The notes under the pieces were generated by a model, which was not told the origin of the DNA, made no database searches, and saw only the letters and a program-made list of their open reading frames with translations. This document shows positions 1 through 64,000 of a stretch of DNA of 64,000 nucleotides, in pieces. Source of the stretch: an uncultured Clostridia bacterium. Lineage in GTDB: Bacteria; Bacillota; Clostridia; TANB77; CAG-508. The position numbers and the translations under genes are program-made. The DNA lies in the NCBI GenBank assembly GCA_944392455.1, contig CALXWP010000007.1, positions 43,559-107,558 of the forward strand. Reading direction: 5' to 3'. Each line of letters opens with the position of its first letter. Positions within the stretch are counted from its first letter, which is position 1.

Positions 1-56
1 ACTATATAATATTAGGAGTTATTTTACACAAAATTATTTAAAAGAGGTATTACAAA

Positions 57-704
57 ATGAAATTAAATGATAAAACAAAAGATATTCTTGAATGGGTAGT
101 ATGCATATTAATTGCATTTATACTAGCATTATTAATTAGGTATTATATTGGCACACCAACAATTGTTGCTCAGCCTTCAATGAGACCAACATTAGAACCT
201 GGGCAAAGACTAATTTTAAATAGATGGGTTAGAACTACAAAAGAAATGCCAAATCGTGGAAATATAATTACTTTTGAGGCACCATCAGATGACTCATATA
301 TTTTTCCTGGTCAATATGATCCTGCTGATGTTGTTGCCAACTATTCTAATGAACCTACAGGATTTTTTAGTAAATTCGTATATAATGTTTTAGAAATAGG
401 TAAAGAAAGTTATATAAAAAGAGTTATTGGTGTTCCTGGAGATCATGTTCAAATTAAAGATGGTAAAGTATATATAAATGAACAAGAATTAGATGAACCA
501 TATCTAGATGATTCAGTAGTTACAAGTACTGATAATATGGCTTATTCAGATTTAGTTGTTCCTGATAATTGTGTATTTGTAATGGGAGATAATAGAGAAC
601 ATTCTACAGATAGTAGAGCTTTTGGTTGTATTCCTTTAGAAAAAATTGAAGGAAAAGTATGGATTAGATTTTGGCCATTTAATTTGTTTGGTCACGTAAA
701 TTAA
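57..704 (+). CDS. lepB: Signal peptidase I
   Basis: 215 aa. N-terminal TM segment, SPase I box motifs (PSMRPTL; GDNREHSTDSRAFG near the C-terminus). Confidence 0.85.
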   Translation: MKLNDKTKDILEWVVCILIAFILALLIRYYIGTPTIVAQPSMRPTLEPGQRLILNRWVRTTKEMPNRGNIITFEAPSDDSYIFPGQYDPADVVANYSNEPTGFFSKFVYNVLEIGKESYIKRVIGVPGDHVQIKDGKVYINEQELDEPYLDDSVVTSTDNMAYSDLVVPDNCVFVMGDNREHSTDSRAFGCIPLEKIEGKVWIRFWPFNLFGHVN

Positions 705-737
705 ATTTATAATTATTAATTTTAAAGAGGTGAAATT

Positions 738-1652
738 TTGAGTTTTGACAATATTTTAGGAAATGATAACATAAAAGAATTATTAAATAATTCTATAAAA
801 TCAAATAACATACTTCATAGTTATATGTTCATTGGAACAGATGGAATAGGAAAAAGCCTTTTTGCAAAAGAGTTTTCTAAAATGATTTTATGTCTTTATG
901 ATAATAAACCATGTAATAACTGTTCATCTTGTATAAAATTTAATTCGGACAATCATCCAGATTTTATGATCATTGATTCAGAAGATAATAAAAATATTAA
1001 AATTGGACAAATTAGATTTTTACAAGAACAAATTGCTGAAAAACCAATTGTTTCCTCTAGAAAAGTTTATATAATAAACAATAGTGATTTAATGACTGTT
1101 GAAGCTCAAAATTGTCTTTTAAAAACATTAGAAGAACCTCCAGAATATGCAACAATTATTTTAATATTATCTAATGAAAATAAACTTTTAAATACAATAA
1201 AGTCTAGATGTACTAAGATAAATTTTCAAAATATCTCAAATAGTGAATTAACTGAATTTGCAAATAAAAATAATATCTCTATTACTAATACTATTCTTAA
1301 TATATGTAATGGTAGTATTAATAAATTAATTTCTTTAAAAAATGATTCAGAAACATATTCTGCTTTAGATAATATCTTAAATAATTTTTCTAAAAAGGAT
1401 ATTGCTGACATATGGAATGATTCTGAAATTATGTATAAATCTAAAGATAATATTATAAATATTTTAGATTATTTTAATATATATTTTTTTAGTAAGCTAA
1501 AGACAAATAACGATATTAAGTATATAAATTCAATAAAAATAGTAGAACAAACAAAAAAAAGATTGTCTTCTAATGCAAATTATGATATGTGTATTGATAA
1601 TCTTTTACTAAAAATATGGGAGGAATTTAATGAAGGTAATAATAGGAGTTAA
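738..1652 (+). CDS. holB: DNA polymerase III delta-prime subunit
   Basis: 304 aa. AAA+ clamp-loader N-terminus (GTDGIGKSLFAKEF), Cys cluster CNNCSSC. Typical position upstream of yaaT. Confidence 0.8.
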   Translation: MSFDNILGNDNIKELLNNSIKSNNILHSYMFIGTDGIGKSLFAKEFSKMILCLYDNKPCNNCSSCIKFNSDNHPDFMIIDSEDNKNIKIGQIRFLQEQIAEKPIVSSRKVYIINNSDLMTVEAQNCLLKTLEEPPEYATIILILSNENKLLNTIKSRCTKINFQNISNSELTEFANKNNISITNTILNICNGSINKLISLKNDSETYSALDNILNNFSKKDIADIWNDSEIMYKSKDNIINILDYFNIYFFSKLKTNNDIKYINSIKIVEQTKKRLSSNANYDMCIDNLLLKIWEEFNEGNNRS

Positions 1653-2559
1653 ATTTAGAAAACCTGGTAAAGTATACTTTTTCGATCCAGGAAATTTACA
1701 TGTAAATATAAAAACAAAAGTTATTGTAGAAACTTCTTTAGGTGAAGAATTAGGAGAAGTTGTTGCTAAAAAGAAACTTTTACCAGATACTAAATTAAAT
1801 ACACCTTTAAAACCAATTATAAGAATTGCTAATAATAAAGATTTAAAACATTATGAAGAAAATAAGAAAAAAGAAAAAGAAGCTTTTAAAACATGTGAAT
1901 CCAAAATAAAAAAGCTTGGTTTAGATATGCATCTTACTGATGTTGAATATAGTTTTGATAATAGTAAATTACTATTCTATTTTACAGCAGATGGAAGAAT
2001 TGATTTTAGAGAATTAGTTAAAGAATTAGCTGCTATTTTTAAAACCAGAATAGAATTAAGACAAATTGGTGTAAGAGATGAAGTTAAAAGAATTGGCGGA
2101 AATGGTGTTTGTGGAAGAGAGTTATGTTGCTGCTCTTTCTTAAATAATTTTGAGGCAGTATCTATTAAAATGGCGAAAGAACAAAATATGTCTTTAAACC
2201 CATCTAAAATTTCAGGTTGTTGTGGAAGACTAATGTGTTGTTTAAAATATGAGCAAGAGGTATATGAAGATAAGTTAAGTCATCTGCCTAAAATAGGTGC
2301 AATAGTTAAAACAGATGAAGGTGAAGGCACAGTAGATTCAATTGAAACCTTAAAAGAAATTGTAAAAGTAAAATTTAAAGATGATAATAATGAAACATAT
2401 TATAAAAAATATAATGCAAGAGATCTAAAAATTATAAAAAATATTTCTACAGAAGAAGTTGTAGATGAAGAAGAAAAAGAAAATATGGAGGAATTGCAAA
2501 AATTGGAAGAACTAGAAAAACAAGATATAGCAACAGATAAAGATGAAGATATATTTTAA
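1630..2559 (+). CDS. yaaT: PSP1-domain protein RicT/YaaT (stage 0 sporulation / RNase Y-associated)
   Basis: Starts MKVIIGVKFRKPGKVYFFDPG. Conserved Cys clusters (GVCGRELCCCSFL, CCGRLMCC). Overlaps holB by 23 nt. Confidence 0.8.
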   Translation: MKVIIGVKFRKPGKVYFFDPGNLHVNIKTKVIVETSLGEELGEVVAKKKLLPDTKLNTPLKPIIRIANNKDLKHYEENKKKEKEAFKTCESKIKKLGLDMHLTDVEYSFDNSKLLFYFTADGRIDFRELVKELAAIFKTRIELRQIGVRDEVKRIGGNGVCGRELCCCSFLNNFEAVSIKMAKEQNMSLNPSKISGCCGRLMCCLKYEQEVYEDKLSHLPKIGAIVKTDEGEGTVDSIETLKEIVKVKFKDDNNETYYKKYNARDLKIIKNISTEEVVDEEEKENMEELQKLEELEKQDIATDKDEDIF

Positions 2560-2574
2560 GGAGGTGAAATAAAG

Positions 2575-2748
2575 ATGACATATAAAATTAGTGATAAATG
2601 TATTAGCTGTGGAGCTTGTGCAGGAGCTTGCCCTATGCAATGTATCTCTCAAGGTGATGAAAGATATGTAATAGATGAATCAGTATGTATTGGATGTGGA
2701 ACTTGTAGCAATGTTTGCCCAATGGGAGCTCCAGAACCAAATGAATAA
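2575..2748 (+). CDS. Small 2x[4Fe-4S] ferredoxin (57 aa)
   Basis: Below the ORF-track size cutoff. Translation MTYKISDKCISCGACAGACPMQCI...CIGCGTCSNVCPMGAPEPNE has two CxxCxxCxxxCP motifs. RBS aggaggtg 8 nt upstream. Confidence 0.75.
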   Translation: MTYKISDKCISCGACAGACPMQCISQGDERYVIDESVCIGCGTCSNVCPMGAPEPNE

Positions 2749-2770
2749 TACAATAATTTATGACATAGAA

Positions 2771-2810
2771 TAGTATAAAAAATACAGCAATATTTTTTAT
2801 ACTATTTTTT
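2771..2810 (+). terminator. Intrinsic terminator after the ferredoxin gene
   Basis: Perfect inverted repeat agtataaaaaata...tattttttatact, followed by a T-run. Confidence 0.45.
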
Positions 2811-3025
2811 GTTTCTGAATTTAATTATTATTTACTGTTATCTTTTACATTATTTTTTATATTATATATTTTTTATTAATTTTCTATCTTTTAATTAAAA
2901 CTGCTTAAATTAAATAGTATAAAATTCTTAAATATTTCTTAATTTTTTTCAATTTAAGTATTGCTATTTTTTTTATCTTATGTTATAAATATGTTATATT
3001 ATGTCGAAACAAGGAGGATGTATTT

Positions 3026-3301
3026 ATGGAAGAAAAGAAATCAAATGGATTAGCAGTAGCTTCTCTAGTATTAGGTATTGTTGCAATCGTATTTAGTTTC
3101 ATCGGACTTTCTATACCTTTTGGTTTAATCATTGGTATAGTTGGTATTATACTAGGTGTTATGGCTAAAAAGAAAAATCCATGTGGAATGGCAACAGCAG
3201 GTTTAGTACTTTCTATAATTGGTACAGTTTTATGTGCTATCGTATTTATAGCTTGTGCAGCTTGTATAGGAGCTATTGGAAGCGCAGCTTCATTAGCTTA
3301 A
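3026..3301 (+). CDS. Small integral membrane protein (DUF4190-like)
   Basis: 91 aa. Two to three hydrophobic helices rich in G/A/I, KKKNPCG loop. RBS aaggagg upstream. Confidence 0.5.
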   Translation: MEEKKSNGLAVASLVLGIVAIVFSFIGLSIPFGLIIGIVGIILGVMAKKKNPCGMATAGLVLSIIGTVLCAIVFIACAACIGAIGSAASLA

Positions 3302-3389
3302 TTAATTTAAATTTTTAATATATAAAATTATTTTATAAAGAAGGAAAACAATATCTTGTTTTCCTAATTTTTAATTAGGAGTTATTTTT

Positions 3390-4193
3390 ATGTTACCAAC
3401 ATTTAATATTTTTGGCTATGAAATCGCCTCATATGGTTTTATAATTTTTTTAGGAATAATTATTGGATCTGTTGTTTCAGTGCAATATTTTTCTAAATTT
3501 TATGATATAAAAAAAGAAGATATCATATATAGTATATTATATGGAATTATAGGTCTAGGAATAGGTGCTAAACTTTTATATATCTTAACTAATATACCTT
3601 TCCTAATAGAAAATTATGATAAATTAGATTTATGGGAGACATTACTTCAGATGTTTAAAGGTGGTTTTGTTTTTTACGGAGGATTAATTGGTGGAATTAT
3701 AGGTATTTTTATATATTCTAAACAATTTAAAATCTCTTTTAAAAATCTCTTATTAATATTAGTACCAGTTATCCCATTAGTACATAGTATAGGAAGAATT
3801 GGATGTTTATGTGCTGGTTGTTGTTATGGCATGGAATATCATGGTTTTGGTGCAATTATATTTCATAACTCAAATTTAGCACCAAACGGAATCCCATTAT
3901 TTCCAATGCAAATTGTTGAAGCCTTTTGTTTATTTATAATATTCATAATTCTTTTAGTTACTTATAAAAGATTTTTAGGCACATATAAAACTGTAGGATT
4001 ATATTGTATTTTATACAGCATTGTTAGATTTACACTAGAGTTCTTTAGAGGTGATTTAATTAGAGGTATATACTTTAGCTTATCTACTTCTCAATGGATT
4101 AGTATAGTAATATTTATTATAGGTATTGCAATATTTATATACGAGCATAAAAAAACAAAAGATAATGTTAAGAAAAAAGAATTTAAGAATTAA
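3390..4193 (+). CDS. lgt: Prolipoprotein diacylglyceryl transferase
   Basis: 267 aa polytopic membrane protein. Lgt-like blocks (FYGGLIGG, GRIGCLCAGCCYG in the position of the Lgt signature). Confidence 0.65.
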   Translation: MLPTFNIFGYEIASYGFIIFLGIIIGSVVSVQYFSKFYDIKKEDIIYSILYGIIGLGIGAKLLYILTNIPFLIENYDKLDLWETLLQMFKGGFVFYGGLIGGIIGIFIYSKQFKISFKNLLLILVPVIPLVHSIGRIGCLCAGCCYGMEYHGFGAIIFHNSNLAPNGIPLFPMQIVEAFCLFIIFIILLVTYKRFLGTYKTVGLYCILYSIVRFTLEFFRGDLIRGIYFSLSTSQWISIVIFIIGIAIFIYEHKKTKDNVKKKEFKN

Positions 4194-4204
4194 TAATGCT
4201 TTTA

Positions 4205-4262
4205 AAAATAAAAGAGGATATTCATTTTAACGTTTGAATATCTCTCTTTTATTTTTAAGTAA
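4205..4262. terminator. Bidirectional intrinsic terminator between lgt and porB
   Basis: Hairpin agaggatattca...tgaatatctctct flanked by A/T runs. Sits between convergent genes. Confidence 0.45.
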
Positions 4263-4297
4263 TTTAATTTTACTTGCTTTATTTGTATCTTTAATTA

Positions 4298-5251
4298 TTA
4301 TTCTTTATTACTCATTTCTTCTAATCTTAATAAGTCTTCCCATCTTCTATCAACTTCTTTTTGGAATTCTTCTATCATCCATTCATTTCCTGGTTTAAAC
4401 ATATGTCTAAAACGTTTTTGTGGTTTTAAGAATTCTTCTATAGGAAGTTTCTTAGCTGGTTTATATGTTATCTTATATTTACCATTTTCTATCTCATATA
4501 ATGGCCAATAGCATGTTTCTACAGCTAATTTATTAATAGTCATTAAATCTTCTGTTGGATATCCCCATCCTCTTGGGCATGGTGATAATACATTTAAAAA
4601 TGTTGGTCCTTCTGTATAAATTGCTTTTTCTGCTTTTTCATATAAATCTTTAAAATTCATATATGCTATTGTTTGAGCAACATATGGTAAATGATGAGCT
4701 TCCATAATTTCAGTTAAATCTTTTCTAGATTGCATTTTTCCAGGTATAACTGATCCTGCAGGACTTGTAGTTGTATCTGCAAATTTAGGTGTTGCTGATG
4801 AACGTTGAATACCTGTATTCATATATGCACCATTATCATAACATACATATGTCATGTCATGACCTCTTTCCATAGCTCCAGATAAACTTTGGATACCAAT
4901 ATCATAAGTTCCTCCATCTCCACCAAAAGCTATGAATTTTGTATGTTCATCATTTGGTAATTTTCCTTGTTTTTTCATTGATTTATATGCTGCTTCTGCT
5001 CCAGATAAAGTTGCTGCTGCACACTCAAATGCTGTATGAATATATGAATCTGTCCAAGCTGTATATGGATATATAAAACTTGAAACTTCCATACAACCTG
5101 TAGCATTAGCAATTACAGCATGATCTTCTGGTTTTAATGCTCTTAAAATCATTCTTGCTACTGGTGGAGCACCACATCCTGCACACATTCTATGTCCTGA
5201 AGTAAATCTTGATGGCTTTTGGGCCACTATTTCTTTCATATTATATGCCAT
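4298..5251 (-). CDS. porB: 2-oxoacid:ferredoxin oxidoreductase beta subunit (TPP-binding)
   Basis: 317 aa. TPP-binding GGDGGTYDIG motif, Cys ligands (CAGCG...TGCMEV). Confidence 0.85.
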   Translation of the reverse strand: MAYNMKEIVAQKPSRFTSGHRMCAGCGAPPVARMILRALKPEDHAVIANATGCMEVSSFIYPYTAWTDSYIHTAFECAAATLSGAEAAYKSMKKQGKLPNDEHTKFIAFGGDGGTYDIGIQSLSGAMERGHDMTYVCYDNGAYMNTGIQRSSATPKFADTTTSPAGSVIPGKMQSRKDLTEIMEAHHLPYVAQTIAYMNFKDLYEKAEKAIYTEGPTFLNVLSPCPRGWGYPTEDLMTINKLAVETCYWPLYEIENGKYKITYKPAKKLPIEEFLKPQKRFRHMFKPGNEWMIEEFQKEVDRRWEDLLRLEEMSNKE

Positions 5252-5258
5252 ATTCTTT

Positions 5259-6443
5259 TTACTCCTTTCTTAATCCTAAATATCTATATGGATTTTCTAT
5301 TTTATCTTTTTTACTATCTTCTATTAAATCATTAAATACTGATTCAATCTCTTTAGTAGTTGTATCTCTACCACCAATACCATATACATAGCTTGATGCT
5401 AGCACATTATCTTTGTTAATATACATTGCAGATGTAACATCTTCAAATAAAGCTCCTCCTGCACCATTTACAGAATCTGCTTTATCTAATATTGCAACAG
5501 CTTTTAAATGAGAAAGTGCTTTAGCTACTTCTTCTGCTGGGAATGGTCTAAATACACGAATTTTTAATAGACCTGCTTTTATTCCTTTTTCTCTTAAGTC
5601 ATCTACCACTTCTTTGGTTGTACCTGCAGTAGAGTTCATACATACTATTGCTATTTCTGCATCATCTAATTTATATTCTTCAAACAAACCATATTTTCTT
5701 CCTGTCATTTTTTCAAAATCTTTAGCTACATCTAATATAACTTGTTTTGCATTTCTCATAGCCTCAGCTTGCCCATATTTATGTTCAAATAAATATGTTT
5801 GAACATCTAAAGGTCCAATTGCAATTGGTTCTTTTTTATTTAATAAATAATGTTCTGGATGATATTCTCCAACAAATTCTTTTACTTTTTCATCTTCAAT
5901 TAATTCTATATTCTCTATAGAATGTGATGTTATAAATCCATCTTGGCAAACCATTAATGGAAGCATTACATTTTTATTTTCTGCTATTCTATGAGCCATA
6001 ATTAAATTATCATATGCTTCTTGGTTTGTTTCTGAAAATATTTGAATCCAACCACTATCACGAGCCCCCATTGCATCTGAATGATCATTGTGAATATTAA
6101 GTGGTCCTGATACTGCTCTATTTACTAAAGACATAACAATTGGAAGTCTTAAGCTTGATGCAATATATATCATTTCCCACATAAGTGATAATCCATTTGC
6201 AGATGTTGCTGTCATTGCTCTTGCTCCTGCAGCTTCTGCACCAATACAAGCACTCATTGCACTATGCTCACTTTCAACTGCAACAAATTCAGTATCTACT
6301 TGTCCATTATCCACAAATGTAGAAAAATATTGTGGAATCTCTGTTGATGGTGTTATAGGAAATGCTGCTACAACATCTGGATTTATTTGTTTCATAGCTG
6401 TTGCTGCTGCTTCATTTCCACTTAAACGTTCTCTTATACCCAT
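5259..6443 (-). CDS. porA: 2-oxoacid:ferredoxin oxidoreductase alpha subunit
   Basis: 394 aa. POR/KOR alpha-domain similarity. Located in the operon with the beta, delta and gamma subunits. Confidence 0.85.
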   Translation of the reverse strand: MGIRERLSGNEAAATAMKQINPDVVAAFPITPSTEIPQYFSTFVDNGQVDTEFVAVESEHSAMSACIGAEAAGARAMTATSANGLSLMWEMIYIASSLRLPIVMSLVNRAVSGPLNIHNDHSDAMGARDSGWIQIFSETNQEAYDNLIMAHRIAENKNVMLPLMVCQDGFITSHSIENIELIEDEKVKEFVGEYHPEHYLLNKKEPIAIGPLDVQTYLFEHKYGQAEAMRNAKQVILDVAKDFEKMTGRKYGLFEEYKLDDAEIAIVCMNSTAGTTKEVVDDLREKGIKAGLLKIRVFRPFPAEEVAKALSHLKAVAILDKADSVNGAGGALFEDVTSAMYINKDNVLASSYVYGIGGRDTTTKEIESVFNDLIEDSKKDKIENPYRYLGLRKE

Positions 6444-6445
6444 AT

Positions 6446-6775
6446 TTATTCCTCCTCACCTTCAGTTTTCATAACTATTGCACCAAATGGGCATACTTTT
6501 GCGCATACTCCACATCCTTTACAATAATCATAATTAAAATCTGTTCTCTTTTGATCTCCTCCTACTGGAATTGCGTCTTCTGGGCAAACAGGGAAACATA
6601 GACCGCATTGAATACATTTTTCCGGTATATATTCAGGTCTTACACTTCTCCAATCACCTGTTTTAAACTCTCTAGCATTTCCAGCTTCATATATATTTCC
6701 ACCAATTGTCATTTTGTCTGCTGGTGTATTTTTATCTATATTAGTCATTATTAGCTCCTTTCTATGCAAAAGCAT
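6446..6775 (-). CDS. porD: 2-oxoacid:ferredoxin oxidoreductase delta subunit (2x[4Fe-4S] ferredoxin)
   Basis: 109 aa. CIQCGLCFPVCP and CKGCGVCAKVCP motifs. Confidence 0.85.
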   Translation of the reverse strand: MLLHRKELIMTNIDKNTPADKMTIGGNIYEAGNAREFKTGDWRSVRPEYIPEKCIQCGLCFPVCPEDAIPVGGDQKRTDFNYDYCKGCGVCAKVCPFGAIVMKTEGEEE

Positions 6776-6777
6776 AA

Positions 6778-7359
6778 TTATTTAATTTCTTTTACCTCAT
6801 TTAAAGCCATCTCTATAGCTTTCATATTTCCTTCTATTACTTCTGGCTTTTTAGCAAATTTATGTTTAAATGATCCTTGCATATCTTTTATAAAATCTTC
6901 TTCATTCATTATTTTGCTTACTTTTACTATTGCTGCAAGCATAGGTGTATTTGGGAAATATTTTCCAAGTGTTTCCATAGATACTTTTCTTGCATCTATT
7001 GTATAAACTTTTCCTCTATATCCCTTTAATAATTTGTCTAATTGTTCTTTTCCTTTTGTTGTATTGATTACTATAGCTCCGTCTTCTTTAAGACCAGATG
7101 TTACATCAACACTTTCAAGTAATGTATCATCAACAACTACTACGTAATCTGGTTCATAGATATTACTATGAATTCTAATTGGTGAACTACTAATTCTGTT
7201 ATATGCTGTTATTGGAGCACCCATTCTTTCCGGACCATATTCAGGGAAACCTTGAATATATTTTCCAGTATTAAATGCTGCATCAGCTAATAACAATGAT
7301 GCTGTTTTTGCACCTTGCCCACCTCTACCATGCCATCTAATTTCAATCATATCACTCAT
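6778..7359 (-). CDS. porG: 2-oxoacid:ferredoxin oxidoreductase gamma subunit
   Basis: 193 aa. Characteristic IRWHGRGGQGAKTAS N-terminus. Confidence 0.85.
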   Translation of the reverse strand: MSDMIEIRWHGRGGQGAKTASLLLADAAFNTGKYIQGFPEYGPERMGAPITAYNRISSSPIRIHSNIYEPDYVVVVDDTLLESVDVTSGLKEDGAIVINTTKGKEQLDKLLKGYRGKVYTIDARKVSMETLGKYFPNTPMLAAIVKVSKIMNEEDFIKDMQGSFKHKFAKKPEVIEGNMKAIEMALNEVKEIK

Positions 7360-7485
7360 ATTAGTCTTAGCCTCCTTTATTTTGATACCTAAAGTATATA
7401 ACTTTATTGGGTCTTAAGTCAATATATTTTACCTAATCAGTCAGAACGTTTTTTCTTTATTTTTATGACATTTTTTTCATGTTCT

Positions 7486-8919
7486 TTATTTTTTTGCAGG
7501 TATTCTAATTACTACTTCAGTACCTTTACCTACAACACTTTTTATATTAATACTACCTTTATTTTGATTAAGTATTTCTTTTGCAATTGAAAGACCAAGT
7601 CCTGTTCCTCCAAGTTCTCTACTTCTAGCTTTATCAACTCTATAAAATCTATCAAAAATTCTTTCCAAATCTTCTTCTGGAATTCCAATACCATTATCAA
7701 TTACTTTAATATATGCATCATTGTATACAAACCCTACATATACTTTTATGACTCCATTATCAGGTGTATATTTTATAGCATTTGATAAAATATTTAATAC
7801 TACTCTTTCTATTCCATATTTGTCAGCCTCAATTGGTGGTACACTTGCTGTAACAAAGCATTCAACATTATGGTTTTTCTTTTCAATTTCAAATTTTAAT
7901 TTTTCTATACATTTCTTTACAAGATCACCTAGATCAAAAGTCGTAATATCTGATGTGATTTTTTTACTATCATATCTAGAAAGAGTAAGTAGATCTGTAA
8001 CAAGTCTTGCCATTCTTTTGGCTTCAGCAGAAATTACAGTTAAAAATTTAGTTCTTGTTTCTTCATCATATTCACCTTCTAAAAGAGTATCTGCATATCC
8101 CATTATTGATGTAATAGGTGTTTTTAATTCATGTGATACATCTGCCACAAATTCTTTTCTCATATTATCTAATTTTACATGTTCTGTTATATCTTGTATT
8201 AATGTCACAACTCCTGCTGGTCTATCATTTTCATCTTGAAATGGAGCAAAAAGAATATTGACATATTTTTCTCCTACATGTTTTCTTTGCTCAGATGAAG
8301 TCCAATTTTCCAAATAGATTACTTTCTCAATATTTATATTTATGTCTAATCTTCTAAATATCTTTTCAAAATCATCATCATTTTCTTTTAAACCTAATAA
8401 ATTCTTTGCAGCAGGATTAATATGAATTATCCCACCATCTACATCAAAAGCAATAATTCCATCAGTCATATGTAATAATATTGTTTCAATTTGCTTTTTT
8501 TGTCTATTAACTTCACTTAGTTTTTCTTTTAGCTCATTTGTCATTAAGCTAAATGCATTTTCCAAATCTCCTACTTCTCCAGCTTTTTGCCCATTATCAT
8601 TTATCTTTATATTTTCTCCCGAAGCCATTTTTTCAGCACTTTTAATTAACTTTTTCATAGGAAATACTAATGCTTTAGCAACAAAAAAACCTATTAAAAT
8701 GGAAATAATCGCATAGATAGCAAGTGAGATAATAATAGTTAATTTCATTTGTGATAGTTGAGTATTTATACTTTGTATAAGTTCAATATTAGCTTGTTCT
8801 GCTCCTATTTCTTCTAATTGATTTAACATATATATATAACTTGCTCCCAAGCCTAAAATCAGAAGTACTCCCAATAGAAAAAATATTATAACTATTTTTA
8901 AATTAATATTCTTTTTCAT
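7486..8919 (-). CDS. Sensor histidine kinase (TM-HAMP-PAS-HisKA-HATPase; WalK/PhoR-like)
   Basis: 477 aa. Two TM segments, H-box SHELKTPITSI, N/G boxes (NAIKYT, DNGIGIPEED, GGTGLGLSIAK). Confidence 0.85.
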   Translation of the reverse strand: MKKNINLKIVIIFFLLGVLLILGLGASYIYMLNQLEEIGAEQANIELIQSINTQLSQMKLTIIISLAIYAIISILIGFFVAKALVFPMKKLIKSAEKMASGENIKINDNGQKAGEVGDLENAFSLMTNELKEKLSEVNRQKKQIETILLHMTDGIIAFDVDGGIIHINPAAKNLLGLKENDDDFEKIFRRLDININIEKVIYLENWTSSEQRKHVGEKYVNILFAPFQDENDRPAGVVTLIQDITEHVKLDNMRKEFVADVSHELKTPITSIMGYADTLLEGEYDEETRTKFLTVISAEAKRMARLVTDLLTLSRYDSKKITSDITTFDLGDLVKKCIEKLKFEIEKKNHNVECFVTASVPPIEADKYGIERVVLNILSNAIKYTPDNGVIKVYVGFVYNDAYIKVIDNGIGIPEEDLERIFDRFYRVDKARSRELGGTGLGLSIAKEILNQNKGSINIKSVVGKGTEVVIRIPAKK

Positions 8920-8958
8920 TTTATAACTCCTATAAAAATGGTTAGCAATTATTAATTG

Positions 8959-9726
8959 CTAACCATTTTCTTCCCTTTCTTTTGATGATAAGTAATATCC
9001 TACACCTCTTTTAGTAATTAATAATTTAGGACTTGATGTATCTTGTTCTATTTTTTCTCTTATCCTTCTTATTGTTACATCAACTGTTCTAATATCTCCA
9101 TAATATTCATATCCCCAAACCTTTTCTAGCAAAGATTCTCTTGTTACTACTTGTCCTGGTTGATTTGCAAGATATCTTAGTACTTCAAATTCTCTTAAAG
9201 TGAGCTCTATTGGTTTGTTTCTTACTCTAACTTCAAATTTATCTAGATTAATATATAATTCTCCTATCTCAATAATTTTGTCATTATCATTTTTGTTTTC
9301 ATTACCTACATTATCTGTTATAACTTTACCACTATTTACTTCTGCTTTCCTTAAGTTTGCTTTTACCCTTGCAACTAGCTCTCTCACACTAAATGGTTTA
9401 GTTATATAGTCATCTGCACCAAGTTCTAATCCTAATATCTTATCTATTTCTTCGTCTTTTGCAGATATCATGATAATAGGTATATTTAATGAATTTCTTA
9501 TCCTTTTACACACAGTTAAGCCATCTACTTTTGGAAGCATAATATCTAATAGGATTAAATCTGGTTTTTTATCAAAAGCTATTTCTATTGCTTTTTCCCC
9601 ATCATTTGCTTCTATTGTGTTATATCCTTCTTTTTGTAAATTATATACCAAGATATCTACAATTGGTTTTTCATCATCAACTATTAATATTGTTTTTTTT
9701 GCTTCTTCAAATTTATTTTCTTCCAC
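8959..9726 (-). CDS. OmpR-family DNA-binding response regulator
   Basis: 255 aa. Receiver (DDEK...DLILLDIMLP...K) plus winged-helix C-terminus (LTLREFEVLRYL...RESLL). Unusually long linker. Confidence 0.85.
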   Translation of the reverse strand: MEENKFEEAKKTILIVDDEKPIVDILVYNLQKEGYNTIEANDGEKAIEIAFDKKPDLILLDIMLPKVDGLTVCKRIRNSLNIPIIMISAKDEEIDKILGLELGADDYITKPFSVRELVARVKANLRKAEVNSGKVITDNVGNENKNDNDKIIEIGELYINLDKFEVRVRNKPIELTLREFEVLRYLANQPGQVVTRESLLEKVWGYEYYGDIRTVDVTIRRIREKIEQDTSSPKLLITKRGVGYYLSSKEREENG

Positions 9727-9881
9727 AAAAAGTTCACCTTTCTTCTTTTTTAACTGATTATATTTATATCATATAAAATCTAATTATACAAGTATCCTAA
9801 TCCGTTTTTTTAATGTTTTTGTATTTTTATATCTATTTTTTCGCTTTTTTCAGAGTAATAAATCGAAAAAATCCTTCTAAT

Positions 9882-9910
9882 TTGACTTTATGTTAATTTC
9901 AAGTTATAAT
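9882..9910 (+). promoter_or_regulatory. Consensus sigma-A promoter for the higher-GC lipoprotein gene
   Basis: TTGACT, 17-nt spacer, TATAAT. Followed by RBS aaggagg (9925-9931) and ATG at 9941. Confidence 0.5.
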
Positions 9911-9940
9911 ATATATATCATCTTAAGGAGGTACATTTTT

Positions 9941-10402
9941 ATGAAAAAATGTCGGATTTATCGTATCATTACAACGATTCTGATGTTCACTCTGATGGCT
10001 TCAATGCTTGCTGGGTGTGCAAAAAAAGAACCCGAGGAACCTACTGAAGAGGAGGTGCGTATCGAAGAGTTGGAATACCAGGTCAATCAGTTAAAAGAGG
10101 AAAATGAGACTCTTACTTCCGATATGGAATATTACAAGAGCATGGTCAATTCCTCTGACACTGAATTCTTCCAGATTTTCTTCTGGCAGACTGGATCGCT
10201 TTATAGTGCTGGTGACATGCAGTTCTATTCAGACTGTTTCTGCTCTCAGCCAATTGACTCTCCAGTGTTTGTTTCCAACAAATCTATCGGAGTTGAGCTC
10301 GAAAATGGTTTTTATGTTTTCGCGGCTCTCTCAACAGAAGGGCTTGTTTGGTCTACTGACGGACCAAACTTAAATCCGATCGAAATCGAAGAAGAAAAGT
10401 AA
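9941..10402 (+). CDS. Lipoprotein of unknown function (compositionally atypical, higher GC)
   Basis: Track ORF 9890..10402. Preferred start MKKCRIYRIITTILMFTLMASMLAGC with lipobox LAGC. Coiled-coil segment, then a Cys/aromatic-rich domain. GC and codon usage (ctg, gcg, cgg, ccc) differ clearly from neighbours. Confidence 0.6.
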   Translation: MKKCRIYRIITTILMFTLMASMLAGCAKKEPEEPTEEEVRIEELEYQVNQLKEENETLTSDMEYYKSMVNSSDTEFFQIFFWQTGSLYSAGDMQFYSDCFCSQPIDSPVFVSNKSIGVELENGFYVFAALSTEGLVWSTDGPNLNPIEIEEEK

Positions 10403-10434
10403 TACCCCTGAATAGGAAGTTTTCTTTTCTCGAG

Positions 10435-10466
10435 AAAAAAGACCGTTCTTCTTGAGCGGTCTTTTT
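10435..10466 (+). terminator. Intrinsic terminator
   Basis: aaaaagaccg...cggtcttttt stem, then a T-run. Adjacent palindrome ttttctcgagaaaa. Confidence 0.55.
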
Positions 10467-10501
10467 CAATTGTTTTTAATAGCTAAATTCATTACTTCTT
10501 T

Positions 10502-11446
10502 TTATCTTTCTTGATCATCTTTATTTTGTTCTTGATCCTTTGTTTGTTCATCATAGTCTTTAAGCTCTATATTTCCTTTATCATCTATTGTGAAGTCTTT
10601 AACTGCAACATTTTCTGATATTTGTAAATATAGGCTTTCTAATTTTCTTATAGCATTTCTCTTAGTTATTTTATCAGCTTTTAAATCTTCTATTAAATCA
10701 TCATATTCTCCTGTTTGAATTATTAAATCAGATATTTCTTTAGGTATACTATTTTCTTTTCCAAATCCAAATATAAGTCCATTATTATTAGTATATATTT
10801 CTCTATCACTATAACTGTCTTCATTAATTCTAACTGATGTATGAAATGATCCATCACTATTATCAAAACTATACCATAATTTTACATCATCTCTTGATAC
10901 TCCTCTTAATTCAGCAACTTTGTCTTTAATTGCGTTAAAATTCAATGTTCTCACTTCTCTTATCATAGCAATTACATCATTATCAGTCATATCTAGAACT
11001 GAATTTTCATCAAAATTTGCAAAATATTCATCATATTTTTCCATTAATTCTAATGTATCTTGCTCTAATCCAATATCATCTAAGTCAATTCCTGTTTCTT
11101 CTAATTGACTTATTGTTTGTATTCCTTCATCTCTGTTATGTAAATTAGCAATATTTCCTATAACTGCTATACTTCCTAATCCTATACTTGCAGCTAAGAG
11201 TAATGCTCCAAGTTTTAATCTTGGTTTTTTTCTTTTTTTAGCCTTATCTCTTGCTCTATATGCACTTCCTACTGGTGCTTTATATACTGTTCCTGGAAAT
11301 TCTATTACATTATCATCCCTACTTGAAATTCGTCTTGTATTTCTCCCTGAACTTCTTGTTTGGTTTCTTCTTTCTTGTGATTTAGTACCTTTTTTTGCGC
11401 TTCTTCTTTGTTCTTCTCTAAATTTTCTAGCATCATCAGATCCCAT
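10502..11446 (-). CDS. Hypothetical membrane-anchored protein (basic N-terminus, one TM, acidic extracytoplasmic domain)
   Basis: 314 aa. No recognisable catalytic motifs. Confidence 0.45.
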   Translation of the reverse strand: MGSDDARKFREEQRRSAKKGTKSQERRNQTRSSGRNTRRISSRDDNVIEFPGTVYKAPVGSAYRARDKAKKRKKPRLKLGALLLAASIGLGSIAVIGNIANLHNRDEGIQTISQLEETGIDLDDIGLEQDTLELMEKYDEYFANFDENSVLDMTDNDVIAMIREVRTLNFNAIKDKVAELRGVSRDDVKLWYSFDNSDGSFHTSVRINEDSYSDREIYTNNNGLIFGFGKENSIPKEISDLIIQTGEYDDLIEDLKADKITKRNAIRKLESLYLQISENVAVKDFTIDDKGNIELKDYDEQTKDQEQNKDDQER

Positions 11447-11554
11447 ATTTAATCATCCCTTGCTTTTTTATATTTTGACTTAATTATATATTATTTCTTT
11501 TTTTTGTCAATATAAATTTATTTAACTATTGACATACATTCCACTAAAATAATT

Positions 11555-12253
11555 TCACAAGCTCCGTCCTCCTGTATCAGTTCTTGTCATACTAGATGGT
11601 CCCCATGACCAATTATCTCCTTTGCAATATACGAGCCATCCTACTATTTTTACAATATCTCCTTCTCTAACTTTTTTTAGTACTGTTTTTACTTGATTAT
11701 TCATTGGAATTATGTGATTGTTCGAAACATAATTTCCAGATTCTTCTTTAAATCTTTCGTAGTAATCACCTTGGAATGTTAAATTTGTGTATCTATCATT
11801 TATAACACTAACTACTCCTATATCACCAATATATCTTTCTTGAGCTGCTGGTCCCCATCCTAAAACTAAATCTTCTGGAGATATACTATTAGCGCCTCCA
11901 CCAAAATAATAAAATTCTCTTCCAAGAACCATTCCTGTTATATCATATTCTGCTAATTTTGTTATTTCTACACCTTTAAATTCTATTATTTCTTGTTCTA
12001 TTAGCTCTTTCTGTATTGGATTAGACTGAATAGTACTTTTAGATTTTTCCAATACTATTTTGTTTGCTTTTTTTACAGCAAATTGATCAAATATTATTTT
12101 AAATAATAATATCCATACTAATATTATTAATATAATTATTACTATTTTTTTAATTTTCTTTTTCTTTGATTTTTGTTGTTCTTCATAAATTCTTGTAGGT
12201 ATATTTTTCTTTTCTCCAGATTTTAAAACTTTTTCTTTTACTTCTTTTAACAT
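11555..12253 (-). CDS. Hypothetical membrane-anchored protein
   Basis: 232 aa. K-rich N-terminus, one TM, C-terminal domain with WGPAAQ / WSWGP motifs. Confidence 0.45.
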   Translation of the reverse strand: MLKEVKEKVLKSGEKKNIPTRIYEEQQKSKKKKIKKIVIIILIILVWILLFKIIFDQFAVKKANKIVLEKSKSTIQSNPIQKELIEQEIIEFKGVEITKLAEYDITGMVLGREFYYFGGGANSISPEDLVLGWGPAAQERYIGDIGVVSVINDRYTNLTFQGDYYERFKEESGNYVSNNHIIPMNNQVKTVLKKVREGDIVKIVGWLVYCKGDNWSWGPSSMTRTDTGGRSL

Positions 12254-12487
12254 TAAATCCCCTTTGTTAAAAAATATTTATTTTCAATTTTATTTTAGTT
12301 ATTTTATAATTAAAAGTCAACGATGTAAAACAAAGTTTCATAAGAAAACTCATAGCTTTATTTTTATAATATGGATAAATAACATTATTTTCTCTTTGTT
12401 CTTTATAATTTAATTTTTAGAGCATAATGACAAATACAATATAAACTTTTTATATAATAGAAATTTAAAAATTTTATATTACATAAA

Positions 12488-12522
12488 AAATAGAGCTTTT
12501 CCCGAGAAAAGCTCTATTTTGG
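12488..12522. terminator. Strong hairpin terminator (bidirectional)
   Basis: 12-bp stem atagagcttttc / gaaaagctctat, loop ccga. A-run 5' and T-run 3'. Confidence 0.55.
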
Positions 12523-12534
12523 TCCCCGAAACAT

Positions 12535-12954
12535 TCAAGCACCTTTTCTTTGGTTGTTGGATTTAATTCTTGCACGCTTTCTTCGCTTCAGCTTTCTTTC
12601 TAATTCCCAGTAAACATTAAATATGACATATATCCATACTAATGCAAGTCCTGGAAACATAGCTATTGCTAAGAAAAGGTACAAGATTTTTGCAAAAGTT
12701 CCTGAATTGCTGTAACCCCTGATAATGGGATCTTCAGAATTATAGAACTTCTGCCGTTCCTCGTGGTTTCTATTGTATGCGTCTGTCATTTCGTCTGTTT
12801 TCCTGGACTGTTCATTATAATAACTTGCGTTATCACGCAGAACGATTAGGCTAGCACCTGTTCGAATGACTGTACTGCAGATTTGAAACGTACTAATGGT
12901 CCCAACAACCAAAATAAGGATAGTTAATAACATCGCTAAAGTCCGTACTCTCAT
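12535..12954 (-). CDS. Hypothetical small membrane protein (compositionally atypical, higher GC)
   Basis: 139 aa. N-terminal TM, ~70-aa polar segment, second TM, basic tail RRKRARIKSNNQRKGA. Has its own promoter in the 76-bp gap after the cgs stop codon. Confidence 0.55.
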   Translation of the reverse strand: MRVRTLAMLLTILILVVGTISTFQICSTVIRTGASLIVLRDNASYYNEQSRKTDEMTDAYNRNHEERQKFYNSEDPIIRGYSNSGTFAKILYLFLAIAMFPGLALVWIYVIFNVYWELERKLKRRKRARIKSNNQRKGA

Positions 12955-13005
12955 TGCATATACCCTCTCTTATTAATTATTTAGACTTCCTAAAGTCTAT
13001 ACTTT

Positions 13006-13034
13006 ATTATATCACTTTTTTACAGTATTTTCAA
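13006..13034 (-). promoter_or_regulatory. Sigma-A promoter (TTGAAA, 17-nt spacer, extended -10 TGATATAAT) for the 12535..12954 gene
   Basis: Read on the minus strand. An inverted repeat tagactt-tagg-aagtcta lies between the promoter and the RBS agagaggg. Confidence 0.45.
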
Positions 13035-16000
13035 ATTTCAGCTAATATAGAGTGTATTTCACCATTAGTATTTAGTATAATTTGTTTTTCTTCTACCTTT
13101 TTTCCATCTAAATATAGATTACTTATTCCTATGTTTTTTCTGCTTTTATTAATAACTTTTATATTATACACACTATTTCCATGCTTATATCTAATTTTAT
13201 ACTCATTCCAATTAGATGGAATACATGGTTCTATTTTTAAAATATTTCCTTCTATTTTTAGTCCTAATATATATCTAACACCAGCCTCATACATCCAACT
13301 ACTAGAACCAGTATACCAAGTCCATCCTCCACGACCTGCTAAGCTTCCACCATACACATCTGCTGCTACTACATATGGTTCTACTTTATACTTTTTAGCT
13401 TCTTCCTTTGTTCTAGAATGTTCTATTGGATTTATCATTCTAAAATATTCTACAGCTTTATCACCAAATCCTAGCATTGATTCGGCAATTATTGCCCAAA
13501 TACTACTATGAGTATATTGTCCGCCATTTTCTCTGGTTCCTGGTATATATGCTTTAATATATCCTGGTTCTAATTTGCTTTTTTCAAATGGAGGATCTAA
13601 TAATTTAATGATTCCAGCTTCTTTATCTATTAAATGATTTTCTAAGCTAGTTATAGATATATATTTTTTGTCATTATCTCCCGCGCCTGATATAGTCGCC
13701 CAGCTTTGAGCAATACTATCGATCTTGCATTCCTCATTTTTTATACTTCCTAATTCATTACCATCATCCATAAAAGCTCTCTTATACCATCTTCCATCCC
13801 AAGCTATTCCATTTAAATTCTTTTTTAATTCTCCCTTTATGTTTTTATATTTTCCAACTAATGTTTCATCATTCATCATATTACATATTGGTATAAATCT
13901 ATCTAATACTCTGTATAAGAAAAAACCTAACCATACACTTTCACCAATGCCTTTATTTCCTACTGTACTAAAACCATCATTCCAATCACCAGAACCGATT
14001 TTAGGTAATCCATTTTTTCCAAAGTTCAATGATTTTTCTATTGCTCTTATACAATGTTTATATATACTTTCTTTAATATCTCCTTCTTTATATAGGTCAT
14101 ATCTTTCATCTACACCTTCTAATAAATTTTCTCCTTTTACATATTTTGTCTCTTCATTTAGTATACTATAATCTTTAGTAAATTCTACATACTCTGCAAC
14201 CATATATGGAAGCCATAGTAAGTCGTCTGAAAATCTAGTTCTAATTCCTCTAGAAGTTTCATCATGCCACCAATGTTCCACGTCTCCTTCTATAAATTGA
14301 TGTTTACTATGTTTAATTATCTGCGTTTTTAATATTTCAGGAGAAATATATTTTAGACTTATACAGTCTTGTAGTTGATCTCTAAATCCAAAAGCACCAC
14401 CAGATTGATAATATCCGCTTCTTGCAAGCATCCTTGAACAATAAGTTTGATATAAAAGCCAACCGTTAAGCAATATATTCATAGATTCTACAGGTGTTTC
14501 TACTTTTATATTTCCTAGCATTTCTTTCCAATATCTTTTTACATTTTCATATTCATTTATTGCATTATTAGTATTTGCATATTTATATGCTGTATCTTGC
14601 AGACTTAATATATTTTCTTCTGCTCCAAATACAATAGAAATATCTTTTTCTTCAAAAGCTTCTAACTCAACCTCTGCTTCTATTACTAATACACTATCTT
14701 TATTAAGGGTATTTTCTCTATCTAATTCTACTCTTTTTATTCCTTCAGGATTTTTTATTGTTCCATTTCCAATAAAAGATTTTTTATTTCCTGTAAAAGA
14801 ATTAATTTTTTCACTACATGTTACATACATTATAGTTCTATTATCTTTTTCCTTTAATTTATTTTCTAATGTTATTAGATTCATATTTTCATTATATTTT
14901 AAATTTAAATATCCTTGAGATTTTATTTCATCTTCATCTAATACTGGTTTTAGATAATATATAATTCTTATTTTTTTCTTTTTAGCTAGTTTATTATTTA
15001 AATGAATTATTTGTATCTTTGCAGATTCTTCTTTTGGTATAAATACAGTTACTTCTTGATCTATTCCATTAGAAACATGTCGATATTTACTATATCCAAA
15101 TCCATATGTTATATAATAGTCATTATCATCAGGAGTAGGATTTATTCCCAGCGACCAAAATTTTCCATTTTCTAAATCTTCTAAATAAATTATTTCAGAA
15201 GGAACATCTGTAACTTGATTATTATTCCATGCTGTTAACCTATTTAATCTCGAATTTTTATACCATGAATATCCTCCCATACATTCTGTAACAACTGTTC
15301 CTATTTTTGTGTTTGCCATTATATTTGACCATACTGTTGGAAGTTTATCATTTTTATTTATCTTTATACAATATTCACTACCATCGCTTATAAATCCACC
15401 ATAATTATTAAAATATTTTAAATTATTTGTATCAAATGAATTATTTCTATTATCCTCTTCTAATATTGGCATATTTTCTTTTTTTACTTCTATTTCTTTT
15501 ATACTATCCAAATATTCTTCTTCCAAATCTCTTATTTGAGTATCTATACTTCCTAAATGTGCATTTATTAGTACATTTGCTCTATATTCTAAAATTCTTT
15601 TTTGTTCTTTTGAAATATTACTTATTACAAATATTCCGCCTTTTATATTTTGCATATATAATAAATTAAAATCTAGTATTGCATTTTGTATTTCTTCATT
15701 TAAATAATTATCGTATGTTTTCTTTTCCTCATTTAATATCACTAAATCAATTTTTATATTTTTTATTTTAAAATATTCATATGCTTTTAATGCGTCCTTT
15801 ACTACATTAATATCTATTAGATCTTTTATCTTTACAAGAAGTATTGGTAAATCCCCTGATATTCCATATTTCCATAGCTCTGTGGAAGGTGCTGATTCAG
15901 GTATTTTACCTTTATACATTAAAGATTTTAAAGGATTCCCATAAATTAAATATCCTAATATTTTTTGGTATTTTTCTATATCTTTTGCCTTTAATCCTAA

Positions 16001-18283
16001 ATACATAGTTTCAGCTTCTACTTTTGCTTTTGATAGATTCATTCCTCTTTCTATAATCTCATTATTCATATTTTCTTGTAAATTTTTAATTGCTTCTTCT
16101 CTGCTTTCTGATACAGACATAATTAAATTAATAGCTTTTTTTTCTCCTTGTAAGATATTTATAGTCTTTCTCATTGCTATAATTGGATCAGGAGTAATTA
16201 TTGTTTTTCTTCCAAAAGCAACCGAGTCTCTAATAGCTATTGGTAGTTCTACATTTTGTCTCCCTAAAACTTTTTCTTTATCTAACTCAAATTCTAGATC
16301 TCCTATAACATCATCTTCTGTATATAAATTTACTGCCATATAAATATCTTTTGCATTATTATCTCTTGCTTTTCTTTTTACTAATATTGTATTAGTATCT
16401 TCAATAAATTCAAATGTCAAAAATAAATTATTAAATGCCTTATGAGAATAATCCGCTTCTAAACTAGATAGTATTGGCTCTATATAACTCGTTACTTCTA
16501 ATGTTTCTTCTGAATTTCCAGAATTACTAATTTCTATTCTTCTAACTTCTACAGGTACATTTGGCATAACAAAAACTTTACTTATTGTTTCTAAGGAACC
16601 ATCTTGTCTTATATATTTATTCATATCTGGTGCAAATTGTACAGTATATTTATCTGCAGCAGATAAATAATTCATTTGACCTGTTGTCCAAATTCTTTTT
16701 GTTTTTATATTTTTTATAAAGAAATGTATTCCTTCTTCTAAGTCATCTGTTGGTTTAAATCTATTTATTACTGTATCTTTATACTTACTATATCCATTTC
16801 CCTTTTGATCCATTATTACTAAATAATTCTCATTAGAAATTGCATTTATCGTTCTTATTTTTTCATATAGCTTATGAATCTCTCTTATTCTATATGTCTC
16901 ATAATCAATATTTTTTATTCTTTCTACTTTTTCCTTTTCAGTTTTAGTTATAATAACATTCTCTGGCATTTTTTCTTCTAGTAGTATATTTACTGATTTC
17001 ATTTCTGGATTTTCCATAAATCTATATTGCATTATATTATTATTAAATAAATTATTAATCGATATCAAAATCAAACCTTGATGATGTGCCATATATGTTT
17101 TGACAACTGCAGATTTTTGTCCTTTATTTAACCTAGTCAAAGTATAATCTATTGATTCATAAAATCCATATTTATTGTATGCTCCTTCCTTTTCAAGTAT
17201 TTTTAGATTTTCTATTGTTTCTTTTGGATAATCATTTATAGCTAGAACAGATGCATATGGTGCAATTACAAATTCATCTGCTAATCCTCTTTTTAATCCA
17301 AGCCACGGAATACCAAATGCTTTATATTGATAGTTATTATTTAAATCTTTTAAATTAAATGCTGATTCAGATATTCCCCATGGCAATTTCAATTTTTTAG
17401 CATATTCTTGCTGTGACATAATTGCAAACAGGCTTGATTCACTTATTATGCTTCCAGGATACTTGGGAATATTTATATTTGGCATTAAATATTCAAAAGC
17501 AGTTCCAGACCAAGAAATTAATCCTTTATATTTATTTACAATTGTTAAAGTCCTACTTAAGTTGTACCAATGTTTAGCTGGTATATCCTTTTTTGCAATA
17601 GCTATTAAACTTGCTTGTCTTGCTTCAGAAGCAAGTAAATCATAATATGAAGGTGTTAAACTGTTTTCTTCTATATTAAAACCTATAGAAAATATTCTAT
17701 TTTTATTACTATATAGATAACTAAAATCTGTTTCTTCTATAACTTTATCAATTATATCTAATATTTTATTTATTTTTGCTAAATTCTCTTGATCATTAAT
17801 TATATTTTCTTCTTTATCATTTCCTTGCTTTTCTATATTTAGCAAAAATTGTTTAGCAGTATATAAATATCCTATAAAATTTCCACTATCAACTGTCGAA
17901 ACGTACTTAGGAGTTAGTGGATTTAAAGCTTCTATATTATACCAATTATATAAATGTCCATTCCATTTTTGGAGTTTTAAAATTGTTTCAAACATCTTGT
18001 CTAACAAATTTATTGTATCTATTAAATTTTCATATCCTAAATCATAACTTGATATGACTGCAAGGATCCCAAGTCCTATATTAGTTGGTGATGTTCTATA
18101 TACTAGCTTTTCTTTTCTATCTTCCTGATAATTATCAGGTGGCAGATAATTTGATCTTTCTGATATATTTTCTTTAAAAAAGTTCCAAGTTCTTTTACCT
18201 ACTTCTAATATATATTCCTTATCTTTTTTAGACAAAATTTCAATCTTCTTTTTATTTATTTGTTTTTTACTAATATATTGCAT
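13031..18283 (-). CDS. cgs: Cyclic beta-1,2-glucan synthase, C-terminal part (GH94 / cellobiose-phosphorylase-like module)
   Basis: 1750 aa. Size and domain layout match the C-terminal two-thirds of NdvB/ChvB/Cgs-type proteins. Overlaps the upstream ORF by 14 nt in a different frame. Confidence 0.65.
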   Translation of the reverse strand: MQYISKKQINKKKIEILSKKDKEYILEVGKRTWNFFKENISERSNYLPPDNYQEDRKEKLVYRTSPTNIGLGILAVISSYDLGYENLIDTINLLDKMFETILKLQKWNGHLYNWYNIEALNPLTPKYVSTVDSGNFIGYLYTAKQFLLNIEKQGNDKEENIINDQENLAKINKILDIIDKVIEETDFSYLYSNKNRIFSIGFNIEENSLTPSYYDLLASEARQASLIAIAKKDIPAKHWYNLSRTLTIVNKYKGLISWSGTAFEYLMPNINIPKYPGSIISESSLFAIMSQQEYAKKLKLPWGISESAFNLKDLNNNYQYKAFGIPWLGLKRGLADEFVIAPYASVLAINDYPKETIENLKILEKEGAYNKYGFYESIDYTLTRLNKGQKSAVVKTYMAHHQGLILISINNLFNNNIMQYRFMENPEMKSVNILLEEKMPENVIITKTEKEKVERIKNIDYETYRIREIHKLYEKIRTINAISNENYLVIMDQKGNGYSKYKDTVINRFKPTDDLEEGIHFFIKNIKTKRIWTTGQMNYLSAADKYTVQFAPDMNKYIRQDGSLETISKVFVMPNVPVEVRRIEISNSGNSEETLEVTSYIEPILSSLEADYSHKAFNNLFLTFEFIEDTNTILVKRKARDNNAKDIYMAVNLYTEDDVIGDLEFELDKEKVLGRQNVELPIAIRDSVAFGRKTIITPDPIIAMRKTINILQGEKKAINLIMSVSESREEAIKNLQENMNNEIIERGMNLSKAKVEAETMYLGLKAKDIEKYQKILGYLIYGNPLKSLMYKGKIPESAPSTELWKYGISGDLPILLVKIKDLIDINVVKDALKAYEYFKIKNIKIDLVILNEEKKTYDNYLNEEIQNAILDFNLLYMQNIKGGIFVISNISKEQKRILEYRANVLINAHLGSIDTQIRDLEEEYLDSIKEIEVKKENMPILEEDNRNNSFDTNNLKYFNNYGGFISDGSEYCIKINKNDKLPTVWSNIMANTKIGTVVTECMGGYSWYKNSRLNRLTAWNNNQVTDVPSEIIYLEDLENGKFWSLGINPTPDDNDYYITYGFGYSKYRHVSNGIDQEVTVFIPKEESAKIQIIHLNNKLAKKKKIRIIYYLKPVLDEDEIKSQGYLNLKYNENMNLITLENKLKEKDNRTIMYVTCSEKINSFTGNKKSFIGNGTIKNPEGIKRVELDRENTLNKDSVLVIEAEVELEAFEEKDISIVFGAEENILSLQDTAYKYANTNNAINEYENVKRYWKEMLGNIKVETPVESMNILLNGWLLYQTYCSRMLARSGYYQSGGAFGFRDQLQDCISLKYISPEILKTQIIKHSKHQFIEGDVEHWWHDETSRGIRTRFSDDLLWLPYMVAEYVEFTKDYSILNEETKYVKGENLLEGVDERYDLYKEGDIKESIYKHCIRAIEKSLNFGKNGLPKIGSGDWNDGFSTVGNKGIGESVWLGFFLYRVLDRFIPICNMMNDETLVGKYKNIKGELKKNLNGIAWDGRWYKRAFMDDGNELGSIKNEECKIDSIAQSWATISGAGDNDKKYISITSLENHLIDKEAGIIKLLDPPFEKSKLEPGYIKAYIPGTRENGGQYTHSSIWAIIAESMLGFGDKAVEYFRMINPIEHSRTKEEAKKYKVEPYVVAADVYGGSLAGRGGWTWYTGSSSWMYEAGVRYILGLKIEGNILKIEPCIPSNWNEYKIRYKHGNSVYNIKVINKSRKNIGISNLYLDGKKVEEKQIILNTNGEIHSILAEI

Positions 18284-21164
18284 TAATCCGAGGTGTTATA
18301 ATCCAAATTATTCCTAATATTCCATATAATATATTTATCTTAGTAAAAGTTAAAAAAATTATTCCAATAATTACATTGAACATCATATCTTTATAATAGG
18401 ATATAACATCTGTTTTTGATGTTTTTTCCGCTTCTTCAGATGTAGTCCATTCTAATAAATGTTTTTTTGTTACATTCATTCTATATATTATTTTTATTAT
18501 CGTCTTTAACATTGAATAAGCTTTATCAGGCAAAAGCCCTATACTTAAAAATGCTCTTATGATACTTCCTTTAACTCCTGAAATTGTTTTATAAAACGTT
18601 TTCTGTATTTTTTCTCCGTCTTTTTTATATATTATTCTATTTAATATTTCCATTATAGATGGTATTGTAATTGATATAAATAGGATTAATATATATGGCC
18701 AAATTTTAATTTTATCAATCATTTTAATGATAGTAAAATATATTATTCCTAGTATAACACTTATTTCTAAAATACTTTTTATTATATTATTTAATATTTT
18801 ATATTTTGAAATAATATTTAATGGATTTTCTTTTTCTACATTATCCTTATTCTTTATTTGTTTTTTAAGCCATCTTATGATCTGAAAATCTCCTCTTGTC
18901 CATCTTAATAATCTTGTTTTATAGCTTAAATATGATTTAGGATATCCATCCATAAGTAGAATATCTGAAGCAAATCCACATTTTAAATATGAACCTTCTA
19001 ATAAGTCATGGCTGAGTACTGTGTTTTCTGGTATTTCCCCTTTTAAAACATTTGAAAATACTTCTACATCATATATTCCTTTTCCTGTATATATTCCTTC
19101 TTTAAAATTGTCTTGATAAAGATCAGATATAGCATTTGTATAAGAATCTGTTCCTGGAGAAACCGAATATATCTTTGTAAATTTGCTTATAGATGCTTCT
19201 TTTAATCCTATTCCTACTCTTGGCTGAATTATTCCATATCCTTCTTTTACAACTCCATTTACTATTTCTGGTGTGTTTAAAATATGTGCCATACTACCAA
19301 TTAATTCTAATCCACTATTTAATACTAATTCTGTATCACTATCTAATGTTATTACATATTTTATCTTTGGTAATTTCTCTATATCTATAGTATTTACTCT
19401 AAATTCATTATTGCTATGCTTTAATATATATTCATTAAATTGATTTAATAATCCTCTCTTTCTTTCCCATCCAAGATAACATTCTTCCTTATCATTCCAT
19501 TCTCTTTTTCTATATATAAAATGAAATTTAGGAAAAATTTTATCAGGATATTTTTTATTAAGCTCTTTAGCAATTTCTATTCCTTTTTTAGATATTTCCT
19601 CATCATATTTTTCCTGTTTTTTGTCACTTGATGTTGCATCTGCAAGAAGTGCAAAATATATATTATCACTTTTATTAGCAATATAATATGTTTCTAATTT
19701 TTTAAACATTTCTTCTAGCTTTTCTGTTTTATTTATTATTGTTGGTATTACTACAAATGTAGAATATTCTGCAGGAATCCCATTTTGAAAATCTAATTTA
19801 GGAATTATTTTTGGTTTAATTATTTTACTTAATATATATTGAAAAATTTGTACTATAATATTTTCTATAGGTAAATATATTATTAATGATGAGAGAACAA
19901 ATAATATATAACTATTTGTTTGTCTAAATATATATAATCCCAGTAAAATTGAGATAAATAAAGATATTATAATTTTAAAACCAATAAATAACTGCATCTT
20001 TTTAATTTTTGATACAGACTTTGATTTTTTATTTAATAAATCTTCTAATAGTTTGTTTTTACCATTATCTATTAAGTAATATCCTATATGTGATTCTTTT
20101 CCTTTTTTTCCTGTTGCTAATTCTAAACATTTTTTAGCTATATATATTTCAGATATTTTTGTTTTTTTAGATATTTCCTCTATTGTATTCCTATAATAGA
20201 TTTTTGTTTTGTAATCCATATTATCATATACATTTGCCGGATCTTCTTTTAAAATATCATCTACTTGGTTTATACTTTCAAATATTTCAATAAAATTGAT
20301 TCTTTGAATATTTTTGATACTAGTTATTGAATTTCCGATGGATACTTTTTTTACTGCTATATCGAAGTGTTCTTTTTTTATTACATCTGAAATATCAACA
20401 CCCATTTTATTTACTTGTTCTTCTAATATATTAAGAAATGGATAACCTATTTTTCCAAATTGTCTTAATTTATATGACATATATTCAATAAACGGATATT
20501 TCATCTCTCCATATTCTTTTACTTTAGATTTATATTCACCTATTTTTCCAAATTTTAATTTATCTTTTTCCTTATTTTCTACAAGTCTTTCTATTATATT
20601 TTCAACTTTATATTTTTGTAATTGAACTGAATATATTTTTTCGCATATCATACGTATATTTTCTATCAAAGCTATTTGTAAAAATACTCCTATATTCCAT
20701 ATCTCTTCCATACTTAGTTTTTTCTTCTCTTGATAGCTTTTAAGTAGTTTAGCTAAACTATCTCCCGTTATTTTTCCATCTGTATATGATACAATTTCGG
20801 CTGCTAATACATAAATTCTAGCAAATCCATAATTTATACTATTAGCAATTCCTAGAAAGTTTGTATATTTTTTTAATGTCATTTCCTTTTCTATACTTTT
20901 TACTGTCTCTTCTATTACATAATAATTATCTAGTAACCACTCTCCAGCAGGATGTATTGGAATTTTTAATTTAATATGTTCATTTAATAATTTATATACA
21001 TCAGTTATAAGTTCAAAATTTCCAATCATTCTTGGTATTGGATATGTGTTTTTCTCTGACTTTTCTTTTAAAACATGGTCTGATGCTAATTTTTCTAAAT
21101 ATTCCTGTAACCCTTTATTATCTATTACAGCACCTTTTGTATTTAATATTTTATATGCTTTCAA
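18270..21164 (-). CDS. cgs: Cyclic beta-1,2-glucan synthase, N-terminal part (polytopic membrane glycosyltransferase module)
   Basis: 964 aa. Multiple TM helices, DxD-type motif ITLDSDTEL, processive-GT motif LLRWTRGDFQI (QxxRW-like). Confidence 0.65.
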   Translation of the reverse strand: MKAYKILNTKGAVIDNKGLQEYLEKLASDHVLKEKSEKNTYPIPRMIGNFELITDVYKLLNEHIKLKIPIHPAGEWLLDNYYVIEETVKSIEKEMTLKKYTNFLGIANSINYGFARIYVLAAEIVSYTDGKITGDSLAKLLKSYQEKKKLSMEEIWNIGVFLQIALIENIRMICEKIYSVQLQKYKVENIIERLVENKEKDKLKFGKIGEYKSKVKEYGEMKYPFIEYMSYKLRQFGKIGYPFLNILEEQVNKMGVDISDVIKKEHFDIAVKKVSIGNSITSIKNIQRINFIEIFESINQVDDILKEDPANVYDNMDYKTKIYYRNTIEEISKKTKISEIYIAKKCLELATGKKGKESHIGYYLIDNGKNKLLEDLLNKKSKSVSKIKKMQLFIGFKIIISLFISILLGLYIFRQTNSYILFVLSSLIIYLPIENIIVQIFQYILSKIIKPKIIPKLDFQNGIPAEYSTFVVIPTIINKTEKLEEMFKKLETYYIANKSDNIYFALLADATSSDKKQEKYDEEISKKGIEIAKELNKKYPDKIFPKFHFIYRKREWNDKEECYLGWERKRGLLNQFNEYILKHSNNEFRVNTIDIEKLPKIKYVITLDSDTELVLNSGLELIGSMAHILNTPEIVNGVVKEGYGIIQPRVGIGLKEASISKFTKIYSVSPGTDSYTNAISDLYQDNFKEGIYTGKGIYDVEVFSNVLKGEIPENTVLSHDLLEGSYLKCGFASDILLMDGYPKSYLSYKTRLLRWTRGDFQIIRWLKKQIKNKDNVEKENPLNIISKYKILNNIIKSILEISVILGIIYFTIIKMIDKIKIWPYILILFISITIPSIMEILNRIIYKKDGEKIQKTFYKTISGVKGSIIRAFLSIGLLPDKAYSMLKTIIKIIYRMNVTKKHLLEWTTSEEAEKTSKTDVISYYKDMMFNVIIGIIFLTFTKINILYGILGIIWIITPRINAIY

Positions 21165-21260
21165 AAAATTACACTCCTTGCTTATATGTTTTTACATATT
21201 TTTCCCAAGTAGTGTAATTTTATTCATTTTTAAATTTTTTCATTTTTATTATTTATTATA

Positions 21261-21989
21261 TTAAATATTTAAATTTTCTATAAAATAATCATTAATTCCA
21301 TTATATATTCCCCAAGCTAGTTGTTCCTGATACTCATCTGCTAATAGAAGTTGTTCTTCTTCTGGATTTGATAAAAATCCACATTCTACTAAACAAATTG
21401 GAATTTCTATATGCTTCATAATATATATACTATTTAACTTTGCTGGTTTTCTATTATTCTCTCTTTGGATAGCATTATTTAAGCTTTCTTGTATCTTTTC
21501 TGCTAGGATTTTGCTTTTTTCACTTCCTATTTTATAAAATGTTTGCCATCCATAGTACTTGCTTTGATCAATTTTATTTAAATGTATTGATACAAAAATA
21601 TCTGCATTTGAATTATTTCCTATTTCAACTCTATTTCTAATGTCTGAAACTTTTTTTTCCCTTATAGAATTACTATCAGCATCATAAATTCCATTCTCAT
21701 CAGAGCGAGTTAATATAACTGTGCAACCACTTTGTTCTAGAAGTTTTTGTAATTTTAATGCAATTTCCAAATTTATTTGAGCTTCTAACACACCATTGCT
21801 ACTTTCAGCACCTTCATCTGGTGATCCGTGTCCTGCATCTACAATAACTACTTTACTAGATACTGGAATTGCAACGGTCTTAATTGTTTCTATTTCATTA
21901 CCTATTTTAAATGAAAAAGAATATATTGAAATCAATACAATACATAGTATTAATGTAATTCTTCTCTTACTTAATATAAGCATATACAT
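21261..21989 (-). CDS. N-acetylmuramoyl-L-alanine amidase (Amidase_3, CwlD-like)
   Basis: 242 aa. TM/signal N-terminus, VVIVDAGHGSPDEGAES, SIHLN, GFLSNPEE motifs. Confidence 0.75.
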   Translation of the reverse strand: MYMLILSKRRITLILCIVLISIYSFSFKIGNEIETIKTVAIPVSSKVVIVDAGHGSPDEGAESSNGVLEAQINLEIALKLQKLLEQSGCTVILTRSDENGIYDADSNSIREKKVSDIRNRVEIGNNSNADIFVSIHLNKIDQSKYYGWQTFYKIGSEKSKILAEKIQESLNNAIQRENNRKPAKLNSIYIMKHIEIPICLVECGFLSNPEEEQLLLADEYQEQLAWGIYNGINDYFIENLNI

Positions 21990-22125
21990 ACCTCTCTTAA
22001 TGTATTTATATGCTTATTAATTATTTTTAGAACTCAATAAGTTTTTGACTGTTTGTTCATTCTAATTGATATTGAAATTCATTTGTGTTAGACTTAAGCT
22101 AGAATTAAAAATAAGGTAGGTATCT

Positions 22126-23841
22126 ATGAAAGTTTATAGAAAATTATATGATGCTGAAAAGTATGACACAATACGTGAATATATTAATAGAGCAATAGAA
22201 AAATATCCCAATAATAATGCATTTATATTAAAAAATAAAAATGGAAGTAATATTTCATATACTAATATTACATATACTATGTTTGGTAACGATATTAAAG
22301 CTCTTGGAACAGCATTAATTGATCTTGGTCTAGAGCATAAAAGGATTGCAATAATTGGTAAAAATAGATATGAATGGGCTGCTTCATTTGTTTCAATTTT
22401 ATGTGGTGTCGGTATAACTGTACCCTTAGATAAAGGACTTCCTGAGCAAGAAATTATTTCTTCTTTAGAAAGAGCAAAAGTTGATAGCATTATTTTTGAA
22501 GATGAATATTCTGAATGTATGAAAAGTATTCAAAAAACTAATCATAATATAAAAGAATTTATTTGTATGAATTCAAGTTGTGATAATTCTTTTAAAACAA
22601 TTTCTCAATTAATAGATAAAGGTAATTCATTGCTAAAAAAAGGAGACACAAGATATATTAACCATGAAATAGATCCTGATGGAATAGCTTCAATAATATT
22701 TACTTCTGGTACTACTTCTATGTCTAAGGCAGTTCTACTTTCAAATAAAAATATTGCATCTAATATATATAATATAAATTTAGCTGAAAAAATATATGAT
22801 ACAGATGTTAATATGGCATTCTTACCTCTTCATCATACATTTGGTTCAACTGGACTATTATTATTTTTAGCAGATGGTGTTACAAATGTGTTTTGTGATG
22901 GTTTAAGACATATTCAAGAAAATTTAAGAGAATACAAAGTGTCTGTTTTTGTATGTGTTCCATTGCTATTAGAGGCAATGTATAAAAAAATATATGCAGA
23001 GGTTGACAAACAAGGAAAAACTAAAATATTAAAATTTGCCAATTCTATTAGTCACTTTCTTATGAAATTTAAAGTCGATATCAGAAGAAAAATTTTTAAA
23101 CAAATATTAGATAATCTAGGTGGAAATTTACGATTTGTAATAAGTGGTGCATCAGCAATAGATAAAAATGTTGCTAAAGGATTTTATGATTTTGGAATAT
23201 TAGCAGTACAAGGATATGGTTTAACAGAAACTTCTCCTGTATTAACTGCTGAAAATGAAAAATGTGTTAAATTTGGTTCTGTCGGATTACCTCTTCCAGA
23301 GGTAGAAATTAAAATAGATAATCCTAACGAAGAAGGAATTGGTGAAATTGTTGCTAAGGGACCTAATATAATGCTAGGATATTATGAAATGGAAGAAGAA
23401 ACTTCTAAAGTATTAAAAGATGGGTGGTTCTATACAGGTGATCTTGGATATATTGATAAAGATGGATTCTTATTTATTACTGGTAGAAAAAAGAATGTTG
23501 TAGTATTAAAAAACGGAAAAAACATATATCCTGAAGAATTAGAATTATTAGTTAATAACTTACCATATGTTGCAGAATCTATGGTGTTTGGTAAACCTAA
23601 AAATGACGACTTAATATTGTCTGTAAAAATTGTGTATAACCAGGACTATATTTCTGATAAATATGGAGATATTTCAGAAGAGAATTTAAGAGATATTATA
23701 TGGAAAGATATTAAGAAAATTAATTCAAGTTTACCTAATTACAAACATATTAAAAATTTAATTATTACAGATGAGCCAATGATCAAAACTACTACTCAAA
23801 AGGTTAAAAGATTTGAAGAAATAAAGAAAATAGACAAATAA
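22126..23841 (+). CDS. AMP-dependent synthetase/ligase (long-chain acyl-CoA synthetase family)
   Basis: 571 aa. AMP-binding motifs FTSGTTSMSKAV, GYGLTETS, YTGDLGYIDKDGFLFITGRKK. Confidence 0.8.
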   Translation: MKVYRKLYDAEKYDTIREYINRAIEKYPNNNAFILKNKNGSNISYTNITYTMFGNDIKALGTALIDLGLEHKRIAIIGKNRYEWAASFVSILCGVGITVPLDKGLPEQEIISSLERAKVDSIIFEDEYSECMKSIQKTNHNIKEFICMNSSCDNSFKTISQLIDKGNSLLKKGDTRYINHEIDPDGIASIIFTSGTTSMSKAVLLSNKNIASNIYNINLAEKIYDTDVNMAFLPLHHTFGSTGLLLFLADGVTNVFCDGLRHIQENLREYKVSVFVCVPLLLEAMYKKIYAEVDKQGKTKILKFANSISHFLMKFKVDIRRKIFKQILDNLGGNLRFVISGASAIDKNVAKGFYDFGILAVQGYGLTETSPVLTAENEKCVKFGSVGLPLPEVEIKIDNPNEEGIGEIVAKGPNIMLGYYEMEEETSKVLKDGWFYTGDLGYIDKDGFLFITGRKKNVVVLKNGKNIYPEELELLVNNLPYVAESMVFGKPKNDDLILSVKIVYNQDYISDKYGDISEENLRDIIWKDIKKINSSLPNYKHIKNLIITDEPMIKTTTQKVKRFEEIKKIDK

Positions 23842-23859
23842 ATATTAATTACAATAAAT

Positions 23860-23962
23860 AATAAGAAAAGTGGCTTTGCCACATGTGCGTTTTGCTTCGC
23901 AAATACGCACAACCAAGGTAACTTAACCTTGTTGCTCCGGAAATTTCTTGCGAAATTTCCTA
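23860..23962. other. Higher-GC intergenic element with three consecutive stem-loops
   Basis: Hairpins gtgcgt...acgcac, caaggt...accttg and ggaaattt...aaatttcc. Sits between convergent genes. GC content is well above its surroundings. Confidence 0.3.
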
Positions 23963-24017
23963 TGCAATAAAAAGTATATTTAATTCAGTTTTTATTGATT
24001 AAATATACTTTTTTATA

Positions 24018-24986
24018 TTATTTATTATTTACACTACATTGTATTTTTTCATTTTTTCTTCTATCAATAGCATAAGCACTTCCCATTGTAGTTTTTGCTA
24101 AATGTTTGACTTGTGCCCCTACCTCTCCTATTTCAAGTACATTATGAAATCTGCTTTTATGAGCTACAACTACTCCTATTGAAAGTGATGTTAATGGAAA
24201 TTCTTCTATTATTCCCTTTCTATTAGGAACTTCTAAATACCCTTTTTCTATATCATTTTCATTAAAGAATTTAATAACACCTTTATCAAATTCAGCAATT
24301 ATATTTTGACATATTGTTTCATAATCATCTTCTATAGATATTATTCCAACAAAATCATCCCCACCAATATGTCCTACAAATGTATTACCACTATTAGAAT
24401 ATCTTTCTATATTACTTGTTATTATTCTTGCTGTAAATTTAATTATTTCATCTCCATTTAAAAATCCATACACATCATTATATGCTTTAAAATTATCTAA
24501 GTCAAAGTAAAGCATTACAAATTCTTCTTTATTTAGTAATCTCTTTTTCATTTCTGCTTGTATTTGTACATTTCCAGGTAACCCAGTTAATGGGCTAACC
24601 CTCCTATTAGTATCTAATAATCTAATAATATTTTTTATAGTATAATATAAATATTCTTTATCTATAGGAGCCTTTATATAATGCTCTACACATTCTTTTA
24701 ATACTTCTATTTTATGTTCTTTACTTCTATCTGAAGATATAACAATAATAGGGGTAATATTGTTGTCTTCATTTTGCCTTATTCGTTTACATATCTCAAT
24801 TATATTTTCTTCTATCCCATCTTCATTAATTATAATAAGAGATGGAATATTTTTTAATGCATCATCAATATTGTTTGTAGTTACTTTTTTCAATTTGATT
24901 TTATAATCTTTTTCATCTTTAAATAGATTTAAAATGATTTTTTTTAGCTCATCATTATCATCTATTATATAAATATCCTGAGCCAT
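24018..24986 (-). CDS. Response-regulator receiver + GGDEF domain protein (non-canonical GGDDF motif)
   Basis: 322 aa. GGDEF-domain blocks (SPLTGLPGN, YFDLDNFKAYND, GDEIIK). The signature reads HIGGDDFVG. The receiver's expected phospho-Asp position appears to be Asn (LIIINEDG). Confidence 0.75.
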   Translation of the reverse strand: MAQDIYIIDDNDELKKIILNLFKDEKDYKIKLKKVTTNNIDDALKNIPSLIIINEDGIEENIIEICKRIRQNEDNNITPIIVISSDRSKEHKIEVLKECVEHYIKAPIDKEYLYYTIKNIIRLLDTNRRVSPLTGLPGNVQIQAEMKKRLLNKEEFVMLYFDLDNFKAYNDVYGFLNGDEIIKFTARIITSNIERYSNSGNTFVGHIGGDDFVGIISIEDDYETICQNIIAEFDKGVIKFFNENDIEKGYLEVPNRKGIIEEFPLTSLSIGVVVAHKSRFHNVLEIGEVGAQVKHLAKTTMGSAYAIDRRKNEKIQCSVNNK

Positions 24987-24987
24987 T

Positions 24988-25773
24988 TTATCTCTCCTTA
25001 TATTTCTTAATTTTATCTTTTATGTCTTCTATTAAATTCTTTTGTTTCATAAACTTTGTTATGTTTTCAGAATGCATTTCTGGGAATGCTTTTTTTAGTT
25101 TTATAATTCTTTTATATATTTTTATTTTTAATATTGATTGTTTTGTTTTTAAGTCTTCAATTAAATTCTGTATATGTTCTTTTGAAGTATTTTCCAAATG
25201 CTTTTCTTGTTTTAATTCCAATAATTTCTCCTTTATTGTTTCTCCTATTTCAAATACTTCCTGGATTTTCTTATCTATAATCATTATTTTAAATATTGTT
25301 ATAGCTGCATCTATAAGGATGACTATCGATAATATTATTTCTATGTATATTAAAATCTGATATGGAATATAACTTACCAATTTTTCTATAAATGGATGAA
25401 TTATAAATATTAGTAATACTCCTAATATTCCCCAATATATAGAATTTTTCAAGCATACTCTTCCTTTTATGTTAAATTTCAAATCTGAATAATCCCAATA
25501 TTTTGTTTTAAAACATTTCTCTAATATTACTGCTACAATATATTCCCATGTAGAGAACACAAGAAAACTTAATATAAATATTACTATAATATTATTAGAT
25601 ACAATACTTAAACTAATCATTAATATTGCACCAATTCCATACATAGGACAAAAAGTTCCATATAAGAACCCACTATTCGTCGCTTTTTTTAATATTATAG
25701 TTTTGTATATTGACTCTAAACACCAACCTAAAAATGAATATATTATAAAATAAAATATTATTTTATCCTGCAT
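24988..25773 (-). CDS. Polytopic membrane protein (DUF1113 / putative ABC-transporter type IV family) with coiled-coil tail
   Basis: 261 aa. N-terminus FxxYSFLGWCLE and multiple TM helices. Confidence 0.45.
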   Translation of the reverse strand: MQDKIIFYFIIYSFLGWCLESIYKTIILKKATNSGFLYGTFCPMYGIGAILMISLSIVSNNIIVIFILSFLVFSTWEYIVAVILEKCFKTKYWDYSDLKFNIKGRVCLKNSIYWGILGVLLIFIIHPFIEKLVSYIPYQILIYIEIILSIVILIDAAITIFKIMIIDKKIQEVFEIGETIKEKLLELKQEKHLENTSKEHIQNLIEDLKTKQSILKIKIYKRIIKLKKAFPEMHSENITKFMKQKNLIEDIKDKIKKYKER

Positions 25774-26722
25774 ACTGAAACTCCATTGATCCTGTTACAG
25801 AAAGTCCGTTTATATTTTCAACTCTAATGCTAAATGTATTAGTACCTTGTACTAAATTTAATGAAAATGTTGCTTCTGTTTTATTTATATCATTCATTGA
25901 ATAAACTGCTCCATTTAGGTTTACCTCAATTGATTGAATTCCATCAGCATCAGCCACTTCTATCATTAATTTACCTGTTTCTTCATCTACATATAAATTT
26001 TTGATTTCAGGTCTTTCAGTAGAAATTACTATTTCTGGGCTTTCTTCTGTTGTAGTATTTCCAGATGAATCTACAGCAGTAACTGTTATTTTATGTGTTC
26101 CTCTTCCAATCTCTTCTTGTGTAATAGCATACTCTATTATTTTATCTGTTTCATTATTCTTATCAATTCTTATTTCTTCTCCGTCATCTATTCGATATAT
26201 CATATAGTCAATTTCCGTTTCATCTTCAGCTTTTACTCTTATGCTTGTTGCCTGTTGGTCTATGCTTACTGCTGGCTTTGCTATATCTATTCCATCTAAC
26301 ACAATATCTTTTGTATATGTTACAGCTCTTCCTGTTTCATCTTCTAATATTATAGTTAATACACTATTTTCAGATGGTAAAATAATTTCTTCTTGAAAAC
26401 TCGTTGAATTTTCTGGTATTGATCTTTCCTCTGAATTTGCCCAACGATATCTAAAAGTTTCTATATTATATACACTTTGTACATCTACCATTAGTGTATC
26501 ATTTACTCTAGTTATGATTATGTTAGCTAAGTTATCTGTATTACTAGCTTTAGAATCTCTATATAATGCATATGAACTATGACCAATTAAACATAAACCA
26601 AAAATAATTATAAAAACAGCAAAGAATTTAACAATTTTTGTTATCTCTACTGATGCAGTTGTATTTCTATTTCTCTTTCTTTTTTCCTTTTTCTCGACTT
26701 CCGTTACTAAAATTTGGTTCAT
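25763..26722 (-). CDS. Membrane-anchored protein with beta-rich (Ig-like) extracellular domains
   Basis: 319 aa. Basic N-terminus, one TM, then Thr/Ser/Val-rich repeats. Overlaps the preceding gene by 11 nt. Confidence 0.4.
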   Translation of the reverse strand: MNQILVTEVEKKEKRKRNRNTTASVEITKIVKFFAVFIIIFGLCLIGHSSYALYRDSKASNTDNLANIIITRVNDTLMVDVQSVYNIETFRYRWANSEERSIPENSTSFQEEIILPSENSVLTIILEDETGRAVTYTKDIVLDGIDIAKPAVSIDQQATSIRVKAEDETEIDYMIYRIDDGEEIRIDKNNETDKIIEYAITQEEIGRGTHKITVTAVDSSGNTTTEESPEIVISTERPEIKNLYVDEETGKLMIEVADADGIQSIEVNLNGAVYSMNDINKTEATFSLNLVQGTNTFSIRVENINGLSVTGSMEFQYAG

Positions 26723-26841
26723 TCGTTTTCCTCCACTTATATTTTGAATTATATCATATGCTTTTTTTAATGTAAATATTTATTAAAAAATATCCCTAGA
26801 TAAATATTTATCTAGGGATATTAATAATTCCGGTTAGAATT

Positions 26842-28010
26842 CTATACTAAAACAAATTTTTTAATTAACACTAATCCAGCTCCAAGTATTACTAGTACTC
26901 CTGTTATTACTCCTATGTAGTGTCCTCCTATACCTGATACTATTGATAATACTACTGATGCTTCATCTATGTCATCTTCTCCTTTTTCAAAGTTATCTGG
27001 CACAGAATCTATATCTTCTACTGGTTCATGATTCTCATCACTATCTTCTGATATCTCTGCCCAGTTTGTCTTTACTCCTAGGTTGTTTTGTCCATTTATC
27101 CATCTAAATGTTATCTCTATTACTACACTTTCTCCTGGTTCTAATAATGTATCATTTAGTTGAGTTGTTGTTACTGTCTCTCCATCTTCTGATAATTCCC
27201 ATCCTTCATTATCTTCTTCTACAAACTCTAGTCCTTCTGGTATGTAGTCTGTTATTTCTTCTGCATATCCTGCCATATTTCCTTCGTTTGTTATTCTTAT
27301 TTGATATGTGAATTTTATTACCGCTGTCTCTATTTTATGGTTTCCTAATTCTACTTTTACTACTTCTTCTGGATCATCTTCAAAATGATGTCCTGTCTCT
27401 TCTACATATGTCTCTCCATCTAATATCATTGTTACTTTTGATACTATCTTTCTTAATGCTAAATCAAAGTATGTTACTTTTACTTTTTCTATATCGATGT
27501 CATCTTCTCCATCTTCATCATTGTCTGGCACAGAATCTATATCTTCTACTGGTTCTCCATCTTCATCACTATCTTCTGATATTTCCGCTGTGTTTATTAA
27601 CACTCTATCTGATGTATTTGGTTCTATTACTCTAAATGCTATTTGTACATCTTTATAGTCTGGCTGACTCATTGTTTCTGGATCAAATGCTTCTATTAGA
27701 TTATCTCTTCCTGTCTCATCCCCTTGTTCCTTTGATAAGTAATCTGTTCTTATTGTTTCTGCTTCTTCTACATTTTCTGTTACATTTCCATTTGCATCAT
27801 ACATTACCCATCTATACTCTGTGTTTACTTCATTTTCTGGTAAAAATTCTAGTCCTTCTGGTAAGTCATCTTTTACTTCTTCTGCATATCCTGCAACTTC
27901 ACCTTCATTATATACTCTTATTGTATATATTACTATGTCTCCATTACTTACTTCAACAGGTTCTTTTGTATGTTCATATGTATATTCACCATTATTGTTT
28001 GTAAATACTG
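26842..28010. repeat. Inter-gene duplicated segment (near-identical to 33022-34190)
   Basis: Antisense shadow ORFs 27108-27311 vs 33285-33488 and 27408-27635 vs 33585-33812 translate identically. The offset is 6177 nt. Confidence 0.8.
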
Positions 28011-31000
28011 GTACTCTATTTGTTATTTCTTCTTCATTTATTCCTGTTATGAATTTTCTTAATGCTAAATCAAAATATTTTACTTTGATTTTCTCTATAT
28101 CAATATCATCTTCACCATCTTCATCATTATCTGGCACAGAATCTATATCTTCTACTGGATTTCCATCTTCGTCGCTATCTTCTGATATTTCTGCTGTATT
28201 TATTATTATTCTATCTGATGTATTTGGTTCTGTAACTTTAAATGCTATTTGCACTTCTTTATAGTCTGGTTCATCCATTGTATCTGGATCAAATGCTTCT
28301 ATTAGATTATCTCTTCCTGATAGCCCCCCTTGTTCCTTTGATAAGTAATCTGTTCTTATTGTTTCTGCTTCTTCTACATTTTCTGTTACATTTCCATTTG
28401 CATCATACATTACCCATCTATACTCTGTGTTTACTTCATTTTCTGGTAAAAATTCTAGTCCCTCTGGTAAGTCATCTTTTACTTCTTCTGCATATCCTGC
28501 CTCAGTTCCTTCATTGTATATTCTCAATGTATATATTACTATATCATTTGTTGCGACTTCAACAGGTTCTTTTGTATGTTCATATGTATATTCACCATCA
28601 TTGTTTGTAAATACTGGTACTCTATTTGTTATTTCTTCTTCATTTACTCCTGTGATGAATTTCCTTAATGCCAAATCAAAAATATTATTTTCAATTGTTA
28701 CTTCTATAATACTTCCATCTACTACTTGTAAATTTACAAGTTCACCATTTATTCTTTCTGCTGTAATAACATATTCACCATTTATTAATTTAACATCAAT
28801 CTCTATTTCTACTGGTTCTGGTAATATATTATATCCTTCTGGTGCTCCTGTTTCTGTTATAATATATCTATGTGTTCCTTCAGCTGTTATTTTAATTTTT
28901 CCTGTTACAACTTCTCCATTTTCATTTGTTGTTAAATTATCAAATGTGTTTATAACTGTTCCATCTGAATCCACTTCTTCTATTTTAAATACTGCATTAC
29001 TTAATCTATCTGATATTCCATTTTGTTTTATTAACTTAATTTCATAATCACCTACAGTAGCTGGTAACACTAACTCTTCATAATCGTCATCATCCTCATA
29101 TCCATGTCCTTGTTCTGATGTTCCTGGATTATAATTATTTTTCTGATCATCTGTCAAATTATCTTCTACTGAATCTCTATCATTTACTTCATTTCTTTCT
29201 ATATTTTCTGATTTTGTTATTTCTGCAACATTTTTTAAACTTATACTTGTAACTTGTTTTGTAGCTACTACCTCACATTCAATTTCTAAATCCACATAAT
29301 CAATTGTTTTTCCATCAAATGCGTCAATTAAATCATCTGATAAAGCAGTCGTTACTATTGTTCTTCCATCACCATTTGGATTTGTCCAGCCATTATCTTC
29401 ATTAATTTGGCTATCTTCTTTTAATATTAATCCTTCTGGTAAATAATCTGTTACTTCTTCTGCATATCCTGCTTCTTTTCCTTCGTTATATATTCTTATT
29501 ATATATGTTACTGTATCTCCTGTATTAACACTTATTGGATCTTTTGTATGTAACTTATCTGCTGTTGTAACTCTTCCATTATCTAAATCTTCTACTGCAT
29601 TATCAGTTATTTCTGGTTCTCTACTTACTTCTACATTTTCTCCATTTACTTTTGTAATAAATTTTCTTAATGCTAAATCAAAATATGTTAATTTTACTTT
29701 TTCAATATCAATATCATCCTCACCATCTTCATCATTATCTGGTACAGAATCTATATCTTCTATTGGATCACCATCTTCATCACTATCTTCTGATATTTCT
29801 GCTGTATTTATTAAAATCCTATCCGATGTATTTGGTTCTATTACTTTAAATGCTATCCTTACTTCTTTATAGTCTGGCTCATTCATTGTATCTGGATCAA
29901 ATGCTTCTATTAGATTATCCCTTCCTGTCATCTCTCCTTGAGCCTTAGATAAATAATCTGTTCTTATTGTTTCTGCTTCTGATACATTCTCTGTCACATT
30001 TCCTTCTGCATTATACATTACCCATCTATAATTGATATTTGTTGTATTATCAGGTAAGAATTCTAATCCTTCTGGAATATCATCTTTTACTTCTTCTGCA
30101 TATCCTGCAATATCCCCTTCATTATATATCCTTAATGTATATATTACAGTATCTTCTGTTTGTACTAAAACAGGGTCTTTTGTATGTTCATATGAATACT
30201 CGCCATTATTATTTTTAAATACAGGTTCTCTATTTGTTATACTTTGACTGTTTACTCCTGTTATGAATTTTCTTAATGCCAAATCAAATTTTTGAACAAC
30301 AATTTTTTCAAAATCATCATCATCTTGTTGTCCTGGTATATAACTGTCTCCTCTATTTATTTCTGTATCTTTATAGTTTGGAAGAGTTGTATCTGATGGT
30401 AATGTTACATTATCTGCTCCAGAGTCTCTATCTGTTACTGTTCCTCCTGATCTATCAGTAAATCCTGATATTTCTGCAATATTGGTTAATTTTTCACCTG
30501 CTACAGCTGTACTTTTTACTCTACATTTAATTTGTACTTCTGCATAATCTAGTGAACTTCCATTAAATGCATTTATTATTTCACCTGCTAAATAAGTGGT
30601 CGTTACTGTTCTACCATCTCCAGATACGTTCCAGCCTCTTTGAGTATTAAAGCTATCGTTTACAAATTCTAAGTTTTCTGGTAAATGATCTGTTATCTCT
30701 GTTACTATTCCATCAAGTTGTCCTTCATTATATACTCTTATTGTGTATATTACTTCATCTCCAACTTTCACAGCAATTGGTGTTTTTGAATGATTGTATA
30801 TTGCTGTTGTTGCAGATCCATTTGCCAAATTTGTTATATTTACGCTTGGAGCTCTATTTACACTTTCTCCATCAACATTACTAATAAATTTTCTTAAAGA
30901 TAAATCAAAATATTTTCCTAGCATTACTAAGTCTTCAAAATCGTCATCATCTTCTTGTGATGTTGTTCCATATCCATCCACCCTTACATTATCTGGTGTT

Positions 31001-32685
31001 GAATCTCTATCTGGTAAACCTTCATCATTTGTTGCTCCTGTTATTTCTGCTATATTCTTTAAGTTTATATTTGATTCTGTTACACTTGCTGTTACTTCAC
31101 ATTCTATTTGTACATCTAAATAACTTAATGTTGTTCCATCAAATGCTGGTATTGTTTGTCCACTTAAATAACTTGTTGTTACTTCTCCATTACTTCCTGT
31201 TTGCCATCCATATTTTGTATTTATACTGCTTCCTGCTTTTAAACTTAATCCTGTTGGTAAGTAATCTGTTATCTCAGTGGCCTGTCCATCTACTTCTCCT
31301 TCGTTATATACCCTTATTGTATATATTACACTATCTCCTGTCTCTACTGTTAATGCATTCTTTGGATGTATCTTCTCTGCTGTTGTTATTCTTCCTGCCT
31401 CTAAGTTATTTAATGTTTCCTCACTTATTTGTGGTACTCTACTTGTACTTGGAGCTACTCCATTTATACTTGTTATGAATTTTCTTAATGCTAAATCAAA
31501 TATTTTTTCTTCTTCTGGTGGTTTTATAAATTCTGTACTATCACTATATTCTTCTTGCTCTCTCTCTATTATTACTACCGGTTGTTCTGATGAATTTGCT
31601 CCCTCTACTGCCCAGTATGTTATTTTTGTATCATAATATTCTCCACTTATACTTAATGTTACTTTATCTACATTTGTTGTTTTTGATACTACTATATAAA
31701 AGTCTTGTCCTATTGTTGCTTCTATACTACTAAATCTACTTCCACTTGCATTTTGTAATGTTGGGTTTAATGTTGTTCCTTCTCCATTTTTGAATACTGC
31801 TTCTAGTGTTGCATCTGTGTCACTTATTTTATTTATTCTAAATGGTCCTATTACATAATTACTTCCACTATCTGTTATTGTTTTTGTTGTCTCTGCTATT
31901 TCATATGGTTGACTCACTGTTGTTGGTGTGTAACTTGACGCATGTCCTTCTGCTTCTTCTATTAAATAGCTATATAATGCTTTTGCTTCCTCATTTCTTA
32001 TATCTCCTTCTACTGCTCCTTCTCCCTTCTTATCTCCTAAGGGATTATATCCTGAGTCTTGTCCTGCTACTTGATTTATCCATAATGAAAAGTTTCCACT
32101 ATCTCCTACATCATATGCATCTCCATCATTTGTAAAATGCCATATTGCTAATTGTTGTACTACATCTATATCATCATCTGTTAGTGGACTTCCTGTTAAT
32201 CCTGCATTATCTAATAATAAATCTCTATAATCTGATGCTGCTTGTTTTTCCTCTGTTGTTGCTCCTGATTTTGCTGGTACATATACATTCTCTAATAACC
32301 ACATTAATGAATTATACGTACTTCCACTTGGCAATGCATTTACATATGGACTTGGTATTGAATCTCTATCTTTCATATCAAAATATCTTGTATACTCTCT
32401 ATGCGTTGGATTTCCACTTCCGAATTCACTTGACCCAAATCCTGGTCCTCCTTTTAAACAGTAGATTGTACTATCATAGTTTGCTGTTGATCCATTACTA
32501 TTTGTTTCTACTATTTTCCATACATTCTTTTCTAATGCCTTATATCCATATCCTGAACTTCTTAATGCTTTTATTGTTAAGTATTTGCTTCCTGTTGCTG
32601 CATTTGAAACATTAAAATTACCACTAACTGCTATTGTTAGTATTGTCATTAGAATGATTAATATTACTCCTTTTATTTTTCTCAT
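26842..32685 (-). CDS. Giant surface protein: signal peptide, putative thioester (TED-like) adhesin domain, seven DUF11-like repeats plus one CnaB-like domain, C-terminal TM anchor
   Basis: 1947 aa. Signal peptide ending NVSNA. Candidate thioester residues YCLK and QQLAIW. Repeats beginning FDLALRKFIT... with the DUF11-like block TYTIRVYNEG..AGYAEEV.D.LPEGLEF. Acidic Asp-rich linkers DIDSVPDNDEDGEDDIDIEK. C-terminal hydrophobic segment then KKFVLV. No LPXTG. Confidence 0.7.
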   Translation of the reverse strand: MRKIKGVILIILMTILTIAVSGNFNVSNAATGSKYLTIKALRSSGYGYKALEKNVWKIVETNSNGSTANYDSTIYCLKGGPGFGSSEFGSGNPTHREYTRYFDMKDRDSIPSPYVNALPSGSTYNSLMWLLENVYVPAKSGATTEEKQAASDYRDLLLDNAGLTGSPLTDDDIDVVQQLAIWHFTNDGDAYDVGDSGNFSLWINQVAGQDSGYNPLGDKKGEGAVEGDIRNEEAKALYSYLIEEAEGHASSYTPTTVSQPYEIAETTKTITDSGSNYVIGPFRINKISDTDATLEAVFKNGEGTTLNPTLQNASGSRFSSIEATIGQDFYIVVSKTTNVDKVTLSISGEYYDTKITYWAVEGANSSEQPVVIIEREQEEYSDSTEFIKPPEEEKIFDLALRKFITSINGVAPSTSRVPQISEETLNNLEAGRITTAEKIHPKNALTVETGDSVIYTIRVYNEGEVDGQATEITDYLPTGLSLKAGSSINTKYGWQTGSNGEVTTSYLSGQTIPAFDGTTLSYLDVQIECEVTASVTESNINLKNIAEITGATNDEGLPDRDSTPDNVRVDGYGTTSQEDDDDFEDLVMLGKYFDLSLRKFISNVDGESVNRAPSVNITNLANGSATTAIYNHSKTPIAVKVGDEVIYTIRVYNEGQLDGIVTEITDHLPENLEFVNDSFNTQRGWNVSGDGRTVTTTYLAGEIINAFNGSSLDYAEVQIKCRVKSTAVAGEKLTNIAEISGFTDRSGGTVTDRDSGADNVTLPSDTTLPNYKDTEINRGDSYIPGQQDDDDFEKIVVQKFDLALRKFITGVNSQSITNREPVFKNNNGEYSYEHTKDPVLVQTEDTVIYTLRIYNEGDIAGYAEEVKDDIPEGLEFLPDNTTNINYRWVMYNAEGNVTENVSEAETIRTDYLSKAQGEMTGRDNLIEAFDPDTMNEPDYKEVRIAFKVIEPNTSDRILINTAEISEDSDEDGDPIEDIDSVPDNDEDGEDDIDIEKVKLTYFDLALRKFITKVNGENVEVSREPEITDNAVEDLDNGRVTTADKLHTKDPISVNTGDTVTYIIRIYNEGKEAGYAEEVTDYLPEGLILKEDSQINEDNGWTNPNGDGRTIVTTALSDDLIDAFDGKTIDYVDLEIECEVVATKQVTSISLKNVAEITKSENIERNEVNDRDSVEDNLTDDQKNNYNPGTSEQGHGYEDDDDYEELVLPATVGDYEIKLIKQNGISDRLSNAVFKIEEVDSDGTVINTFDNLTTNENGEVVTGKIKITAEGTHRYIITETGAPEGYNILPEPVEIEIDVKLINGEYVITAERINGELVNLQVVDGSIIEVTIENNIFDLALRKFITGVNEEEITNRVPVFTNNDGEYTYEHTKEPVEVATNDIVIYTLRIYNEGTEAGYAEEVKDDLPEGLEFLPENEVNTEYRWVMYDANGNVTENVEEAETIRTDYLSKEQGGLSGRDNLIEAFDPDTMDEPDYKEVQIAFKVTEPNTSDRIIINTAEISEDSDEDGNPVEDIDSVPDNDEDGEDDIDIEKIKVKYFDLALRKFITGINEEEITNRVPVFTNNNGEYTYEHTKEPVEVSNGDIVIYTIRVYNEGEVAGYAEEVKDDLPEGLEFLPENEVNTEYRWVMYDANGNVTENVEEAETIRTDYLSKEQGDETGRDNLIEAFDPETMSQPDYKDVQIAFRVIEPNTSDRVLINTAEISEDSDEDGEPVEDIDSVPDNDEDGEDDIDIEKVKVTYFDLALRKIVSKVTMILDGETYVEETGHHFEDDPEEVVKVELGNHKIETAVIKFTYQIRITNEGNMAGYAEEITDYIPEGLEFVEEDNEGWELSEDGETVTTTQLNDTLLEPGESVVIEITFRWINGQNNLGVKTNWAEISEDSDENHEPVEDIDSVPDNFEKGEDDIDEASVVLSIVSGIGGHYIGVITGVLVILGAGLVLIKKFVLV
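30950..32685. repeat. Inter-gene duplicated segment (near-identical to 35600-37356)
   Basis: Shadow ORFs 30957-31478 vs 35610-36131 are identical over 522 nt. Offset ~4653 nt. Copy 1 carries an extra ~1.5 kb of internal repeats. Confidence 0.8.
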
Positions 32686-33021
32686 TACTACCCTTCCCTT
32701 TTTCTCATATAATAATACTTATATATATAATTTTACTGGTTTTAAAGCCTTTAGTCAATAACAATTATTTACATTGTATTTAACATATTTTTTATACACT
32801 TTAATTCTTTTACGGAAGTATATTTTTTCAAACTTTTATCTCAATTATTACATTTTTGTAATATTTTGGTTCGTTTTTTTCTTTATAAATTTGTTTTTTT
32901 ACTTTTATGTCAAATATTAATTTATATATTAAAATATTTTTAATATATATTTAGAAAAACAAAGACCTAATTACTATATTCCCTAGTATTTAAGCCTTTG
33001 TTTATTATTTTAAATTATTTA

Positions 33022-36000
33022 TTATAGTACAAATCTCTTGATCAATACTAATCCAGTTCCAAGTATTACTAGTACTCCTGTTATTACTCCTATATAATGT
33101 CCTCCTACACCTGATACTATTGATAATACTACTGATGCTTCATCTATATCATCTTCTCCTTTTTCAAAGTTATCTGGCGTTGAATCTATATCTTCTACTG
33201 GCTCATGATCTTCATCACTATCCTCTGATATCTCAGCCCAGTTTGTCTTTACTCCTAGGTTGTTTTGTCCATTTATCCATCTAAATGTTATCTCTATTAC
33301 TACACTTTCTCCTGGTTCTAATAATGTATCATTTAGTTGAGTTGTTGTTACTGTCTCTCCATCTTCTGATAATTCCCATCCTTCATTATCTTCTTCTACA
33401 AACTCTAGTCCTTCTGGTATGTAGTCTGTTATTTCTTCTGCATATCCTGCCATATTTCCTTCGTTTGTTATTCTTATTTGATATGTGAATTTTATTACCG
33501 CTGTCTCTATTTTATGGTTTCCTAATTCTACTTTTACTACTTCTTCTGGATCATCTTCAAAATGATGTCCTGTCTCTTCTACATATGTCTCTCCATCTAA
33601 TATCATTGTTACTTTTGATACTATCTTTCTTAATGCTAAATCAAAGTATGTTACTTTTACTTTTTCTATATCGATGTCATCTTCTCCATCTTCATCATTG
33701 TCTGGCACAGAATCTATATCTTCTACTGGTTCTCCATCTTCATCACTATCTTCTGATATTTCCGCTGTGTTTATTAACACTCTATCTGATGTATTTGGTT
33801 CTATTACTCTAAATGCTATTTGTACATCTTTATAGTCTGGTTGAGTCATTGTTTCTGGATCGAATGCTTCTATTAGATTATCTCTTCCTGACAACTCTCC
33901 TTGTGCCTTTGATAAATAATCTGTTCTTATTGTTTCTGCTTCTTCTACATTTTCTGTTACATTTCCTTCTGCATCGTACATTACCCATCTATATTCTGTA
34001 TTTACTTCATTTTCTGGTAAAAATTCTAATCCTTCTGGTAAGTCATCTTTTACTTCTTCTGCATACCCTGCCTGTGTTCCTTCATTATATACTCTTATTG
34101 TATATATTACTATGTCTCCATTACTTACTTCTACTGGTTCCTTTGTATGTTCATATGTATATTCACCATCATTGTTTGTAAATATTGGCACTCTGTTTGT
34201 TATTTCTTCTTCATTTACTCCTGTGATGAATTTCCTTAAGGCCAAATCAAAGTATGTTACTTTAATTTTTTCTATATCAATATCATCTTCACCTTCTTCA
34301 TCATTATCTGGCACAGAATCTATATCTTCTACTGGATTTCCATTTTCGTCACTATCTTCTGATATTTCTGCTGTATTTATTATTATACTATCTGATGTAT
34401 TTGGTAATGTCACCTTAAATGCTATCCTTACTTCTTTATAGTCTGGCTCATTCATTGTATCTGGATCAAATGCTTTTATTAGGTTATCTCTTCCTGATAG
34501 CTCACCTTGTTCCTTTGATAAATAGTCTGTTCTTATTGTTTCTGCTTCTTCTACATTTTCTGTTACATTTCCTTCTGCATCATACATTACCCATCTATAG
34601 TTTATATTCGTTGTATTATCTGGTAAAAATTCTAATCCTTCTGGAATATCATCTTTTACTTCTTCTGCATATCCTGCAATGTCTCCTTCATTATATATTC
34701 TTAATGTATATATTACTGTATCTCCTGTTGCTACTAGAATAGGTTCTTTTGTATGTTCATATGTATACTCACCATTATTGTTTGTAAATACTGGTACTCT
34801 ATTTGTTATTTCTTCTTCATTTACTCCTGTTATGAATTTTCTTAATGCTAAATCAAATACTTGAATTACTACTTTTTCAAAATCATCATCATCTTGTTGT
34901 CCTGGTATATAGCTGTCTCCTCTATTTATCTCTTCATCTTTATAATTTGGTAATGTCTCATCTGATGGTAATGTTACATTGTCTTTTTGAGAGTCAATAT
35001 CTGTTATTTCATTATCATCAGAATCTGTAAATTCTGTTATTTCTGCGATATTAGTTAATTTTTCATCAGGTACTACTGTGTCAGTTACTTTACATTTAAT
35101 TTGTACATCTATATAGTCTAATGAACTTCCACTAAATGCTTCTAATATAACCTTATCAGCGCCATCTTTTCTATTTTCATAAATTGTATCTCTATTTGCA
35201 GAGTATTCTGTATCTGGTGATGTTATATCTGTTGTTACAGTTCTTCCATCAGCTGATACTCTCCATCCATATTGTGCATTAAAACTGTCATTTATAAATT
35301 CTAGATTTTCTGGTAAATAATCTGTTATTTCTTTTACATATCCATCAAGTTGTCCTTCATTATATACTCTTATTGTATATATTACTTCATCTCCTGCACT
35401 TACAGAAACTGGTGTCTTTGGATGGTTATATATTGCTGTTGTTGAAGATCCATTTGCTAAATTTGTTACATTTACTACTGGCTCTCTTAAATATCTACCT
35501 GAATTATCTACTAATTCTTCATCATTTACTTGTATTATAAATTTTCTTAAAGATAAATCAAAATATTTTCCTAGCATTACTAAGTCTTCAAAATCATCAT
35601 CATCTTCTTGTGATGTTGTTCCATATCCATCCACCCTTACATTATCTGGTGTTGAATCTCTATCTGGTAAACCTTCATCATTTGTTGCTCCTGTTATTTC
35701 TGCTATATTCTTTAAGTTTATATTTGATTCTGTTACACTTGCTGTTACTTCACATTCTATTTGTACATCTAAATAACTTAATGTTGTTCCATCAAATGCT
35801 GGTATTGTTTGTCCACTTAAATAACTTGTTGTTACTTCTCCATTACTTCCTGTTTGCCATCCATATTTTGTATTTATACTGCTTCCTGCTTTTAAACTTA
35901 ATCCTGTTGGTAAGTAATCTGTTATCTCAGTGGCCTGTCCATCTACTTCTCCTTCGTTATATACCCTTATTGTATATATTACACTATCTCCTGTCTCTAC

Positions 36001-37356
36001 TGTTAATGCATTCTTTGGATGTATCTTCTCTGCTGTTGTTATTCTTCCTGCCTCTAAGTTATTTAATGTTTCCTCACTTATTTGTGGTACTCTACTTGTA
36101 CTTGGAGCTACTCCATTTATACTTGTTATGAATTTTCTTAATGCTAAATCAAATATTTTTTCTTCTTCTGGTGGTTTTATAAATTCTGTACTATCACTAT
36201 ATTCTTCTTGCTCTCTCTCTATTATTACTACCGGTTGTTCTGATGAATTTGCTCCCTCTACTGCCCAGTATGTTATTTTTGTATCATAATATTCTCCACT
36301 TATACTTAATGTTACTTTATCTACATTTGTTGTTTTTGATACTACTATATAAAAGTCTTGACCTATTGCTTCTTCTATACTATTAATTCTATCTCCACTT
36401 GCATTTTGTAATGTTGGGTTTAATGTTGTTCCTTCTCCATTTTTGAATACTACTTCTAATGTTGCCTCTGTATTACTTATTTTATTTATTCTAAATGGCC
36501 CTATTACATAATTACTTCCACTCTCTGTTATTGTTTTTGTTGTCTCTGCTATTTCATATGGTTGACTTACTGTTGTTGGTGTGTAACTTGATGCATGTGC
36601 TTCTGCTTCTTCTATTAAATATCTATATAATTCTTTTGCTTCTTCATTTCTATCAAATCCATTTACTGCTCCTGCTCCTGCTTCTTCTTCTCCTCCTGAT
36701 AATGGATTATATGCTGAGTCTTGTCCTGCAACTCGGTTTATCCATAATGAAAAGTTTCCACTATCTCCTACATCATATGCATCTCCATCATTTGTAAAAT
36801 GCCATATTGCTAATTGTTGTACTACATCTATATCATCATCTGTTAGGTAGCTTCCTGTTAACCCTGCATTATCCAATAATAGATTTCTGTAATCTGATGC
36901 CGCTTGTTTTTCCTCTGTACTTGCTCCTGATTTTGCTGGCACATATACATTTTCTAATAACCACATTAATGAATTATATGTACTTCCACTTGGCAATGCA
37001 TTTACATATGGACTTGGTATTGAATTTCTATCTTTCATATCAAAATATCTTGTATACTCTCTATGTGTTGGATTTCCACTTCCGAATTCACTTGACCCAA
37101 ATCCTGGTCCTCCTTTTAGACAATAGATTGTACTATCATAATTTGCTGTTGTTCCACTACTATTTGTTTCTACTATTTTCCATACATTTTTTTCTAATGC
37201 CTTATATCCATATCCTGAACTTCTTAACGCTTTTATTGTTAAGTATTTACTTCCTGTTGCTGCATTTGAAACATTAAAATTACTTATTAACATTATTGAT
37301 AATAAGGTCATTATTATAACTAGAGCTACTTTTTTTAGCTTCATATCGATTCCCAT
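33022..37356 (-). CDS. Paralogous giant surface protein (TED-like domain, six DUF11-like repeats, C-terminal TM anchor)
   Basis: 1444 aa. The likely start is the internal Met MKLKKVAL... The N-terminal 330 aa and C-terminal ~390 aa are near-identical to the 1947-aa paralog. Confidence 0.7.
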   Translation of the reverse strand: MGIDMKLKKVALVIIMTLLSIMLISNFNVSNAATGSKYLTIKALRSSGYGYKALEKNVWKIVETNSSGTTANYDSTIYCLKGGPGFGSSEFGSGNPTHREYTRYFDMKDRNSIPSPYVNALPSGSTYNSLMWLLENVYVPAKSGASTEEKQAASDYRNLLLDNAGLTGSYLTDDDIDVVQQLAIWHFTNDGDAYDVGDSGNFSLWINRVAGQDSAYNPLSGGEEEAGAGAVNGFDRNEEAKELYRYLIEEAEAHASSYTPTTVSQPYEIAETTKTITESGSNYVIGPFRINKISNTEATLEVVFKNGEGTTLNPTLQNASGDRINSIEEAIGQDFYIVVSKTTNVDKVTLSISGEYYDTKITYWAVEGANSSEQPVVIIEREQEEYSDSTEFIKPPEEEKIFDLALRKFITSINGVAPSTSRVPQISEETLNNLEAGRITTAEKIHPKNALTVETGDSVIYTIRVYNEGEVDGQATEITDYLPTGLSLKAGSSINTKYGWQTGSNGEVTTSYLSGQTIPAFDGTTLSYLDVQIECEVTASVTESNINLKNIAEITGATNDEGLPDRDSTPDNVRVDGYGTTSQEDDDDFEDLVMLGKYFDLSLRKFIIQVNDEELVDNSGRYLREPVVNVTNLANGSSTTAIYNHPKTPVSVSAGDEVIYTIRVYNEGQLDGYVKEITDYLPENLEFINDSFNAQYGWRVSADGRTVTTDITSPDTEYSANRDTIYENRKDGADKVILEAFSGSSLDYIDVQIKCKVTDTVVPDEKLTNIAEITEFTDSDDNEITDIDSQKDNVTLPSDETLPNYKDEEINRGDSYIPGQQDDDDFEKVVIQVFDLALRKFITGVNEEEITNRVPVFTNNNGEYTYEHTKEPILVATGDTVIYTLRIYNEGDIAGYAEEVKDDIPEGLEFLPDNTTNINYRWVMYDAEGNVTENVEEAETIRTDYLSKEQGELSGRDNLIKAFDPDTMNEPDYKEVRIAFKVTLPNTSDSIIINTAEISEDSDENGNPVEDIDSVPDNDEEGEDDIDIEKIKVTYFDLALRKFITGVNEEEITNRVPIFTNNDGEYTYEHTKEPVEVSNGDIVIYTIRVYNEGTQAGYAEEVKDDLPEGLEFLPENEVNTEYRWVMYDAEGNVTENVEEAETIRTDYLSKAQGELSGRDNLIEAFDPETMTQPDYKDVQIAFRVIEPNTSDRVLINTAEISEDSDEDGEPVEDIDSVPDNDEDGEDDIDIEKVKVTYFDLALRKIVSKVTMILDGETYVEETGHHFEDDPEEVVKVELGNHKIETAVIKFTYQIRITNEGNMAGYAEEITDYIPEGLEFVEEDNEGWELSEDGETVTTTQLNDTLLEPGESVVIEITFRWINGQNNLGVKTNWAEISEDSDEDHEPVEDIDSTPDNFEKGEDDIDEASVVLSIVSGVGGHYIGVITGVLVILGTGLVLIKRFVL

Positions 37357-37720
37357 CCTTTTACTCCTTATAATATATTTTCTATTTTACTTACATTTTT
37401 TTAGTTAGTCAATATCAATATTTTCCTTATTTTTAACTCAAAAAAACGCCTCAAAAATCTCCTTACGGATATTCGTTCTGAGAATTCATTTTATAATATT
37501 ACGCTTATATTACAATTATATTACATTTTTGTAATATTTTCAATGGTTTTGGCATATTTTCCTAGAAAACATTATGTTTCAGAGATTCTTCTCTTACTTT
37601 TTTTGTAAAATTTTCTTAAATACTATATTTAATATGAATTATTTAAATAATGTTGTATTTTTCTATATGATAATATAAACTTAATATATATTATAAAAGA
37701 AAGATAAAAGGATTAATAAA

Positions 37721-38434
37721 ATGGATAAAAACAAAGAATTAGATGAACTATTTGATAAAGTATCAAAATGTAATAAATGTATAAATTTAAAAAATAAAAG
37801 TGGAACCGATTGTTCTTTAATTAATATATATAAACAAAAAGATTTCTTTAAAAATATTCCTTCAATTTGGACAGATTGGTATAGAAGGTTAGATAGTAAA
37901 ATTATGATTATAGGTCAGGATTGGGGACCTTACAGTGAAATGAATAAAATATATAATAAATATATAAAAAAAGCAGATGAAATTAATTGGAATAATATTA
38001 TTGAAGAAGAAAAAAGCCTAACCAAAAGAATGCTTACAAAATATTTTTTAGAATCTGCCAAACAAAATAAGATTAATATAGAGGATAATTTTTTAGAAAA
38101 CATCTATATAACTAATGGAATTTTGTGTGCAAGAAATGGGGAAAATTATAGAGGAAATAATATTAACTTAAAAAAATCTTCACTTAATTGCAAAGAATTT
38201 CTAAAAGAGCAAGTAAATATTGTAAATCCAAAGATCATCCTGCCATTAGGATATTACCCATTATATGAATTATCACAGATATATAATTTTGGAATTGATA
38301 AAACTTTAAGAGAAAATATAGATAGAGAAATTAAAATTGGGAATTTTGTGATTATTCCTATATATCATCCTGCTGCACAAATAAATAGGGAAGAACAGCT
38401 AAAACAATATAATAAAATTTGGAAATATTATTAA
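37721..38434 (+). CDS. Uracil-DNA glycosylase superfamily protein (divergent family)
   Basis: 237 aa. N-terminal CNKC, motif-A-like IIGQDWGPYSE (compare GQDPYH / GEAPG), C-terminal motif-B-like IPIYHPAAQ (compare HPSPLS). Confidence 0.5.
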   Translation: MDKNKELDELFDKVSKCNKCINLKNKSGTDCSLINIYKQKDFFKNIPSIWTDWYRRLDSKIMIIGQDWGPYSEMNKIYNKYIKKADEINWNNIIEEEKSLTKRMLTKYFLESAKQNKINIEDNFLENIYITNGILCARNGENYRGNNINLKKSSLNCKEFLKEQVNIVNPKIILPLGYYPLYELSQIYNFGIDKTLRENIDREIKIGNFVIIPIYHPAAQINREEQLKQYNKIWKYY

Positions 38435-38508
38435 TGGAGGCGACACCCGGATTTGAACCGGGGATCAGAGTTTTGCAGACTCGTGCCTTACCACTTGGCT
38501 ATATCGCC
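38435..38508 (-). tRNA. tRNA-Cys (GCA)
   Basis: Reverse complement GGCGATATAGCCAAGTGGTAAGGCACGAGTCTGCAAAACTCTGATCCCCGGTTCAAATCCGGGTGTCGCCTCCA forms a cloverleaf. Anticodon loop CTGCAAA. CCA is encoded. Confidence 0.9.
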
Positions 38509-38591
38509 ATATACTATAATATATGCTTATAAAAATAAAAAATTACAAATTAAATTAAATTTTATAAAAAATAAAAAAGCAGTAGTAAAAT

Positions 38592-38665
38592 TGGAGGCGA
38601 CACCCGGATTCGAACCGGGGATCAGAGTTTTGCAGACTCGTGCCTTACCACTTGGCTATATCGCC
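38592..38665 (-). tRNA. tRNA-Cys (GCA), second copy
   Basis: Identical to the first copy except one T-loop base. Confidence 0.9.
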
Positions 38666-38685
38666 ATATACTACTGCTTTTTTTG

Positions 38686-38761
<76 letters not shown>

Positions 38762-38929
38762 ATATTGTCATTTTTTAAGAACAATTAATATAATAGCAAA
38801 AAAAAATATAAAAGTCAATAGATAGGTTTTAAATAAATTTATTATTATATATATTGAAAAATACGAGTCAATTGATATAATTATGTTACTATATTTTATA
38901 ATTATTTATTAAAATGTTGGGAGATTATT

Positions 38930-39634
38930 ATGGTAAATAAAAATATACTAATTCAAGGTGCTATTGATATTGAGATAGAGTATTTAATTTCTGAGCTTGA
39001 TAACTTAAAATCAAAAAATATTTCTGGATATAATTTTTATGAAGGAATAATTGGAAATAAAACTATTATAGTATCCAAAACTGAAATTGGAAGTATTAAT
39101 TCAACTATCTCTACTATTATTGGAATTAATACATTTCATCCTAATATTGTAATAAATCAAGGCATAGCAGGTGCACATCTTTCTACTATTCATACAGGTA
39201 ATATTATTATAGGAGAAGCATGTTGTAATATAAATGCTTTTTCAATTCCACCTGCCAAAAGTTCTGAAGGTTCATCTCCTTTTAAGTGGGAACCTAATAA
39301 AAGGGCAAAAGAAATAAAGTATTCTGATAAAACCTTAGTTGATTTTTTCTATAATAATTTATCAAACTCAAATCATATAGTATATAAAGGTATATTAGGC
39401 AGTGGAGATGTATTTAATAGAGAATATGATAGAATTAAATGGACACATAACCTATTTGGTAATTTATGTGAGGATATGGAAAGTATTGGAACTTATTCTG
39501 CTTGTTCTAAATTTAATATTCCTTGTATTGGCATTCGTATTATATCAAATAATGAATTAACCCTTGAAAAAATAAATAAGAAAAAAGCTCTTGATTTACA
39601 AAAGCTTTTGGTAAATATATTAAGAGGAATTTAG
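38930..39634 (+). CDS. Purine-nucleoside-phosphorylase-fold nucleosidase (MTA/SAH nucleosidase-like)
   Basis: 234 aa. PNP_UDP_1-like layout (ILIQGAIDIEIEYL, GIAGA, ISNNE). Confidence 0.55.
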   Translation: MVNKNILIQGAIDIEIEYLISELDNLKSKNISGYNFYEGIIGNKTIIVSKTEIGSINSTISTIIGINTFHPNIVINQGIAGAHLSTIHTGNIIIGEACCNINAFSIPPAKSSEGSSPFKWEPNKRAKEIKYSDKTLVDFFYNNLSNSNHIVYKGILGSGDVFNREYDRIKWTHNLFGNLCEDMESIGTYSACSKFNIPCIGIRIISNNELTLEKINKKKALDLQKLLVNILRGI

Positions 39635-40035
39635 CTATCAAATTTTTCATTAAACGCATATGGTAATAAATCTTGTAGATTATATGTTTTTATAGTTTCA
39701 TTATCCAAACTTACAATCTTTATCCTTGGACAAATACTATTTAAATATTGTCTACATACACCACATGGCAAACATTCTTCTAGACAACTATCTCTACCGC
39801 CAACAACAGCTATTTTTTCAAATTCTATATATCCTTCTGATATAGCCTTTACTATTGCACATCTTTCTGCGCATATATTTGTCACTCCTATCCCAGAAGG
39901 ATCTTCTATATTACATCCCATAAACACTTTTCCTTCTTTTGTTAGTAATGCTGCTCCGACTTTAAATTCTGATATTTTAGAGTAAGAGTATTCTCTTGCT
40001 TTTTTCGCTAATTCAATTAATTCTTTATTATCCAT
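39631..40035 (-). CDS. cdd: Cytidine deaminase
   Basis: 134 aa. Zn ligands CAERCAI and PCGVCRQ. Confidence 0.85.
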   Translation of the reverse strand: MDNKELIELAKKAREYSYSKISEFKVGAALLTKEGKVFMGCNIEDPSGIGVTNICAERCAIVKAISEGYIEFEKIAVVGGRDSCLEECLPCGVCRQYLNSICPRIKIVSLDNETIKTYNLQDLLPYAFNEKFDS

Positions 40036-40089
40036 TAATACTACCTCCGGTTTTATTATAAGATATAATATATAAAATATTATTTATTG

Positions 40090-41274
40090 TCAAATTATTT
40101 TTATATTTTGTATTAATACCATAAATTCAGTTAAATAATCTCTTATTTCTTTTTTTCTTATTTCTTCTTTATTATATATTTCCAATGTAGATATATTTTC
40201 ACCATCAACTAATACTTCTAAGGTTCCAATTATCTCATTTTGTTTTATTGGTGCTTTTAAACTATACAATATATCTGTTTTTATATCTATTTTATTTATA
40301 TCTGTTTTATTTATTATCATATTTTCAAAATTCATTTCTTCTAAAAGCAATTCTACCGAATTTTTGCTTCCTTTTTCCACAAATATTCTACCTGTATTAA
40401 TCTTCTTCCACTTTTCAAATTCTTCTTCTATAATTTCTTTTATATTAACTAACTCATAATTTTTTTCAACATATTCAATTAATTTTTTTGTATCAGTTGT
40501 TCTTAAATTATTAGTATCAGCTCCTATTATCACTGTAATTATATCCATATCATTCTTTTCCCACGCTGTGACCAAACATCTTCCTGCACCATTTGTAAAT
40601 CCAGTCTTCACTCCATAAACCCCAGAGACACTATTTAATAACTTGTTTGTATTGTTTATTTGTTTTAAATTTCCATTAATGCTTATAGTTGTATTGCTAG
40701 TAGATACAATTTTTTTAAAAGTTTCATTTTTTAATGCATAATCTGTAATTTTTGCAAGTTCATGTGCTGTAGTATAATGCCCTTCATTATCTAATCCATG
40801 AGGAACTACAAAATGTGAATTTGTTAATCCAAGTTCTTCTGCTTTATTATTCATCATGTCTGCAAAATTTTGAATGCTCCCTCCTACGTAAATTGCTAAA
40901 GCAGAAGCTGCATCATTTCCAGATCTTAGCATTAATCCATATAATAAATCATTTATTGTTACTTTATCATCTTTTTTTAGTCCTAGTCTCGATCCACCAA
41001 TTGACGCGGACTTTGAATCTATTGTAACAATATCTTTTAAATTTGTATTTTCTAGCACTACAATTGCTGTCATTATTTTTGTTGTTGAAGCCATTGGTGT
41101 TTGTTTGTCTCCATTTTTTTCATATAATACTCTGCCTGATGCTCTATCATATATAAGTGCAATTCTTGCATTTAGCTCTAATTCTTCAACTTCACTATTA
41201 TCTGCAAATACTGGAATTGTAAAAGAAACTAATAATATGAATACAATAAAAAAAATTAACATCTTTCTTTTCAT
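40090..41274 (-). CDS. D-alanyl-D-alanine carboxypeptidase (serine-type, PBP5/DacB family)
   Basis: 394 aa. Signal peptide, SxxK (ASTTKIMTA), SGN (RSGNDAA), KTG (VKTGFT) motifs, C-terminal PBP5-like domain. Confidence 0.85.
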   Translation of the reverse strand: MKRKMLIFFIVFILLVSFTIPVFADNSEVEELELNARIALIYDRASGRVLYEKNGDKQTPMASTTKIMTAIVVLENTNLKDIVTIDSKSASIGGSRLGLKKDDKVTINDLLYGLMLRSGNDAASALAIYVGGSIQNFADMMNNKAEELGLTNSHFVVPHGLDNEGHYTTAHELAKITDYALKNETFKKIVSTSNTTISINGNLKQINNTNKLLNSVSGVYGVKTGFTNGAGRCLVTAWEKNDMDIITVIIGADTNNLRTTDTKKLIEYVEKNYELVNIKEIIEEEFEKWKKINTGRIFVEKGSKNSVELLLEEMNFENMIINKTDINKIDIKTDILYSLKAPIKQNEIIGTLEVLVDGENISTLEIYNKEEIRKKEIRDYLTEFMVLIQNIKII

Positions 41275-41328
41275 AATAAAAAATCACCTCTTAAATTATA
41301 TTTTAAAAGGTGATTTTTATGAATATTT

Positions 41329-42696
41329 CTAATAACCTCTTTCTGTTCTTTGAGGAGCTCCATATTCTTCTGCAATTTCATCATGAATTGCTTCGATTTT
41401 TTCATCAGGAGTTTTTCCTCCTCTTTCATTATATCTTCGTACAAAATCATCAACATTAGAATGATCTTTTTCAGCTTCTTTTCTTAACGTTGTTTCTGAT
41501 CCATCTTCTAATACTATTATGTCATCTGCTGTTAATTGGTCATTACCTGCTGTATCATCCATATTTCTTAATTCTGTCTCTCCATCTCTTTCTATTTCTT
41601 CCTCTGATCTATCCAATTCATCTTCTATTTCTGTATTTTTAGTTTTATCCATTACCTCTCTAACTTCTCTAGTAGTTGGTCTTTGATTTTTTGTTTCGAT
41701 TGGTGCTGATAAATACCTTTCATCTTTATCTTTACTTAGATCTGCTCTTACATAATCAACTTCTAAAGTTCCATATTGTCCTACTCTAACTGAAAGCATT
41801 TCTTCTTGTCCATTTACTTTGCTTCTTCCATTAATTCTTACCATTCCTGCTACTTGTTCTTCTTGTACCACACTTCCATCTCTACTATTTATTGAAGTTA
41901 CAGTTTGCCCTGTTGTTGTTCCTTCTATATTTTGTAAACTATCTATAGTATGTACATTCCCATCTTTATCTAACCCAACAAATGAAAACCTACCATTTTT
42001 CCCCTTCGAATGATCAGAAAATACAACATTAACTTTAACAATTCCTTTTTCTTTTATTTCAGGAATCATATCTGCTAATGTCTCTGTTTGAGTAACTTTT
42101 GCATTTGGATCAATTTCCTGTTTTTCAGCTATCTTATCAAATTGGAGTTTTTGATTAGCTTTCATTGTAGAATATGCTTGGATATCTTCGGTTTCTAATA
42201 TTTTTGACATTTTATCCAATTCCTTATTTGATTGTTTTTCATCCAGTTCCTCTTTTGTTAAAACTAAATCTTCTTTTCCTAATTCTTCTGGAAGCTCAAA
42301 TTCAGCTTCATCTAAAGTTAATGTATCAAAATATTCTTTATTTACTTTTTCTAAATCCTCTAAAAATTCATGGTCAAATGTAACCTCTCCCATTTCGTTT
42401 ACAGTTGCTATTAATTTATTGTCTTTATCATATATTTCATAAGCTATTTTTTCCTGTTGGTCTTCATCTTCTCTAGATTTTGGTTTTTCTTGCTTTTTTT
42501 CGCTATCTTTGAGTTTAACAATATATGCATCATTTATAGCTAAGCCCGATCCTTTAAATTCAAAATCTCTATAATATCCAATATTATCTACTTCTTGATT
42601 TCTTGCTTCTAATTTTTCTGATATTTCTGCACGAAGATTTAACATATTATTAGTTACTTCATTTCTTTTCTTATCTTTCATATCTTCATCTCCCAA
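41329..42696 (-). CDS. Hypothetical acidic, highly charged soluble protein (last gene of the T4SS-like module)
   Basis: 455 aa. No TM segment, D/E/K-rich, no recognisable motifs. Confidence 0.4.
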   Translation of the reverse strand: MGDEDMKDKKRNEVTNNMLNLRAEISEKLEARNQEVDNIGYYRDFEFKGSGLAINDAYIVKLKDSEKKQEKPKSREDEDQQEKIAYEIYDKDNKLIATVNEMGEVTFDHEFLEDLEKVNKEYFDTLTLDEAEFELPEELGKEDLVLTKEELDEKQSNKELDKMSKILETEDIQAYSTMKANQKLQFDKIAEKQEIDPNAKVTQTETLADMIPEIKEKGIVKVNVVFSDHSKGKNGRFSFVGLDKDGNVHTIDSLQNIEGTTTGQTVTSINSRDGSVVQEEQVAGMVRINGRSKVNGQEEMLSVRVGQYGTLEVDYVRADLSKDKDERYLSAPIETKNQRPTTREVREVMDKTKNTEIEDELDRSEEEIERDGETELRNMDDTAGNDQLTADDIIVLEDGSETTLRKEAEKDHSNVDDFVRRYNERGGKTPDEKIEAIHDEIAEEYGAPQRTERGY

Positions 42697-42790
42697 TATT
42701 CTTATATTAATATTATACTTTAAATATCTATTTTTTTCAACAATATAGAATAAAGCAAATACTATAGTTAGTATTTGCTTTATTTTTAGC

Positions 42791-44155
42791 TTACTCTACA
42801 TTAAATGACATTGTAAAATTTGTTCCTTCTCCTAGCTTAACTATAAATGTTTTTGTTATAGCTTGGCTGTTTGCATTATTTTTATCTGTAAATTTCGCAT
42901 CAAATATATATAGATCTCCGCTGTTTTGATAATTAGAAAATTCTACATTGTTAGATGTATAGAATGTATTTTTTACATATGTTTCAAAATCAGCTTCTGT
43001 AGCAAAGTTATTTTGCCTAAATGTTGCATCTAATTTATTATATACATATGTATAATCTCCATCATTTATTGCATCTACAATTTTTTGAGAATTTAATCCA
43101 GCCTTTTCAGCATCATTTGAACTATTATATTCTTCAAGAAAATCAGGCAAATCTATTGTATATGTATCTAAAACTACATCATAATTTGTAATATTAGTTT
43201 CTGTGAAAATATAATATTTACCATATTGATCAATACATATATACTCTTTCTTTCCATCTATTGCATTTACTTTATATCCTTGAATACTTGCAGTTTCAAT
43301 ATTTAACTTATTATCATTTACATATTGTAAAAAGTTCTCATAACTTCCAAATTTAGCATCCCTATATTCTTGATTTAATAAATTGTATGCATCTTCTGTA
43401 TGTTGCGTCATTTTTTCTCTATATTCAGAAAAATATTGTTTTGTAATATACTCTTCTGTTGCAGAAACATCTAGGAAGGTATTATAATCGTTTACTTCAA
43501 TATTTCCAGAATTTATATTTATGGCATCATAACTCATATTTTCATTATAATTATATTTTTCTAAAAAATCTTCTAGAAATATAGAATAAGTATTATTAGT
43601 ATAGTCTATTTTTATTAATAAATTAAATGGTTTATTATTTAGATTTGCTGTAACAAATGCTATTTTTATATTACTGCTTATATCATATGTTAAAACATTT
43701 ACTAAATTTAAATCATAAGAAACAGTTGCTTGAAAGTTTCCATTTTGGCTATATTCTTTTTGTTTTTCTATTATCATATTATTTTCTATTGCTAAATCAG
43801 AAATATATTGTGTATCTAATATATTCTTTATTGCCTCTGTTCCTTGTCGTTCTGATTGTGTTTTTGCATCTTCTAGTGAAATACCAGCTTTTACAATATC
43901 AACATATGAGTCACCATTTATTTGTTTTACATATACTAAATAATTATTCAAAATTTCCTTGATTGTATAATATGTTTTATAATCACTTACAACTGAAAAT
44001 CCCACATTTTCGCTACTTTGTGTATTTGTTGCGTTTTCAGCATTTTCTCCATCTTCTTGTGCATTCCCTCTTGTATTAAATATGATAACTGCAGCTATTA
44101 TTATAATTACAAGAAGAATAGTTAATAATATTATTATATTTTTTAATTTTTTCAT
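42791..44155 (-). CDS. Membrane-anchored extracytoplasmic protein (possible TcpC/VirB8-like)
   Basis: 454 aa. Single N-terminal TM, N/Y-rich ectodomain. Assignment rests on position in the module only. Confidence 0.35.
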   Translation of the reverse strand: MKKLKNIIILLTILLVIIIIAAVIIFNTRGNAQEDGENAENATNTQSSENVGFSVVSDYKTYYTIKEILNNYLVYVKQINGDSYVDIVKAGISLEDAKTQSERQGTEAIKNILDTQYISDLAIENNMIIEKQKEYSQNGNFQATVSYDLNLVNVLTYDISSNIKIAFVTANLNNKPFNLLIKIDYTNNTYSIFLEDFLEKYNYNENMSYDAININSGNIEVNDYNTFLDVSATEEYITKQYFSEYREKMTQHTEDAYNLLNQEYRDAKFGSYENFLQYVNDNKLNIETASIQGYKVNAIDGKKEYICIDQYGKYYIFTETNITNYDVVLDTYTIDLPDFLEEYNSSNDAEKAGLNSQKIVDAINDGDYTYVYNKLDATFRQNNFATEADFETYVKNTFYTSNNVEFSNYQNSGDLYIFDAKFTDKNNANSQAITKTFIVKLGEGTNFTMSFNVE

Positions 44156-44199
44156 TATTTCCTCCTAGTCTGTTTTTTAGCTTTTGCTATTATTCTATA

Positions 44200-47100
44200 T
44201 TAATGATTGAAATATGAGAAATGCATATAGTCTTTTAAACTGGTCCAATCTCCTCCCCAGTAAAATCCATGACGTTTCCATATATTTATAATTTCTTCAG
44301 TTACTGAATATGGATCTGATCCTGGACTATAATGACTTCCTACAACAGTACCATCAGCATATATACAGTAATTTTGCTCCGGGTTAACATCAAATGCATG
44401 TCCATAAGTATGAGCAGATTGTGGGAATGTTCCTCTAAATCCTGCATCTGATCCCCATTGCCTATAACTAATATCTCCACCAACAATCTTAAATCCTGCA
44501 TCTGCCATTTCTTTAAAGATTGCCTGTACTTCTGTCTTTAATTTTCTATGCATTGTTACATTCATTGTTTGACGATTTCCATTTGCATCTAGGTATTCTA
44601 CTGGAAATGTTTCTAAATATTGATTATTTTCTGCTTCTGAAGTAGGAACTCCATTACCATCATAAAGCCAATCAATTCTCGCCTGCTCTCCTTCTATACT
44701 TGCTGCTTCTCCTAATTGTGCACTTCCTGAAGTATGATTATCTTCCCATGCTTGATACCATTTTTTAGCATTATCATATCTTGCTGCAGTTATATCTTTT
44801 GATGCATTAAAGTTATTACTACTACTAAAGAATACTTCATAATATCTTCCAAAGTACCATGTAGCATATTCTAGATCTGTTTCGCTTGTTGAATTCATTA
44901 AAACATCTTTTACATCACTATAGCTTCCTTCTAATTCTTGCCATATAAATTCACATTGTGTTTCTACATCTGTCCAGTCCGTTCCTTTAGAATTTGCTAG
45001 ATTTTGTAGATTCTGGAATCTATCTGATATTGCCCATTGACATAAACCATTATGTGTGCCGTTTGTTGCTGCTGGATCAAAACTACTTTCTGCTTCTATA
45101 TTTCCCATGATAGCTGCTACTCCTGCAGGTGGCATACCTTTTGCTAAGAAGAAATCAAATATTTGTCCTTGAACTCCATCTATTCCACTTGATGTTCCAT
45201 AGCTTCCGTTTAAAGAACTAAAGTTAGCTGGATCAAATACCTTATCAAAATCAAATGAATCTATTCCATCAAACTCTCTTCCTGTTGCACAATAAATCAA
45301 ATATTTAGTTAAGTCAACCATATCAACTGTTTTTTCATTTTCTTCTAACATTTCGAATAGCCATTCTGGTGCACTTAATATATTATTTCTTGTGTCATAA
45401 TGTTCTCTATCTTGTAATAAAGTTACAAAATTCACTTCATCTGTTTTTGATTTTGGTTCATCTTTAGGCCTTATATCTTTAGGTGAAGAAGTATATTTTT
45501 GAGAATCTATTATATTATGATTTGTAACTGTTCCATCAAGTCCATAATAGTAATCTGTTAAACATGTTACTTCTGTATTTACTGTATCTTTATCACTATA
45601 GTTTGATCTTACACTTGCTTCATAATCAGCTGCTATTCCACACGGATCTTCATTTGGAACATCAGGCTCATCTGGACTATCCGGATATTCTCTATTTTGC
45701 TCTAGATCTGAAGGGTCTCCAGCTCCTGGATCTGTTGTTTCATTTGGTTGATATTCAAAATCTTGTGTATACTCTACAATCCATACATCAGCCTTTGTAA
45801 CACTTATATTTAGTGTATCTGTTGTATTTTTAGTCGTATGAACAATTGTATAATTTTTTAATATTTCTTCTGTACTTCCTTCTGTATTAGTTTCATCAAT
45901 ATTTCCACTTGTACTTGTTGACTCACCTGTATTTGGATCCACTTCAGTATCACTCCAACTACCTGTTACATGTATATCATGTGTATGTACTTTTGTTTTT
46001 CTAGTATATTCATATGTATCTATATCAGTTACTGTCTTTACATTATCATGAATAGTAATTTCTATTTCACTATCAAATACTAAATCAGCTATATCTAATC
46101 CAAAGTCTTTATCACGTCCCGCAACAATCCATGCCCATAAGTAGTCAAATGGCATTTGATATCCACTTACCATACTTTGATAATCTACTGTTTGTGCAGT
46201 CATAGTATAGGTAGTATTTGCTTCTATATAATCTGTTATTGGTTCTGGATCTACTGATCCATCTCCTCCTGCAACAGATTCTTCGAATCTCTCATTCCAT
46301 GTTGCTACTTTTACAACATATTTAGTTTTAGCATCTCCTCCACTGCCTATAGTTCCTGTACCACTACCCATTCCATTTTCATATTTGAATGATAATGGAT
46401 CTACTTTTACACCATTTTGTCTTGTTTCAAAGTGTACGTGTGGTCCTGTTGATGTTCCTGTATTACCAGATTTAGCAATTACTTGACCTTGTGTTACAGT
46501 ATCACCAACAGATACTAATAATTCACTGTTATGATAATATCTGGTTACAAATCCTCCGCCATGGTCAATTTCAATCATATTTCCTGCGGAACTGTCATAA
46601 CAAGATATTGTTACTGTTCCATCTTTAGCTGCATATACATTTGTTCCTGTTGGAACCCCTATATCTATAGCTCCATGGTCTGTTGATGCACCAGCTGTTG
46701 GAGCATCTCTTAATCCAAAGTAAGATGTTATAGTTGTTCCATCCGTTGGCCATTTTAATGTATCTGAACTTGAGCTTGAGCTATTATTATCATCGTCATC
46801 ATTATCATTATTTGTAGTATTATTATCATTAGCTTCTATTTCTGAGTCCACTCCAAAATTAGGGTTTTCAAAGTAACTTCCACCGTTAACTGCTTTTACA
46901 ACTCTTGAATTCCATTCTGGATGATTAGATGGATTTCCTGGATTCTCTTTAATGCCATACCATGAGTCTCTATCTACAACAAATTCTACAACACATTGAC
47001 CATCATTATGCCCCCATTGGTTACATCCTGGATCATTTTGATTTTTAATATCACCTATTATACATGGAAGAACTATTCCATTTTCTAGATAAAAATCAAT

Positions 47101-47964
47101 ATAATCTCCAACTTGTCCAAAAGTTGTAGTACATGCAATAACATAACGTCCATTTATAATTCCGAAACCTTCTTCATCAAAATTTTGACCTGCCATTTCT
47201 CTTAATCTATATTGATTTGAACTAGGAGCTGTTATTAACTGCCACCCCATATATGTATAATAATTACCAAAACCTTCTGGAATCTCTATTACTGTACCAG
47301 CTTCTATTGTACCTGCCATTATACTAGAAGTTGAATACTGTTTTTCTATAGTAAAGTGGCTTAATGCAGTATTTTTGTCTGCGTCAGATCCGCTTGCATT
47401 ATATGCTTCTATATATGAGTTAAAAACTTCAGGAGACACATAGGTCATTGTTGAAATTGTTCCATCTTCTTTTGCTCTTTTAAATTTGATAATACCTTGT
47501 GTTTCTGTAGAATCTACATCATTGTTTAAATTCTTCCAAAATTCTTCATCTAATGGTTCATCAATTTCATCTGCTGGTCTTGTATCAGGATAGTTTGTAA
47601 CTATTTCTGCGTTCATTAATCTTGCTAACTCTTGTGGATTGTCTAAATATTCATCAACTCTACTATTATTTTTTAACATTTCATCCCATAATTCCTGGGC
47701 TGACATTGTTGTTCTTATAGTTCCATCTTGATCAATAATTACATCCTGTGTATATTGTGTGACTGCATACATTACATTTCCCATGTCACCTTCTTTATAT
47801 GATCCATCTTGTCTAGTCATTTCATATCCTAAACCACACACAACAATAACTACTATTAAAACAATAGCCAATACTGGAGCTAATGCTCTCGCTGCTACTT
47901 TAGCTCCTTTTTTTAGTATTTTTTTCATTTGATATTTAACTTGTTCAAAACCATTTCCCATCAC
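44200..47964 (-). CDS. Tri-domain peptidoglycan hydrolase: TM anchor + M23 endopeptidase + lysozyme-like (phage-tail-lysozyme type) + M15 (VanY-like) peptidase
   Basis: 1254 aa. M23 motifs HGAIDIG...D and GNTGTSTGPHVHFE. Lysozyme-like block AAIMGNIEAESSFDP. M15 block SAHTYGHAFDVNP...GGDW...DYMHF. Confidence 0.75.
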   Translation of the reverse strand: MMGNGFEQVKYQMKKILKKGAKVAARALAPVLAIVLIVVIVVCGLGYEMTRQDGSYKEGDMGNVMYAVTQYTQDVIIDQDGTIRTTMSAQELWDEMLKNNSRVDEYLDNPQELARLMNAEIVTNYPDTRPADEIDEPLDEEFWKNLNNDVDSTETQGIIKFKRAKEDGTISTMTYVSPEVFNSYIEAYNASGSDADKNTALSHFTIEKQYSTSSIMAGTIEAGTVIEIPEGFGNYYTYMGWQLITAPSSNQYRLREMAGQNFDEEGFGIINGRYVIACTTTFGQVGDYIDFYLENGIVLPCIIGDIKNQNDPGCNQWGHNDGQCVVEFVVDRDSWYGIKENPGNPSNHPEWNSRVVKAVNGGSYFENPNFGVDSEIEANDNNTTNNDNDDDDNNSSSSSSDTLKWPTDGTTITSYFGLRDAPTAGASTDHGAIDIGVPTGTNVYAAKDGTVTISCYDSSAGNMIEIDHGGGFVTRYYHNSELLVSVGDTVTQGQVIAKSGNTGTSTGPHVHFETRQNGVKVDPLSFKYENGMGSGTGTIGSGGDAKTKYVVKVATWNERFEESVAGGDGSVDPEPITDYIEANTTYTMTAQTVDYQSMVSGYQMPFDYLWAWIVAGRDKDFGLDIADLVFDSEIEITIHDNVKTVTDIDTYEYTRKTKVHTHDIHVTGSWSDTEVDPNTGESTSTSGNIDETNTEGSTEEILKNYTIVHTTKNTTDTLNISVTKADVWIVEYTQDFEYQPNETTDPGAGDPSDLEQNREYPDSPDEPDVPNEDPCGIAADYEASVRSNYSDKDTVNTEVTCLTDYYYGLDGTVTNHNIIDSQKYTSSPKDIRPKDEPKSKTDEVNFVTLLQDREHYDTRNNILSAPEWLFEMLEENEKTVDMVDLTKYLIYCATGREFDGIDSFDFDKVFDPANFSSLNGSYGTSSGIDGVQGQIFDFFLAKGMPPAGVAAIMGNIEAESSFDPAATNGTHNGLCQWAISDRFQNLQNLANSKGTDWTDVETQCEFIWQELEGSYSDVKDVLMNSTSETDLEYATWYFGRYYEVFFSSSNNFNASKDITAARYDNAKKWYQAWEDNHTSGSAQLGEAASIEGEQARIDWLYDGNGVPTSEAENNQYLETFPVEYLDANGNRQTMNVTMHRKLKTEVQAIFKEMADAGFKIVGGDISYRQWGSDAGFRGTFPQSAHTYGHAFDVNPEQNYCIYADGTVVGSHYSPGSDPYSVTEEIINIWKRHGFYWGGDWTSLKDYMHFSYFNH

Positions 47965-48093
47965 AAACTCCTTTTATTTATCCATTTATTATCAAAAATT
48001 TTTTATGCATATTTTATATATTATACTACTTTTTTCAACATTTTTCAATTGTAAACTACTTTGGTTCTATTGATCTTTTAACTACGTATAATT

Positions 48094-49050
48094 TTAGTTC
48101 AATGGTATTTCAAGTCTTTCATAATTATAGTTATAAAGTATGTCATAATTTGGTGCAATTTTTAAAAATACTATTTTATTTATAACCTTTTCTGAACTAT
48201 ATTTATTATAATACTTTATAGTAATTTCTTTAGTTTCATTTTGGCTTAATGTTAATTCTGGTTCACTTAATTCTTGAGAATATGCACCATACTGTATACC
48301 ATTTTCATCTTCTAAGTACATAGAATCAGTATATTCTCTATCATCTATAATAATTTCATCACTTGTCTTATTTGTTACACTAAATGTATATGTTTGATAA
48401 TCCATATATGTATCACTTCTTAATACCGTCATGCTTATTAAGTCATTTTCTCTTGTTTTATTTATTTCTTCTCTTCCTAAATAACTATTAATATTTAACT
48501 TATATTGTCCATCATCAGTTTCTATTACCCTTATATAATCTTGAATTACATTATCTTCCGAATAAACTCCTGTTGCTAAGAAATCTTCTGTAAATTCTAC
48601 TTTATATATATTTGCAAGCCAGTTTTCTACTGAAACTTTTCTTATATTTCCATTAAAAACCTTATCATAATAATTTGTAGTAAAAATTTCAACAGTATTA
48701 TACATTTCCTCTTTACATTCATCTGATAGCATATTATATGCTTCATTTATATTTTTTGCATTACAATATTCTGTAAATTGTTCTATAATTCCTGCCATAC
48801 TTACTTGTTTACTTGTAAGTTCTTCTCCTGAAATTACAGAATCCGCTGATTCCATTGTTATAGTATTAAAATTATTATTTATTGTACCTGTCACGCTAAA
48901 TAACCTATCGCCACTTTCATCATCATTATTGCTATGTTTCATTACATAAACTAAAATGATATTTATAAGTACTATGACAAGTGCAAAAAATAGTATTAAT
49001 AATATTTTTGGTTTATTCCTTATATACCACTCCGCAATTTTTTTTCTCAT
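48094..49050 (-). CDS. Hypothetical membrane-anchored protein (T4SS-like module)
   Basis: 318 aa. N-terminal TM. No recognisable motifs. Confidence 0.4.
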   Translation of the reverse strand: MRKKIAEWYIRNKPKILLILFFALVIVLINIILVYVMKHSNNDDESGDRLFSVTGTINNNFNTITMESADSVISGEELTSKQVSMAGIIEQFTEYCNAKNINEAYNMLSDECKEEMYNTVEIFTTNYYDKVFNGNIRKVSVENWLANIYKVEFTEDFLATGVYSEDNVIQDYIRVIETDDGQYKLNINSYLGREEINKTRENDLISMTVLRSDTYMDYQTYTFSVTNKTSDEIIIDDREYTDSMYLEDENGIQYGAYSQELSEPELTLSQNETKEITIKYYNKYSSEKVINKIVFLKIAPNYDILYNYNYERLEIPLN

Positions 49051-49140
49051 TTTTTTCTCCTTTAATCTTTATTTTTTAAAATAGAGCAGAAAATTTATTT
49101 TCTGCTCTTCTTTGATGTTTTATTTAGATATTAGCAATTA

Positions 49141-51975
49141 TTATATTGCACCTGTAATCTCCCTTACTCCATCAACATATTTCTTAACATCTTGTGGACT
49201 TAATCCTTTTTCTCCTAATCTAGACTCTAAGTCTTTAATTTTCTTGTTATCGTTTCCTACTTCACTTGCAAGGCCTGCAAGTAATACTCTTTCTTTACTA
49301 GCTCTATCATTTCCAAAGCCTTCTGCTTTCATTGCTTTTATAATCATCTCATCATCGGTTATACCATTTGCCCTATATTCTTGGGCTTCTTTCATAACTT
49401 TTTTGATATCTCCTTTTGGAATTTCTAATTTATCAGCATATAATTTTTGTCTATCCTTATCTTTCATAGCAGCTTTATCTTCTAAGTCTCTTTGTCTTTG
49501 TTTTTCAGCTTCTTCACCTTTGGTAGCGATAGTATATGTACTTGCAGCACTAGAAGCTGCTTCTTTTACAAAATCATCAGCACTTCCTACGGCTCCTAAT
49601 GCTCCACTTCCTGCAGCCCATCCGGCTGCAGCACCTGCTGCTCCGTATCTCAATATATTATTATCATCTCCTGAAGCTAAACCTCCTGCTACACCTAAAG
49701 TCGCTGCTGTCGCTGCTAAAGTTCCTTTTACTGCTGCTTTTCCAACTCTAGGTGCTGCATATTTTAATCCTTGCATTCCGACAGCTCCAACACCTTTTGC
49801 AATATTTCCAGCAGCTTTTGCTCCTTGTACCATATGTCCACCTAATGTCCTAGCTGAGTTCCTAATTGGTTTTGGTATTGATGTTCTAATTTTGTTTGCT
49901 CCACTTTGTACTGTATTTGCCATAGCTCTTACAGATTTAGCGCCTGCAGCTCCCAAATCTCTAGCAACCCTTACTGGTACAGTATTAGGTGCCCAATTAG
50001 CAAATCTATGTGCTACTGCTCTAGATTTATCTGAAACTTTATTCATTCTTGCTTGCAATCTGCTTCCTTGATAGCTATCACGTAAATATGTTCCTACGCC
50101 TCTTGTATCAGTTTCTCTAATTCTAGCCATTCCTTCTGCAATTTCTCTTTCTCTCCATTCTCTTTGCTCTTCTGCATTCATATCTTCTGGATATGTTGAA
50201 TTTATTCTATCTCTTAAAGCTTGTTGCTCTGCTGCAATTCTATCTCCTTCATCAGATCTTCCACTTGCATTTCTTTGTCTTTGATCTGCCAAACTATTTT
50301 GAGCAGATAATTGTCTTTGACCATTTGCCCCTTGTGAATCTGCATCTTGACCATTTTGATTTCTTCCGGTTATTTGATTCATTAAGTCTCTAGTCTTAAT
50401 TTTTCTAGCTGATGCTGCCGCACCAGAACCAGCTCCTCCACTTCCAGCTTTTCCACCAGCATTTCCTTTTTTGCTTCCAATACCTGCTATCTTCTTTATT
50501 TGACTTATACCAGCCATTGCTAAAGCTCCACCTATAGCTGATCCATTTGCATCTAATGTTGACGCTTTATCAAATCCAAAGAACCTTCTCATTATTTTTT
50601 CTGCTTGGAATATAAATCCTATTGCAACAATAGCATATATCATATTTACAGTTCCATCTCCACCGTCTCTTGCTGCTATGCTAATCGCAGATCCAACTAA
50701 CATTGTGTATAAAATCAAATGGAGTGGTTGTATTAATAAATTAAATACATATTCTTTTAACCACATATTAAATGCTTGTGCATTTCCATCCCCCATTTTA
50801 TCTAATGGATATGTCATAGCAACCAATGGTGCTATCATTGTTAAAAATGCTAACATTATTAATCTCTTTAGGTATACTACTAAAAATGCTATTGTATAAA
50901 TTACTAATATTAGGAATAAAACTGTATATCCTAATTGTCTTAATAATTCATTATCTTCTGTCGCACCTTCATCTAATTGTAATTGAATTCTAACTTGTCC
51001 CATTAGATTTGTAGGCCAATAATATTCGCTACTATCTTCATTTTCTATTAATCCATTTTCCACAAAGAATTCTGACGCATCTACTACGGATGCCTCTTTT
51101 TCTCCACTTTCTTCACTTATAACTTCTACTCTGTAATCTTCCTCTTTTAAATTAGGTAATGTAATAATTGTAGGTGTATTTAGTTCATTTATACCTTCTG
51201 AAATTGCTTCTACAACAGTAGTAGCAAAAGCCATTATATAATGCATAAAAAATAATATACACATTGCTACAATCCAGCTAAATAATTTTTCTTTATATTT
51301 TGCTTTGTCTTGTGCTGCACTGCTTGTAACTATTCTAATACCTATATATAGTAATACTGATAGTAAAACAACTAATGCAAAGTTTCTAAGTGTTAAATAC
51401 CAGCTTGAAATAGTACTTTGTAATTGAGAGGCTGTTGACACTTGTTCTGTTGATGTATCTCCATTTATTGCAGTAATTTGTTCATATTCATTAGGATTAA
51501 AGAAGTTTACATCCAAAAGTGCTATTTTATTTGCAAATATTTCTTCAGGACTTATAACATATATTGGTAAATAAACTGTTGGTGGCAACATATCTGCTGT
51601 TATTTTATATGCTGCATATGCTCCAATACCAGCTGCAACTAATGCAACTAAACTAAGTCCACCTGTAATAATTGCTGTACCTACAACTATTGCTATACCA
51701 ACTATCCATGCAACAACTGCGGGAAGTGTATCTCCTATTTCAGTGGATACTTTCGTCAGAGAACTTTCCATTCCAAATAAAATTCCCTGAATTAAATTCA
51801 TTATACCATCACCAATAGCTAATAATAAGTCAACTATTGGTGAAAGTAATGTTCCTCCTATTACTTCTGCAACGCCTGCCTGACTGATAGTTGGAGCTGA
51901 AAAGTTAAATAGTATTACTATTACTAAGATTATTGCTATCTTTAGTATCATGCTTTTACTTTTTAATATTTCCAT
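49141..51975 (-). CDS. VirB6-like polytopic membrane protein (TcpH/ConG/Orf15 class) with ~450-aa Ala/Gly/Arg-rich C-terminal extension
   Basis: 944 aa. Signal/TM then more than six TM helices in the first ~490 aa. The C-terminal half is hydrophilic and low-complexity (GNAGGKAGSGGAGSGAAASARK...). Sits immediately after the VirB4 gene. Confidence 0.5.
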   Translation of the reverse strand: MEILKSKSMILKIAIILVIVILFNFSAPTISQAGVAEVIGGTLLSPIVDLLLAIGDGIMNLIQGILFGMESSLTKVSTEIGDTLPAVVAWIVGIAIVVGTAIITGGLSLVALVAAGIGAYAAYKITADMLPPTVYLPIYVISPEEIFANKIALLDVNFFNPNEYEQITAINGDTSTEQVSTASQLQSTISSWYLTLRNFALVVLLSVLLYIGIRIVTSSAAQDKAKYKEKLFSWIVAMCILFFMHYIMAFATTVVEAISEGINELNTPTIITLPNLKEEDYRVEVISEESGEKEASVVDASEFFVENGLIENEDSSEYYWPTNLMGQVRIQLQLDEGATEDNELLRQLGYTVLFLILVIYTIAFLVVYLKRLIMLAFLTMIAPLVAMTYPLDKMGDGNAQAFNMWLKEYVFNLLIQPLHLILYTMLVGSAISIAARDGGDGTVNMIYAIVAIGFIFQAEKIMRRFFGFDKASTLDANGSAIGGALAMAGISQIKKIAGIGSKKGNAGGKAGSGGAGSGAAASARKIKTRDLMNQITGRNQNGQDADSQGANGQRQLSAQNSLADQRQRNASGRSDEGDRIAAEQQALRDRINSTYPEDMNAEEQREWREREIAEGMARIRETDTRGVGTYLRDSYQGSRLQARMNKVSDKSRAVAHRFANWAPNTVPVRVARDLGAAGAKSVRAMANTVQSGANKIRTSIPKPIRNSARTLGGHMVQGAKAAGNIAKGVGAVGMQGLKYAAPRVGKAAVKGTLAATAATLGVAGGLASGDDNNILRYGAAGAAAGWAAGSGALGAVGSADDFVKEAASSAASTYTIATKGEEAEKQRQRDLEDKAAMKDKDRQKLYADKLEIPKGDIKKVMKEAQEYRANGITDDEMIIKAMKAEGFGNDRASKERVLLAGLASEVGNDNKKIKDLESRLGEKGLSPQDVKKYVDGVREITGAI

Positions 51976-51984
51976 ATTCTCCCC

Positions 51985-54030
51985 CTAATACTTATTGTCC
52001 GTTCTTTTTCCTTTTTGTACTAATTTATTTAAGTTTGTTTCAACGAATTCAAATTCTTTTGCCGTAGGTCTTATTTGAATAATTGCACTATCTCCTCCTA
52101 CTTTTAATAATCCTTCTCCTTTTAAACAAGTTACTAGGAAATTAGCTTCTCCTTCACTTAATTTAAATACCTCTTTTAAGTATTGTATTTCAGCTTTATC
52201 TTGTGCTAAAAATAGTTTTGTATCTGATGAAGTCAAAACTGCTTGTGCTTCTGGTTTTTCATAGAAATCTTGGAATCTTTGTGAAATAATTGCAAGTGAT
52301 ACATTTCTTTTTCTAGCACGTCTTGCCATAGTATTTAAGAAATCTACGGCTTCTGGGAATGGAAGTAACATCCACGCCTCATCAACTAAAACTCTTTTCT
52401 TAGCAGCTTTTGTTCTATCTTCACTATTCTTTTTAACATATTTTTCCCATATCCACTCTAGCAATATTTGTTGTGCAAGTGGTCTTGCAAATTTTTCTTC
52501 AAGTTGTGATATGTCAAGATTGATGAATAAAGCTCCCTCTAATAAATCAAATGTAGACTGTCCATCAAAATATGCCATTTGTCCATCATATTCTCTTATG
52601 TATTGTTTCATAACTTTTAATAGATAACTATAATGGAAATTATAATCAGGGTTTTTGTTGTCATCTGCTTTCTTTTGTATTCTTCTATACCAAGAACCTA
52701 TAGTTGGCATATCCTTTTTCTTTCTACCTAACATATTACCAGATAAGCTTCCTCCTGTTTGAGCTGCTTCAAATAAACTGTTAGGATCACTATTTATTCC
52801 ATGTGCAGCATATTCTTCTGCAACAGATTCTGCAATAATTTGTTTTGTAAGCTCATTAACTTCTTCACTTCTTGTACTACCTTTAGCCATTGTAAGTAAA
52901 GCTTGTGTAACGTCCTCTACTTTGTTTTCTACATTCAATACTAATTTATCTCTACCTGTAATTTCATCTTTCACAATTTCTGTTTCAACATCAAATATAT
53001 TTATAACTGTTTTTGATGTTGGACTTATAACGACATTAATTCCTCCTAAACTTTCTGCCACTATGCTATATTCACCTTCTGCATCCAAAGCTAAACTTTG
53101 TACCCCCATTAGAACTGCAGACCTTGAAATTAATGTTTTCATTGTAACTGACTTTCCTGCTCCAGACTTAGCAAATATAACCATATTATAATTTGTAAGT
53201 GAGCTATGAAAATTATCAAAAAGCACTGGTACTCCAGTTTGTTTATTTATTCCTAAAGGTACTCCTGTAGAATGTCCAACTTCTGATGTTGTAAATGGAA
53301 ATACTGTTCCCATTGATCTTCTATCAAATGTATGTGTTTTCTTTATTTTATCATCCATTAATGGTAAATTTGATTTAAATGCTTCTTCTTGCATTCCCCA
53401 TGCACTCTTGATAGAAACTAATGATTTAGACATTTCTGTTGATAAAAGTTTTGTATATCTTTCTAGGTCTTCTAAATTATATGCAAATAAAGTTGAAACA
53501 ATTGAAGCTTCATATAATTTGTTAAATCCTGCTGCAATTTCATCTCTTAGCTCTTCTGCTTCTAATCTTTTTTGTCCTAGATCTGATTCTCTATTGATAT
53601 TTCCTCTATCAGCTGCAACTATTCTTTCTGTTTCTATTTCATTAATTACTCTGTTTAATTCATTTTGAGATCTTGATTCTGGAATTGGATTAATATATAT
53701 TGATGTATTAATATCTCCAAATAAGTACATATCTCTAAATAGTTCTGGGAATGTACACATTCTTGGAAGTGTTGATACAAAGAAGCTTCTTGCATATCTA
53801 GTTACATTAGAGATTATCTCTAAATGGTCTATGTTAGTTGCGTCAATTCCAGAAGGAGCTATAAGCTCTTTTATTGTTTTTTTCTTTAAAATTTGAAATT
53901 CATCTGGTTTTGTATAATCATTAAGCTGTCTTCGTTGTTCTTCTTCTCTTTGTTTTTTCTTTGCCATCTTCTTTTGTACCTCCTTCTTTACTTTGTTTTT
54001 TCTTTGCATTTCTCTCTGCTTTTTCTTCAT
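51985..54030 (-). CDS. VirB4-family type IV secretion ATPase (TcpF/ConE/TraE-like)
   Basis: 681 aa. Walker A FAKSGAGKSVTMKT, Walker B RVLVDEAWMLL, N-terminal region TRYARSFFVSTLP typical of Gram-positive VirB4. Confidence 0.85.
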   Translation of the reverse strand: MKKKQREMQRKNKVKKEVQKKMAKKKQREEEQRRQLNDYTKPDEFQILKKKTIKELIAPSGIDATNIDHLEIISNVTRYARSFFVSTLPRMCTFPELFRDMYLFGDINTSIYINPIPESRSQNELNRVINEIETERIVAADRGNINRESDLGQKRLEAEELRDEIAAGFNKLYEASIVSTLFAYNLEDLERYTKLLSTEMSKSLVSIKSAWGMQEEAFKSNLPLMDDKIKKTHTFDRRSMGTVFPFTTSEVGHSTGVPLGINKQTGVPVLFDNFHSSLTNYNMVIFAKSGAGKSVTMKTLISRSAVLMGVQSLALDAEGEYSIVAESLGGINVVISPTSKTVINIFDVETEIVKDEITGRDKLVLNVENKVEDVTQALLTMAKGSTRSEEVNELTKQIIAESVAEEYAAHGINSDPNSLFEAAQTGGSLSGNMLGRKKKDMPTIGSWYRRIQKKADDNKNPDYNFHYSYLLKVMKQYIREYDGQMAYFDGQSTFDLLEGALFINLDISQLEEKFARPLAQQILLEWIWEKYVKKNSEDRTKAAKKRVLVDEAWMLLPFPEAVDFLNTMARRARKRNVSLAIISQRFQDFYEKPEAQAVLTSSDTKLFLAQDKAEIQYLKEVFKLSEGEANFLVTCLKGEGLLKVGGDSAIIQIRPTAKEFEFVETNLNKLVQKGKRTDNKY

Positions 54031-55162
54031 TTATACTATTTATTGCATCTTGTGCAACATCATAACCAACAGCATCAGTATTTTGTTCTATAATTAATTT
54101 AGCTAAATTATCTATTAGATTATCCATGTTGTTTTCTTTCTTCTGTAAAGCTTTTTCTTTTGCTGATTGAGCTTCAATTACTTTTTCATTGGCTTTATTA
54201 AATGCTTCTTCTTCTATCTTCTCGTCTAATATTCTCATCTTCTTATCTAATACATCTTCTCCAGTTGAATATAGTTCGTCATATCCTGCTCTTAATGCTT
54301 TATCTAACCCGAAGACTTCTTGTTCATCTCTGTTATATGCTACATAAAGTAATTCAACTAATTCTTCTGAAATAAGTATTCTTCCATTAACTTCGCATCC
54401 TGCTAAAGTTCTTATAATTGATTGACATCTTGTATATAATTCTGAGAAAGCCATATTTGTTATTTCTTCTTTATCGAATTCATCAGTTCCTGAATCTTCA
54501 GGTATGTAAGGAACAATTATATAATAGTTCTGATTTAAAACATTTTTATTTAAACTCATCTTTTCTGTTGAATATATAATATCTTTTCCATACTCTGTAA
54601 GATTCCTTTGTTTTGTAAGTTCATAATACACTTGATCAAGCTGTTCTTTTGTGTAATTTCCTGAACTCTTCATTTCTCTATATCTCATTTCTTGTTTATT
54701 ATAATCATCTTCTATTTGTTTTACTCTATCTCTATAACCCTGTAAACTATTTTCTAGATTGATTGTTCTAGTTTGGACATATAACTGTACTGGATGTCTA
54801 ATAGTATTTAAGAATTGTATAAATCCTTCTTCAACAGCATTTTTTTCAACTTCTGACATTAAATCATAGTTTATTCCTTGGCATTCAATAACCATTATAT
54901 ATTTAAATCCATCTTTTTGTATTATCATATTATCTTCAATTCTATCAAACTCCATAAAGTCCATTACAGATTGAACTGCAAATGTTTTTGATTTTGGGAT
55001 TTCTTTTTCTTCTTCTCCAGTAGAAATTCTATCTGATTTTCCAACTTTCTTTTCTTTTTTGTTTTTTGTAGAAAAATATACTACTACAAGGGCTACTAAT
55101 AATATAATAATTAAAATTATTATAAACATTAAAATCATTCTTAAAGTTTCCATACTATCCAT
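53921..55162 (-). CDS. Hypothetical T4SS-associated membrane protein (N-terminal TM, coiled-coil, basic tail)
   Basis: 413 aa. Overlaps the annotated VirB4 start by up to 110 nt. Faint resemblance to a VirB4 N-terminal-domain segment (IIQKDGFKYIMVIECQGINYDLMSEVE). Confidence 0.4.
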   Translation of the reverse strand: MDSMETLRMILMFIIILIIILLVALVVVYFSTKNKKEKKVGKSDRISTGEEEKEIPKSKTFAVQSVMDFMEFDRIEDNMIIQKDGFKYIMVIECQGINYDLMSEVEKNAVEEGFIQFLNTIRHPVQLYVQTRTINLENSLQGYRDRVKQIEDDYNKQEMRYREMKSSGNYTKEQLDQVYYELTKQRNLTEYGKDIIYSTEKMSLNKNVLNQNYYIIVPYIPEDSGTDEFDKEEITNMAFSELYTRCQSIIRTLAGCEVNGRILISEELVELLYVAYNRDEQEVFGLDKALRAGYDELYSTGEDVLDKKMRILDEKIEEEAFNKANEKVIEAQSAKEKALQKKENNMDNLIDNLAKLIIEQNTDAVGYDVAQDAINSINEEKAERNAKKKQSKEGGTKEDGKEKTKRRRTTKTA

Positions 55163-55532
55163 TCTTTTCTTCCTCCTTATAAATATATATTTTTCTTCCT
55201 TTTGTTCTAAATTTTATGGCTCTTTTTATTATATCATCTATATTTTCTCCACCTGTTTTTTGTGCAAATTTAAATTTTCCTAAATTTGGCATTTTTAAAG
55301 TTCCGATTACAAATCCAATTAAAGCAAAAATTACTGTTATTACTATACCTACCATTGTTAGGCCAAATGCAGAAAATAAGAAATAAAATATAAGTCCACA
55401 AGATCCTCCAATTACAGTATACATCATACTTTTACCTGTGAAAATAAACAAAATTCTACCCTCACCTTTTACACTTCTTGGCAAGTTATATGTCCCCATA
55501 TATGCTTCCTCCTTCGTTAATCTTTTATCCAT
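55155..55532 (-). CDS. VirB3/TcpE-like small two-TM protein
   Basis: 125 aa. Two adjacent TM helices after a short cytoplasmic N-terminus. Directly upstream of the VirB4 region. Confidence 0.5.
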   Translation of the reverse strand: MDKRLTKEEAYMGTYNLPRSVKGEGRILFIFTGKSMMYTVIGGSCGLIFYFLFSAFGLTMVGIVITVIFALIGFVIGTLKMPNLGKFKFAQKTGGENIDDIIKRAIKFRTKGRKIYIYKEEEKNG

Positions 55533-55579
55533 ATTAATATAATTTATATTATAGCAGATTTTTTCCTAAAAAGATACAA

Positions 55580-55616
55580 AAAAAACAAAAAAAGTGCATT
55601 TGTAATGCACTTTTAA
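55580..55616 (-). terminator. Intrinsic terminator after the pilin gene array
   Basis: On the minus strand: aaagtgcattacaaatgcacttt, then a long T-run. Confidence 0.55.
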
Positions 55617-55656
55617 TATATTTGTAATATTATTGTAATGTTTCTGTAATATTATG

Positions 55657-56022
55657 TTATGCTGTTATACTTTGAGACATTGCTATTACTGCTTTGGCTA
55701 TAGCAGATGCACCAAATATAATTACAGCACCAACTAAATATGGGATCATAGTCTTCTTGTATTCAGCTTTTTCTGCAGCACTACCCATCATGTATTTAAT
55801 ACCTAATACTAATAATACCACTACTGCTACTATAATACCAACTGTTGTAATAATACTAATAATATTTTTACCAACATTTTGTATACCTGTTGTATTTGCA
55901 TTTCCTCCTGTCATTAATGAATCAACTAATCCTGAATCAGTTGCATATGCAGGTACTGCTAATACTGCAAGTAGCATTATTGATAATAAAATTATTGATA
56001 ATATTTTTACTGACTTTTTCAT
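55657..56022 (-). CDS. VirB2/TrbC-like pilin paralog 3
   Basis: 121 aa. Signal peptide (AYA-TD), TM1, charged loop GIKYMMGSAAEKAEYKK, TM2 YLVGAVIIFGASAIAKAV. Compare A. tumefaciens VirB2 ...ISWMFGRAS...IVIMFGASFLG. Confidence 0.6.
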   Translation of the reverse strand: MKKSVKILSIILLSIMLLAVLAVPAYATDSGLVDSLMTGGNANTTGIQNVGKNIISIITTVGIIVAVVVLLVLGIKYMMGSAAEKAEYKKTMIPYLVGAVIIFGASAIAKAVIAMSQSITA

Positions 56023-56106
56023 AATTTCCTCCTTTTATGTATATTAAAAATATATGTAATATCTCTTTTTGAGATAATGTTAAAATCATTAATAATATAT
56101 GTTTTG

Positions 56107-56496
56107 TTATTGTGTTGCATTTAGCATTTCTACAACTATTTTCCAGATTGCAAATGCACCAAATATTACAACACATCCTACTATATATGGTACAAGTAAT
56201 TCTTTTGTTTCCGCCTTTTGAGTTGAACTTCCTGTCATCATTTTTATTCCTATAATTAGTCCTACGATAACAGCAGCTACAATTCCTACTGCTAATAATA
56301 TGTTGTACATTACATTTGAAACATTTTTAAAACTATCCTCATCCATTACAGTATTTTCGGTTGTTCCCGAATTTAAAAAATTTTGTGCACCTCCAAAAAT
56401 TTTTCCTGGAGTTATATCATTTGCAGAAACTATTGTAATGTTAGCTATTATTATAAATATTATAATTATACTAAATGCTATTTTTAATGTTTTCAT
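56107..56496 (-). CDS. VirB2/TrbC-like pilin paralog 2
   Basis: 129 aa. Same architecture (GIKMMTGSSTQKAETKE...YIVGCVVIFGAFAIWKIV). Confidence 0.6.
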   Translation of the reverse strand: MKTLKIAFSIIIIFIIIANITIVSANDITPGKIFGGAQNFLNSGTTENTVMDEDSFKNVSNVMYNILLAVGIVAAVIVGLIIGIKMMTGSSTQKAETKELLVPYIVGCVVIFGAFAIWKIVVEMLNATQ

Positions 56497-56515
56497 CTTT
56501 ACTCCTTTTTAATAC

Positions 56516-56893
56516 TTACAAAGCATCAGCCACATCAATGATGACTGCTATGATTTGGCTTAAAGCAAAAAACAGTACTACACCAATTATATACGCTTTC
56601 ATACTCTTTTTATATTCAGCTTTTTCTTCAATGCTTCCAACCATATATTTTATTCCTAATGCCAGCAAAGCAACTACAGTAACTATAATTCCAATATATC
56701 TTATATAATCAACTAATGTCGCAGCAGCATCTGTAATTTCTTTTACATCATTTGTATTCATTTGTGGTGGTTCCCAACTGCTAGGATTTATAGTTTTAGG
56801 AACATCTGCATTAGACTGATTTGGAATCATTAATAGTATTACTAGAATAATGAATAATATAGTCAATATATGCTTCAATAGTTCTTTTTTCAC
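56516..56893 (-). CDS. VirB2/TrbC-like pilin paralog 1 (GTG start)
   Basis: 125 aa. Same architecture (GIKYMVGSIEEKAEYKK...YIIGVVLFFALSQIIAVI). RBS aaagaggtg. Upstream TTGAAA, 17-nt spacer, TATAAT promoter. Confidence 0.6.
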   Translation of the reverse strand: MKKELLKHILTILFIILVILLMIPNQSNADVPKTINPSSWEPPQMNTNDVKEITDAAATLVDYIRYIGIIVTVVALLALGIKYMVGSIEEKAEYKKSMKAYIIGVVLFFALSQIIAVIIDVADAL

Positions 56894-57030
56894 TTTTTCA
56901 CCTCTTTATTACATTATAATATATGAATTTACAATTTTCAACTTTTTTATGTATTATTTTATTATAATATTAGCATATCTTTTGTATATTGTCATCTTTG
57001 TAATACAAATATCACAAAAATGTAACATTT
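56894..57030 (-). promoter_or_regulatory. Promoter and control region of the pilin array
   Basis: TTGAAA attgtaaattcatatat TATAAT consensus promoter. Repeated ttgtaat/attacaa heptamers further upstream. A similar cluster (ttgtaatattattgtaatgtttctgtaat) lies at 55620-55660. Confidence 0.4.
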
Positions 57031-57034
57031 TTGT

Positions 57035-57090
57035 AATAAAAGAAAGGAGTACCGAAGTACCCCTATTCCACAAGAAAGCATCAGCTTTCT
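57035..57090 (-). terminator. Tandem hairpins terminating the 57093..57503 gene
   Basis: Minus strand: agaaagc-tgat-gctttct, then ggggtac-UUCG-gtactcc followed by uuucuuuuauu. Confidence 0.5.
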
Positions 57091-57092
57091 CA

Positions 57093-57503
57093 TTAATCTT
57101 CGTCATCGTCATCTTCTTCGATCTCGAAATACTTAATGTCCCGCCACATGTGCTTGACATATAAGCAAATCACAGCCATTGCCAGTAAACTTCCTATAAT
57201 CATTAATGCATACACGATGATATTAATATCGCTATTTACATTTCCGATAGTAAAGGCAATGAACCTTGTCAAAGGCAAAGTTATGGCCCAGCCAATCACA
57301 TTTCCAACTATTGTTGGTTTTGTAGTGCCAGTTCTGGTAGGCATTGCAGCATTTTCGATTGCTGCTTCAATTGCTATGCCGCCAAGAATCATAACACAAA
57401 GTAGTAGAGACCACTTAGGGTCAAGAACAGGTCCCATCAAGAGACCAAAAACAGTGGTTGTTGTCAAGGGTAAAACTACCCATAAGATAGTCCGATGAAT
57501 CAT
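57093..57503 (-). CDS. Hypothetical four-TM membrane protein with poly-acidic tail (higher GC)
   Basis: Track ORF 57093..57623. Preferred start MIHRTILW (RBS aaaggag, 8 nt). Promoter TTGCAA, 17-nt spacer, gTGaTATAAT at 57564-57592. C-terminus EIEEDDDDED. Confidence 0.55.
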   Translation of the reverse strand: MIHRTILWVVLPLTTTTVFGLLMGPVLDPKWSLLLCVMILGGIAIEAAIENAAMPTRTGTTKPTIVGNVIGWAITLPLTRFIAFTIGNVNSDINIIVYALMIIGSLLAMAVICLYVKHMWRDIKYFEIEEDDDDED

Positions 57504-57673
57504 TTCTTTTTCTCCTTTCAGTTGCAAGTTGATTGTTTTTACAGTACACTTAGTACTTAAAATTATTATATCACTTATTATGTAAAATTGCAATTTTGTC
57601 ATGATTTTACCATATATATACAAAAAAAGATCACTATTAATATAGCAATCTTTTTTAATACTCTTTATTTACA

Positions 57674-57895
57674 CTATTTTTTATTCATAATTTTTCTTTT
57701 TATACTATCTTTAACTTTTCTTTTTCCATGAGGAATCAAATCAATTTTATAATATTCTGCAATAAGCATATCTAATTCTGTACTTAGTTTATATGTTACT
57801 TCGTAATCTTGTCCATTTATTATGCTATTATTTAATTTTTCTCTTAACTTACAAATTTCATCATTTAACATAAAACCACTCTCCTTTTCTTGCAT
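57674..57895 (-). CDS. Spo0E-family sporulation regulatory aspartyl-phosphate phosphatase
   Basis: 73 aa. ICKLREKLNN...YEVTYKLSTELDMLIAEYYK matches the Spo0E-like helical hairpin signature. Confidence 0.55.
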   Translation of the reverse strand: MQEKESGFMLNDEICKLREKLNNSIINGQDYEVTYKLSTELDMLIAEYYKIDLIPHGKRKVKDSIKRKIMNKK

Positions 57896-58019
57896 TTTTT
57901 CTTTTGTATATTAAAAAAATAACATATTTTTATTCACTAGTCAATTATTTTTTGTTGGTTTTAAGCGGTTTTTATCAGTTTTCGTGCTACTTAATTCGAC
58001 ATTTTTCTACATTGTTATC

Positions 58020-59303
58020 TTACTGTTTACACTTTATTACAGACATCACCATATTATCTTTTTTAAAGACATTTTTTAAAACTTGTTCTGTGTAATCTTT
58101 TGTAACTTCACTATATTTATCTATATAGTCAAAACTATTTATATTCTTCATACTATCAGCCAAAAACATTCTCGCTATATCTCCAACTCCATTATATTCG
58201 GCCACATAATCTCCATATATTTTTTTCTTTATTCTATTAAAATGCTCTTCTTTTAAACCTTCTTTTTTATATTTTTCTACTACTTCTTCTATTTTTTCTT
58301 TTATTTTATCTGGATTTTTAGATTGTCCTGATATCAATATATGTGCATATTCTTCTGCAAATTCATAGTCCATATCTGGAACAGTTAATAAATCACCATT
58401 CTCGTATAATTCCTTATATATGTCTGAGCTTTTTCCTATTATCATATTTAATAGGATTTCAATTGAAATATGTTTTTTTACTATTTCTTCACTATTATTC
58501 ATCACATTGTCATCTTTATATCCTATTGCAAATATTGGTAAACTAACTTCCATTTCATCTTCTTTATATTCTTTGTTAATTCCAATTTCTTTTGCAGGAT
58601 ATATTCTTTTTATTTCTCCCTGTTCTTCCTTTTCTATTAACCTGCTTTTTATATCATTTAATATTTCATTTGGTTCAAAATCTCCACAAACTACTAAGAT
58701 CATGTTAGATGGATTATAGAACGTATTATAGCACTTATACAAAATATCTGGTGTGATTTTGCTTATCGATTCTACACTTCCAGCAATATCTATTTTTATA
58801 GGATTTTCTTTATACATGCAATCTAGAGCATTCATGTATAACCTCCATCCTGGCTCATCATTATACATTTTAATCTCTTGAGCAATTATTCCTTTTTCTT
58901 TTTCTACATTTTCATCTGTAAAATATGGATGTTGAACATAATCCATAAGTTCATCTAGTCCTTCATAAAAGTTATTTGTACACTCAAACAAATATGCTGT
59001 ATGATTATTAGTTGTATAAGCATTAGCATCTAGACCTAAAGCCATTAAAGTATCTAAACTATTTGTTCCATCTGGTTGCTCAAACATTTTATGCTCTAAA
59101 AAGTGTGCAACACCGTCTGGTATAAATACTTCTTCTTTTGTATTTGGCATAATAAATCTATTATCTATTGATCCGAAATGAGTTCCCCATATAATATATT
59201 TCTTCTCCAAATTATGTTTTGGTATAATTATAACTTTCATACCATTTTCTAATTTTTCTATATATGCCTCTTCTTTTATTTGTGTACATTCTATTCTTTT
59301 CAT
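58020..59303 (-). CDS. M16 (pitrilysin/insulinase) family zinc peptidase, catalytic subunit
   Basis: 427 aa. HxxEH motif (HFLEHKMFE). Confidence 0.75.
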   Translation of the reverse strand: MKRIECTQIKEEAYIEKLENGMKVIIIPKHNLEKKYIIWGTHFGSIDNRFIMPNTKEEVFIPDGVAHFLEHKMFEQPDGTNSLDTLMALGLDANAYTTNNHTAYLFECTNNFYEGLDELMDYVQHPYFTDENVEKEKGIIAQEIKMYNDEPGWRLYMNALDCMYKENPIKIDIAGSVESISKITPDILYKCYNTFYNPSNMILVVCGDFEPNEILNDIKSRLIEKEEQGEIKRIYPAKEIGINKEYKEDEMEVSLPIFAIGYKDDNVMNNSEEIVKKHISIEILLNMIIGKSSDIYKELYENGDLLTVPDMDYEFAEEYAHILISGQSKNPDKIKEKIEEVVEKYKKEGLKEEHFNRIKKKIYGDYVAEYNGVGDIARMFLADSMKNINSFDYIDKYSEVTKDYTEQVLKNVFKKDNMVMSVIKCKQ

Positions 59304-59314
59304 TAAATTACCTC

Positions 59315-60592
59315 CTAATCTCTTAAGAAATATATTGTATTTATGCTAATGTTTTTTGCTACTTCTTCTATGTCTTCTCTAGTCACATTATTTATCTTTT
59401 TTATATAATCATCTATTGAAATAAAAGTATCTGATAATTCTTGTCCATAATAATAAGTTATTTCTGTATCTTGTTCTGATGTTATGCTTCTAATTGATTC
59501 AGAAATTAGTTGTTTTGCATTATTAATATCTTCCTCTGAAAACTTTCCTATAGATATATCTTCTAGTTGCTCTTTTATTGTATTTAATGCTTTTTCATAA
59601 TTCTTTATTTCTATTCCACATCTTATAAATATAACGTTTTTTTGTCTTCTATATGTTGATCCAGCTGTATATGCTAGGCTTTGTTTTTCTCTTACATTTT
59701 GGAACAATTTAGAATTAGCTCCTCCTCCTAATATTGCATTATATACAGATATAATAAATTTAGAATCTTCACCATTTACATTTATATTTAATCCTAAAAC
59801 TAAATTTCCTTGACCAACTTGCATATGCTCTTCTACTACTTGTGTTTCTTTTAAATCTATTTTTATTGTTTTTTCGCTATTTTGCACATAGATTGCTTGT
59901 CTTTGACTTAGACTCCTTATTATTTCGTTTTCTTTTATAATATCAAATATGCTATCATCCTCTAATTTACCTGAAGCATATATATCAATTTTTGAATTTT
60001 TTATTAATTCTACATAGTGTGTATATAAATTCTGCGGAGTAATACTGTTTAAATCTTTTGTATATCCATATTTGTATAATCCATATGGTTGGTCTTTAAA
60101 CATTTCCTCTATACATCTTTCAAAAGAATATACTCTTTTATTATCTATTTTTGATTCTATTATTTGTTTTAAGTTATTTTTTTCACTTTCAACATATTCT
60201 TGCTTAAATCCATCATTTTCTATTAATGGGTTAAATATTAAATCAAATAAAATGTTTAGACTTTTCTTTGTTAATTCTTCTTTTTCTGGTAAAAATTCTT
60301 CATTAATTGTTTCTAAATAGAATTTTATAACTTGATTATCACCTGTTTTTTCAATGCCACAATCAAATGTTGCGCCATACATTTCTTCTAACTTTTTACT
60401 AATTAAGTCCTGGGATGGAATATTTTTACTTCCTCTTCTAAGTATTGCTGCTATTAAAGCATTTTTAGTTACATTTTCCCTTTTTAATGGTGTTGCTATA
60501 AATACAGAAAATAAATTTGTTTTAAATTTATTTGTATTAATTTTATGAATAGTAACTCCTTGTTTTACTTCATTCTTTATATAACTCATCAT
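59315..60592 (-). CDS. M16-family peptidase-like protein, non-catalytic partner
   Basis: 425 aa. M16 fold-length paralog without HxxEH. Adjacent to the catalytic subunit. Confidence 0.65.
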   Translation of the reverse strand: MMSYIKNEVKQGVTIHKINTNKFKTNLFSVFIATPLKRENVTKNALIAAILRRGSKNIPSQDLISKKLEEMYGATFDCGIEKTGDNQVIKFYLETINEEFLPEKEELTKKSLNILFDLIFNPLIENDGFKQEYVESEKNNLKQIIESKIDNKRVYSFERCIEEMFKDQPYGLYKYGYTKDLNSITPQNLYTHYVELIKNSKIDIYASGKLEDDSIFDIIKENEIIRSLSQRQAIYVQNSEKTIKIDLKETQVVEEHMQVGQGNLVLGLNINVNGEDSKFIISVYNAILGGGANSKLFQNVREKQSLAYTAGSTYRRQKNVIFIRCGIEIKNYEKALNTIKEQLEDISIGKFSEEDINNAKQLISESIRSITSEQDTEITYYYGQELSDTFISIDDYIKKINNVTREDIEEVAKNISINTIYFLRD

Positions 60593-60651
60593 AATCTCCT
60601 TTCTAAAATATATCTTTGTTTATTTTTTCTATTTTTTTTAATTTTATGCTT

Positions 60652-62145
60652 CTAATATCCAATTTTATATATATCATATTCTCCAATTTCTCCAATTATT
60701 TCATAATTGTCTCTTACATAATTTATAACCTCTGTCACCTCTTGAAATTTTGGACTATCTTTGGATATTAGTATATTTGTATTTTTCATATTGCTTATTT
60801 CTTTAATTAATTTTTCTTTACCATCATATCCTAAATTTCCATAAAATGGTAAATCGATATCTCCATTATTTCTTTTTAAAATGTTATTATATAAATTAGC
60901 ATCACAAGACAATATCTTTACATCTATCTCTTTTGCTTCTTCTTCTTTTATATATTGTATAATTAAATCTATCTCTTCTTTATTTTCTATTATCGCTCCA
61001 TAGTATGGTTCATATATATTATTTAAAGATGTCACATATAAATAGTTATTTAAAACTGAATATATTGTTACATATAATATACTACATACTAAAAATAAAT
61101 TTTTTAATAAATCTATAGCTTTGTGTATTTTTTTGTTTTCTATTTTTAACCATATTTTTTTAATAATTTTATCGATCAAATATATTATCAATAATAAAGG
61201 TATAAAACTTGAGATTAATATATGTCCTTTATTAAAAATTGGATAAGCATTTAACAAAATTAAAATGGAAAAAGTTGCCAAGACAAACATTATATTTTTA
61301 TCTTTTATGTCTTCGTTTTTCTTACTTAGCAATGTGCTCAAGAAAATATTTATTGATAATATTAGCTCCACAGAATATAAATAAATATAATTGTCAAAAT
61401 AAATATTTCTATTAAATTCTAATAATCCTAATATAGTATAATTTACAAAATTGTATAAATTATTGTTTAACATTAAGTATATACAGAATATCAAGAATAA
61501 AACAATAAATACACCAATGGTTTTTATATTTGTTATTATTCTAGTTTTTATATCTTTATTACTAAATAAATTGTAGATAACAATTCCTATGCAATAAAAT
61601 ACTCCTATTGTTTGCTTTGTCATAAATATCAAGAAAATAATTATTCCTTGTGTTAGCGGATTATTGTATTTATTTTTCAAAATCAATAAAATTCCTATTA
61701 GTACAAATACTATTGCTAATTTATTGTAATTTGCTCCAACTAATATTATTTTACAAGTTATAAAAAATATAATAAATAAGTATATTGTAGCATTTTTTCT
61801 TTTTATTCCAATTTCTCTTAAGATTTTATATGATAGAAAATATATAGCTGTGTATATTATTAAATTATATATTCTAAAAGTTAAATAATTTGCACTTAAT
61901 ATTTTGAATAAAATTTCCCCTATATAAAAGAATAGAGGAGTTAATATTACATTACAATCCTTATATATAGTCTCTCCATTTGTCATTTTATATATATTAG
62001 AAAAATTCCATAATTCATCTCCTATATTTAATTGGATATAAAAAGTAAATATAGATACTGCAATTACTATTACTATTATTATTAGATTTTCATTTTTTAA
62101 AAATTTTTTTATTCTATTTTCTTTCATATTTCCCCTATATCTCAA
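60652..62145 (-). CDS. Polytopic membrane glycosyltransferase (GT-C fold, ArnT/PMT-like)
   Basis: 497 aa. About 12 predicted TM helices. DE motif in the first loop (NIGDELWNF). Soluble C-terminal domain. Confidence 0.45.
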   Translation of the reverse strand: MRYRGNMKENRIKKFLKNENLIIIVIVIAVSIFTFYIQLNIGDELWNFSNIYKMTNGETIYKDCNVILTPLFFYIGEILFKILSANYLTFRIYNLIIYTAIYFLSYKILREIGIKRKNATIYLFIIFFITCKIILVGANYNKLAIVFVLIGILLILKNKYNNPLTQGIIIFLIFMTKQTIGVFYCIGIVIYNLFSNKDIKTRIITNIKTIGVFIVLFLIFCIYLMLNNNLYNFVNYTILGLLEFNRNIYFDNYIYLYSVELILSINIFLSTLLSKKNEDIKDKNIMFVLATFSILILLNAYPIFNKGHILISSFIPLLLIIYLIDKIIKKIWLKIENKKIHKAIDLLKNLFLVCSILYVTIYSVLNNYLYVTSLNNIYEPYYGAIIENKEEIDLIIQYIKEEEAKEIDVKILSCDANLYNNILKRNNGDIDLPFYGNLGYDGKEKLIKEISNMKNTNILISKDSPKFQEVTEVINYVRDNYEIIGEIGEYDIYKIGY

Positions 62146-62190
62146 AAAACTGAAAACTAGATTCTCTAATTTTCAGTTTTATTATATATT

Positions 62191-62361
62191 CTAAAATTTT
62201 CTTTTTCTTGCTGCTTCTGATTTTTTCTTTCTTTTTACACTAGGCTTTTCATAGTGTTCTCTTTTTCTAACTTCTTGCAATACTCCATTTCTTGCACATT
62301 GTCTTTTAAATCTTTTTAAAGCATCTTCTATATTTCCATTATTAACTTTTACCTCTGACAT
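62191..62361 (-). CDS. rpsU: 30S ribosomal protein S21
   Basis: Not in the ORF track (56 aa). [59 protein letters not shown] ggaggg. Confidence 0.85.
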
Positions 62362-62512
62362 TTTATTCCCCTCCTTCCAGTATTACACCTTTAAGTGTTC
62401 AGTATGGGATTTCATCTTGTTCTCTATTATGAACAAACAATATTATATATTAAACACTTTAATTTTGTCAATACTGGATTTAAGGTTTTGACAAATTTAT
62501 CCAAATTTTTCT

Positions 62513-63544
62513 TTATACTATTAAGTATTCCCCCGCATAGATTAAATTAGGATTTTTTATTTTATTTATTTCGACCAAATAATTAACTGTTGTATTAAAC
62601 TTCAAGGCTATTTCTGAAAGTGTATCCCCTATTTTAATTTTATATTCTTTTGTTTTTCTATTATTATAGTTATGAGATATTACAATTATTTCACCCGTAT
62701 ATATTAAGTTTGGATTTTTGATACTATTTATGGCTGCTAAATGTCCAACTGTTGTATTAAACTTTAACGCTATTTCTGATAATGTATCCCCTCTTCTTAC
62801 TTTATATAATATTCTATCTTCTTTATTTACTTTAGGATCTTCTACATGATTGATAGCATCATTAGAATTAAGTAAAATATCTTCCGTGTATCTATCTAAA
62901 TCCACATTACCATTTATACCACTTATTCTCCCAGATGAACTGTATTGAAATCCTTCCCAATAATTCCAGTTTCCATTATCTTGAGGTTCTTCAACCCCAT
63001 ACTGAGCTACCCACAATGGGTATTTAGCTACTTCCCTAGAAAAAACATATCTTGCATCATATGTATTACTATATACTATTACTTCTTTTTGAGATATTCT
63101 TTCAACCTCTTCTGCAAATGCAACAGCAATTCTATTTATTTCTGAATTTGATAAGTTACCAAATGATTCAAAATCCATTGCTAATTTACAATCAATTTCT
63201 TTTCCTGATACTAAAGACACAAAGAATCTTGCTTGTTGTCTAGCTTCTTCCTCAGTTCTTGCAGTAACATAATGATATGCTCCTACTTTTAGCCCATTTC
63301 TTTTTGCTTCTTCATAATTTTCTTCAAACTTTGAATCTTCATAACTAAACCCTTGCCCTGCTCTTATATATACTATTTCTATTCCTGCTTCTTTCACTTC
63401 TCTAAATTTTATATCTCCTTGCCATTCACTAATATCTATTCCTCTGTATATTGTATTACTAGATGGTTCTATTGCAAATACTGGTATCATCCATATCAGA
63501 ACTATACTAAAGACCAAAATCATGCTAATAATTTTTTTACTCAT
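62513..63544 (-). CDS. GH25 muramidase (lysozyme) with two C-terminal LysM domains
   Basis: 343 aa. Signal peptide, GH25 block GIDISEWQGDI, two LysM repeats (YKVRRGDTLSEIALKFNTTV..., YKIKIGDTLSEIALKFNTTV...). Confidence 0.8.
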   Translation of the reverse strand: MSKKIISMILVFSIVLIWMIPVFAIEPSSNTIYRGIDISEWQGDIKFREVKEAGIEIVYIRAGQGFSYEDSKFEENYEEAKRNGLKVGAYHYVTARTEEEARQQARFFVSLVSGKEIDCKLAMDFESFGNLSNSEINRIAVAFAEEVERISQKEVIVYSNTYDARYVFSREVAKYPLWVAQYGVEEPQDNGNWNYWEGFQYSSSGRISGINGNVDLDRYTEDILLNSNDAINHVEDPKVNKEDRILYKVRRGDTLSEIALKFNTTVGHLAAINSIKNPNLIYTGEIIVISHNYNNRKTKEYKIKIGDTLSEIALKFNTTVNYLVEINKIKNPNLIYAGEYLIV

Positions 63545-63619
63545 AAAAAACTCCTTTCATCTTTTTTATATTTTATGAAAAGAGTTTTTATTTTGATATC
63601 ATATTTACTTATTTTAGTT

Positions 63620-64000
63620 TTATATTACTTCATAATCAATTAATTCAATTTTATTAGATATAAAATTAGAATTTGTATCTATATCTTTTATAAGATCTGT
63701 GCTTAAATATTTTTTATTATCATCAGCAAAAACTGTAACTATAGGTTTATTTATAATTTCTTGATAAACAATTCCTGCAATAAAGTTAGCTCCAGAAGAT
63801 ATTCCTACACCTATGCCTAAATCCTTTGCAATCTTTCTTGACATGTTTATAGCATCATCGTCATTTACTAATATTATTCTATCTATTAGATTTTTATCTA
63901 ACAAATCTGGTACAAAATCATCTCCTATACCTTCTATTTTATGATTTTCTATTATCTTATTTTGTGATATTAATGGCATTTTATCTGGTTCAAGTGCAAC
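63620..64000 (-). CDS. Cysteine synthase / O-acetylserine sulfhydrylase-like PLP enzyme, C-terminal fragment (truncated by window edge)
   Basis: The ORF stays open to the window end. ALEPDKMPLIS...HKIEGIGDDFVPDLLD...GIGVGISSGANF matches the CysK/CysM C-terminal region. Confidence 0.55.
   Translation of the reverse strand, partial: VALEPDKMPLISQNKIIENHKIEGIGDDFVPDLLDKNLIDRIILVNDDDAINMSRKIAKDLGIGVGISSGANFIAGIVYQEIINKPIVTVFADDNKKYLSTDLIKDIDTNSNFISNKIELIDYEVI

Follow-up and report, generated by a model that had tools for sequence, protein, structure and literature searches.

The walR locus

Between a walR-like gene and a gene for a 314-aa membrane protein, the window (the whole 64-kb stretch of DNA analyzed) carries at positions 9882 to 10466 what reads as an autonomous unit of promoter, ribosome binding site (RBS), open reading frame and terminator for a predicted envelope lipoprotein. 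We refer to this unit as the cassette. All the elements that the original prediction had assigned to it are present. To the left, on the minus strand, lies the gene for a WalR/YycF-like response regulator (8959..9726; NCBIfam YycF 335 bits, cut-off 340, and Pfam), which is followed by that for a WalK-like kinase (7486-8919; NCBIfam WalK 377 bits, cut-off 725). For the divergent walR-like gene, a putative promoter (TTGTAT ... TGATATAAAT; 9763..9792, minus strand) matches the conserved walR upstream sequence of relatives with an empty site. To the right, also on the minus strand, is the gene for the membrane protein (10502..11446), which has a host-like GC3 of 0.08 and directly adjoins walR in relatives lacking the cassette. 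Near 9806 the homology with the sequence upstream of walR in the empty-site relatives stops. The segment missing from them thus has an AT-rich left end at about 9807..9881 (plus strand, boundary approximate), and the GC content of 9807-9940 is 0.19.

The predicted promoter is of the sigma-A type (9882..9910, plus strand), with TTGACT at 9882-9887, a 17-nt spacer and TATAAT at 9905-9910. Called a textbook promoter earlier, it is near-consensus, matching at 11 of 12 positions, and is conserved in the family. The AT-rich window contains 36 promoter-like matches where 24 are expected. As such matches are frequent in AT-rich DNA, the match by itself proves little, and the weight of the call comes instead from the promoter being kept together with the gene family. 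Its family-specific core, AATTTGACTTTATGTTAATTT (9879..9899, plus strand), is retained in 10 members of the family, which sit at different loci. With AATTTGAC ... GTTAATTT as its arms, the core forms an imperfect inverted repeat that overlaps the -35 element and the spacer, and may be an operator. In 1.58 Mb the pattern TTATGTYAAWTT-N5-TATAAT was matched 17 times, always upstream of a family gene and including unrelated loci; the promoter is inherited with the family gene even there. The same motif scan gave zero matches outside the family and thus no sign of a wider regulon. The consensus sequences for CtsR, Spo0A, the sporulation sigma factors and CodY do not fit the promoter. Against the WalR box, TGTWAH-N5-TGTWAH, the promoter region has one exact half-site (TGTTAA, 9892-9897) and a second, AGTTAT, that matches at 5 of 6 positions and overlaps the -10 element; no exact WalR box occurs within the cassette.

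The strong RBS, AAGGAGG (9925..9931, plus strand), was likewise confirmed. It lies 9 nt upstream of the start codon (ATG, 9941) and is kept in orthologs. The coding sequence (9941..10402, plus strand) has the predicted length of 462 bp, which includes the stop codon, so the protein of the new family has 153 residues and not 154. Downstream, the predicted intrinsic terminator (10436..10466) was also present, with a longer stem than first proposed (13 bp rather than 10 bp), five G-C pairs and a 5-nt loop. Because U-runs flank the hairpin on both strands, the convergent 314-aa gene could use it too. Every ortholog has a hairpin at this position that is non-homologous in sequence. The perfect 14-nt palindrome TTTTCTCGAGAAAA (10425..10438) to which attention had been drawn just before the terminator does exist but is not unusual: the window holds 14 such palindromes, compared to 10.5 +/- 3.6 in shuffled sequences, and this one is absent from the sister species (not kept in L008). 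It is probably non-functional.

The cassette is found between the walR-like and 314-aa genes in the window and in L008, L010, L090, L099 and L100, and the HK+RR tree groups these as a single clade. L011-L021 and L046 lack it and have a gap of 69-138 bp instead. A check of its presence in relatives, as proposed with the original prediction, therefore places it in one small monophyletic clade and not in the conserved core; it is an accessory gene at the walR locus of CAG-508-like MAGs. The flanks (PFOR, walRK and GH94) are conserved in about 80 MAGs, and the GH94-walR interval is variable in general. No integrase, transposase, tRNA or flanking repeat was found at the cassette site.

The predicted lipoprotein

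A word-based homolog search returned just two near-identical matches. With HMMER, the homology search of the lipoprotein that had been suggested found 63 distant relatives among 1.84 billion representative proteins, all of them unnamed and known from metagenomes only. As judged from these searches the lipoprotein family is previously undescribed and has a new small domain. A narrower profile (A3) found two metagenome loci and zero viral loci. Matches to Rz-spanins in PHROG and matches in PADLOC were coiled-coil artefacts.

The best reading of the product, resting in part on an AlphaFold2 (AF2) model, is a candidate surface lipoprotein anchored at Cys26, in which a coiled-coil stalk would hold out a small beta domain. 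The signal peptide, MKKCRIYRIITTILMFTLMASM (9941..10018, plus strand), has a basic n-region and a hydrophobic h-region, is modeled as a helix over residues 3-24 and classifies as that of a lipoprotein. It ends in the lipobox LAGC, which fits [LVI][ASTVI][GAS]C with Cys26 as the predicted lipid-attachment residue. This Cys is retained in most relatives and lost in allele P0007. The host encodes Lgt, with lgt in the window at 3390-4193 (PF01790, E = 4e-45). Residues 36-69 (10046..10147, plus strand) are modeled as a long alpha-helix with pLDDT 87-96, the predicted stalk, and the matches of the protein in Pfam, PDB and PHROG are to coiled coil only. Residues 72-150 (10154..10390, plus strand) are modeled as a small helix-plus-beta domain with pLDDT 94-97, and in alignment A2 have the motif FFW..G..Y....FYSDCFCS....SP....L.NG..V.A.LS..G.VWS...P. 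This domain had no match in Pfam or PDB, and none better than E = 0.09 with Foldseek. Overall the model, built with a 26-sequence alignment, has a pLDDT of 89.7.

The open reading frame is a real protein-coding gene. In AT-rich genomes a GC-rich island often turns out to be a structured RNA, as does the tRNA cluster at 38.4 kb, and the cassette transcript itself folds with z = -3.0, so one could ask whether it is a non-coding structured RNA, or an assembly artefact, with a fortuitous reading frame. This idea is effectively refuted by a dN/dS of 0.06 against the sister species with saturating synonymous change (pS 0.60), by the conservation of signal peptide, lipobox and domain motif across the 63 relatives, and by the confident AF2 model. 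In addition, Rfam holds no family matching the cassette, and the identical sequence occurs in nine independent assemblies.

Base composition and origin

The coding sequence has a GC content of 0.413, compared to 0.281 for the whole window. Its GC3 is 0.442 while the 42 other genes of the window average 0.130 +/- 0.026 (maximum 0.198), giving z = 11.8. At third positions the host uses A.52, T.36, G.08 and C.05, and the cassette A.22, T.33, G.24 and C.21, corresponding to odds of about 7-fold for G over A and about 5-fold for C over T. The gene has zero ATA, AGA or CAA codons. That its GC content and codon usage are unlike those of the host thus holds, with no uniformity of GC3 between gene and neighbors (0.44 versus 0.13). 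The anomaly is limited to the coding sequence and the terminator; the promoter and 5'UTR have a GC content of 0.21, equal to that of host intergenic DNA (0.209). Because intergenic DNA is 21% GC, relaxed codon selection with drift to a GC-richer mutational equilibrium was ruled out. Translational selection was ruled out as well, since GC3 is just 0.10-0.19 in the relatives' genes for EF-Tu, S2, EF-Ts and S20. Of the further cassettes with which this one had been grouped as a set, those at 12535-12954 and 57093-57500 are similar GC3-rich genes for small membrane proteins, but the GC peak at 38435-38761 is the tRNA cluster. The 44-57 kb part of the window is a type IV secretion/conjugation region.

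The original prediction took the composition as a sign of horizontal acquisition. In its explicit form this means a fairly recent import from a donor of about 40-50% GC, with GC3 as an un-ameliorated relic. The GC1, GC2 and GC3 of the gene (0.46, 0.34 and 0.44) do resemble those of a gene in a genome of about 42% GC, and the cassette is found in one clade only, with empty sites in sister lineages. However, when 13 of about 63 representatives were placed on DNA, all 13 distinct members, in eight genomic contexts, lay in contigs of 26-30% GC and all had raised GC3. Their GC3 ranges from 0.22 to 0.55 where that of neighbors is 0.08-0.25 (most at or below 0.19), an excess of 1.5-4x. No homolog from a GC-richer genome was found among the 1.84 billion representative proteins, and none from phages or plasmids in phage, plasmid and viral-contig collections. 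The promoter and 5'UTR co-inherited with the gene are as AT-rich as the host, and the site is free of the mobility genes and repeats looked for above.

Decay rates estimated from flanking genes bear on the same question. Orthologs with saturated synonymous sites (pS 0.77-0.80) still have GC3 of 0.42-0.55. For the window and L010, relaxation would leave at most 0.38 today even if the ancestral GC3 had been 1.0, and the GC3 observed in both (0.44 and 0.55, respectively) is above this ceiling. The estimates for window-L090 and window-L100 are kinder to an import, as decay there is partial and an ancestral GC3 of 0.6-0.8 could leave about 0.4 now. Polarized recent substitutions comprise 7 GC>AT and 4 AT>GC, a ratio that in this underpowered comparison is not significantly different from neutral decay (P about 0.1). 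We consider a recent import from such a donor unlikely. The claim is not supported, given the hosts of all 13 members, the GC3 retained by saturated orthologs and the lack of a GC-richer homolog in the collections searched. Because the excess is family-wide across eight contexts and the gene keeps its AT-rich promoter, we read GC3 as the property of a resident family; the GC-rich codons appear to be an old family-wide trait and not a mark of recent import. If the gene was gained laterally at this locus, the donor was likely another AT-rich relative.

The codon order of the gene is associated with mRNA folding. When synonymous codons were permuted, the native window gene folded with z = -2.3 and the family with a mean of -3.45 (n = 10), compared to -0.88 +/- 1.06 for 49 host segments. 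The excess persists when permutation is confined to 30-codon blocks and with dinucleotide shuffles. It is uneven, with L008, L093, L096 and L098 at z of -0.8 to -1.9. It is also not correlated with GC3, and low-GC3 genes for small membrane proteins have it too (mean -2.2). Conservation of a particular structure is not clear, as the window and L008 differ by 4 compensatory pairs, about 21 one-sided and about 20 broken ones. A helix closing the 5' and 3' ends (CGGAU/AUCCG) was found in four orthologs, but was rejected because most members do no better than their synonymous permutations.

A different cause of raised GC3 would be GC-biased gene conversion at a recombination hot spot, with no benefit to RNA or protein. 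Recombination is evident from the whole-CDS replacement between near-identical genomes described below, the GH94-walR interval is generally variable, and the similar odds for G over A and C over T are what a strand-neutral force favoring GC predicts. But the enrichment ends at the coding sequence and terminator even though recombination has to run through the AT-rich flanks, family members at unrelated loci have the same excess of GC3, and better folding of native than of permuted codon order is no prediction of biased conversion. Moreover, to our knowledge the shift in GC3 from 0.13 to 0.44-0.55 far exceeds the effects reported for biased conversion in bacteria. This explanation is accordingly quite improbable.

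Allele exchange

Divergence of the cassette protein has been several times as fast as that of its neighbors. In L090 and L099 the flanks are 95-97.5% identical, but the segment 6012-6529, essentially the coding sequence (6001-6507), is only about 45% identical and the proteins 35%. The two alleles differ over their whole length and not as mosaics. A whole-CDS allele swap, nearly exact at the CDS boundaries, has thus taken place between near-identical genomes.

Such a pattern could also arise at an antigenic-variation expression site like vlsE, where the coding sequence is rewritten from silent cassettes. Here too the product is a surface lipoprotein (predicted), the GC content of the gene is far above that of its 28% GC genome, and promoter and terminator are fixed while the coding sequence is wholly different between near-identical strains. 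But neither the 64-kb window nor the loci hold a second copy or fragment, the coding sequence is not bracketed by direct repeats, the alleles differ end to end, and the species of the window has a single allele in seven contigs. We regard a vlsE-like mechanism as very improbable.

Discussion

The best overall explanation, to which we give about an even chance, is that the cassette is a resident, accessory, self-transcribed gene of uncultured AT-rich gut Clostridia (CAG-508/TANB77-like) whose raised GC3 is a family trait under selection at synonymous sites. A history consistent with this would begin with the entry of the unit, comprising the AT-rich promoter, RBS, coding sequence and hairpin terminator, into the intergenic space separating walR from the 314-aa gene in the clade's ancestor, presumably as a gain and most likely from another AT-rich relative. 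Strains would then have traded whole-CDS alleles, with recombination taking place in the flanks formed by the conserved promoter and terminator. Fast divergence together with allele exchange is the pattern expected of a surface protein under diversifying pressure from phages, host antibodies or competitors, a role the lipoprotein may have. High GC3 would be stationary in the family and upheld by synonymous-site selection on the mRNA. Selection likely acts for a message that folds more stably, lasts longer and/or is translated more slowly, the product being an exported protein.

The cassette may also belong to something wider. Somewhat tentatively, and at rather less than even chances, we suggest that the ultra-AT-rich gut Clostridia of the TANB77/CAG-508 type carry a class of small self-transcribed envelope genes in which selection on the mRNA (folding, stability or translation rate) keeps GC3 at 2-4x that of the genome over long spans of evolution, divergent alleles are exchanged in a fixed promoter/terminator slot, and horizontal transfer is systematically miscalled. 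If mRNA-selected GC3 and slot exchange do combine in this way, compositional detection of horizontal transfer would therefore systematically misclassify such genes. Of such a class the cassette would be the clearest example, combining a new surface-protein fold with an operator-like promoter specific to the family.

Atypical GC content and codon usage are a standard shortcut for identifying horizontal transfer. The cassette, with z about 12, offers a concrete counter-example in what appears to be a stable, family-wide trait of AT-rich hosts, and one with a testable cause in selection on mRNA folding or translation. The module also defines an unannotated family of predicted surface lipoproteins with hypervariable alleles in a clade related to TANB77/CAG-508, uncultured bacteria that have been linked to immunotherapy response (PMC11680825). 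It is likely through variable surface proteins that such cells interface with phages and host immunity. A fixed promoter/terminator slot with a swappable coding sequence is a natural design that could guide strain typing and heterologous expression.

Several known systems resemble parts of the cassette. The alanine-zipper lipoproteins of the Lpp/OprI type and those of the SA0632 type (NF040598, NF047408, PF04728) share with the cassette protein an N-terminal lipobox followed by a coiled-coil helix, but lack the C-terminal domain of about 80 residues that defines the cassette family. All scores against such small coiled-coil lipoprotein families were far below cut-off (NF040598, 21.5 bits versus 43; NF047408, 24.3 versus 70; PF04728, 14.3 versus 29.1). 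The Rz-type i-spanins likewise combine a membrane anchor with a coiled coil. Relatives P0004 and P0007 match them (PHROG 739 and others; E = 2e-7 and 4e-5, respectively) over anchor and coiled coil only, and the window protein has no such match at E <= 0.01. Unlike the spanins, the cassette stands in a Clostridium-type host and outside any context of holin, endolysin and o-spanin.

In Borrelia burgdorferi, vlsE is a surface lipoprotein gene with a GC content far above that of the genome (about 28%), a fixed promoter and a variable coding body. The cassette has the same combination in an AT-rich genome. It differs in having no silent cassettes in the 64-kb window or the loci, no flanking direct repeats and no mosaic variants, and the variation observed in it is between strains. 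Integron gene cassettes are, like the module, small single-gene units exchangeable at a fixed site. The module, however, has its own promoter, no attC-like paired repeats and no integrase among its neighbors, and its exchange resembles homologous recombination in conserved flanks.

The phage morons are similar in organization. As defined by Hendrix and colleagues, a moron is one gene flanked by a promoter and a factor-independent terminator of its own, of a composition unlike its flanks and absent in relatives, and many moron products are lipoproteins. The cassette, too, holds one small gene together with a promoter and an intrinsic terminator of its own, stands between genes that adjoin each other in relatives, has a base composition unlike its flanks and codes for a predicted lipoprotein. 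Morons are independent transcription units in prophages (PMC3594210), while the cassette lies outside phage or prophage among chromosomal neighbors and is without homologs in the phage, plasmid and viral-contig collections. Furthermore, the difference in composition between the cassette and its flanks appears to be old and family-wide rather than a relic of transfer.

An undescribed lipoprotein family

The original prediction of a unit made up of promoter, ribosome-binding site, lipoprotein ORF and terminator held up, as all of these elements can be read in the sequence. On the forward strand, a TTGACT-17 nt-TATAAT promoter (9882-9910) and an AAGGAGG ribosome-binding site (9925-9931) are followed by an ORF at 9941-10402 (ATG at 9941, stop at 10400-10402), coding for 153 aa rather than the predicted 154. 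The terminator hairpin (10436-10466) has U-runs on either strand and a 13-bp stem, not one of 10 bp. The perfect 14-nt palindrome reported before it is present (10425-10438), at a frequency expected by chance and not kept in relatives.

The ORF is a genuine gene, and the family it belongs to is undescribed. Compared with L008, the sister species (86% aa identity), its dN/dS is 0.06 at a synonymous difference (pS) of 0.60, and the chance that it is not protein-coding is negligible. The product carries a textbook lipoprotein signal (MKK...MLAG-C26), and lgt is encoded 5.7 kb from the cassette. A word-indexed protein search returned two matches only, both near-identical, while a full HMMER run over 1.84 billion representatives picked up 63 relatives at E <= 1e-3, 21 of them at E <= 1e-10. 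The majority of retrieved relatives are lipoproteins of 140-190 aa. Eight of 34 retrieved sequences are 270-300 aa long and match the profile in two or three stretches, suggesting a duplicated C-terminal domain. All ten family clusters looked up come from metagenome assemblies and none is named. It is the C-terminal domain that is conserved, with the motif FW.DG..Y....FYSDCFCS....SP....L.NG..VYA.LS..GIVWS...P. AlphaFold2 with a 26-sequence alignment modeled the window protein (pLDDT 89.7) as an N-terminal signal helix, a single long helix (residues 36-69) and a small helix-plus-beta domain (residues 72-150). Pfam, NCBIfam, PDB profile, PHROGs and PADLOC searches gave no functional match, only coiled-coil matches below curated cut-offs where such exist; Foldseek against PDB and BFVD gave none better than E = 0.09. 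One protein, P0026 (140 aa), pairs the family's C-terminal domain with a peptidoglycan-binding-like N-terminus (GIFGTRTLNAVRDFQ); it may be a genuine fusion or an assembly error.

Distribution at the walR locus

CAG-508 is a family within the uncultured order TANB77 (PMC11680825). With the neighbouring kinase as query, 80 loci were gathered, all in MAGs of uncultured Clostridia from the gut, Clostridium sp. CAG:508 among them. By NCBIfam, the regulator and kinase are WalR/WalK-like: the YycF model gives 335 bits (cut-off 340) and the WalK model 377 (cut-off 725), the kinase being without the N-terminal sensor. Gene order is kept among the loci (GH94, small genes, 314-aa gene, walR, walK, PFOR). 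The cassette lies between the 314-aa gene (10502-11446, minus strand) and walR (8959-9726, minus strand) only in the window's species (L001-L007), L008/L009, L010, L090-L092, L099 and L100, which form one clade on a neighbour-joining tree of kinase plus response regulator. The check on relatives that had been proposed thus found the cassette at this locus limited to one clade and the site empty in sister lineages; in L012-L017, L021 and L046 the walR promoter comes 69-138 bp after the 314-aa gene, with no space for the cassette gene. One gain at the walR site is the parsimonious reading. Neither integrase, transposase, tRNA nor bracketing repeats were found at the cassette site. Nearby, a strain-variable indel (11523-12473) holds a 232-aa gene (11555-12253) of host-like GC3 (GC at third codon positions). 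It is missing from L001 (same species, 96% identity), L008, L010 and L100 and found in L002 and L090-L092.

A promoter shared across the family

Because promoter-like matches are frequent in the window DNA, the cassette's match by itself is weak evidence. In ten family members, some from unrelated loci, the 5' regions align over AATTTGAyTTTATGTYAAWTT...TATAAT. The pattern TTATGTYAAWTT-N5-TATAAT has 17 matches in 1.58 Mb (window plus loci), all 17 upstream of a family gene, and the still more distant members L102 and L104 also retain it. The promoter belongs to the gene. At its core lies an imperfect inverted repeat (AATTTGAC / GTTAATTT) that may be an operator; the core also resembles WalR half-sites (TGTTAA-N5-AGTTAT), a connection that is speculative. 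The WalR box consensus TGTWAH-N5-TGTWAH has five exact matches in the window (2981, 37509, 55623, 55634 and 57021) against 1.6 expected, two of them overlapping upstream of pilin genes. Terminators across the family are analogous hairpins without sequence homology.

Exchange of the coding body

Upstream, over 6 kb, loci L090 and L099 share 95.0% identity, and downstream 97.5%; between 11 nt past the ATG and 22 nt past the stop, identity falls to ~45%. The two proteins are 35% identical, one having lost the lipobox Cys. From this collapse at the CDS bounds, promoter, ribosome-binding site and terminator are a fixed slot in which the coding body is exchanged whole. Protein dN within the clade is 0.32-0.47, 4-10x that of walR and walK (0.04-0.08). 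A vls-like expression site is very improbable; silent copies of the gene were sought in the window and none was found.

Elevated GC3 in low-GC genomes

The cassette's composition is unlike the host's, as predicted. The window has 28.1% GC and the cassette CDS 41.3%, with a GC3 of 0.442 against 0.130 +/- 0.026 (maximum 0.198) for 42 other window genes (z = 11.8). At third positions the host has A.52, T.36, G.08 and C.05, whereas the cassette has a nearly even mix and avoids the host favourites ATA, AGA, TTA and CAA. Most family members examined have the Arg codon CGG in the n-region of the signal peptide (codons 4-5, at 9950-9955 in the window), a codon with virtually no use in the host (0% of Arg codons); Pro CCG (2% in host) recurs in the family's conserved C-terminal (N/D)P(I) motif.

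Horizontal acquisition was proposed on these grounds, but a recent import fits the family poorly. All 13 members placeable on DNA lie in contigs of 26-30% GC with GC3 well over their neighbours':.44 (window),.45 (L008),.55 (L010),.50 (L100),.42 (L090, L099),.48 (L093),.35 (L096, L097),.24 (L098),.26 (L102),.22 (L103) and.25 (L104), against.08-.25, mostly <=.19, in neighbour genes. Their contexts include walRK, SASP/ctsR, ldh/clpC, adhE/dnaG, corA/ABC-F, a phosphatase and tRNA-methyltransferase neighbourhood, and ytxC with a spore protease. The elevated GC3 may well be a trait of the lipoprotein family rather than an import scar. With middling confidence, we read the window gene as a resident gene for a diversifying surface lipoprotein, its GC3 upheld by selection on the message.

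An old, un-ameliorated import is unlikely to explain the GC3. Further evidence speaks against a recent one. Synonymous sites between orthologs are saturated (pS 0.77-0.80) and GC3 is nonetheless high. For window-L010, relaxation estimated from flanking genes would leave <= 0.38 even from a GC3 of 1.0, against 0.44 and 0.55 observed; the window-L090 and window-L100 comparisons allow incomplete decay from a GC3 of 0.6-0.8. The anomaly is also limited to CDS and terminator, the promoter/5'UTR matching host intergenic DNA (21% GC), and the phages, plasmids and viral contigs searched held no homolog. Polarised recent changes in the gene, in small counts, are 7 GC>AT and 4 AT>GC. Biased gene conversion is a still less probable source of the GC3. 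A GC-richer mutational equilibrium exposed by relaxed selection is excluded by the 21% GC of intergenic DNA and promoter/5'UTR, and ordinary translational selection by the relatives' highly expressed EF-Tu, S2, EF-Ts and S20 genes, whose GC3 is just.10-.19.

Folding of the mRNAs

Synonymous codons were permuted with protein and codon usage unchanged. The folding z was -2.3 for the window gene, -3.45 for the family mean (n = 10) and -8.3 for L090, compared with -0.88 +/- 1.06 (minimum -3.8) for 49 host segments; z <= -3.45 was reached by 5/10 family members and 2/49 host segments (Fisher P = 0.0009). The effect persisted under two stricter controls: permutation in 30-codon blocks gave ~ -3.2 for the family mean and ~ -0.8 for controls, and dinucleotide-preserving shuffles -3.0 (window transcript), -6.1 (L010), -7.5 (L090 CDS) and -5.1 (L099). 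Folding energy per nucleotide of native family mRNAs is ~2x that of host genes. The excess is small in four members, z does not follow GC3, and low-GC3 genes for small membrane proteins are negative too (mean -2.2). No particular conserved fold or 5'-3' helix could be demonstrated in the family mRNAs.

Other GC3-rich genes

A filter for high GC3, applied to the 1413 non-overlapping ORFs of 1.56 Mb of related loci, retains 57, all of 65-186 aa. Some look spurious; the plausible ones are chiefly membrane or secreted proteins of several families. The mRNAs of 23 GC3-rich genes fold better than permuted versions (mean z -3.1). The GH94-walR interval is a hot spot (L010-L089), with differing small GC3-rich genes, mostly two-TM and from several unrelated families of 80-170 aa, or none.

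The set of cassettes proposed for the window is half borne out: small GC3-rich membrane-protein ORFs are found at 12535-12954 and 57093-57500 (both minus strand), while the GC peak at 38.4-38.8 kb is due to two tRNA-Cys(GCA) and one tRNA-Gly(GCC) genes (38435-38761, minus strand), making ORF 38453-38788 spurious. The 12535-12954 gene encodes a 139-aa two-TM protein (GC3 0.36) with its own TTGAAA-17-TATAAT promoter and terminator; its mRNA has z = -6.0 against synonymous permutations, and many relatives have homologs at the same hot spot (GC3 0.33-0.53). The 57093-57500 gene (~135 aa, multi-TM, GC3 0.35, own terminator) gave no family match and lies inside a secretion/conjugation region. This type IV secretion or conjugation-like set (~44200-56900) includes a 1254-aa M23 + lysozyme + M15 wall hydrolase, a VirB4/TraG-like ATPase (51985-54030), PrgI (55155-55532) and three TrbC/VirB2-type pilin genes (55657-56893). 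In L093 (8493-8909; also L094, L095 and L101), in a genome of 28% GC, an apparently non-membrane 138-aa ORF reaches a GC3 of 0.55; the organism's own member of the lipoprotein family is 2 kb away. The window also encodes very large paralogous surface proteins of 1947 and 1444 aa (26842-32685 and 33022-37356, minus strand), both with internal repeats; a Pfam scan of the former found thioester (TED), DUF11 and SpaA-like domains.

Possible role

Judged by its architecture and evolutionary pattern alone, the lipoprotein probably sits where the cell meets phage, host antibody or its neighbours. The module functions like a phage moron, with the difference that it is chromosomal.

Follow-up and report, generated by a model that had tools for sequence, protein, structure and literature searches.

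Paralogous fibrillar adhesins with predicted thioester heads and isopeptide-type stalks in an uncultured gut Clostridium

Two neighbouring genes, A and B, in a 64-kb window (the whole stretch of 64,000 nucleotides analysed) of an uncultured low-GC gut Clostridium very probably encode two fibrillar adhesins that are paralogs and belong to the TIE type (thioester and isopeptide domains). Their membership in an already known protein class is well supported, as a secretion signal, an N-terminal thioester domain (TED) and tandem isopeptide-type domains are all present (Walden et al., 2015). The C-terminal LPXTG, "almost always" found in TIE proteins (Walden et al., 2015), is absent from A and B, as it is from TIEpLS20. 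The initial annotation of this DNA identified the protein family correctly and mis-assigned one key residue, the bonding Gln, as well as the chemistry of the stalk.

26842..32685, minus strand: gene A, 1947-aa adhesin with signal peptide, class II TED head, seven CLIPPER units, one SpaA/CnaB-type domain and transmembrane (TM) tail
33022..37356, minus strand: gene B, 1444-aa paralog of A with signal peptide, class II TED head, five CLIPPER units and TM tail
32599..32685, minus strand: A signal peptide, residues 1-29, ending VSNA/A, as read from the sequence

Each protein would be exported via its Sec signal peptide. The class II TED, whose fold and conservation are described below, would then form a Cys-Gln thioester by itself (C76-Q368 in A, C79-Q374 in B), and a nucleophilic amine of the target would attack this bond to give a covalent cross-link, by analogy with SfbI-type TEDs. 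CLIPPER domains, CnaA-like Ig domains that are enlarged here, would form a rod projecting the head from the cell, and a Lys-Asn isopeptide bond with Asp as the catalytic residue probably locks each of them. Asp-rich DxDxDG linkers join the domains and, judging from the motif, probably bind Ca2+. Two extra CLIPPER units and a CnaB-type domain in A would place the same kind of head on two stalk lengths. A C-terminal TM helix with a short basic tail would hold the protein in the membrane, replacing the LPXTG/sortase anchor, and gene conversion keeps both ends of the two genes homogenised, namely head with R1 and last repeats with anchor.

Both minus-strand reading frames have the lengths originally given. 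Gene A is 1509 bp longer than gene B, close to the ~1.5 kb first ascribed to extra repeats; the difference comprises two more CLIPPER units together with a SpaA/CnaB-type domain (PF17802), and is not made of repeats alone. Translation of B may in fact start at the second ATG (M5), by comparison with those homologs whose sequence opens with MKLK. The basic-hydrophobic-AxA pattern of the A signal peptide is common to 36 homologs. Complete head-to-tail orthologs, 62 in number and with three to seven repeats, are present in related genomes, including HiFi chromosomes.

31501..32598, minus strand: A head, residues 30-395, class II thioester domain with beta-barrel, three-helix lobe, inserted beta-sandwich and long terminal hairpin
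32458..32460, minus strand: A Cys76, predicted thioester Cys in Y-C-L-K ([YFL]CΦζ), invariant in 37/37 homologs
32140..32157, minus strand: A QQLAIW, residues 177-182, variant of the helical TQxxΦW motif, adjoining the predicted bond and not forming it
31582..31584, minus strand: A Gln368 in EQPVV, predicted thioester Gln, from conservation and a model strand
36154..37260, minus strand: B head, residues 33-401, with Cys79 at 37120-37122, QQLAIW at 36802-36819 and Gln374 at 36235-36237

A signal peptide followed by a thioester-domain head had been proposed for both proteins, and the Pfam TED model (PF08341, cutoff 22 bits) agrees, matching residues 74-246 of A with 30.2 bits and residues 77-252 of B with 31.2 bits; the NCBIfam model TQXA_dom scores 14.9, under its cutoff of 30.4. 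The motifs singled out at that stage, YCLKGG and VVQQLAIW, are each present in one copy per protein, the Cys being C76 in A and C79 in B. Residues Y75, C76, Q178, A180 and W182 (A numbering) are shared by all 37 homologs. NCBI lists a homolog under the name "Cys-Gln thioester bond-forming surface protein". According to the structure model (pLDDT 90.9), the head is a class II TED, with a beta-sandwich insertion that follows helix α3 and precedes the terminal P/Q hairpin. The initial annotation had recognised the TED and missed this insertion and hence the class. In the model, a helix at 198-218 precedes strands at 232-330, and a long strand pair (312-330 and 341-358) forms the terminal hairpin. 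Foldseek matches to this model are confined to known bacterial TEDs; the class II structures 6fwy and 6fwv are the sole matches at E<1e-3, and the longest structural alignment is with class II TIE86 (250 of 280 residues). Profile searches against PDB sequences found nothing.

The likely thioester pairs, predicted from conservation and the model, are C76–Q368 in A and C79–Q374 in B. Cys76, in a motif of the [YFL]CΦζ form (defined in PMC4450167), lies at the end of predicted strand E44-47, and QQLAIW in predicted helix H141-156 (structure model numbering). The helical TQxxΦW motif, widespread in TEDs though not present in all of them, lies beside the thioester and is not essential, and the bonding Gln is located on a beta-strand near the domain end (PMC4450167, PMC6194298). 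The Gln of VVQQLAIW, earlier taken as the thioester partner, was rejected because a Gln of the TQxxΦW type only flanks the bond. The candidate on a strand is Q368 (Q374 in B) of EQPVV. No other Gln is conserved in the C-terminal half of the head; this one occurs in 30/31 homologs and opens the last long predicted strand, E341-358, 27 residues short of the head end. It is preceded by D or E, not by a hydrophobic residue as in the weak ΦQζΦΦ motif, and no correspondence was obtained when Q368 was mapped onto Gln256 of pLS20. The Cys-Gln spacing in A is 292 residues vs 171-204 in verified class II TEDs.

26977..31500, minus strand: A stalk, seven CLIPPER units and SpaA/CnaB-type domain
30910-31500, minus strand: A R1, CLIPPER unit
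30289-30909, minus strand: A R2, CLIPPER unit
29683-30288, minus strand: A R3, CLIPPER unit
29050-29682, minus strand: A R4, CLIPPER unit
28681..29049, minus strand: A SpaA/CnaB-type domain (PF17802), residues 1213-1335, with E-box-like motif YIITETGAPEGY
28075-28680, minus strand: A R5, CLIPPER unit
27469-28074, minus strand: A R6, CLIPPER unit
26977-27468, minus strand: A R7, CLIPPER unit
33154..36153, minus strand: B stalk, five CLIPPER units
35563-36153, minus strand: B R1, CLIPPER unit
34858-35562, minus strand: B R2, CLIPPER unit
34252-34857, minus strand: B R3, CLIPPER unit
33646-34251, minus strand: B R4, CLIPPER unit
33154-33645, minus strand: B R5, CLIPPER unit

Stalk repeats of ~200 aa, opening with FDL[AS]LRK, were correctly described as DUF11-type. 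The Pfam model DUF11/CLIPPER (PF01345, cutoff 24.6 bits) matches A with 154.1 bits (E=2e-45) over seven stretches and B with 117.2 bits (E=6e-34) over five, so that the earlier count of seven holds for A and that of six for B is reduced to five; TIGR01451 is also matched. The SpaA/CnaB-type domain (37.1 and 43.4 bits, cutoff 23.1) is found in A, not in B, and occupies the same position in the long gene of L002, a genome of a related species. The Asp-rich linkers reported between repeats are present as well, with six DxDxDG motifs in A and two in B. A model of R6-R7 of A (pLDDT 91.8) is all-beta with Ig-like folds, and Foldseek matched it to tandem Ig-like adhesin stalks; the crystallised CLIPPER domain 9IFR was not in the top 50.

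DUF11 now has the name CLIPPER; the domain is CnaA-like, and its Lys-Asn isopeptide bond was demonstrated in 2025 (PMC12617251). The isopeptide is predicted for only ~45% of the DUF11 domains in AFDB. In the present family, a triad composed of the K of FDLALRK, the D in [TK]DxLP and the N of NxAEI is 100% conserved in 81 repeat units and present in 12/12 window repeats. Two of the three residues, Asp and Asn, match the catalytic Asp and N806 of 9IFR in an alignment whose hhalign probability is only 29%, and the alignment of K715 to the FDLALRK Lys is ambiguous due to a ~30-residue insertion. Conservation and the analogy with 9IFR suggest that each repeat is probably locked by a Lys-Asn isopeptide.

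26845..26976, minus strand: A C-terminal tail, residues 1904-1947, DDIDEASVVLSIVSG, with TM helix (model helix 389-413) and LIKKFVLV
33025..33153, minus strand: B C-terminal tail, residues 1402-1444, conserved tail

The hydrophobic helix with a KKFVLV end and no LPXTG, noted at the outset, is confirmed (KKFVLV or KRFVL); LPXTG was found in none of 120 homologs, and the window proteins have SIVSG before the hydrophobic segment. Residues D1, D2, D4, A6, V8, G15, G34 and I38 of the tail are invariant in homologs, and T14 is at least 90% conserved. The tail, probably a TM anchor, is conserved within the TED-CLIPPER family and exclusive to it: an exhaustive search of 1.84 billion proteins found it in TED-CLIPPER proteins only, never attached to an unrelated body.

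30944..31707 (= 35597-36360): 764-bp tract spanning head end and R1, recent gene-conversion tract
27059..27663 (= 33236-33840): 605-bp tract in the last two repeats, recent gene-conversion tract

Genes A and B share 2058 bp at 93.4% identity at one end and 1830 bp at 93.8% at the other; the claim of more than 1 kb of identical DNA at both ends was too strong, as perfect identity extends over no more than 764 and 605 bp. R1 is 100% identical between A and B at the protein level. Heads are 89% identical within the genome vs 73-74% between the window and L002, and the last repeat 98% vs 87-90%. The second repeat of A shows 85% identity to R2 of the long L002 gene vs 65% to R2 of B, which indicates that the middle segments are orthologous between genomes. 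Gene conversion, suspected from the start, is thus seen at both ends when tested against the orthologous pair. By these sequence comparisons, the gene pair is older than the split from the related species, and conversion homogenises head and R1 as well as last repeats and anchor.

Several other explanations were considered. Thr-Gln ester cross-links in each repeat, as in C. perfringens Cpe0147, had been offered as the stalk chemistry, and this is hardly credible. A Thr or Ser does follow the FDLALRK strand in most repeats, and the repeat model shows a weak, generic resemblance to the Cpe0147 repeat fold (4mkm, E=8e-7, rank 45), but the Gln said to lie near each repeat end is not conserved: its position reads Q/Q/R/E/Q/Q/E in A, and across 81 repeat units Gln conservation is below 60% at every position. 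Together with the finding that no Pfam family matching A and B at E<=1 has an ester-bond domain in its name or description, this contradicts an ester array, and the demonstrated cross-link of CLIPPER domains is the Lys-Asn isopeptide, the triad of which is the fully conserved feature here. The tail (…L[ST][IV]x[TS]G, hydrophobic stretch, LIKK[FY]V[LI]) could alternatively be a cleavable sorting signal, processed to a covalent wall linkage by a sortase-like or other enzyme encoded elsewhere. Its layout in three parts is like that of sortase signals, its length is fixed at 43 aa, and its sequence is more conserved than is usual for a membrane anchor. The variants SVQTG and TVQTG resemble NVQTG, the motif reported for C. 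difficile SrtB substrates. Cleavage is nevertheless unlikely, as no curated sorting-signal model reaches its cutoff with the tail (NPXTG 12.1 vs 23.5, srtB_target 10 vs 18.15, both covering the hydrophobic part only), the putative motif ends a beta-strand that is modelled with confidence, and the residue before the invariant Gly varies: of 180 tails, 21 have Leu, 2 have Ser and 2 have Ala, and both window proteins have Ser. The original remark that no sortase is nearby was upheld by a Pfam scan of window ORFs, which gave no sortase domain, and by the lack of the sortase signature (an ORF with TLxTC) in the 64-kb window and 79 related loci, ~1.2 Mb in total; the confinement of the tail to TED-CLIPPER proteins also speaks against a sorting signal.

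An assembly artefact (collapse, expansion or a chimeric join in near-identical DNA) as the source of the tandem pair or of the repeat number, a danger pointed out early on, is very unlikely. The two perfect tracts common to both genes and the 85-91% identity among internal repeats of A would favour such errors, and many database homologs are fragments, showing that assemblers struggle with these genes. However, in L002, an independent assembly from a different species, a short gene (1444 aa) is likewise followed by a long one (1956 aa), with identical domain architecture and segment lengths agreeing domain by domain. Both window ORFs are intact, with distinct middle parts orthologous to those of L002; further tandem pairs are seen in L005, L056 and L068, and HiFi chromosomes contain the single-copy form with B-type architecture. 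A different question is whether the adhesins, instead of binding host or matrix, are the cell-attachment component of a neighbouring T4SS-like system for mating pairs or cell-cell contacts, a role that appears doubtful, though less so than the preceding alternatives; it concerns biology and is compatible with the thioester and isopeptide mechanism. The locus lies on the chromosome, and its synteny extends over hundreds of uncultured Clostridia. A T4SS-like cluster 4-20 kb upstream on the same strand includes three VirB2/TrbC-type pilins, PrgI/VirB3, a VirB4-like ATPase, a VirB6-like protein and a multi-domain wall hydrolase, and the order p318 - hydrolase - p454 - p455 - PBP5 - adhesin is kept in many genomes, including a HiFi chromosome. 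A precedent is TIEpLS20, a class II TED adhesin without LPXTG that is needed for conjugation in liquid and has an essential Cys (PMC8092201). Against this role, housekeeping-type genes (PBP5, cytidine deaminase, PNP, UDG) and three tRNA genes lie between cluster and adhesins, each adhesin gene has a separate promoter-like site, and genes for a relaxase, a coupling protein or an integrase are absent from the window. A tblastn search of 72,556 plasmids gave no relative of the head, the plasmid T4SS cluster of highest similarity comes with an unrelated giant surface protein, and in small genomes vertical inheritance may suffice for the conserved synteny.

As TIE-type adhesins, A and B resemble most closely, in head structure, the class II proteins BaTIE of B. 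anthracis (6FWV), TIE86 of E. faecium (6FWY) and SaTIE of S. aureus (6FX6). Shared features are a signal peptide followed by a TED with a beta-sandwich before the terminal hairpin, the [YFL]CΦζ Cys motif, a TQxxΦW-type helix and an Ig-like stalk behind the head. In contrast to these proteins, to which HMMER detects no sequence similarity, the A head is larger from Cys to Gln, the stalk consists of CnaA-like CLIPPER domains with Ca-type linkers instead of CnaB, and the anchor is a TM helix instead of LPXTG. TIEpLS20 (gene 34 of B. subtilis plasmid pLS20) is likewise a sortase-independent class II TED adhesin without LPXTG, with its Cys in a YCΦζ motif, and encoded beside T4SS genes (PMC8092201). 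Unlike A and B, it is plasmid-borne in a conjugation operon, has 778 aa and a CnaB-like stalk, and lacks a C-terminal TM segment; A and B are chromosomal and 2-2.5 times longer, with housekeeping genes between adhesins and T4SS genes. Profile alignment of the A/B family with TIEpLS20 gave no significant result.

CLIPPER adhesins, e.g., A. silvestris B9T28_05395 (PDB 9IFR), share with A and B the strong PF01345 match, tandem Ig-like stalk units and conserved Lys, Asp and Asn where expected, the latter two aligning to the crystallised domain. The units of A and B are, however, ~200 aa vs ~120 aa, with a hairpin after strand 1, a larger middle insertion, DxDxDG linkers and no CxxC disulfide; their host is Gram-positive, and their head is a TED, not a CshA-like domain. 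C. perfringens Cpe0147/CpTIE has a class I TED and Thr-Gln ester repeats, whereas A and B combine a class II TED, an isopeptide-type triad and a TM helix. Cpe0147 is anchored via LPXTG. Periscope proteins resemble A and B in their rod-like stalk of tandem repeats with high DNA identity and varying length (PMC9704523), comparable to the three to seven repeats among orthologs and the similar heads on two stalk lengths. In A and B the length difference is instead a fixed one between two separate genes, which gene conversion keeps alike, and repeat identity (85-91%) is below that of classic Periscope arrays.

Matching promoter-like sites and palindromes, identified by consensus match, precede both genes, and a terminator-like hairpin directly follows gene A:

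32730..32862, minus strand: upstream of A, promoter-like TTGACT-17-TAAAAT (32758-32730) and palindrome ATTACAAAAATGTAAT (32847-32862)
37384..37535, minus strand: upstream of B, same promoter-like site (37412-37384) and same palindrome (37520-37535)
26789..26822, minus strand: terminator-like hairpin, 15-bp stem followed by a T run

The two giant adhesin genes of the window encode, on well-supported grounds, TIE-type (thioester and isopeptide domain) covalent adhesins with a class II thioester domain (TED) as N-terminal head and a CLIPPER stalk. This class is already known, and the pair reveals no new kind of system; one homolog is named by NCBI 'Cys-Gln thioester bond-forming surface protein'. 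Thioester adhesins that bind covalently have been studied mostly in pathogens. Here such a head, borne on a membrane-anchored CLIPPER stalk, is encoded at a core locus that is conserved across hundreds of uncultured gut Clostridia.

The genes are neighbouring minus-strand ORFs, A at 26842–32685 (1947 aa) and B at 33022–37356 (1444 aa). Both proteins begin with a Sec-typical signal peptide ending VSNA/A, contain YCLKGG and VVQQLAIW once each, and have Asp-rich linkers with DxDxDG motifs. Stalk units initiated by FDL[AS]LRK number seven in A (R1–R7, counted from the head) and five in B, one fewer than the six given for B in the initial annotation. The fourth unit of A is 334 aa long because a SpaA/CnaB-type domain (Pfam PF17802) with E-box-like YIITETGAPEGY sits within it. 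The start of the B ORF (37345–37356) reads MGIDMKLKK and its first ATG is preceded by a Shine-Dalgarno-like AAGGAG; homologs begin MKLK, therefore the second ATG (M5) may be the real start. An exact-sequence database look-up of the B protein returned no record.

The head (A residues 30–395) exceeds the gathering cutoff of the Pfam TED model (22) in both proteins, with 30.2 bits in A and 31.2 in B. Its AlphaFold model, built from a 37-homolog alignment (pLDDT 90.9), has significant Foldseek matches only to two class II TEDs, those of E. faecium TIE86 and B. anthracis BaTIE, which bears out the TED-type head first proposed from motifs. A beta-sandwich is inserted between a helical lobe and a long terminal hairpin, and such an insertion is the hallmark of class II TEDs (Miller et al., 2018, PMC6194298). 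The model thus places the head among the class II thioester domains.

Residues Y75, C76, Q178, A180, and W182 are invariant in the 37 homologs. The Cys had been paired with the Gln of VVQQLAIW, a pairing that has to be abandoned, since the TQxxΦW-type motif of TEDs is helical, only adjoins the bond and is dispensable, the bonding Gln being located on a beta-strand close to the domain end (PMC4450167, PMC6194298). Only one Gln is conserved in the C-terminal half of the head: Q368 in A (Q374 in B; 30 of 31 homologs), which belongs to EQPVV and opens the last long strand of the model, 27 residues ahead of the head end. We infer that C76 and Q368 are the bonding pair of the A head; the pair is proposed rather than mapped because alignment of the head profile with the pLS20 TIE (hhalign) was not significant (0.4% probability), and the two residues could not be placed by this route. 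A pLW043-encoded candidate for the SaTIE reference was discarded for this mapping as the protein has no Cys. PDB sequence searches gave zero matches for the head, for two repeats, or for profiles A1 and A2.

The stalks of A and B match PF01345 strongly, in agreement with the DUF11-type repeats initially described. DUF11 was renamed CLIPPER by Costa et al. (2025, PMC12617251), and in the 9IFR structure of a CLIPPER domain an isopeptide joins Lys715 and Asn806 with a catalytic Asp nearby, conferring thermal and protease stability (PMC12617251). The construct in Table S6 of PMC12617251, translated from residue 708, has K715, N806, C818, and C821 at the stated positions; its only nearby Asp is 749, vs. 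748 in the text of the paper. The bond is predicted in only about 45% of DUF11 domains; the argument here is built on a conserved triad, not on family membership alone. Three residues show 100% conservation in the 12 window repeats and in 81 units from 13 adhesins: the FDLALRK Lys, the [TK]DxLP Asp, and the NxAEI Asn. The repeat HMM aligns the conserved Asp with the Asp of NDTLGQGL in the crystallised domain (E=3e-7), and N806 falls on the conserved repeat Asn in a global profile alignment; the alignment of the Lys is ambiguous because a ~30-residue hairpin follows strand 1 in window-type units. Thr-Gln ester cross-links, suggested earlier, find no support: no Gln column reaches 60% across the 81 units, and the Pfam families listed for A and B at E<=1 include no ester-bond domain by name or description. 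Judged from sequence, the stalk is a CLIPPER array with a predicted isopeptide-type triad and no ester signature. Foldseek with a two-domain repeat model retrieved only generic tandem Ig legs (integrin α, PrgB, AgI/II, Cpe0147) and so did not discriminate between cross-link chemistries. The adhesins offer compact, testable residues for thioester (C76 with Q368) and isopeptide (K/D/N per repeat) chemistry.

Both proteins end, as originally noted, in a hydrophobic segment followed by KKFVLV or KRFVL without LPXTG. In a model of A residues 1534–1947 (pLDDT 91.8) the terminal helix spans A1922–1946, and in homologs the tail, counted from DDxD to the end of the protein, has a constant length of 43 aa and is strikingly conserved. 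We read it as a family-specific transmembrane anchor. Its layout resembles a sortase signal, and it might be processed accordingly, which appears very improbable: curated sorting models (NCBIfam, tail alone) gave sub-threshold matches with none past cutoff, the residue ahead of the invariant Gly is Leu/Ser/Ala in 25 of 180 tails, and the sortase signature is absent from the window, as the initial annotation had it, and from 79 loci. An exhaustive HMMER search of 1.84 billion proteins found the tail restricted to TED-CLIPPER proteins, and together with the NCBIfam result this led to rejection of a portable sorting signal. A word-indexed search with the tail returned only same-family fragments of <=76 aa. 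The membrane anchor instead of LPXTG is mildly unusual, as is the conserved location by a chromosomal T4SS-like cluster.

A and B share DNA at both ends, 2058 bp at 93.4% identity on the 5' side and 1830 bp at 93.8% on the 3' side. The longest stretches without a mismatch measure 764 and 605 bp, hence the more than 1 kb of identical DNA claimed for each end was overstated. Most genomes have a single adhesin gene of B-type architecture, and tandem pairs occur in four related loci (L002, L005, L056, L068). L002, the closest relative, carries an equivalent pair in the same short-then-long order (1444 and 1956 aa), and its segment lengths match those of the window pair, which makes an assembly artefact, feared at the outset, unlikely. 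The middle segments are orthologous across genomes: R2 of A is 85% identical to R2 of the long L002 protein vs. 65% to R2 of B, and R4 of A is 84% identical to its L002 counterpart. The ends are more alike within one genome, with heads of A and B 89% identical (73–74% to orthologs), R1 100% identical, and the last repeat 98% identical (87–90% to orthologs). This pattern, which upholds the suggested gene conversion, indicates that the duplication predates the species split and that both ends have been homogenised since. Two stalk lengths maintained by gene conversion are mildly unusual, and the pair is a clean natural case of conversion that homogenises the two functional ends of paralogs with stalks of different length. 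Within the homogenised heads, similarity is lowest at codons ~212–245 in A and ~215–251 in B (GQDSGYNPLGDKKGEGAVEGDIRNEE vs. GQDSAYNPLSGGEEEAGAGAVNGFDRNEE), a loop joining the second and third helices, with 78% DNA identity over 100 nt; head specificities may differ at this site.

The main neighbours of the adhesins are as follows.

13031–21164, minus strand: 1750-aa glycoamylase and GH94 protein (cyclic/linear beta-glucan phosphorylase-like), then a 964-aa protein
24018–26722, minus strand: three genes directly downstream of the adhesin, conserved beside it in 31–51 of 79 loci
38435–38761, minus strand: three tRNA genes (Cys-GCA, Cys-GCA, Gly-GCC), separating the T4SS side from the adhesins
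41329–57623, minus strand: T4SS-like cluster, upstream of the adhesins
55155–55532, minus strand: PrgI/VirB3
55657–56022, 56107–56496, and 56516–56893, minus strand: three tandem TrbC/VirB2-type pilin genes

The window is chromosomal and holds holB, lgt, signal peptidase, and PFOR genes. A mobile-element origin was rejected on these core genes (holB, lgt, PFOR), on the lack of plasmid matches for the locus DNA, and on the lack of plasmid tblastn matches for the head. The head family occupies 308 loci in reference genomes, all of uncultured gut Clostridia, including Clostridium sp. CAG:508, CAG:245, and two HiFi MAG chromosomes (1.57 and 1.70 Mb). The conserved order is p318, wall hydrolase, p454, p455, PBP5, adhesin, Big319, CmpB-like, response-regulator GGDEF, and amidase. 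A combined literature search found nothing specific.

The T4SS-like cluster also encodes a 413-aa protein with weak VirB4-N/TrsD similarity overlapping a 681-aa VirB4-like ATPase, a 944-aa VirB6-like protein, a 1254-aa wall hydrolase (M23, lysozyme, M15), plus three unknown proteins (318, 454, and 455 aa). Genes for a relaxase, a coupling protein, or an integrase were not found within the window. The synteny of several cluster genes with the adhesin in many genomes points to a chromosomal system conserved in the lineage and not to a recent ICE. The most similar plasmid cluster (L080 9225–28328, C. botulinum plasmid NZ_KT897276) has the same gene order and a 42% identical VirB4-like protein; ~5 kb downstream it encodes a 1927-aa surface protein that has choline-binding repeats at its C-terminal end but neither a TED nor a CLIPPER domain, similar in position to the window adhesins but non-homologous.

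As conjugation of pLS20 requires a class II TED adhesin (PMC8092201), a T4SS-linked role of the adhesins is possible by analogy, and would tie class II TED adhesins to a chromosomal T4SS. However, housekeeping genes and the three tRNA genes separate cluster and adhesins, and both adhesin genes have promoter-like sites of their own. The downstream trio, which could supply a c-di-GMP link or membrane partners for the tail, comprises Big319 (an Ig-like protein of 319 aa with an N-terminal anchor, Big_7/Big_13), a multi-pass membrane protein of CmpB-like type (PF06541), and a response-regulator GGDEF protein with the signature GGDDF. In a fuller scheme, which we consider unlikely, the adhesin would be the covalent attachment arm of a T4SS-like chromosomal apparatus that is conserved in this lineage of small-genome Clostridia (about 1.6–1.7 Mb), has VirB2-type pilins, VirB3, VirB4, a VirB6-like protein, and a wall hydrolase but shows no relaxase or coupling protein in the window, and serves contact with bacterial or host cells; the unusually conserved family-specific tail would dock to Big319 and the CmpB-like protein, and gene conversion would maintain two stalk lengths with near-identical heads.

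The 964-aa protein has no Pfam match and is syntenic in 14 related loci. A 111-aa ORF (38453–38788, plus strand) was dismissed as spurious as it overlies the three tRNA genes, which account for its apparent conservation in other loci. Riboswitch control upstream of the adhesins, by c-di-GMP or otherwise, was likewise rejected, the Rfam scan having found only the three tRNAs. A 16-bp palindrome, ATTACAAAAATGTAAT in gene orientation, lies upstream of both adhesin genes (32847–32862 and 37520–37535), ~90–110 bp upstream of identical TTGACT-17-TAAAAT promoter-like sites, and may be a shared operator.

Follow-up and report, generated by a model that had tools for sequence, protein, structure and literature searches.

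The Patescibacteria possess a chromosomal, relaxase-less T4SS in which arrays of VirB2 pilins are encoded together with PrgI, TrsD, VirB4, VirB6 and peptidase/lysozyme genes (PMC12102498, PMC10633639), and this machine is essential for their epibiotic growth (PMC12102498, PMC10633639, PMC12857230). A review of 2025 regards such a relaxase-less pilin-array T4SS as unique to the Patescibacteria among monoderms. Gram-positive conjugation systems present adhesins instead of VirB2 pilins (PMC12857230), and those of pGO1/pSK41 (Trs), pIP501 (Tra) and pCF10 (Prg/Pcf) have VirD4/PcfC, a relaxase and oriT. Archaeal Ced/Ted and H. pylori ComB consist of VirB2-, VirB4- and VirB6-like parts and need neither a coupling protein nor a relaxase (PMC9905601). 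A further cluster, uncharacterised and known from its genes, is carried by C. botulinum plasmids (pINGR16-02E1 type, NZ_KT897276) and by a C. beijerinckii plasmid; the C. botulinum plasmid examined is typed as non-mobilisable, i.e. a recognised relaxase is absent. Mycoplasma ICEs, from which NCBIfam contains a pilin-like family, are mobile and encode a coupling protein. To our knowledge, a pilus has never been demonstrated for a Gram-positive T4SS.

How does the present locus compare with these systems? Within the window, that is, the whole stretch of 64 kb analysed here, the minus strand carries at 41329-56941 a T4SS-like block of eleven genes (Table 1). All 11 open reading frames lie where the first-pass annotation had placed them, and its parts list proved correct, with family matches for the pilins, PrgI, VirB4 and the hydrolase when the block ORFs were searched against Pfam and NCBIfam profiles. 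Three pilin genes and a hairpin are followed by the genes for PrgI/VirB3, TrsD, VirB4 and a VirB6-like polytopic protein. Of the four remaining genes, two encode anchored NTF2-fold (VirB8-like) proteins, one a wall hydrolase with three domains and one a soluble acidic protein. VirB1-, B2- (three), B3-, B4-, B6- and B8-like (two) parts plus TrsD are available for a T4SS reading. GC content across the block is 0.25-0.355, inside or slightly above the range of the window (0.21-0.34), in line with the match to host composition noticed at first pass.

Table 1. Features of the T4SS-like block, in order of transcription (positions in the 64 kb window)
Feature	Position	Strand	Description
Sigma-70-like promoter candidate	56913..56941	-	TTGAAA-17-TATAAT, ~20 nt upstream of pilin 1 gene
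Pilin 1, VirB2/TrbC-like	56516..56893	-	125 aa; TrbC 2.6e-9, T4SS_pilin 2.9e-9
Pilin 2, VirB2/TrbC-like paralogue	56107..56496	-	129 aa; TrbC 9.5e-6, T4SS_pilin 1.9e-5
Pilin 3, VirB2/TrbC-like paralogue	55657..56022	-	121 aa; TrbC 5.2e-14, T4SS_pilin 3.2e-7, DUF3852 3e-4
Terminator-like hairpin + T-run	55590..55614	-	11-bp stem; between pilin and machinery genes
PrgI-family (VirB3-like) protein	55155..55499	-	114 aa; Pfam PrgI 3.4e-7, above cut-off; two TM segments
TrsD/TraC-like protein	53921..55162	-	413 aa; N-terminal TM anchor, cytoplasmic domain akin to VirB4 N-terminal part
VirB4-family ATPase	51985..53967	-	660 aa; sole ATPase within the block
Polytopic protein	49141..51975	-	944 aa; ~7 TM segments (residues 1-470), long hydrophilic Gly/Ala/Gln-rich C-terminal extension
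Bitopic protein, VirB8-like candidate	48094..49050	-	318 aa; TM anchor, NTF2-like domain, beta-sandwich domain
Membrane-anchored wall hydrolase	44200..47964	-	1254 aa; M23 (LytM), lysozyme-like, M15_4 domains; TM anchor
Bitopic protein, VirB8/TcpC/TraM-like candidate	42791..44155	-	454 aa; TM anchor, three tandem NTF2-like domains
16-bp perfect hairpin	42749..42784	-	Between 454-aa and 455-aa genes; function putative
Acidic soluble protein	41329..42696	-	455 aa; 24.6% Asp+Glu, TM segment none

All three small proteins at the head of the block match TrbC, as had been proposed, and their TM profiles each give a signal peptide and two TM helices. The TrbC and T4SS_pilin scores of pilin 2 fall slightly under the curated gathering cut-offs of Pfam, and it shares 26% identity with pilin 1. 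Orthologues of pilin 1 are 31-65% identical between species, and pilin 3 is the best conserved of the three (cross-species median 52%). The promoter candidate has 11 of 12 consensus matches, with the regional number of such sites equal to shuffle expectation. The terminator-like hairpin after the pilin genes is real: an equivalent hairpin with a T-run is found in all 55 judgeable species, with another stem sequence in distant ones. Probably, it is a leaky terminator that sets the ratio of pilins to machine.

PrgI has 114 aa in the annotations of relatives, while its ORF could begin at 55532 (125 aa). The 413-aa protein had been described as a membrane protein, which holds for its anchor; more precisely it is TrsD/TraC-like, matching TrsD at 5.2e-4 and positions 54-246 of Mbov_0397 VirB4 at 2.1e-5 (NCBIfam), with PF26593 (TraC-like) as a precomputed assignment on an identical protein and a homologue on the C. 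botulinum plasmid at 4.4e-41. VirB4 had been taken as a 681-aa ORF and is most likely the 660-aa protein of Table 1, as in all databases (identical to P0001); it matches P-loop_TraG (2.4e-15), CD1110-family VirB4 (3.1e-58) and PDB 4AG5 (5e-25), and its Walker A GKS and Walker B DE do not vary among relatives.

For the 944-aa protein, the VirB6-like reading is tentative, and the family matches are weak (TraJ 9.4e-4; TrbL_4 in 6 of 25 orthologues, best 5.4e-4). A T4SS_pilin-like hairpin occurs in 22 of the 25 orthologues, all conserved motifs are confined to residues 143-467, and some species have two or three copies of the gene; its membrane domain may be VirB6/TrbL-like. The hydrolase contains the three domains predicted for it, Peptidase_M23 (5.3e-33), Phage_lysozyme2 (6.1e-29) and Peptidase_M15_4 (3e-19). 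A large hydrolase with shuffled domains occupies the same position in other species, and its role may be VirB1/PrgK-like. The 318-aa "anchored protein" of the first-pass annotation indeed has an anchor, to which the two further domains are to be added, and the possible VirB8-like nature of the 454-aa protein is borne out at the level of fold (three NTF2-like domains in an AF2 model, pLDDT 87.5). "VirB8-like" should be read for both as a statement of predicted fold and topology, NTF2 folds being generic. A promoter-like site (42740-42712) follows the hairpin before the last gene. The 455-aa protein has no family match in Pfam or NCBIfam and no solved-structure match by sequence; its orthologues, found at 40 loci with 23-78% identity, are conserved as the distal gene in roughly half of the covered loci.

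Judged by composition, the closest described analogue of the block is the Patescibacteria T4SS, rather than the Gram-negative ComB to which it had been likened. As in Patescibacteria such as Southlakia epibionticum (SEML1_0006-0019; PMC10633639, PMC12102498), the cluster lies on the chromosome of a small-genome monoderm, its VirB2-like pilins form a divergent array (26-37% identity here, ~25% on average there), PrgI/VirB3, TrsD, VirB4 and a VirB6-like protein are present, genes downstream of virB4 supply peptidase and lysozyme functions, and neither relaxase nor coupling protein (T4CP) is encoded in the cluster. However, the host is a Clostridia lineage, the peptidase and lysozyme functions are fused in one giant hydrolase, and two clear NTF2-fold VirB8-like proteins are found where in Patescibacteria a VirB8-like protein is rarely detectable. 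The closest plasmid-borne VirB4 (42% identity) is that of the C. botulinum and C. beijerinckii plasmids, whose cluster shows the same order of pilin, PrgI, TrsD, VirB4, large membrane protein and large peptidase, but has one pilin gene, a tyrosine recombinase gene nearby, and downstream components without detectable homology to those of the block. In NCBIfam, the pilins (Mbov_0395, 5.2e-5 with pilin 2) and the separation of the TrsD-like part from the rest of VirB4 (Mbov_0397) find their best matches in Mycoplasma ICEs, all scores being far under the family cut-offs. The premise that Gram-positive T4SSs normally lack VirB2-type pilins thus meets counterexamples in C. botulinum plasmids, the Mycoplasma ICE family and Patescibacteria. 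With the pGO1/pSK41, pIP501 and pCF10 systems the block shares TrsC/PrgI (VirB3), TrsD, TrsE/PrgJ (VirB4), an NTF2-fold protein (TraM/PrgL/TcpC) and a multidomain hydrolase, PrgK being labelled "phage tail tip lysozyme" by NCBI and having LytM-SLT-CHAP domains; sequence similarity to pCF10 is significant in VirB4 only. To Ced/Ted and ComB the specific sequence relationship is limited to the P-loop, the cell envelopes differ, and ComB has outer-membrane core proteins that the block does not.

A genome scan returned 540 related stretches, and the best 80, each from a distinct species, were compared. Their hosts are uncultured gut Clostridia/Clostridium MAGs with genomes of ~1.5-1.75 Mb, the exception being L059, whose record title says Bacteroidaceae and which is probably a wrongly assigned bin. 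At least 80 species share the gene order, and in most of them the block has the same housekeeping neighbours (usually Spo0E/M16 peptidase genes on one side and dacB on the other); dozens have the full set of eleven genes, intact and colinear. In one subgroup the module follows mnmE-mnmG-rsmG-parA-parB; the usual position of those genes suggests an origin-proximal location, which echoes the dnaA-proximal location in some Patescibacteria. VirB4 is 82-98% identical over the 80 species, and its pairwise distances follow those of the neighbouring M16a (Spearman 0.88, 46 species) at 0.43 times the M16a rate. The dN/dS values, approximate because dS is near saturation (0.6-1.3), are 0.04-0.06 for VirB4, 0.07-0.11 for PrgI, 0.08-0.18 for TrsD and 0.08-0.12 for flanking M16a, and among exposed parts 0.15-0.5 for the pilins and 0.16-0.72 for the 944-aa, 318-aa, hydrolase and 454-aa proteins. 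VirB4 is thus under stronger purifying selection than flanking housekeeping genes, while surface-exposed parts evolve fast.

Such conservation bears on whether the block is a decaying ICE remnant that has lost its DNA-processing genes, one of two readings offered at first pass. The 64 kb window has no gene for a coupling protein, a relaxase or an integrase, as had been noted for the block and its flanks, and no att-like repeats. Outside the block, its ORFs of 100 aa or more belong to housekeeping or adhesin genes or lack annotation, and they gave no VirD4/TcpA, relaxase, integrase or replication family matches; transfer functions were not found in ~7 kb leftward beyond the window. tRNA genes lie 2.6 kb from the block. 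However, cdd and dacB stand in between, flanking direct repeats are absent, the regulatory hairpin is conserved, and synteny in at least 80 species, co-divergence with the flanks and purifying selection on VirB4 contradict this reading, which we consider barely tenable. Might the block instead be a resident mating-pair-formation apparatus, through which a coupling protein and relaxase from elsewhere, on the chromosome or on mobilisable elements, move DNA? The closest sequence relatives of its engine (CD1110-family VirB4, PrgI, TrsD) are all of conjugation type, and T4CP genes are often distant from virB4 in many systems (PMC12102498). Yet in 79 of 80 species no coupling protein, relaxase or integrase was found within 10 kb of the module, the scan having taken in all unannotated ORFs of 400 aa or more in the flanks of the 80 loci. 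The exception, a VirD4-type gene ~5 kb from the module in L069, lies beyond the M16 genes, with housekeeping genes in between, and none of the other loci has an equivalent. A fixed location, host co-divergence and very low dN/dS are also unlike mobile-element machinery, so that this possibility seems rather unlikely.

A machine for DNA uptake or release, analogous to Ced/Ted import or ComB, would need only the parts that the block has (pilin, VirB6-like, VirB4-like; PMC9905601), would do without the T4CP and relaxase absent nearby, and might suit small genomes relying on scavenged nucleotides. VirB4 even matches CedD weakly (6.3e-6, NCBIfam), but in the P-loop region and far under cut-off; DNA-binding and competence proteins are absent from block and flanks, and the comparable T4SS of Southlakia is essential independently of ComEC-mediated transformation (PMC12857230, summarising PMC10633639). 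We regard this function as unlikely. Less probable still is a two-step or contact-dependent exporter that hands the acidic 455-aa protein, or proteins exported by Sec, to adjacent bacteria or to cells of the host: T4CP-less effector systems such as Ptl and Brucella VirB are known (PMC12102498, PMC12857230), the block ends with a conserved soluble acidic protein having its own promoter-like site, and fast-evolving extracellular components are expected under target interaction, but nothing recognisable as an effector, toxin or immunity pair is present, the 455-aa protein gave no family or solved-structure match by sequence, and a monoderm has no outer membrane requiring a second step.

The best explanation, with a probability of about 0.6, is that the block encodes a functional T4SS machine of conjugative ancestry, from the TrsD-carrying subtype of the monoderm MPF-FATA lineage, which is now fixed as a chromosomal organelle, passed on vertically, in a large clade of uncultured gut Clostridia with small genomes and is no longer in a self-transmissible element. 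The parts list, conservation, synteny, selection pattern and vertical inheritance are shown by the present data, and of the two first-pass readings the non-conjugative T4SS is the better supported. We infer pilus assembly, non-conjugative use and a function in contact: the machine probably builds a pilin-based surface structure, uncoupled from transfer of its own DNA. The three pilin paralogues would be produced in excess from their own promoter, the leaky terminator reducing read-through into the machinery genes, and would reach the membrane via Sec. PrgI/VirB3 and TrsD may dock VirB4 at the membrane, where it would extract the pilins and polymerise them on a platform formed by the 944-aa VirB6-like protein together with both NTF2-fold proteins, while the anchored hydrolase would locally open peptidoglycan and let the structure pass through the wall. 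VirD4 is required for substrate transfer but dispensable for pilus assembly, and its deletion causes hyperpiliation (PMC13463995); without a coupling protein, the system might stay in a default pilus-producing mode. The resulting pilus or conduit may bring the cell into contact with other cells or with surfaces and might also allow material to be exchanged, a role that has been proposed for the Patescibacteria T4SS. In composition, then, the block of these Clostridia parallels a T4SS that has been deemed unique to Patescibacteria among monoderms.

Does the eleven-gene block encode a type IV secretion system (T4SS), and if so, of which kind? In a window of about 28% G+C where nearly every gene lies on the minus strand, the block carries a VirB4 ATPase with both Walker motifs intact, a VirB3-like neighbour, a VirB8-like bitopic protein with an NTF2 fold, and VirB2/TrbC pilins, and both family matches and topology agree with the inventory of parts drawn up in the first-pass annotation. 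The three small proteins that were taken there for pilins do match the TrbC/VirB2 and T4SS_pilin families; two of the three paralogues pass the Pfam gathering scores, with pilin 2, the middle one, just under. They are mutually just 26-37% identical and have a loop motif, GIKxMxGSxxEKAExKK, in common.

Features of the T4SS-like block in order of transcription (window positions)
Feature	Position	Strand	Remarks
Promoter-like site	56941-56913	-	5′ of the pilin genes, start of the block
Three pilin genes	5′ end of the block	-	Signal peptide and two hydrophobic helices each; TrbC/VirB2 and T4SS_pilin, E 5e-14 to 2e-5
Hairpin and T-run	55614-55590	-	Between the pilin genes and the PrgI gene
PrgI-family (VirB3-like) protein		-	PrgI 3.4e-7, over the cut-off; two-TM hairpin
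413-aa TrsD-like protein		-	Single membrane anchor; matches TrsD and the N-terminal part of Mycoplasma ICE VirB4
VirB4 ATPase	51985-53967	-	Best read as 660 aa (family and PDB matches, database gene calls)
944-aa protein	Directly after virB4	-	About 7 membrane segments in the first 470 residues, then a long hydrophilic tail
318-aa anchored protein	Between the 944-aa and hydrolase genes	-	
1254-aa anchored hydrolase	44200-47964	-	M23, lysozyme-like (lysozyme2) and M15_4 domains
454-aa anchored protein	3′ of the hydrolase gene	-	
455-aa acidic soluble protein	Distal end, to 41329	-	After a perfect 16-bp hairpin and a second promoter-like site

The TrsD gene alone separates the PrgI gene from virB4, and a precomputed annotation of a protein identical to the 413-aa product gives PF26593 (TraC-like). 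VirB4, whose Walker A GKS and Walker B DE are invariant, matches P-loop_TraG (2.4e-15), the CD1110 family (3.1e-58), the F-type TraC family (8e-41) and PDB 4AG5 (5e-25). As for the start of this gene, exact look-up of a 681-aa ORF finds no record, and the databases all call the 660-aa gene starting at 53967. The trsD-like gene overlaps the virB4 ORF (53921-54030), and an imperfect 43-nt tandem duplication with Lys-rich coding is made up of the first 21 codons of the 681-aa reading frame and the 43 nt downstream of them. The sole PHROGs match in the block, that of VirB4 to a "terminase large subunit" family, is a P-loop cross-similarity, and this label was rejected because no other phage gene is present.

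The remaining parts are less easily named. The 944-aa protein is treated here as a VirB6 analogue, not as a demonstrated VirB6 homologue, because of its position, its topology and weak family hints: 22 of 25 orthologues show a recurrent but weak T4SS_pilin match at a pilin-like hairpin around residues 183-244, TrbL_4 is weakly matched in 6 of the 25 (best 5.4e-4), and NCBIfam gives weak matches of the protein to TraJ (9.4e-4) and pLS20_p028. VirB8-like components of Gram-positive systems are bitopic NTF2-fold proteins; since the NTF2 fold is common, the VirB8 likeness found in the block concerns fold and topology only. The 455-aa protein has no family match, and a Pfam tally over 25 orthologues gave nothing recurrent. 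When profiles of the 944-, 454-, 318- and 455-aa families were compared with PDB sequences, no match reached significance. It is to be noted that another pilus system, the Tad (type IVc) pilus, does not account for the block, as the CpaF/TadA, TadB/C, TadZ/CpaE and Flp/TadE families match none of its proteins. A paper on a "conserved pilin" of TANB77 (PMC11680825) concerns such a Tad cluster and was set aside for this reason.

The marks of a self-transmissible element are absent nearby, with one exception outside the block. Among the ORFs of at least 100 aa in the 64-kb window, no VirD4/TcpA ATPase, relaxase, integrase or replication protein was found, which bears out the earlier statement that coupling protein, relaxase and integrase are missing from the block and its flanks. 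The other ORFs of this size are housekeeping genes (lepB, holB, lgt, and genes for a 2-oxoacid:ferredoxin oxidoreductase, a two-component system, a GH94 enzyme, an amidase, an acyl-CoA ligase, UDG and PNP, then cdd, dacB, a Spo0E-like gene, two M16 peptidase genes and a GH25-LysM lysozyme gene), two giant thioester-domain adhesins and a few without family match. Housekeeping genes also fill a further 7 kb left of the window. No att-like direct repeats bracket the block; the one true family of direct repeats comprises the three pilin genes themselves. The flanks (+/-10 kb) of 80 related loci were scanned as well, covering all unannotated ORFs from 400 aa upwards and, of the smaller ones, those that recur most often. 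These flanks hold housekeeping genes such as nrdD, mnmE/G, rsmG, parA/B, prs and rpsB and, here and there, insertion sequences. Neither the window nor the scanned flank ORFs gave any match to a relaxase family, a model of which is needed for recognition of oriT. The sole coupling protein within +/-10 kb across the 80 species is a VirD4-type ORF in one locus (L069:259-1749; T4SS-DNA_transf, 2.4e-71), which lies upstream of the peptidase genes M16b/M16a and is truncated at the edge of the locus. Neither the window nor any other locus has a homologue of this ORF, and it is probably part of an unrelated inserted element. The module itself is therefore without a coupling protein.

Several other features of these surroundings may be recorded. 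Between the M16 genes and the pilins, single species carry small mobile or selfish insertions, namely a rve/Mu-type transposase pair (L010:4334-6367), a PDDEXK_2 transposase (L028:5596-6528) or AAA_14/DUF4143 ATPases (L062:4431-5660 and L073:1099-2433), so that this intergenic site seems to tolerate insertions with the module undisrupted. In the window, a cluster of tRNA-Cys, tRNA-Cys and tRNA-Gly genes (38435-38761), overlapped by a spurious 111-aa ORF, is found 2.6 kb from the block; with cdd, dacB and a PNP gene in between, it is no obvious integration site. Two adjacent genes on the minus strand, 4 kb from the block, encode giant surface proteins of 1947 aa (26842-32685) and 1444 aa (33022-37356). 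Both have an N-terminal thioester (TED) domain and multiple DUF11 repeats, SpaA-type repeats being present in the 1947-aa protein only, and judged by sequence they look like covalent-adhesin paralogues. The region 13031-21164 encodes a 1750-aa protein of the GH94/glucoamylase type, to which cyclic beta-1,2-glucan or cellodextrin phosphorylases also belong, and after it a 964-aa protein without family match.

How widespread is this arrangement? A protein identical to the 660-aa VirB4 is encoded on contigs from gut metagenomes where the genes stand in the same order, and the nearest representatives of clusters at 50% identity are 65%, then 41% identical. A genome scan with one genome per species and a four-sequence VirB4 alignment as the query yielded 540 related stretches, the best 80 of which represent 80 distinct species; these 80 loci all come from one clade, to which the comparison of genomes is confined. 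According to the record titles they are uncultured Clostridia or Clostridium MAGs from the guts of humans, mice, rabbits and ruminants, the single exception, titled Bacteroidaceae (L059), probably being a mis-assigned bin. The clade is known solely from MAGs, and complete chromosomes of 1.57 and 1.70 Mb as well as Clostridium sp. CAG:780 are among the 80.

In all 80 loci the order is pilins (mostly three genes, range two to six), PrgI, TrsD, VirB4, 944-like, 318-like, large hydrolase, 454-like and often 455-like. Apparent gaps come from contig ends, from expansion of 944-aa paralogues, which pushes later genes off the locus, and from hydrolases with other domain sets. L024, L030, L056, L065, L077 and L078 have two or three tandem divergent copies of the 944-aa VirB6-like gene; proteins of 260-340 aa with a pilin domain and a long extra region are encoded in L020 (7038-7850), L031, L052, L054, L061, L062, L066, L069 (6232-7260) and L075; and L072 has an extra 268-aa pilin-like gene downstream of the block. 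The hydrolase keeps its position while its catalytic domains are swapped between species, as seen in the window, L047:15534-19310, L054:15383-19204 and the C. botulinum plasmid locus L084:15665-17713. The sets are M23, lysozyme2 and M15_4; C39_2, GDSL, lysozyme and CHAP; or C39_2 and metallophosphoesterase, and the slot on the plasmid holds a C39 peptidase. The block is usually flanked by Spo0E/M16a/M16b and, at its other end, by dacB. In the subgroup L070-L083 the block lies, instead of next to Spo0E/M16, directly 3′ of mnmE-mnmG-rsmG-parA-parB (for example L078:966-5503 and L072:2844-7491), and from the usual position of these genes we infer that this site is the neighbourhood of the replication origin.

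Is the block then a working machine, or what is left of one? The first-pass annotation had left both possibilities, a non-conjugative T4SS and a degenerate remnant of an ICE, and had called for comparison among relatives. VirB4 is 82-98% identical across species (median 86%) and the neighbouring M16 peptidases 51-88%; pairwise distances of VirB4 follow those of M16a (Spearman 0.88, 46 species; 0.79 for M16a versus M16b), with VirB4 changing at 0.43 times the M16a rate. Estimates of dN/dS (Nei-Gojobori, against four other species), which are rough as dS is near saturation, are 0.04-0.06 for VirB4, 0.07-0.11 for PrgI, 0.08-0.18 for TrsD and 0.08-0.12 for M16a. For the exposed parts they rise to 0.15-0.5 in the pilins and 0.16-0.72 in the 944-aa, 318-aa, hydrolase and 454-aa proteins. 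The distribution is not patchy or incongruent with the hosts, the block being conserved as a unit, in the same locus and order, in at least 80 species. From identity, co-divergence and this pattern of dN/dS it follows that the module is a vertically inherited functional system whose motor is tightly constrained and whose exposed parts diversify; a decaying ICE it certainly is not. What stands of the earlier interpretation is a functional and probably non-conjugative T4SS. In each of the 55 species that could be judged, a hairpin with a T-run separates the last pilin gene from prgI, the stem sequences being different in distant species, and this points to a conserved arrangement by which pilin transcripts would outnumber those of the machinery.

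Among known systems, pCF10 has PrgI/TrsC, TrsD, VirB4, a multidomain hydrolase and NTF2-fold proteins in common with the block. The same set is found in pGO1 and pIP501. All three are unlike the block in having VirD4, a relaxase, and adhesins in place of pilins, a difference documented for pCF10 (PMC12857230). When the module HMMs were run against the Prg proteins of pCF10, VirB4-PrgJ alone was significant, the other E-values being meaningless with so small a database. The nearest plasmid-borne VirB4 (42% identity) is carried by C. botulinum and C. beijerinckii plasmids, other plasmid homologues reaching at most about 33%. These C. botulinum plasmids form a family of 134-144 kb, and the one examined, pINGR16-02E1 (L084, NZ_KT897276.1, 9216-17713), typed as non-mobilizable by MOB-suite, has the same core order pilin-PrgI-TrsD-VirB4, followed by a large membrane protein and the C39 peptidase, and this cluster may be a system for conjugation or for a pilus that has gone unrecognised.

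The closest described analogue, compared by its described composition and order, is the T4SS of Patescibacteria. It is chromosomal, sometimes origin-proximal, and comprises arrays of divergent VirB2-like pilins, PrgI, abundant TrsD, VirB4 and VirB6, with peptidase and lysozyme genes downstream of virB4, no relaxase, and a coupling protein unlinked to the cluster; in Southlakia it is essential for epibiotic growth (PMC12102498, PMC10633639). The block likewise has a chromosomal pilin array, PrgI, TrsD, VirB4, a candidate VirB6 analogue and wall hydrolases, with no relaxase in the window, and the inferred origin-proximal site of the L070-L083 subgroup echoes the dnaA-proximal T4SS of some Patescibacteria. 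According to a 2025 review, Gram-positive T4SSs are without VirB2 pilins, Patescibacteria being the sole exception and unique among monoderms (PMC12857230). A machine of the Patescibacteria kind is now seen as a fixed chromosomal feature of many related gut Clostridia. The novelty is a pilin-bearing, relaxase-less monoderm T4SS of this type fixed in a large reduced-genome gut clade, and no published description of the block in Clostridia was found in the literature searched.

What could such a machine do? In T4SSs, VirB2 pilin is extracted from the membrane, and the pilus is built by VirB4 with VirB3, VirB6 and VirB8. VirD4 is needed for substrate transfer only, and its removal leaves a default, hyper-piliating mode (PMC13463995). 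As candidates for all pilus-assembly parts and a wall-opening hydrolase are present in the block and a coupling protein is not, it would, in the simplest reading, be a machine dedicated to building a pilus or conduit. Candidate uses would be contact with partner cells, a role proposed in Patescibacteria, import of DNA, as in the archaeal Ced/Ted systems (PMC9905601), or export of proteins, for example the acidic 455-aa product. By analogy one might go further and suppose that this T4SS is an indispensable contact organelle, as that of Patescibacteria may be, and that the Firmicute pilin-PrgI-TrsD-VirB4 family, chromosomal here and plasmid-borne in Clostridium, is the monoderm lineage from which the Patescibacteria system came together with its pilins, though we consider this rather unlikely. 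If true, the organelle, a pilus or conduit, would let these Clostridia live on other gut bacteria or exchange material with them, and a conjugation machine would have been domesticated, convergently or by shared origin, in a second phylum.

The block is direct evidence that Firmicute systems of the MPF-FATA type can carry VirB2-like pilins, a point left open in discussion of the origin of the Patescibacteria pilins (PMC12102498). It also adds a second lineage, independent of the first, for study of the role of a relaxase-less, pilin-bearing monoderm T4SS, in a clade abundant in human, mouse, rabbit and ruminant metagenomes. The fast-evolving pilins, 944-aa protein, hydrolase and NTF2-fold proteins would lend themselves naturally to use as surface markers at strain level and may be targets of immunity or phages, and the system as a whole is a candidate for the means by which gut Clostridia that have reduced genomes and are hard to culture interact with partner cells.
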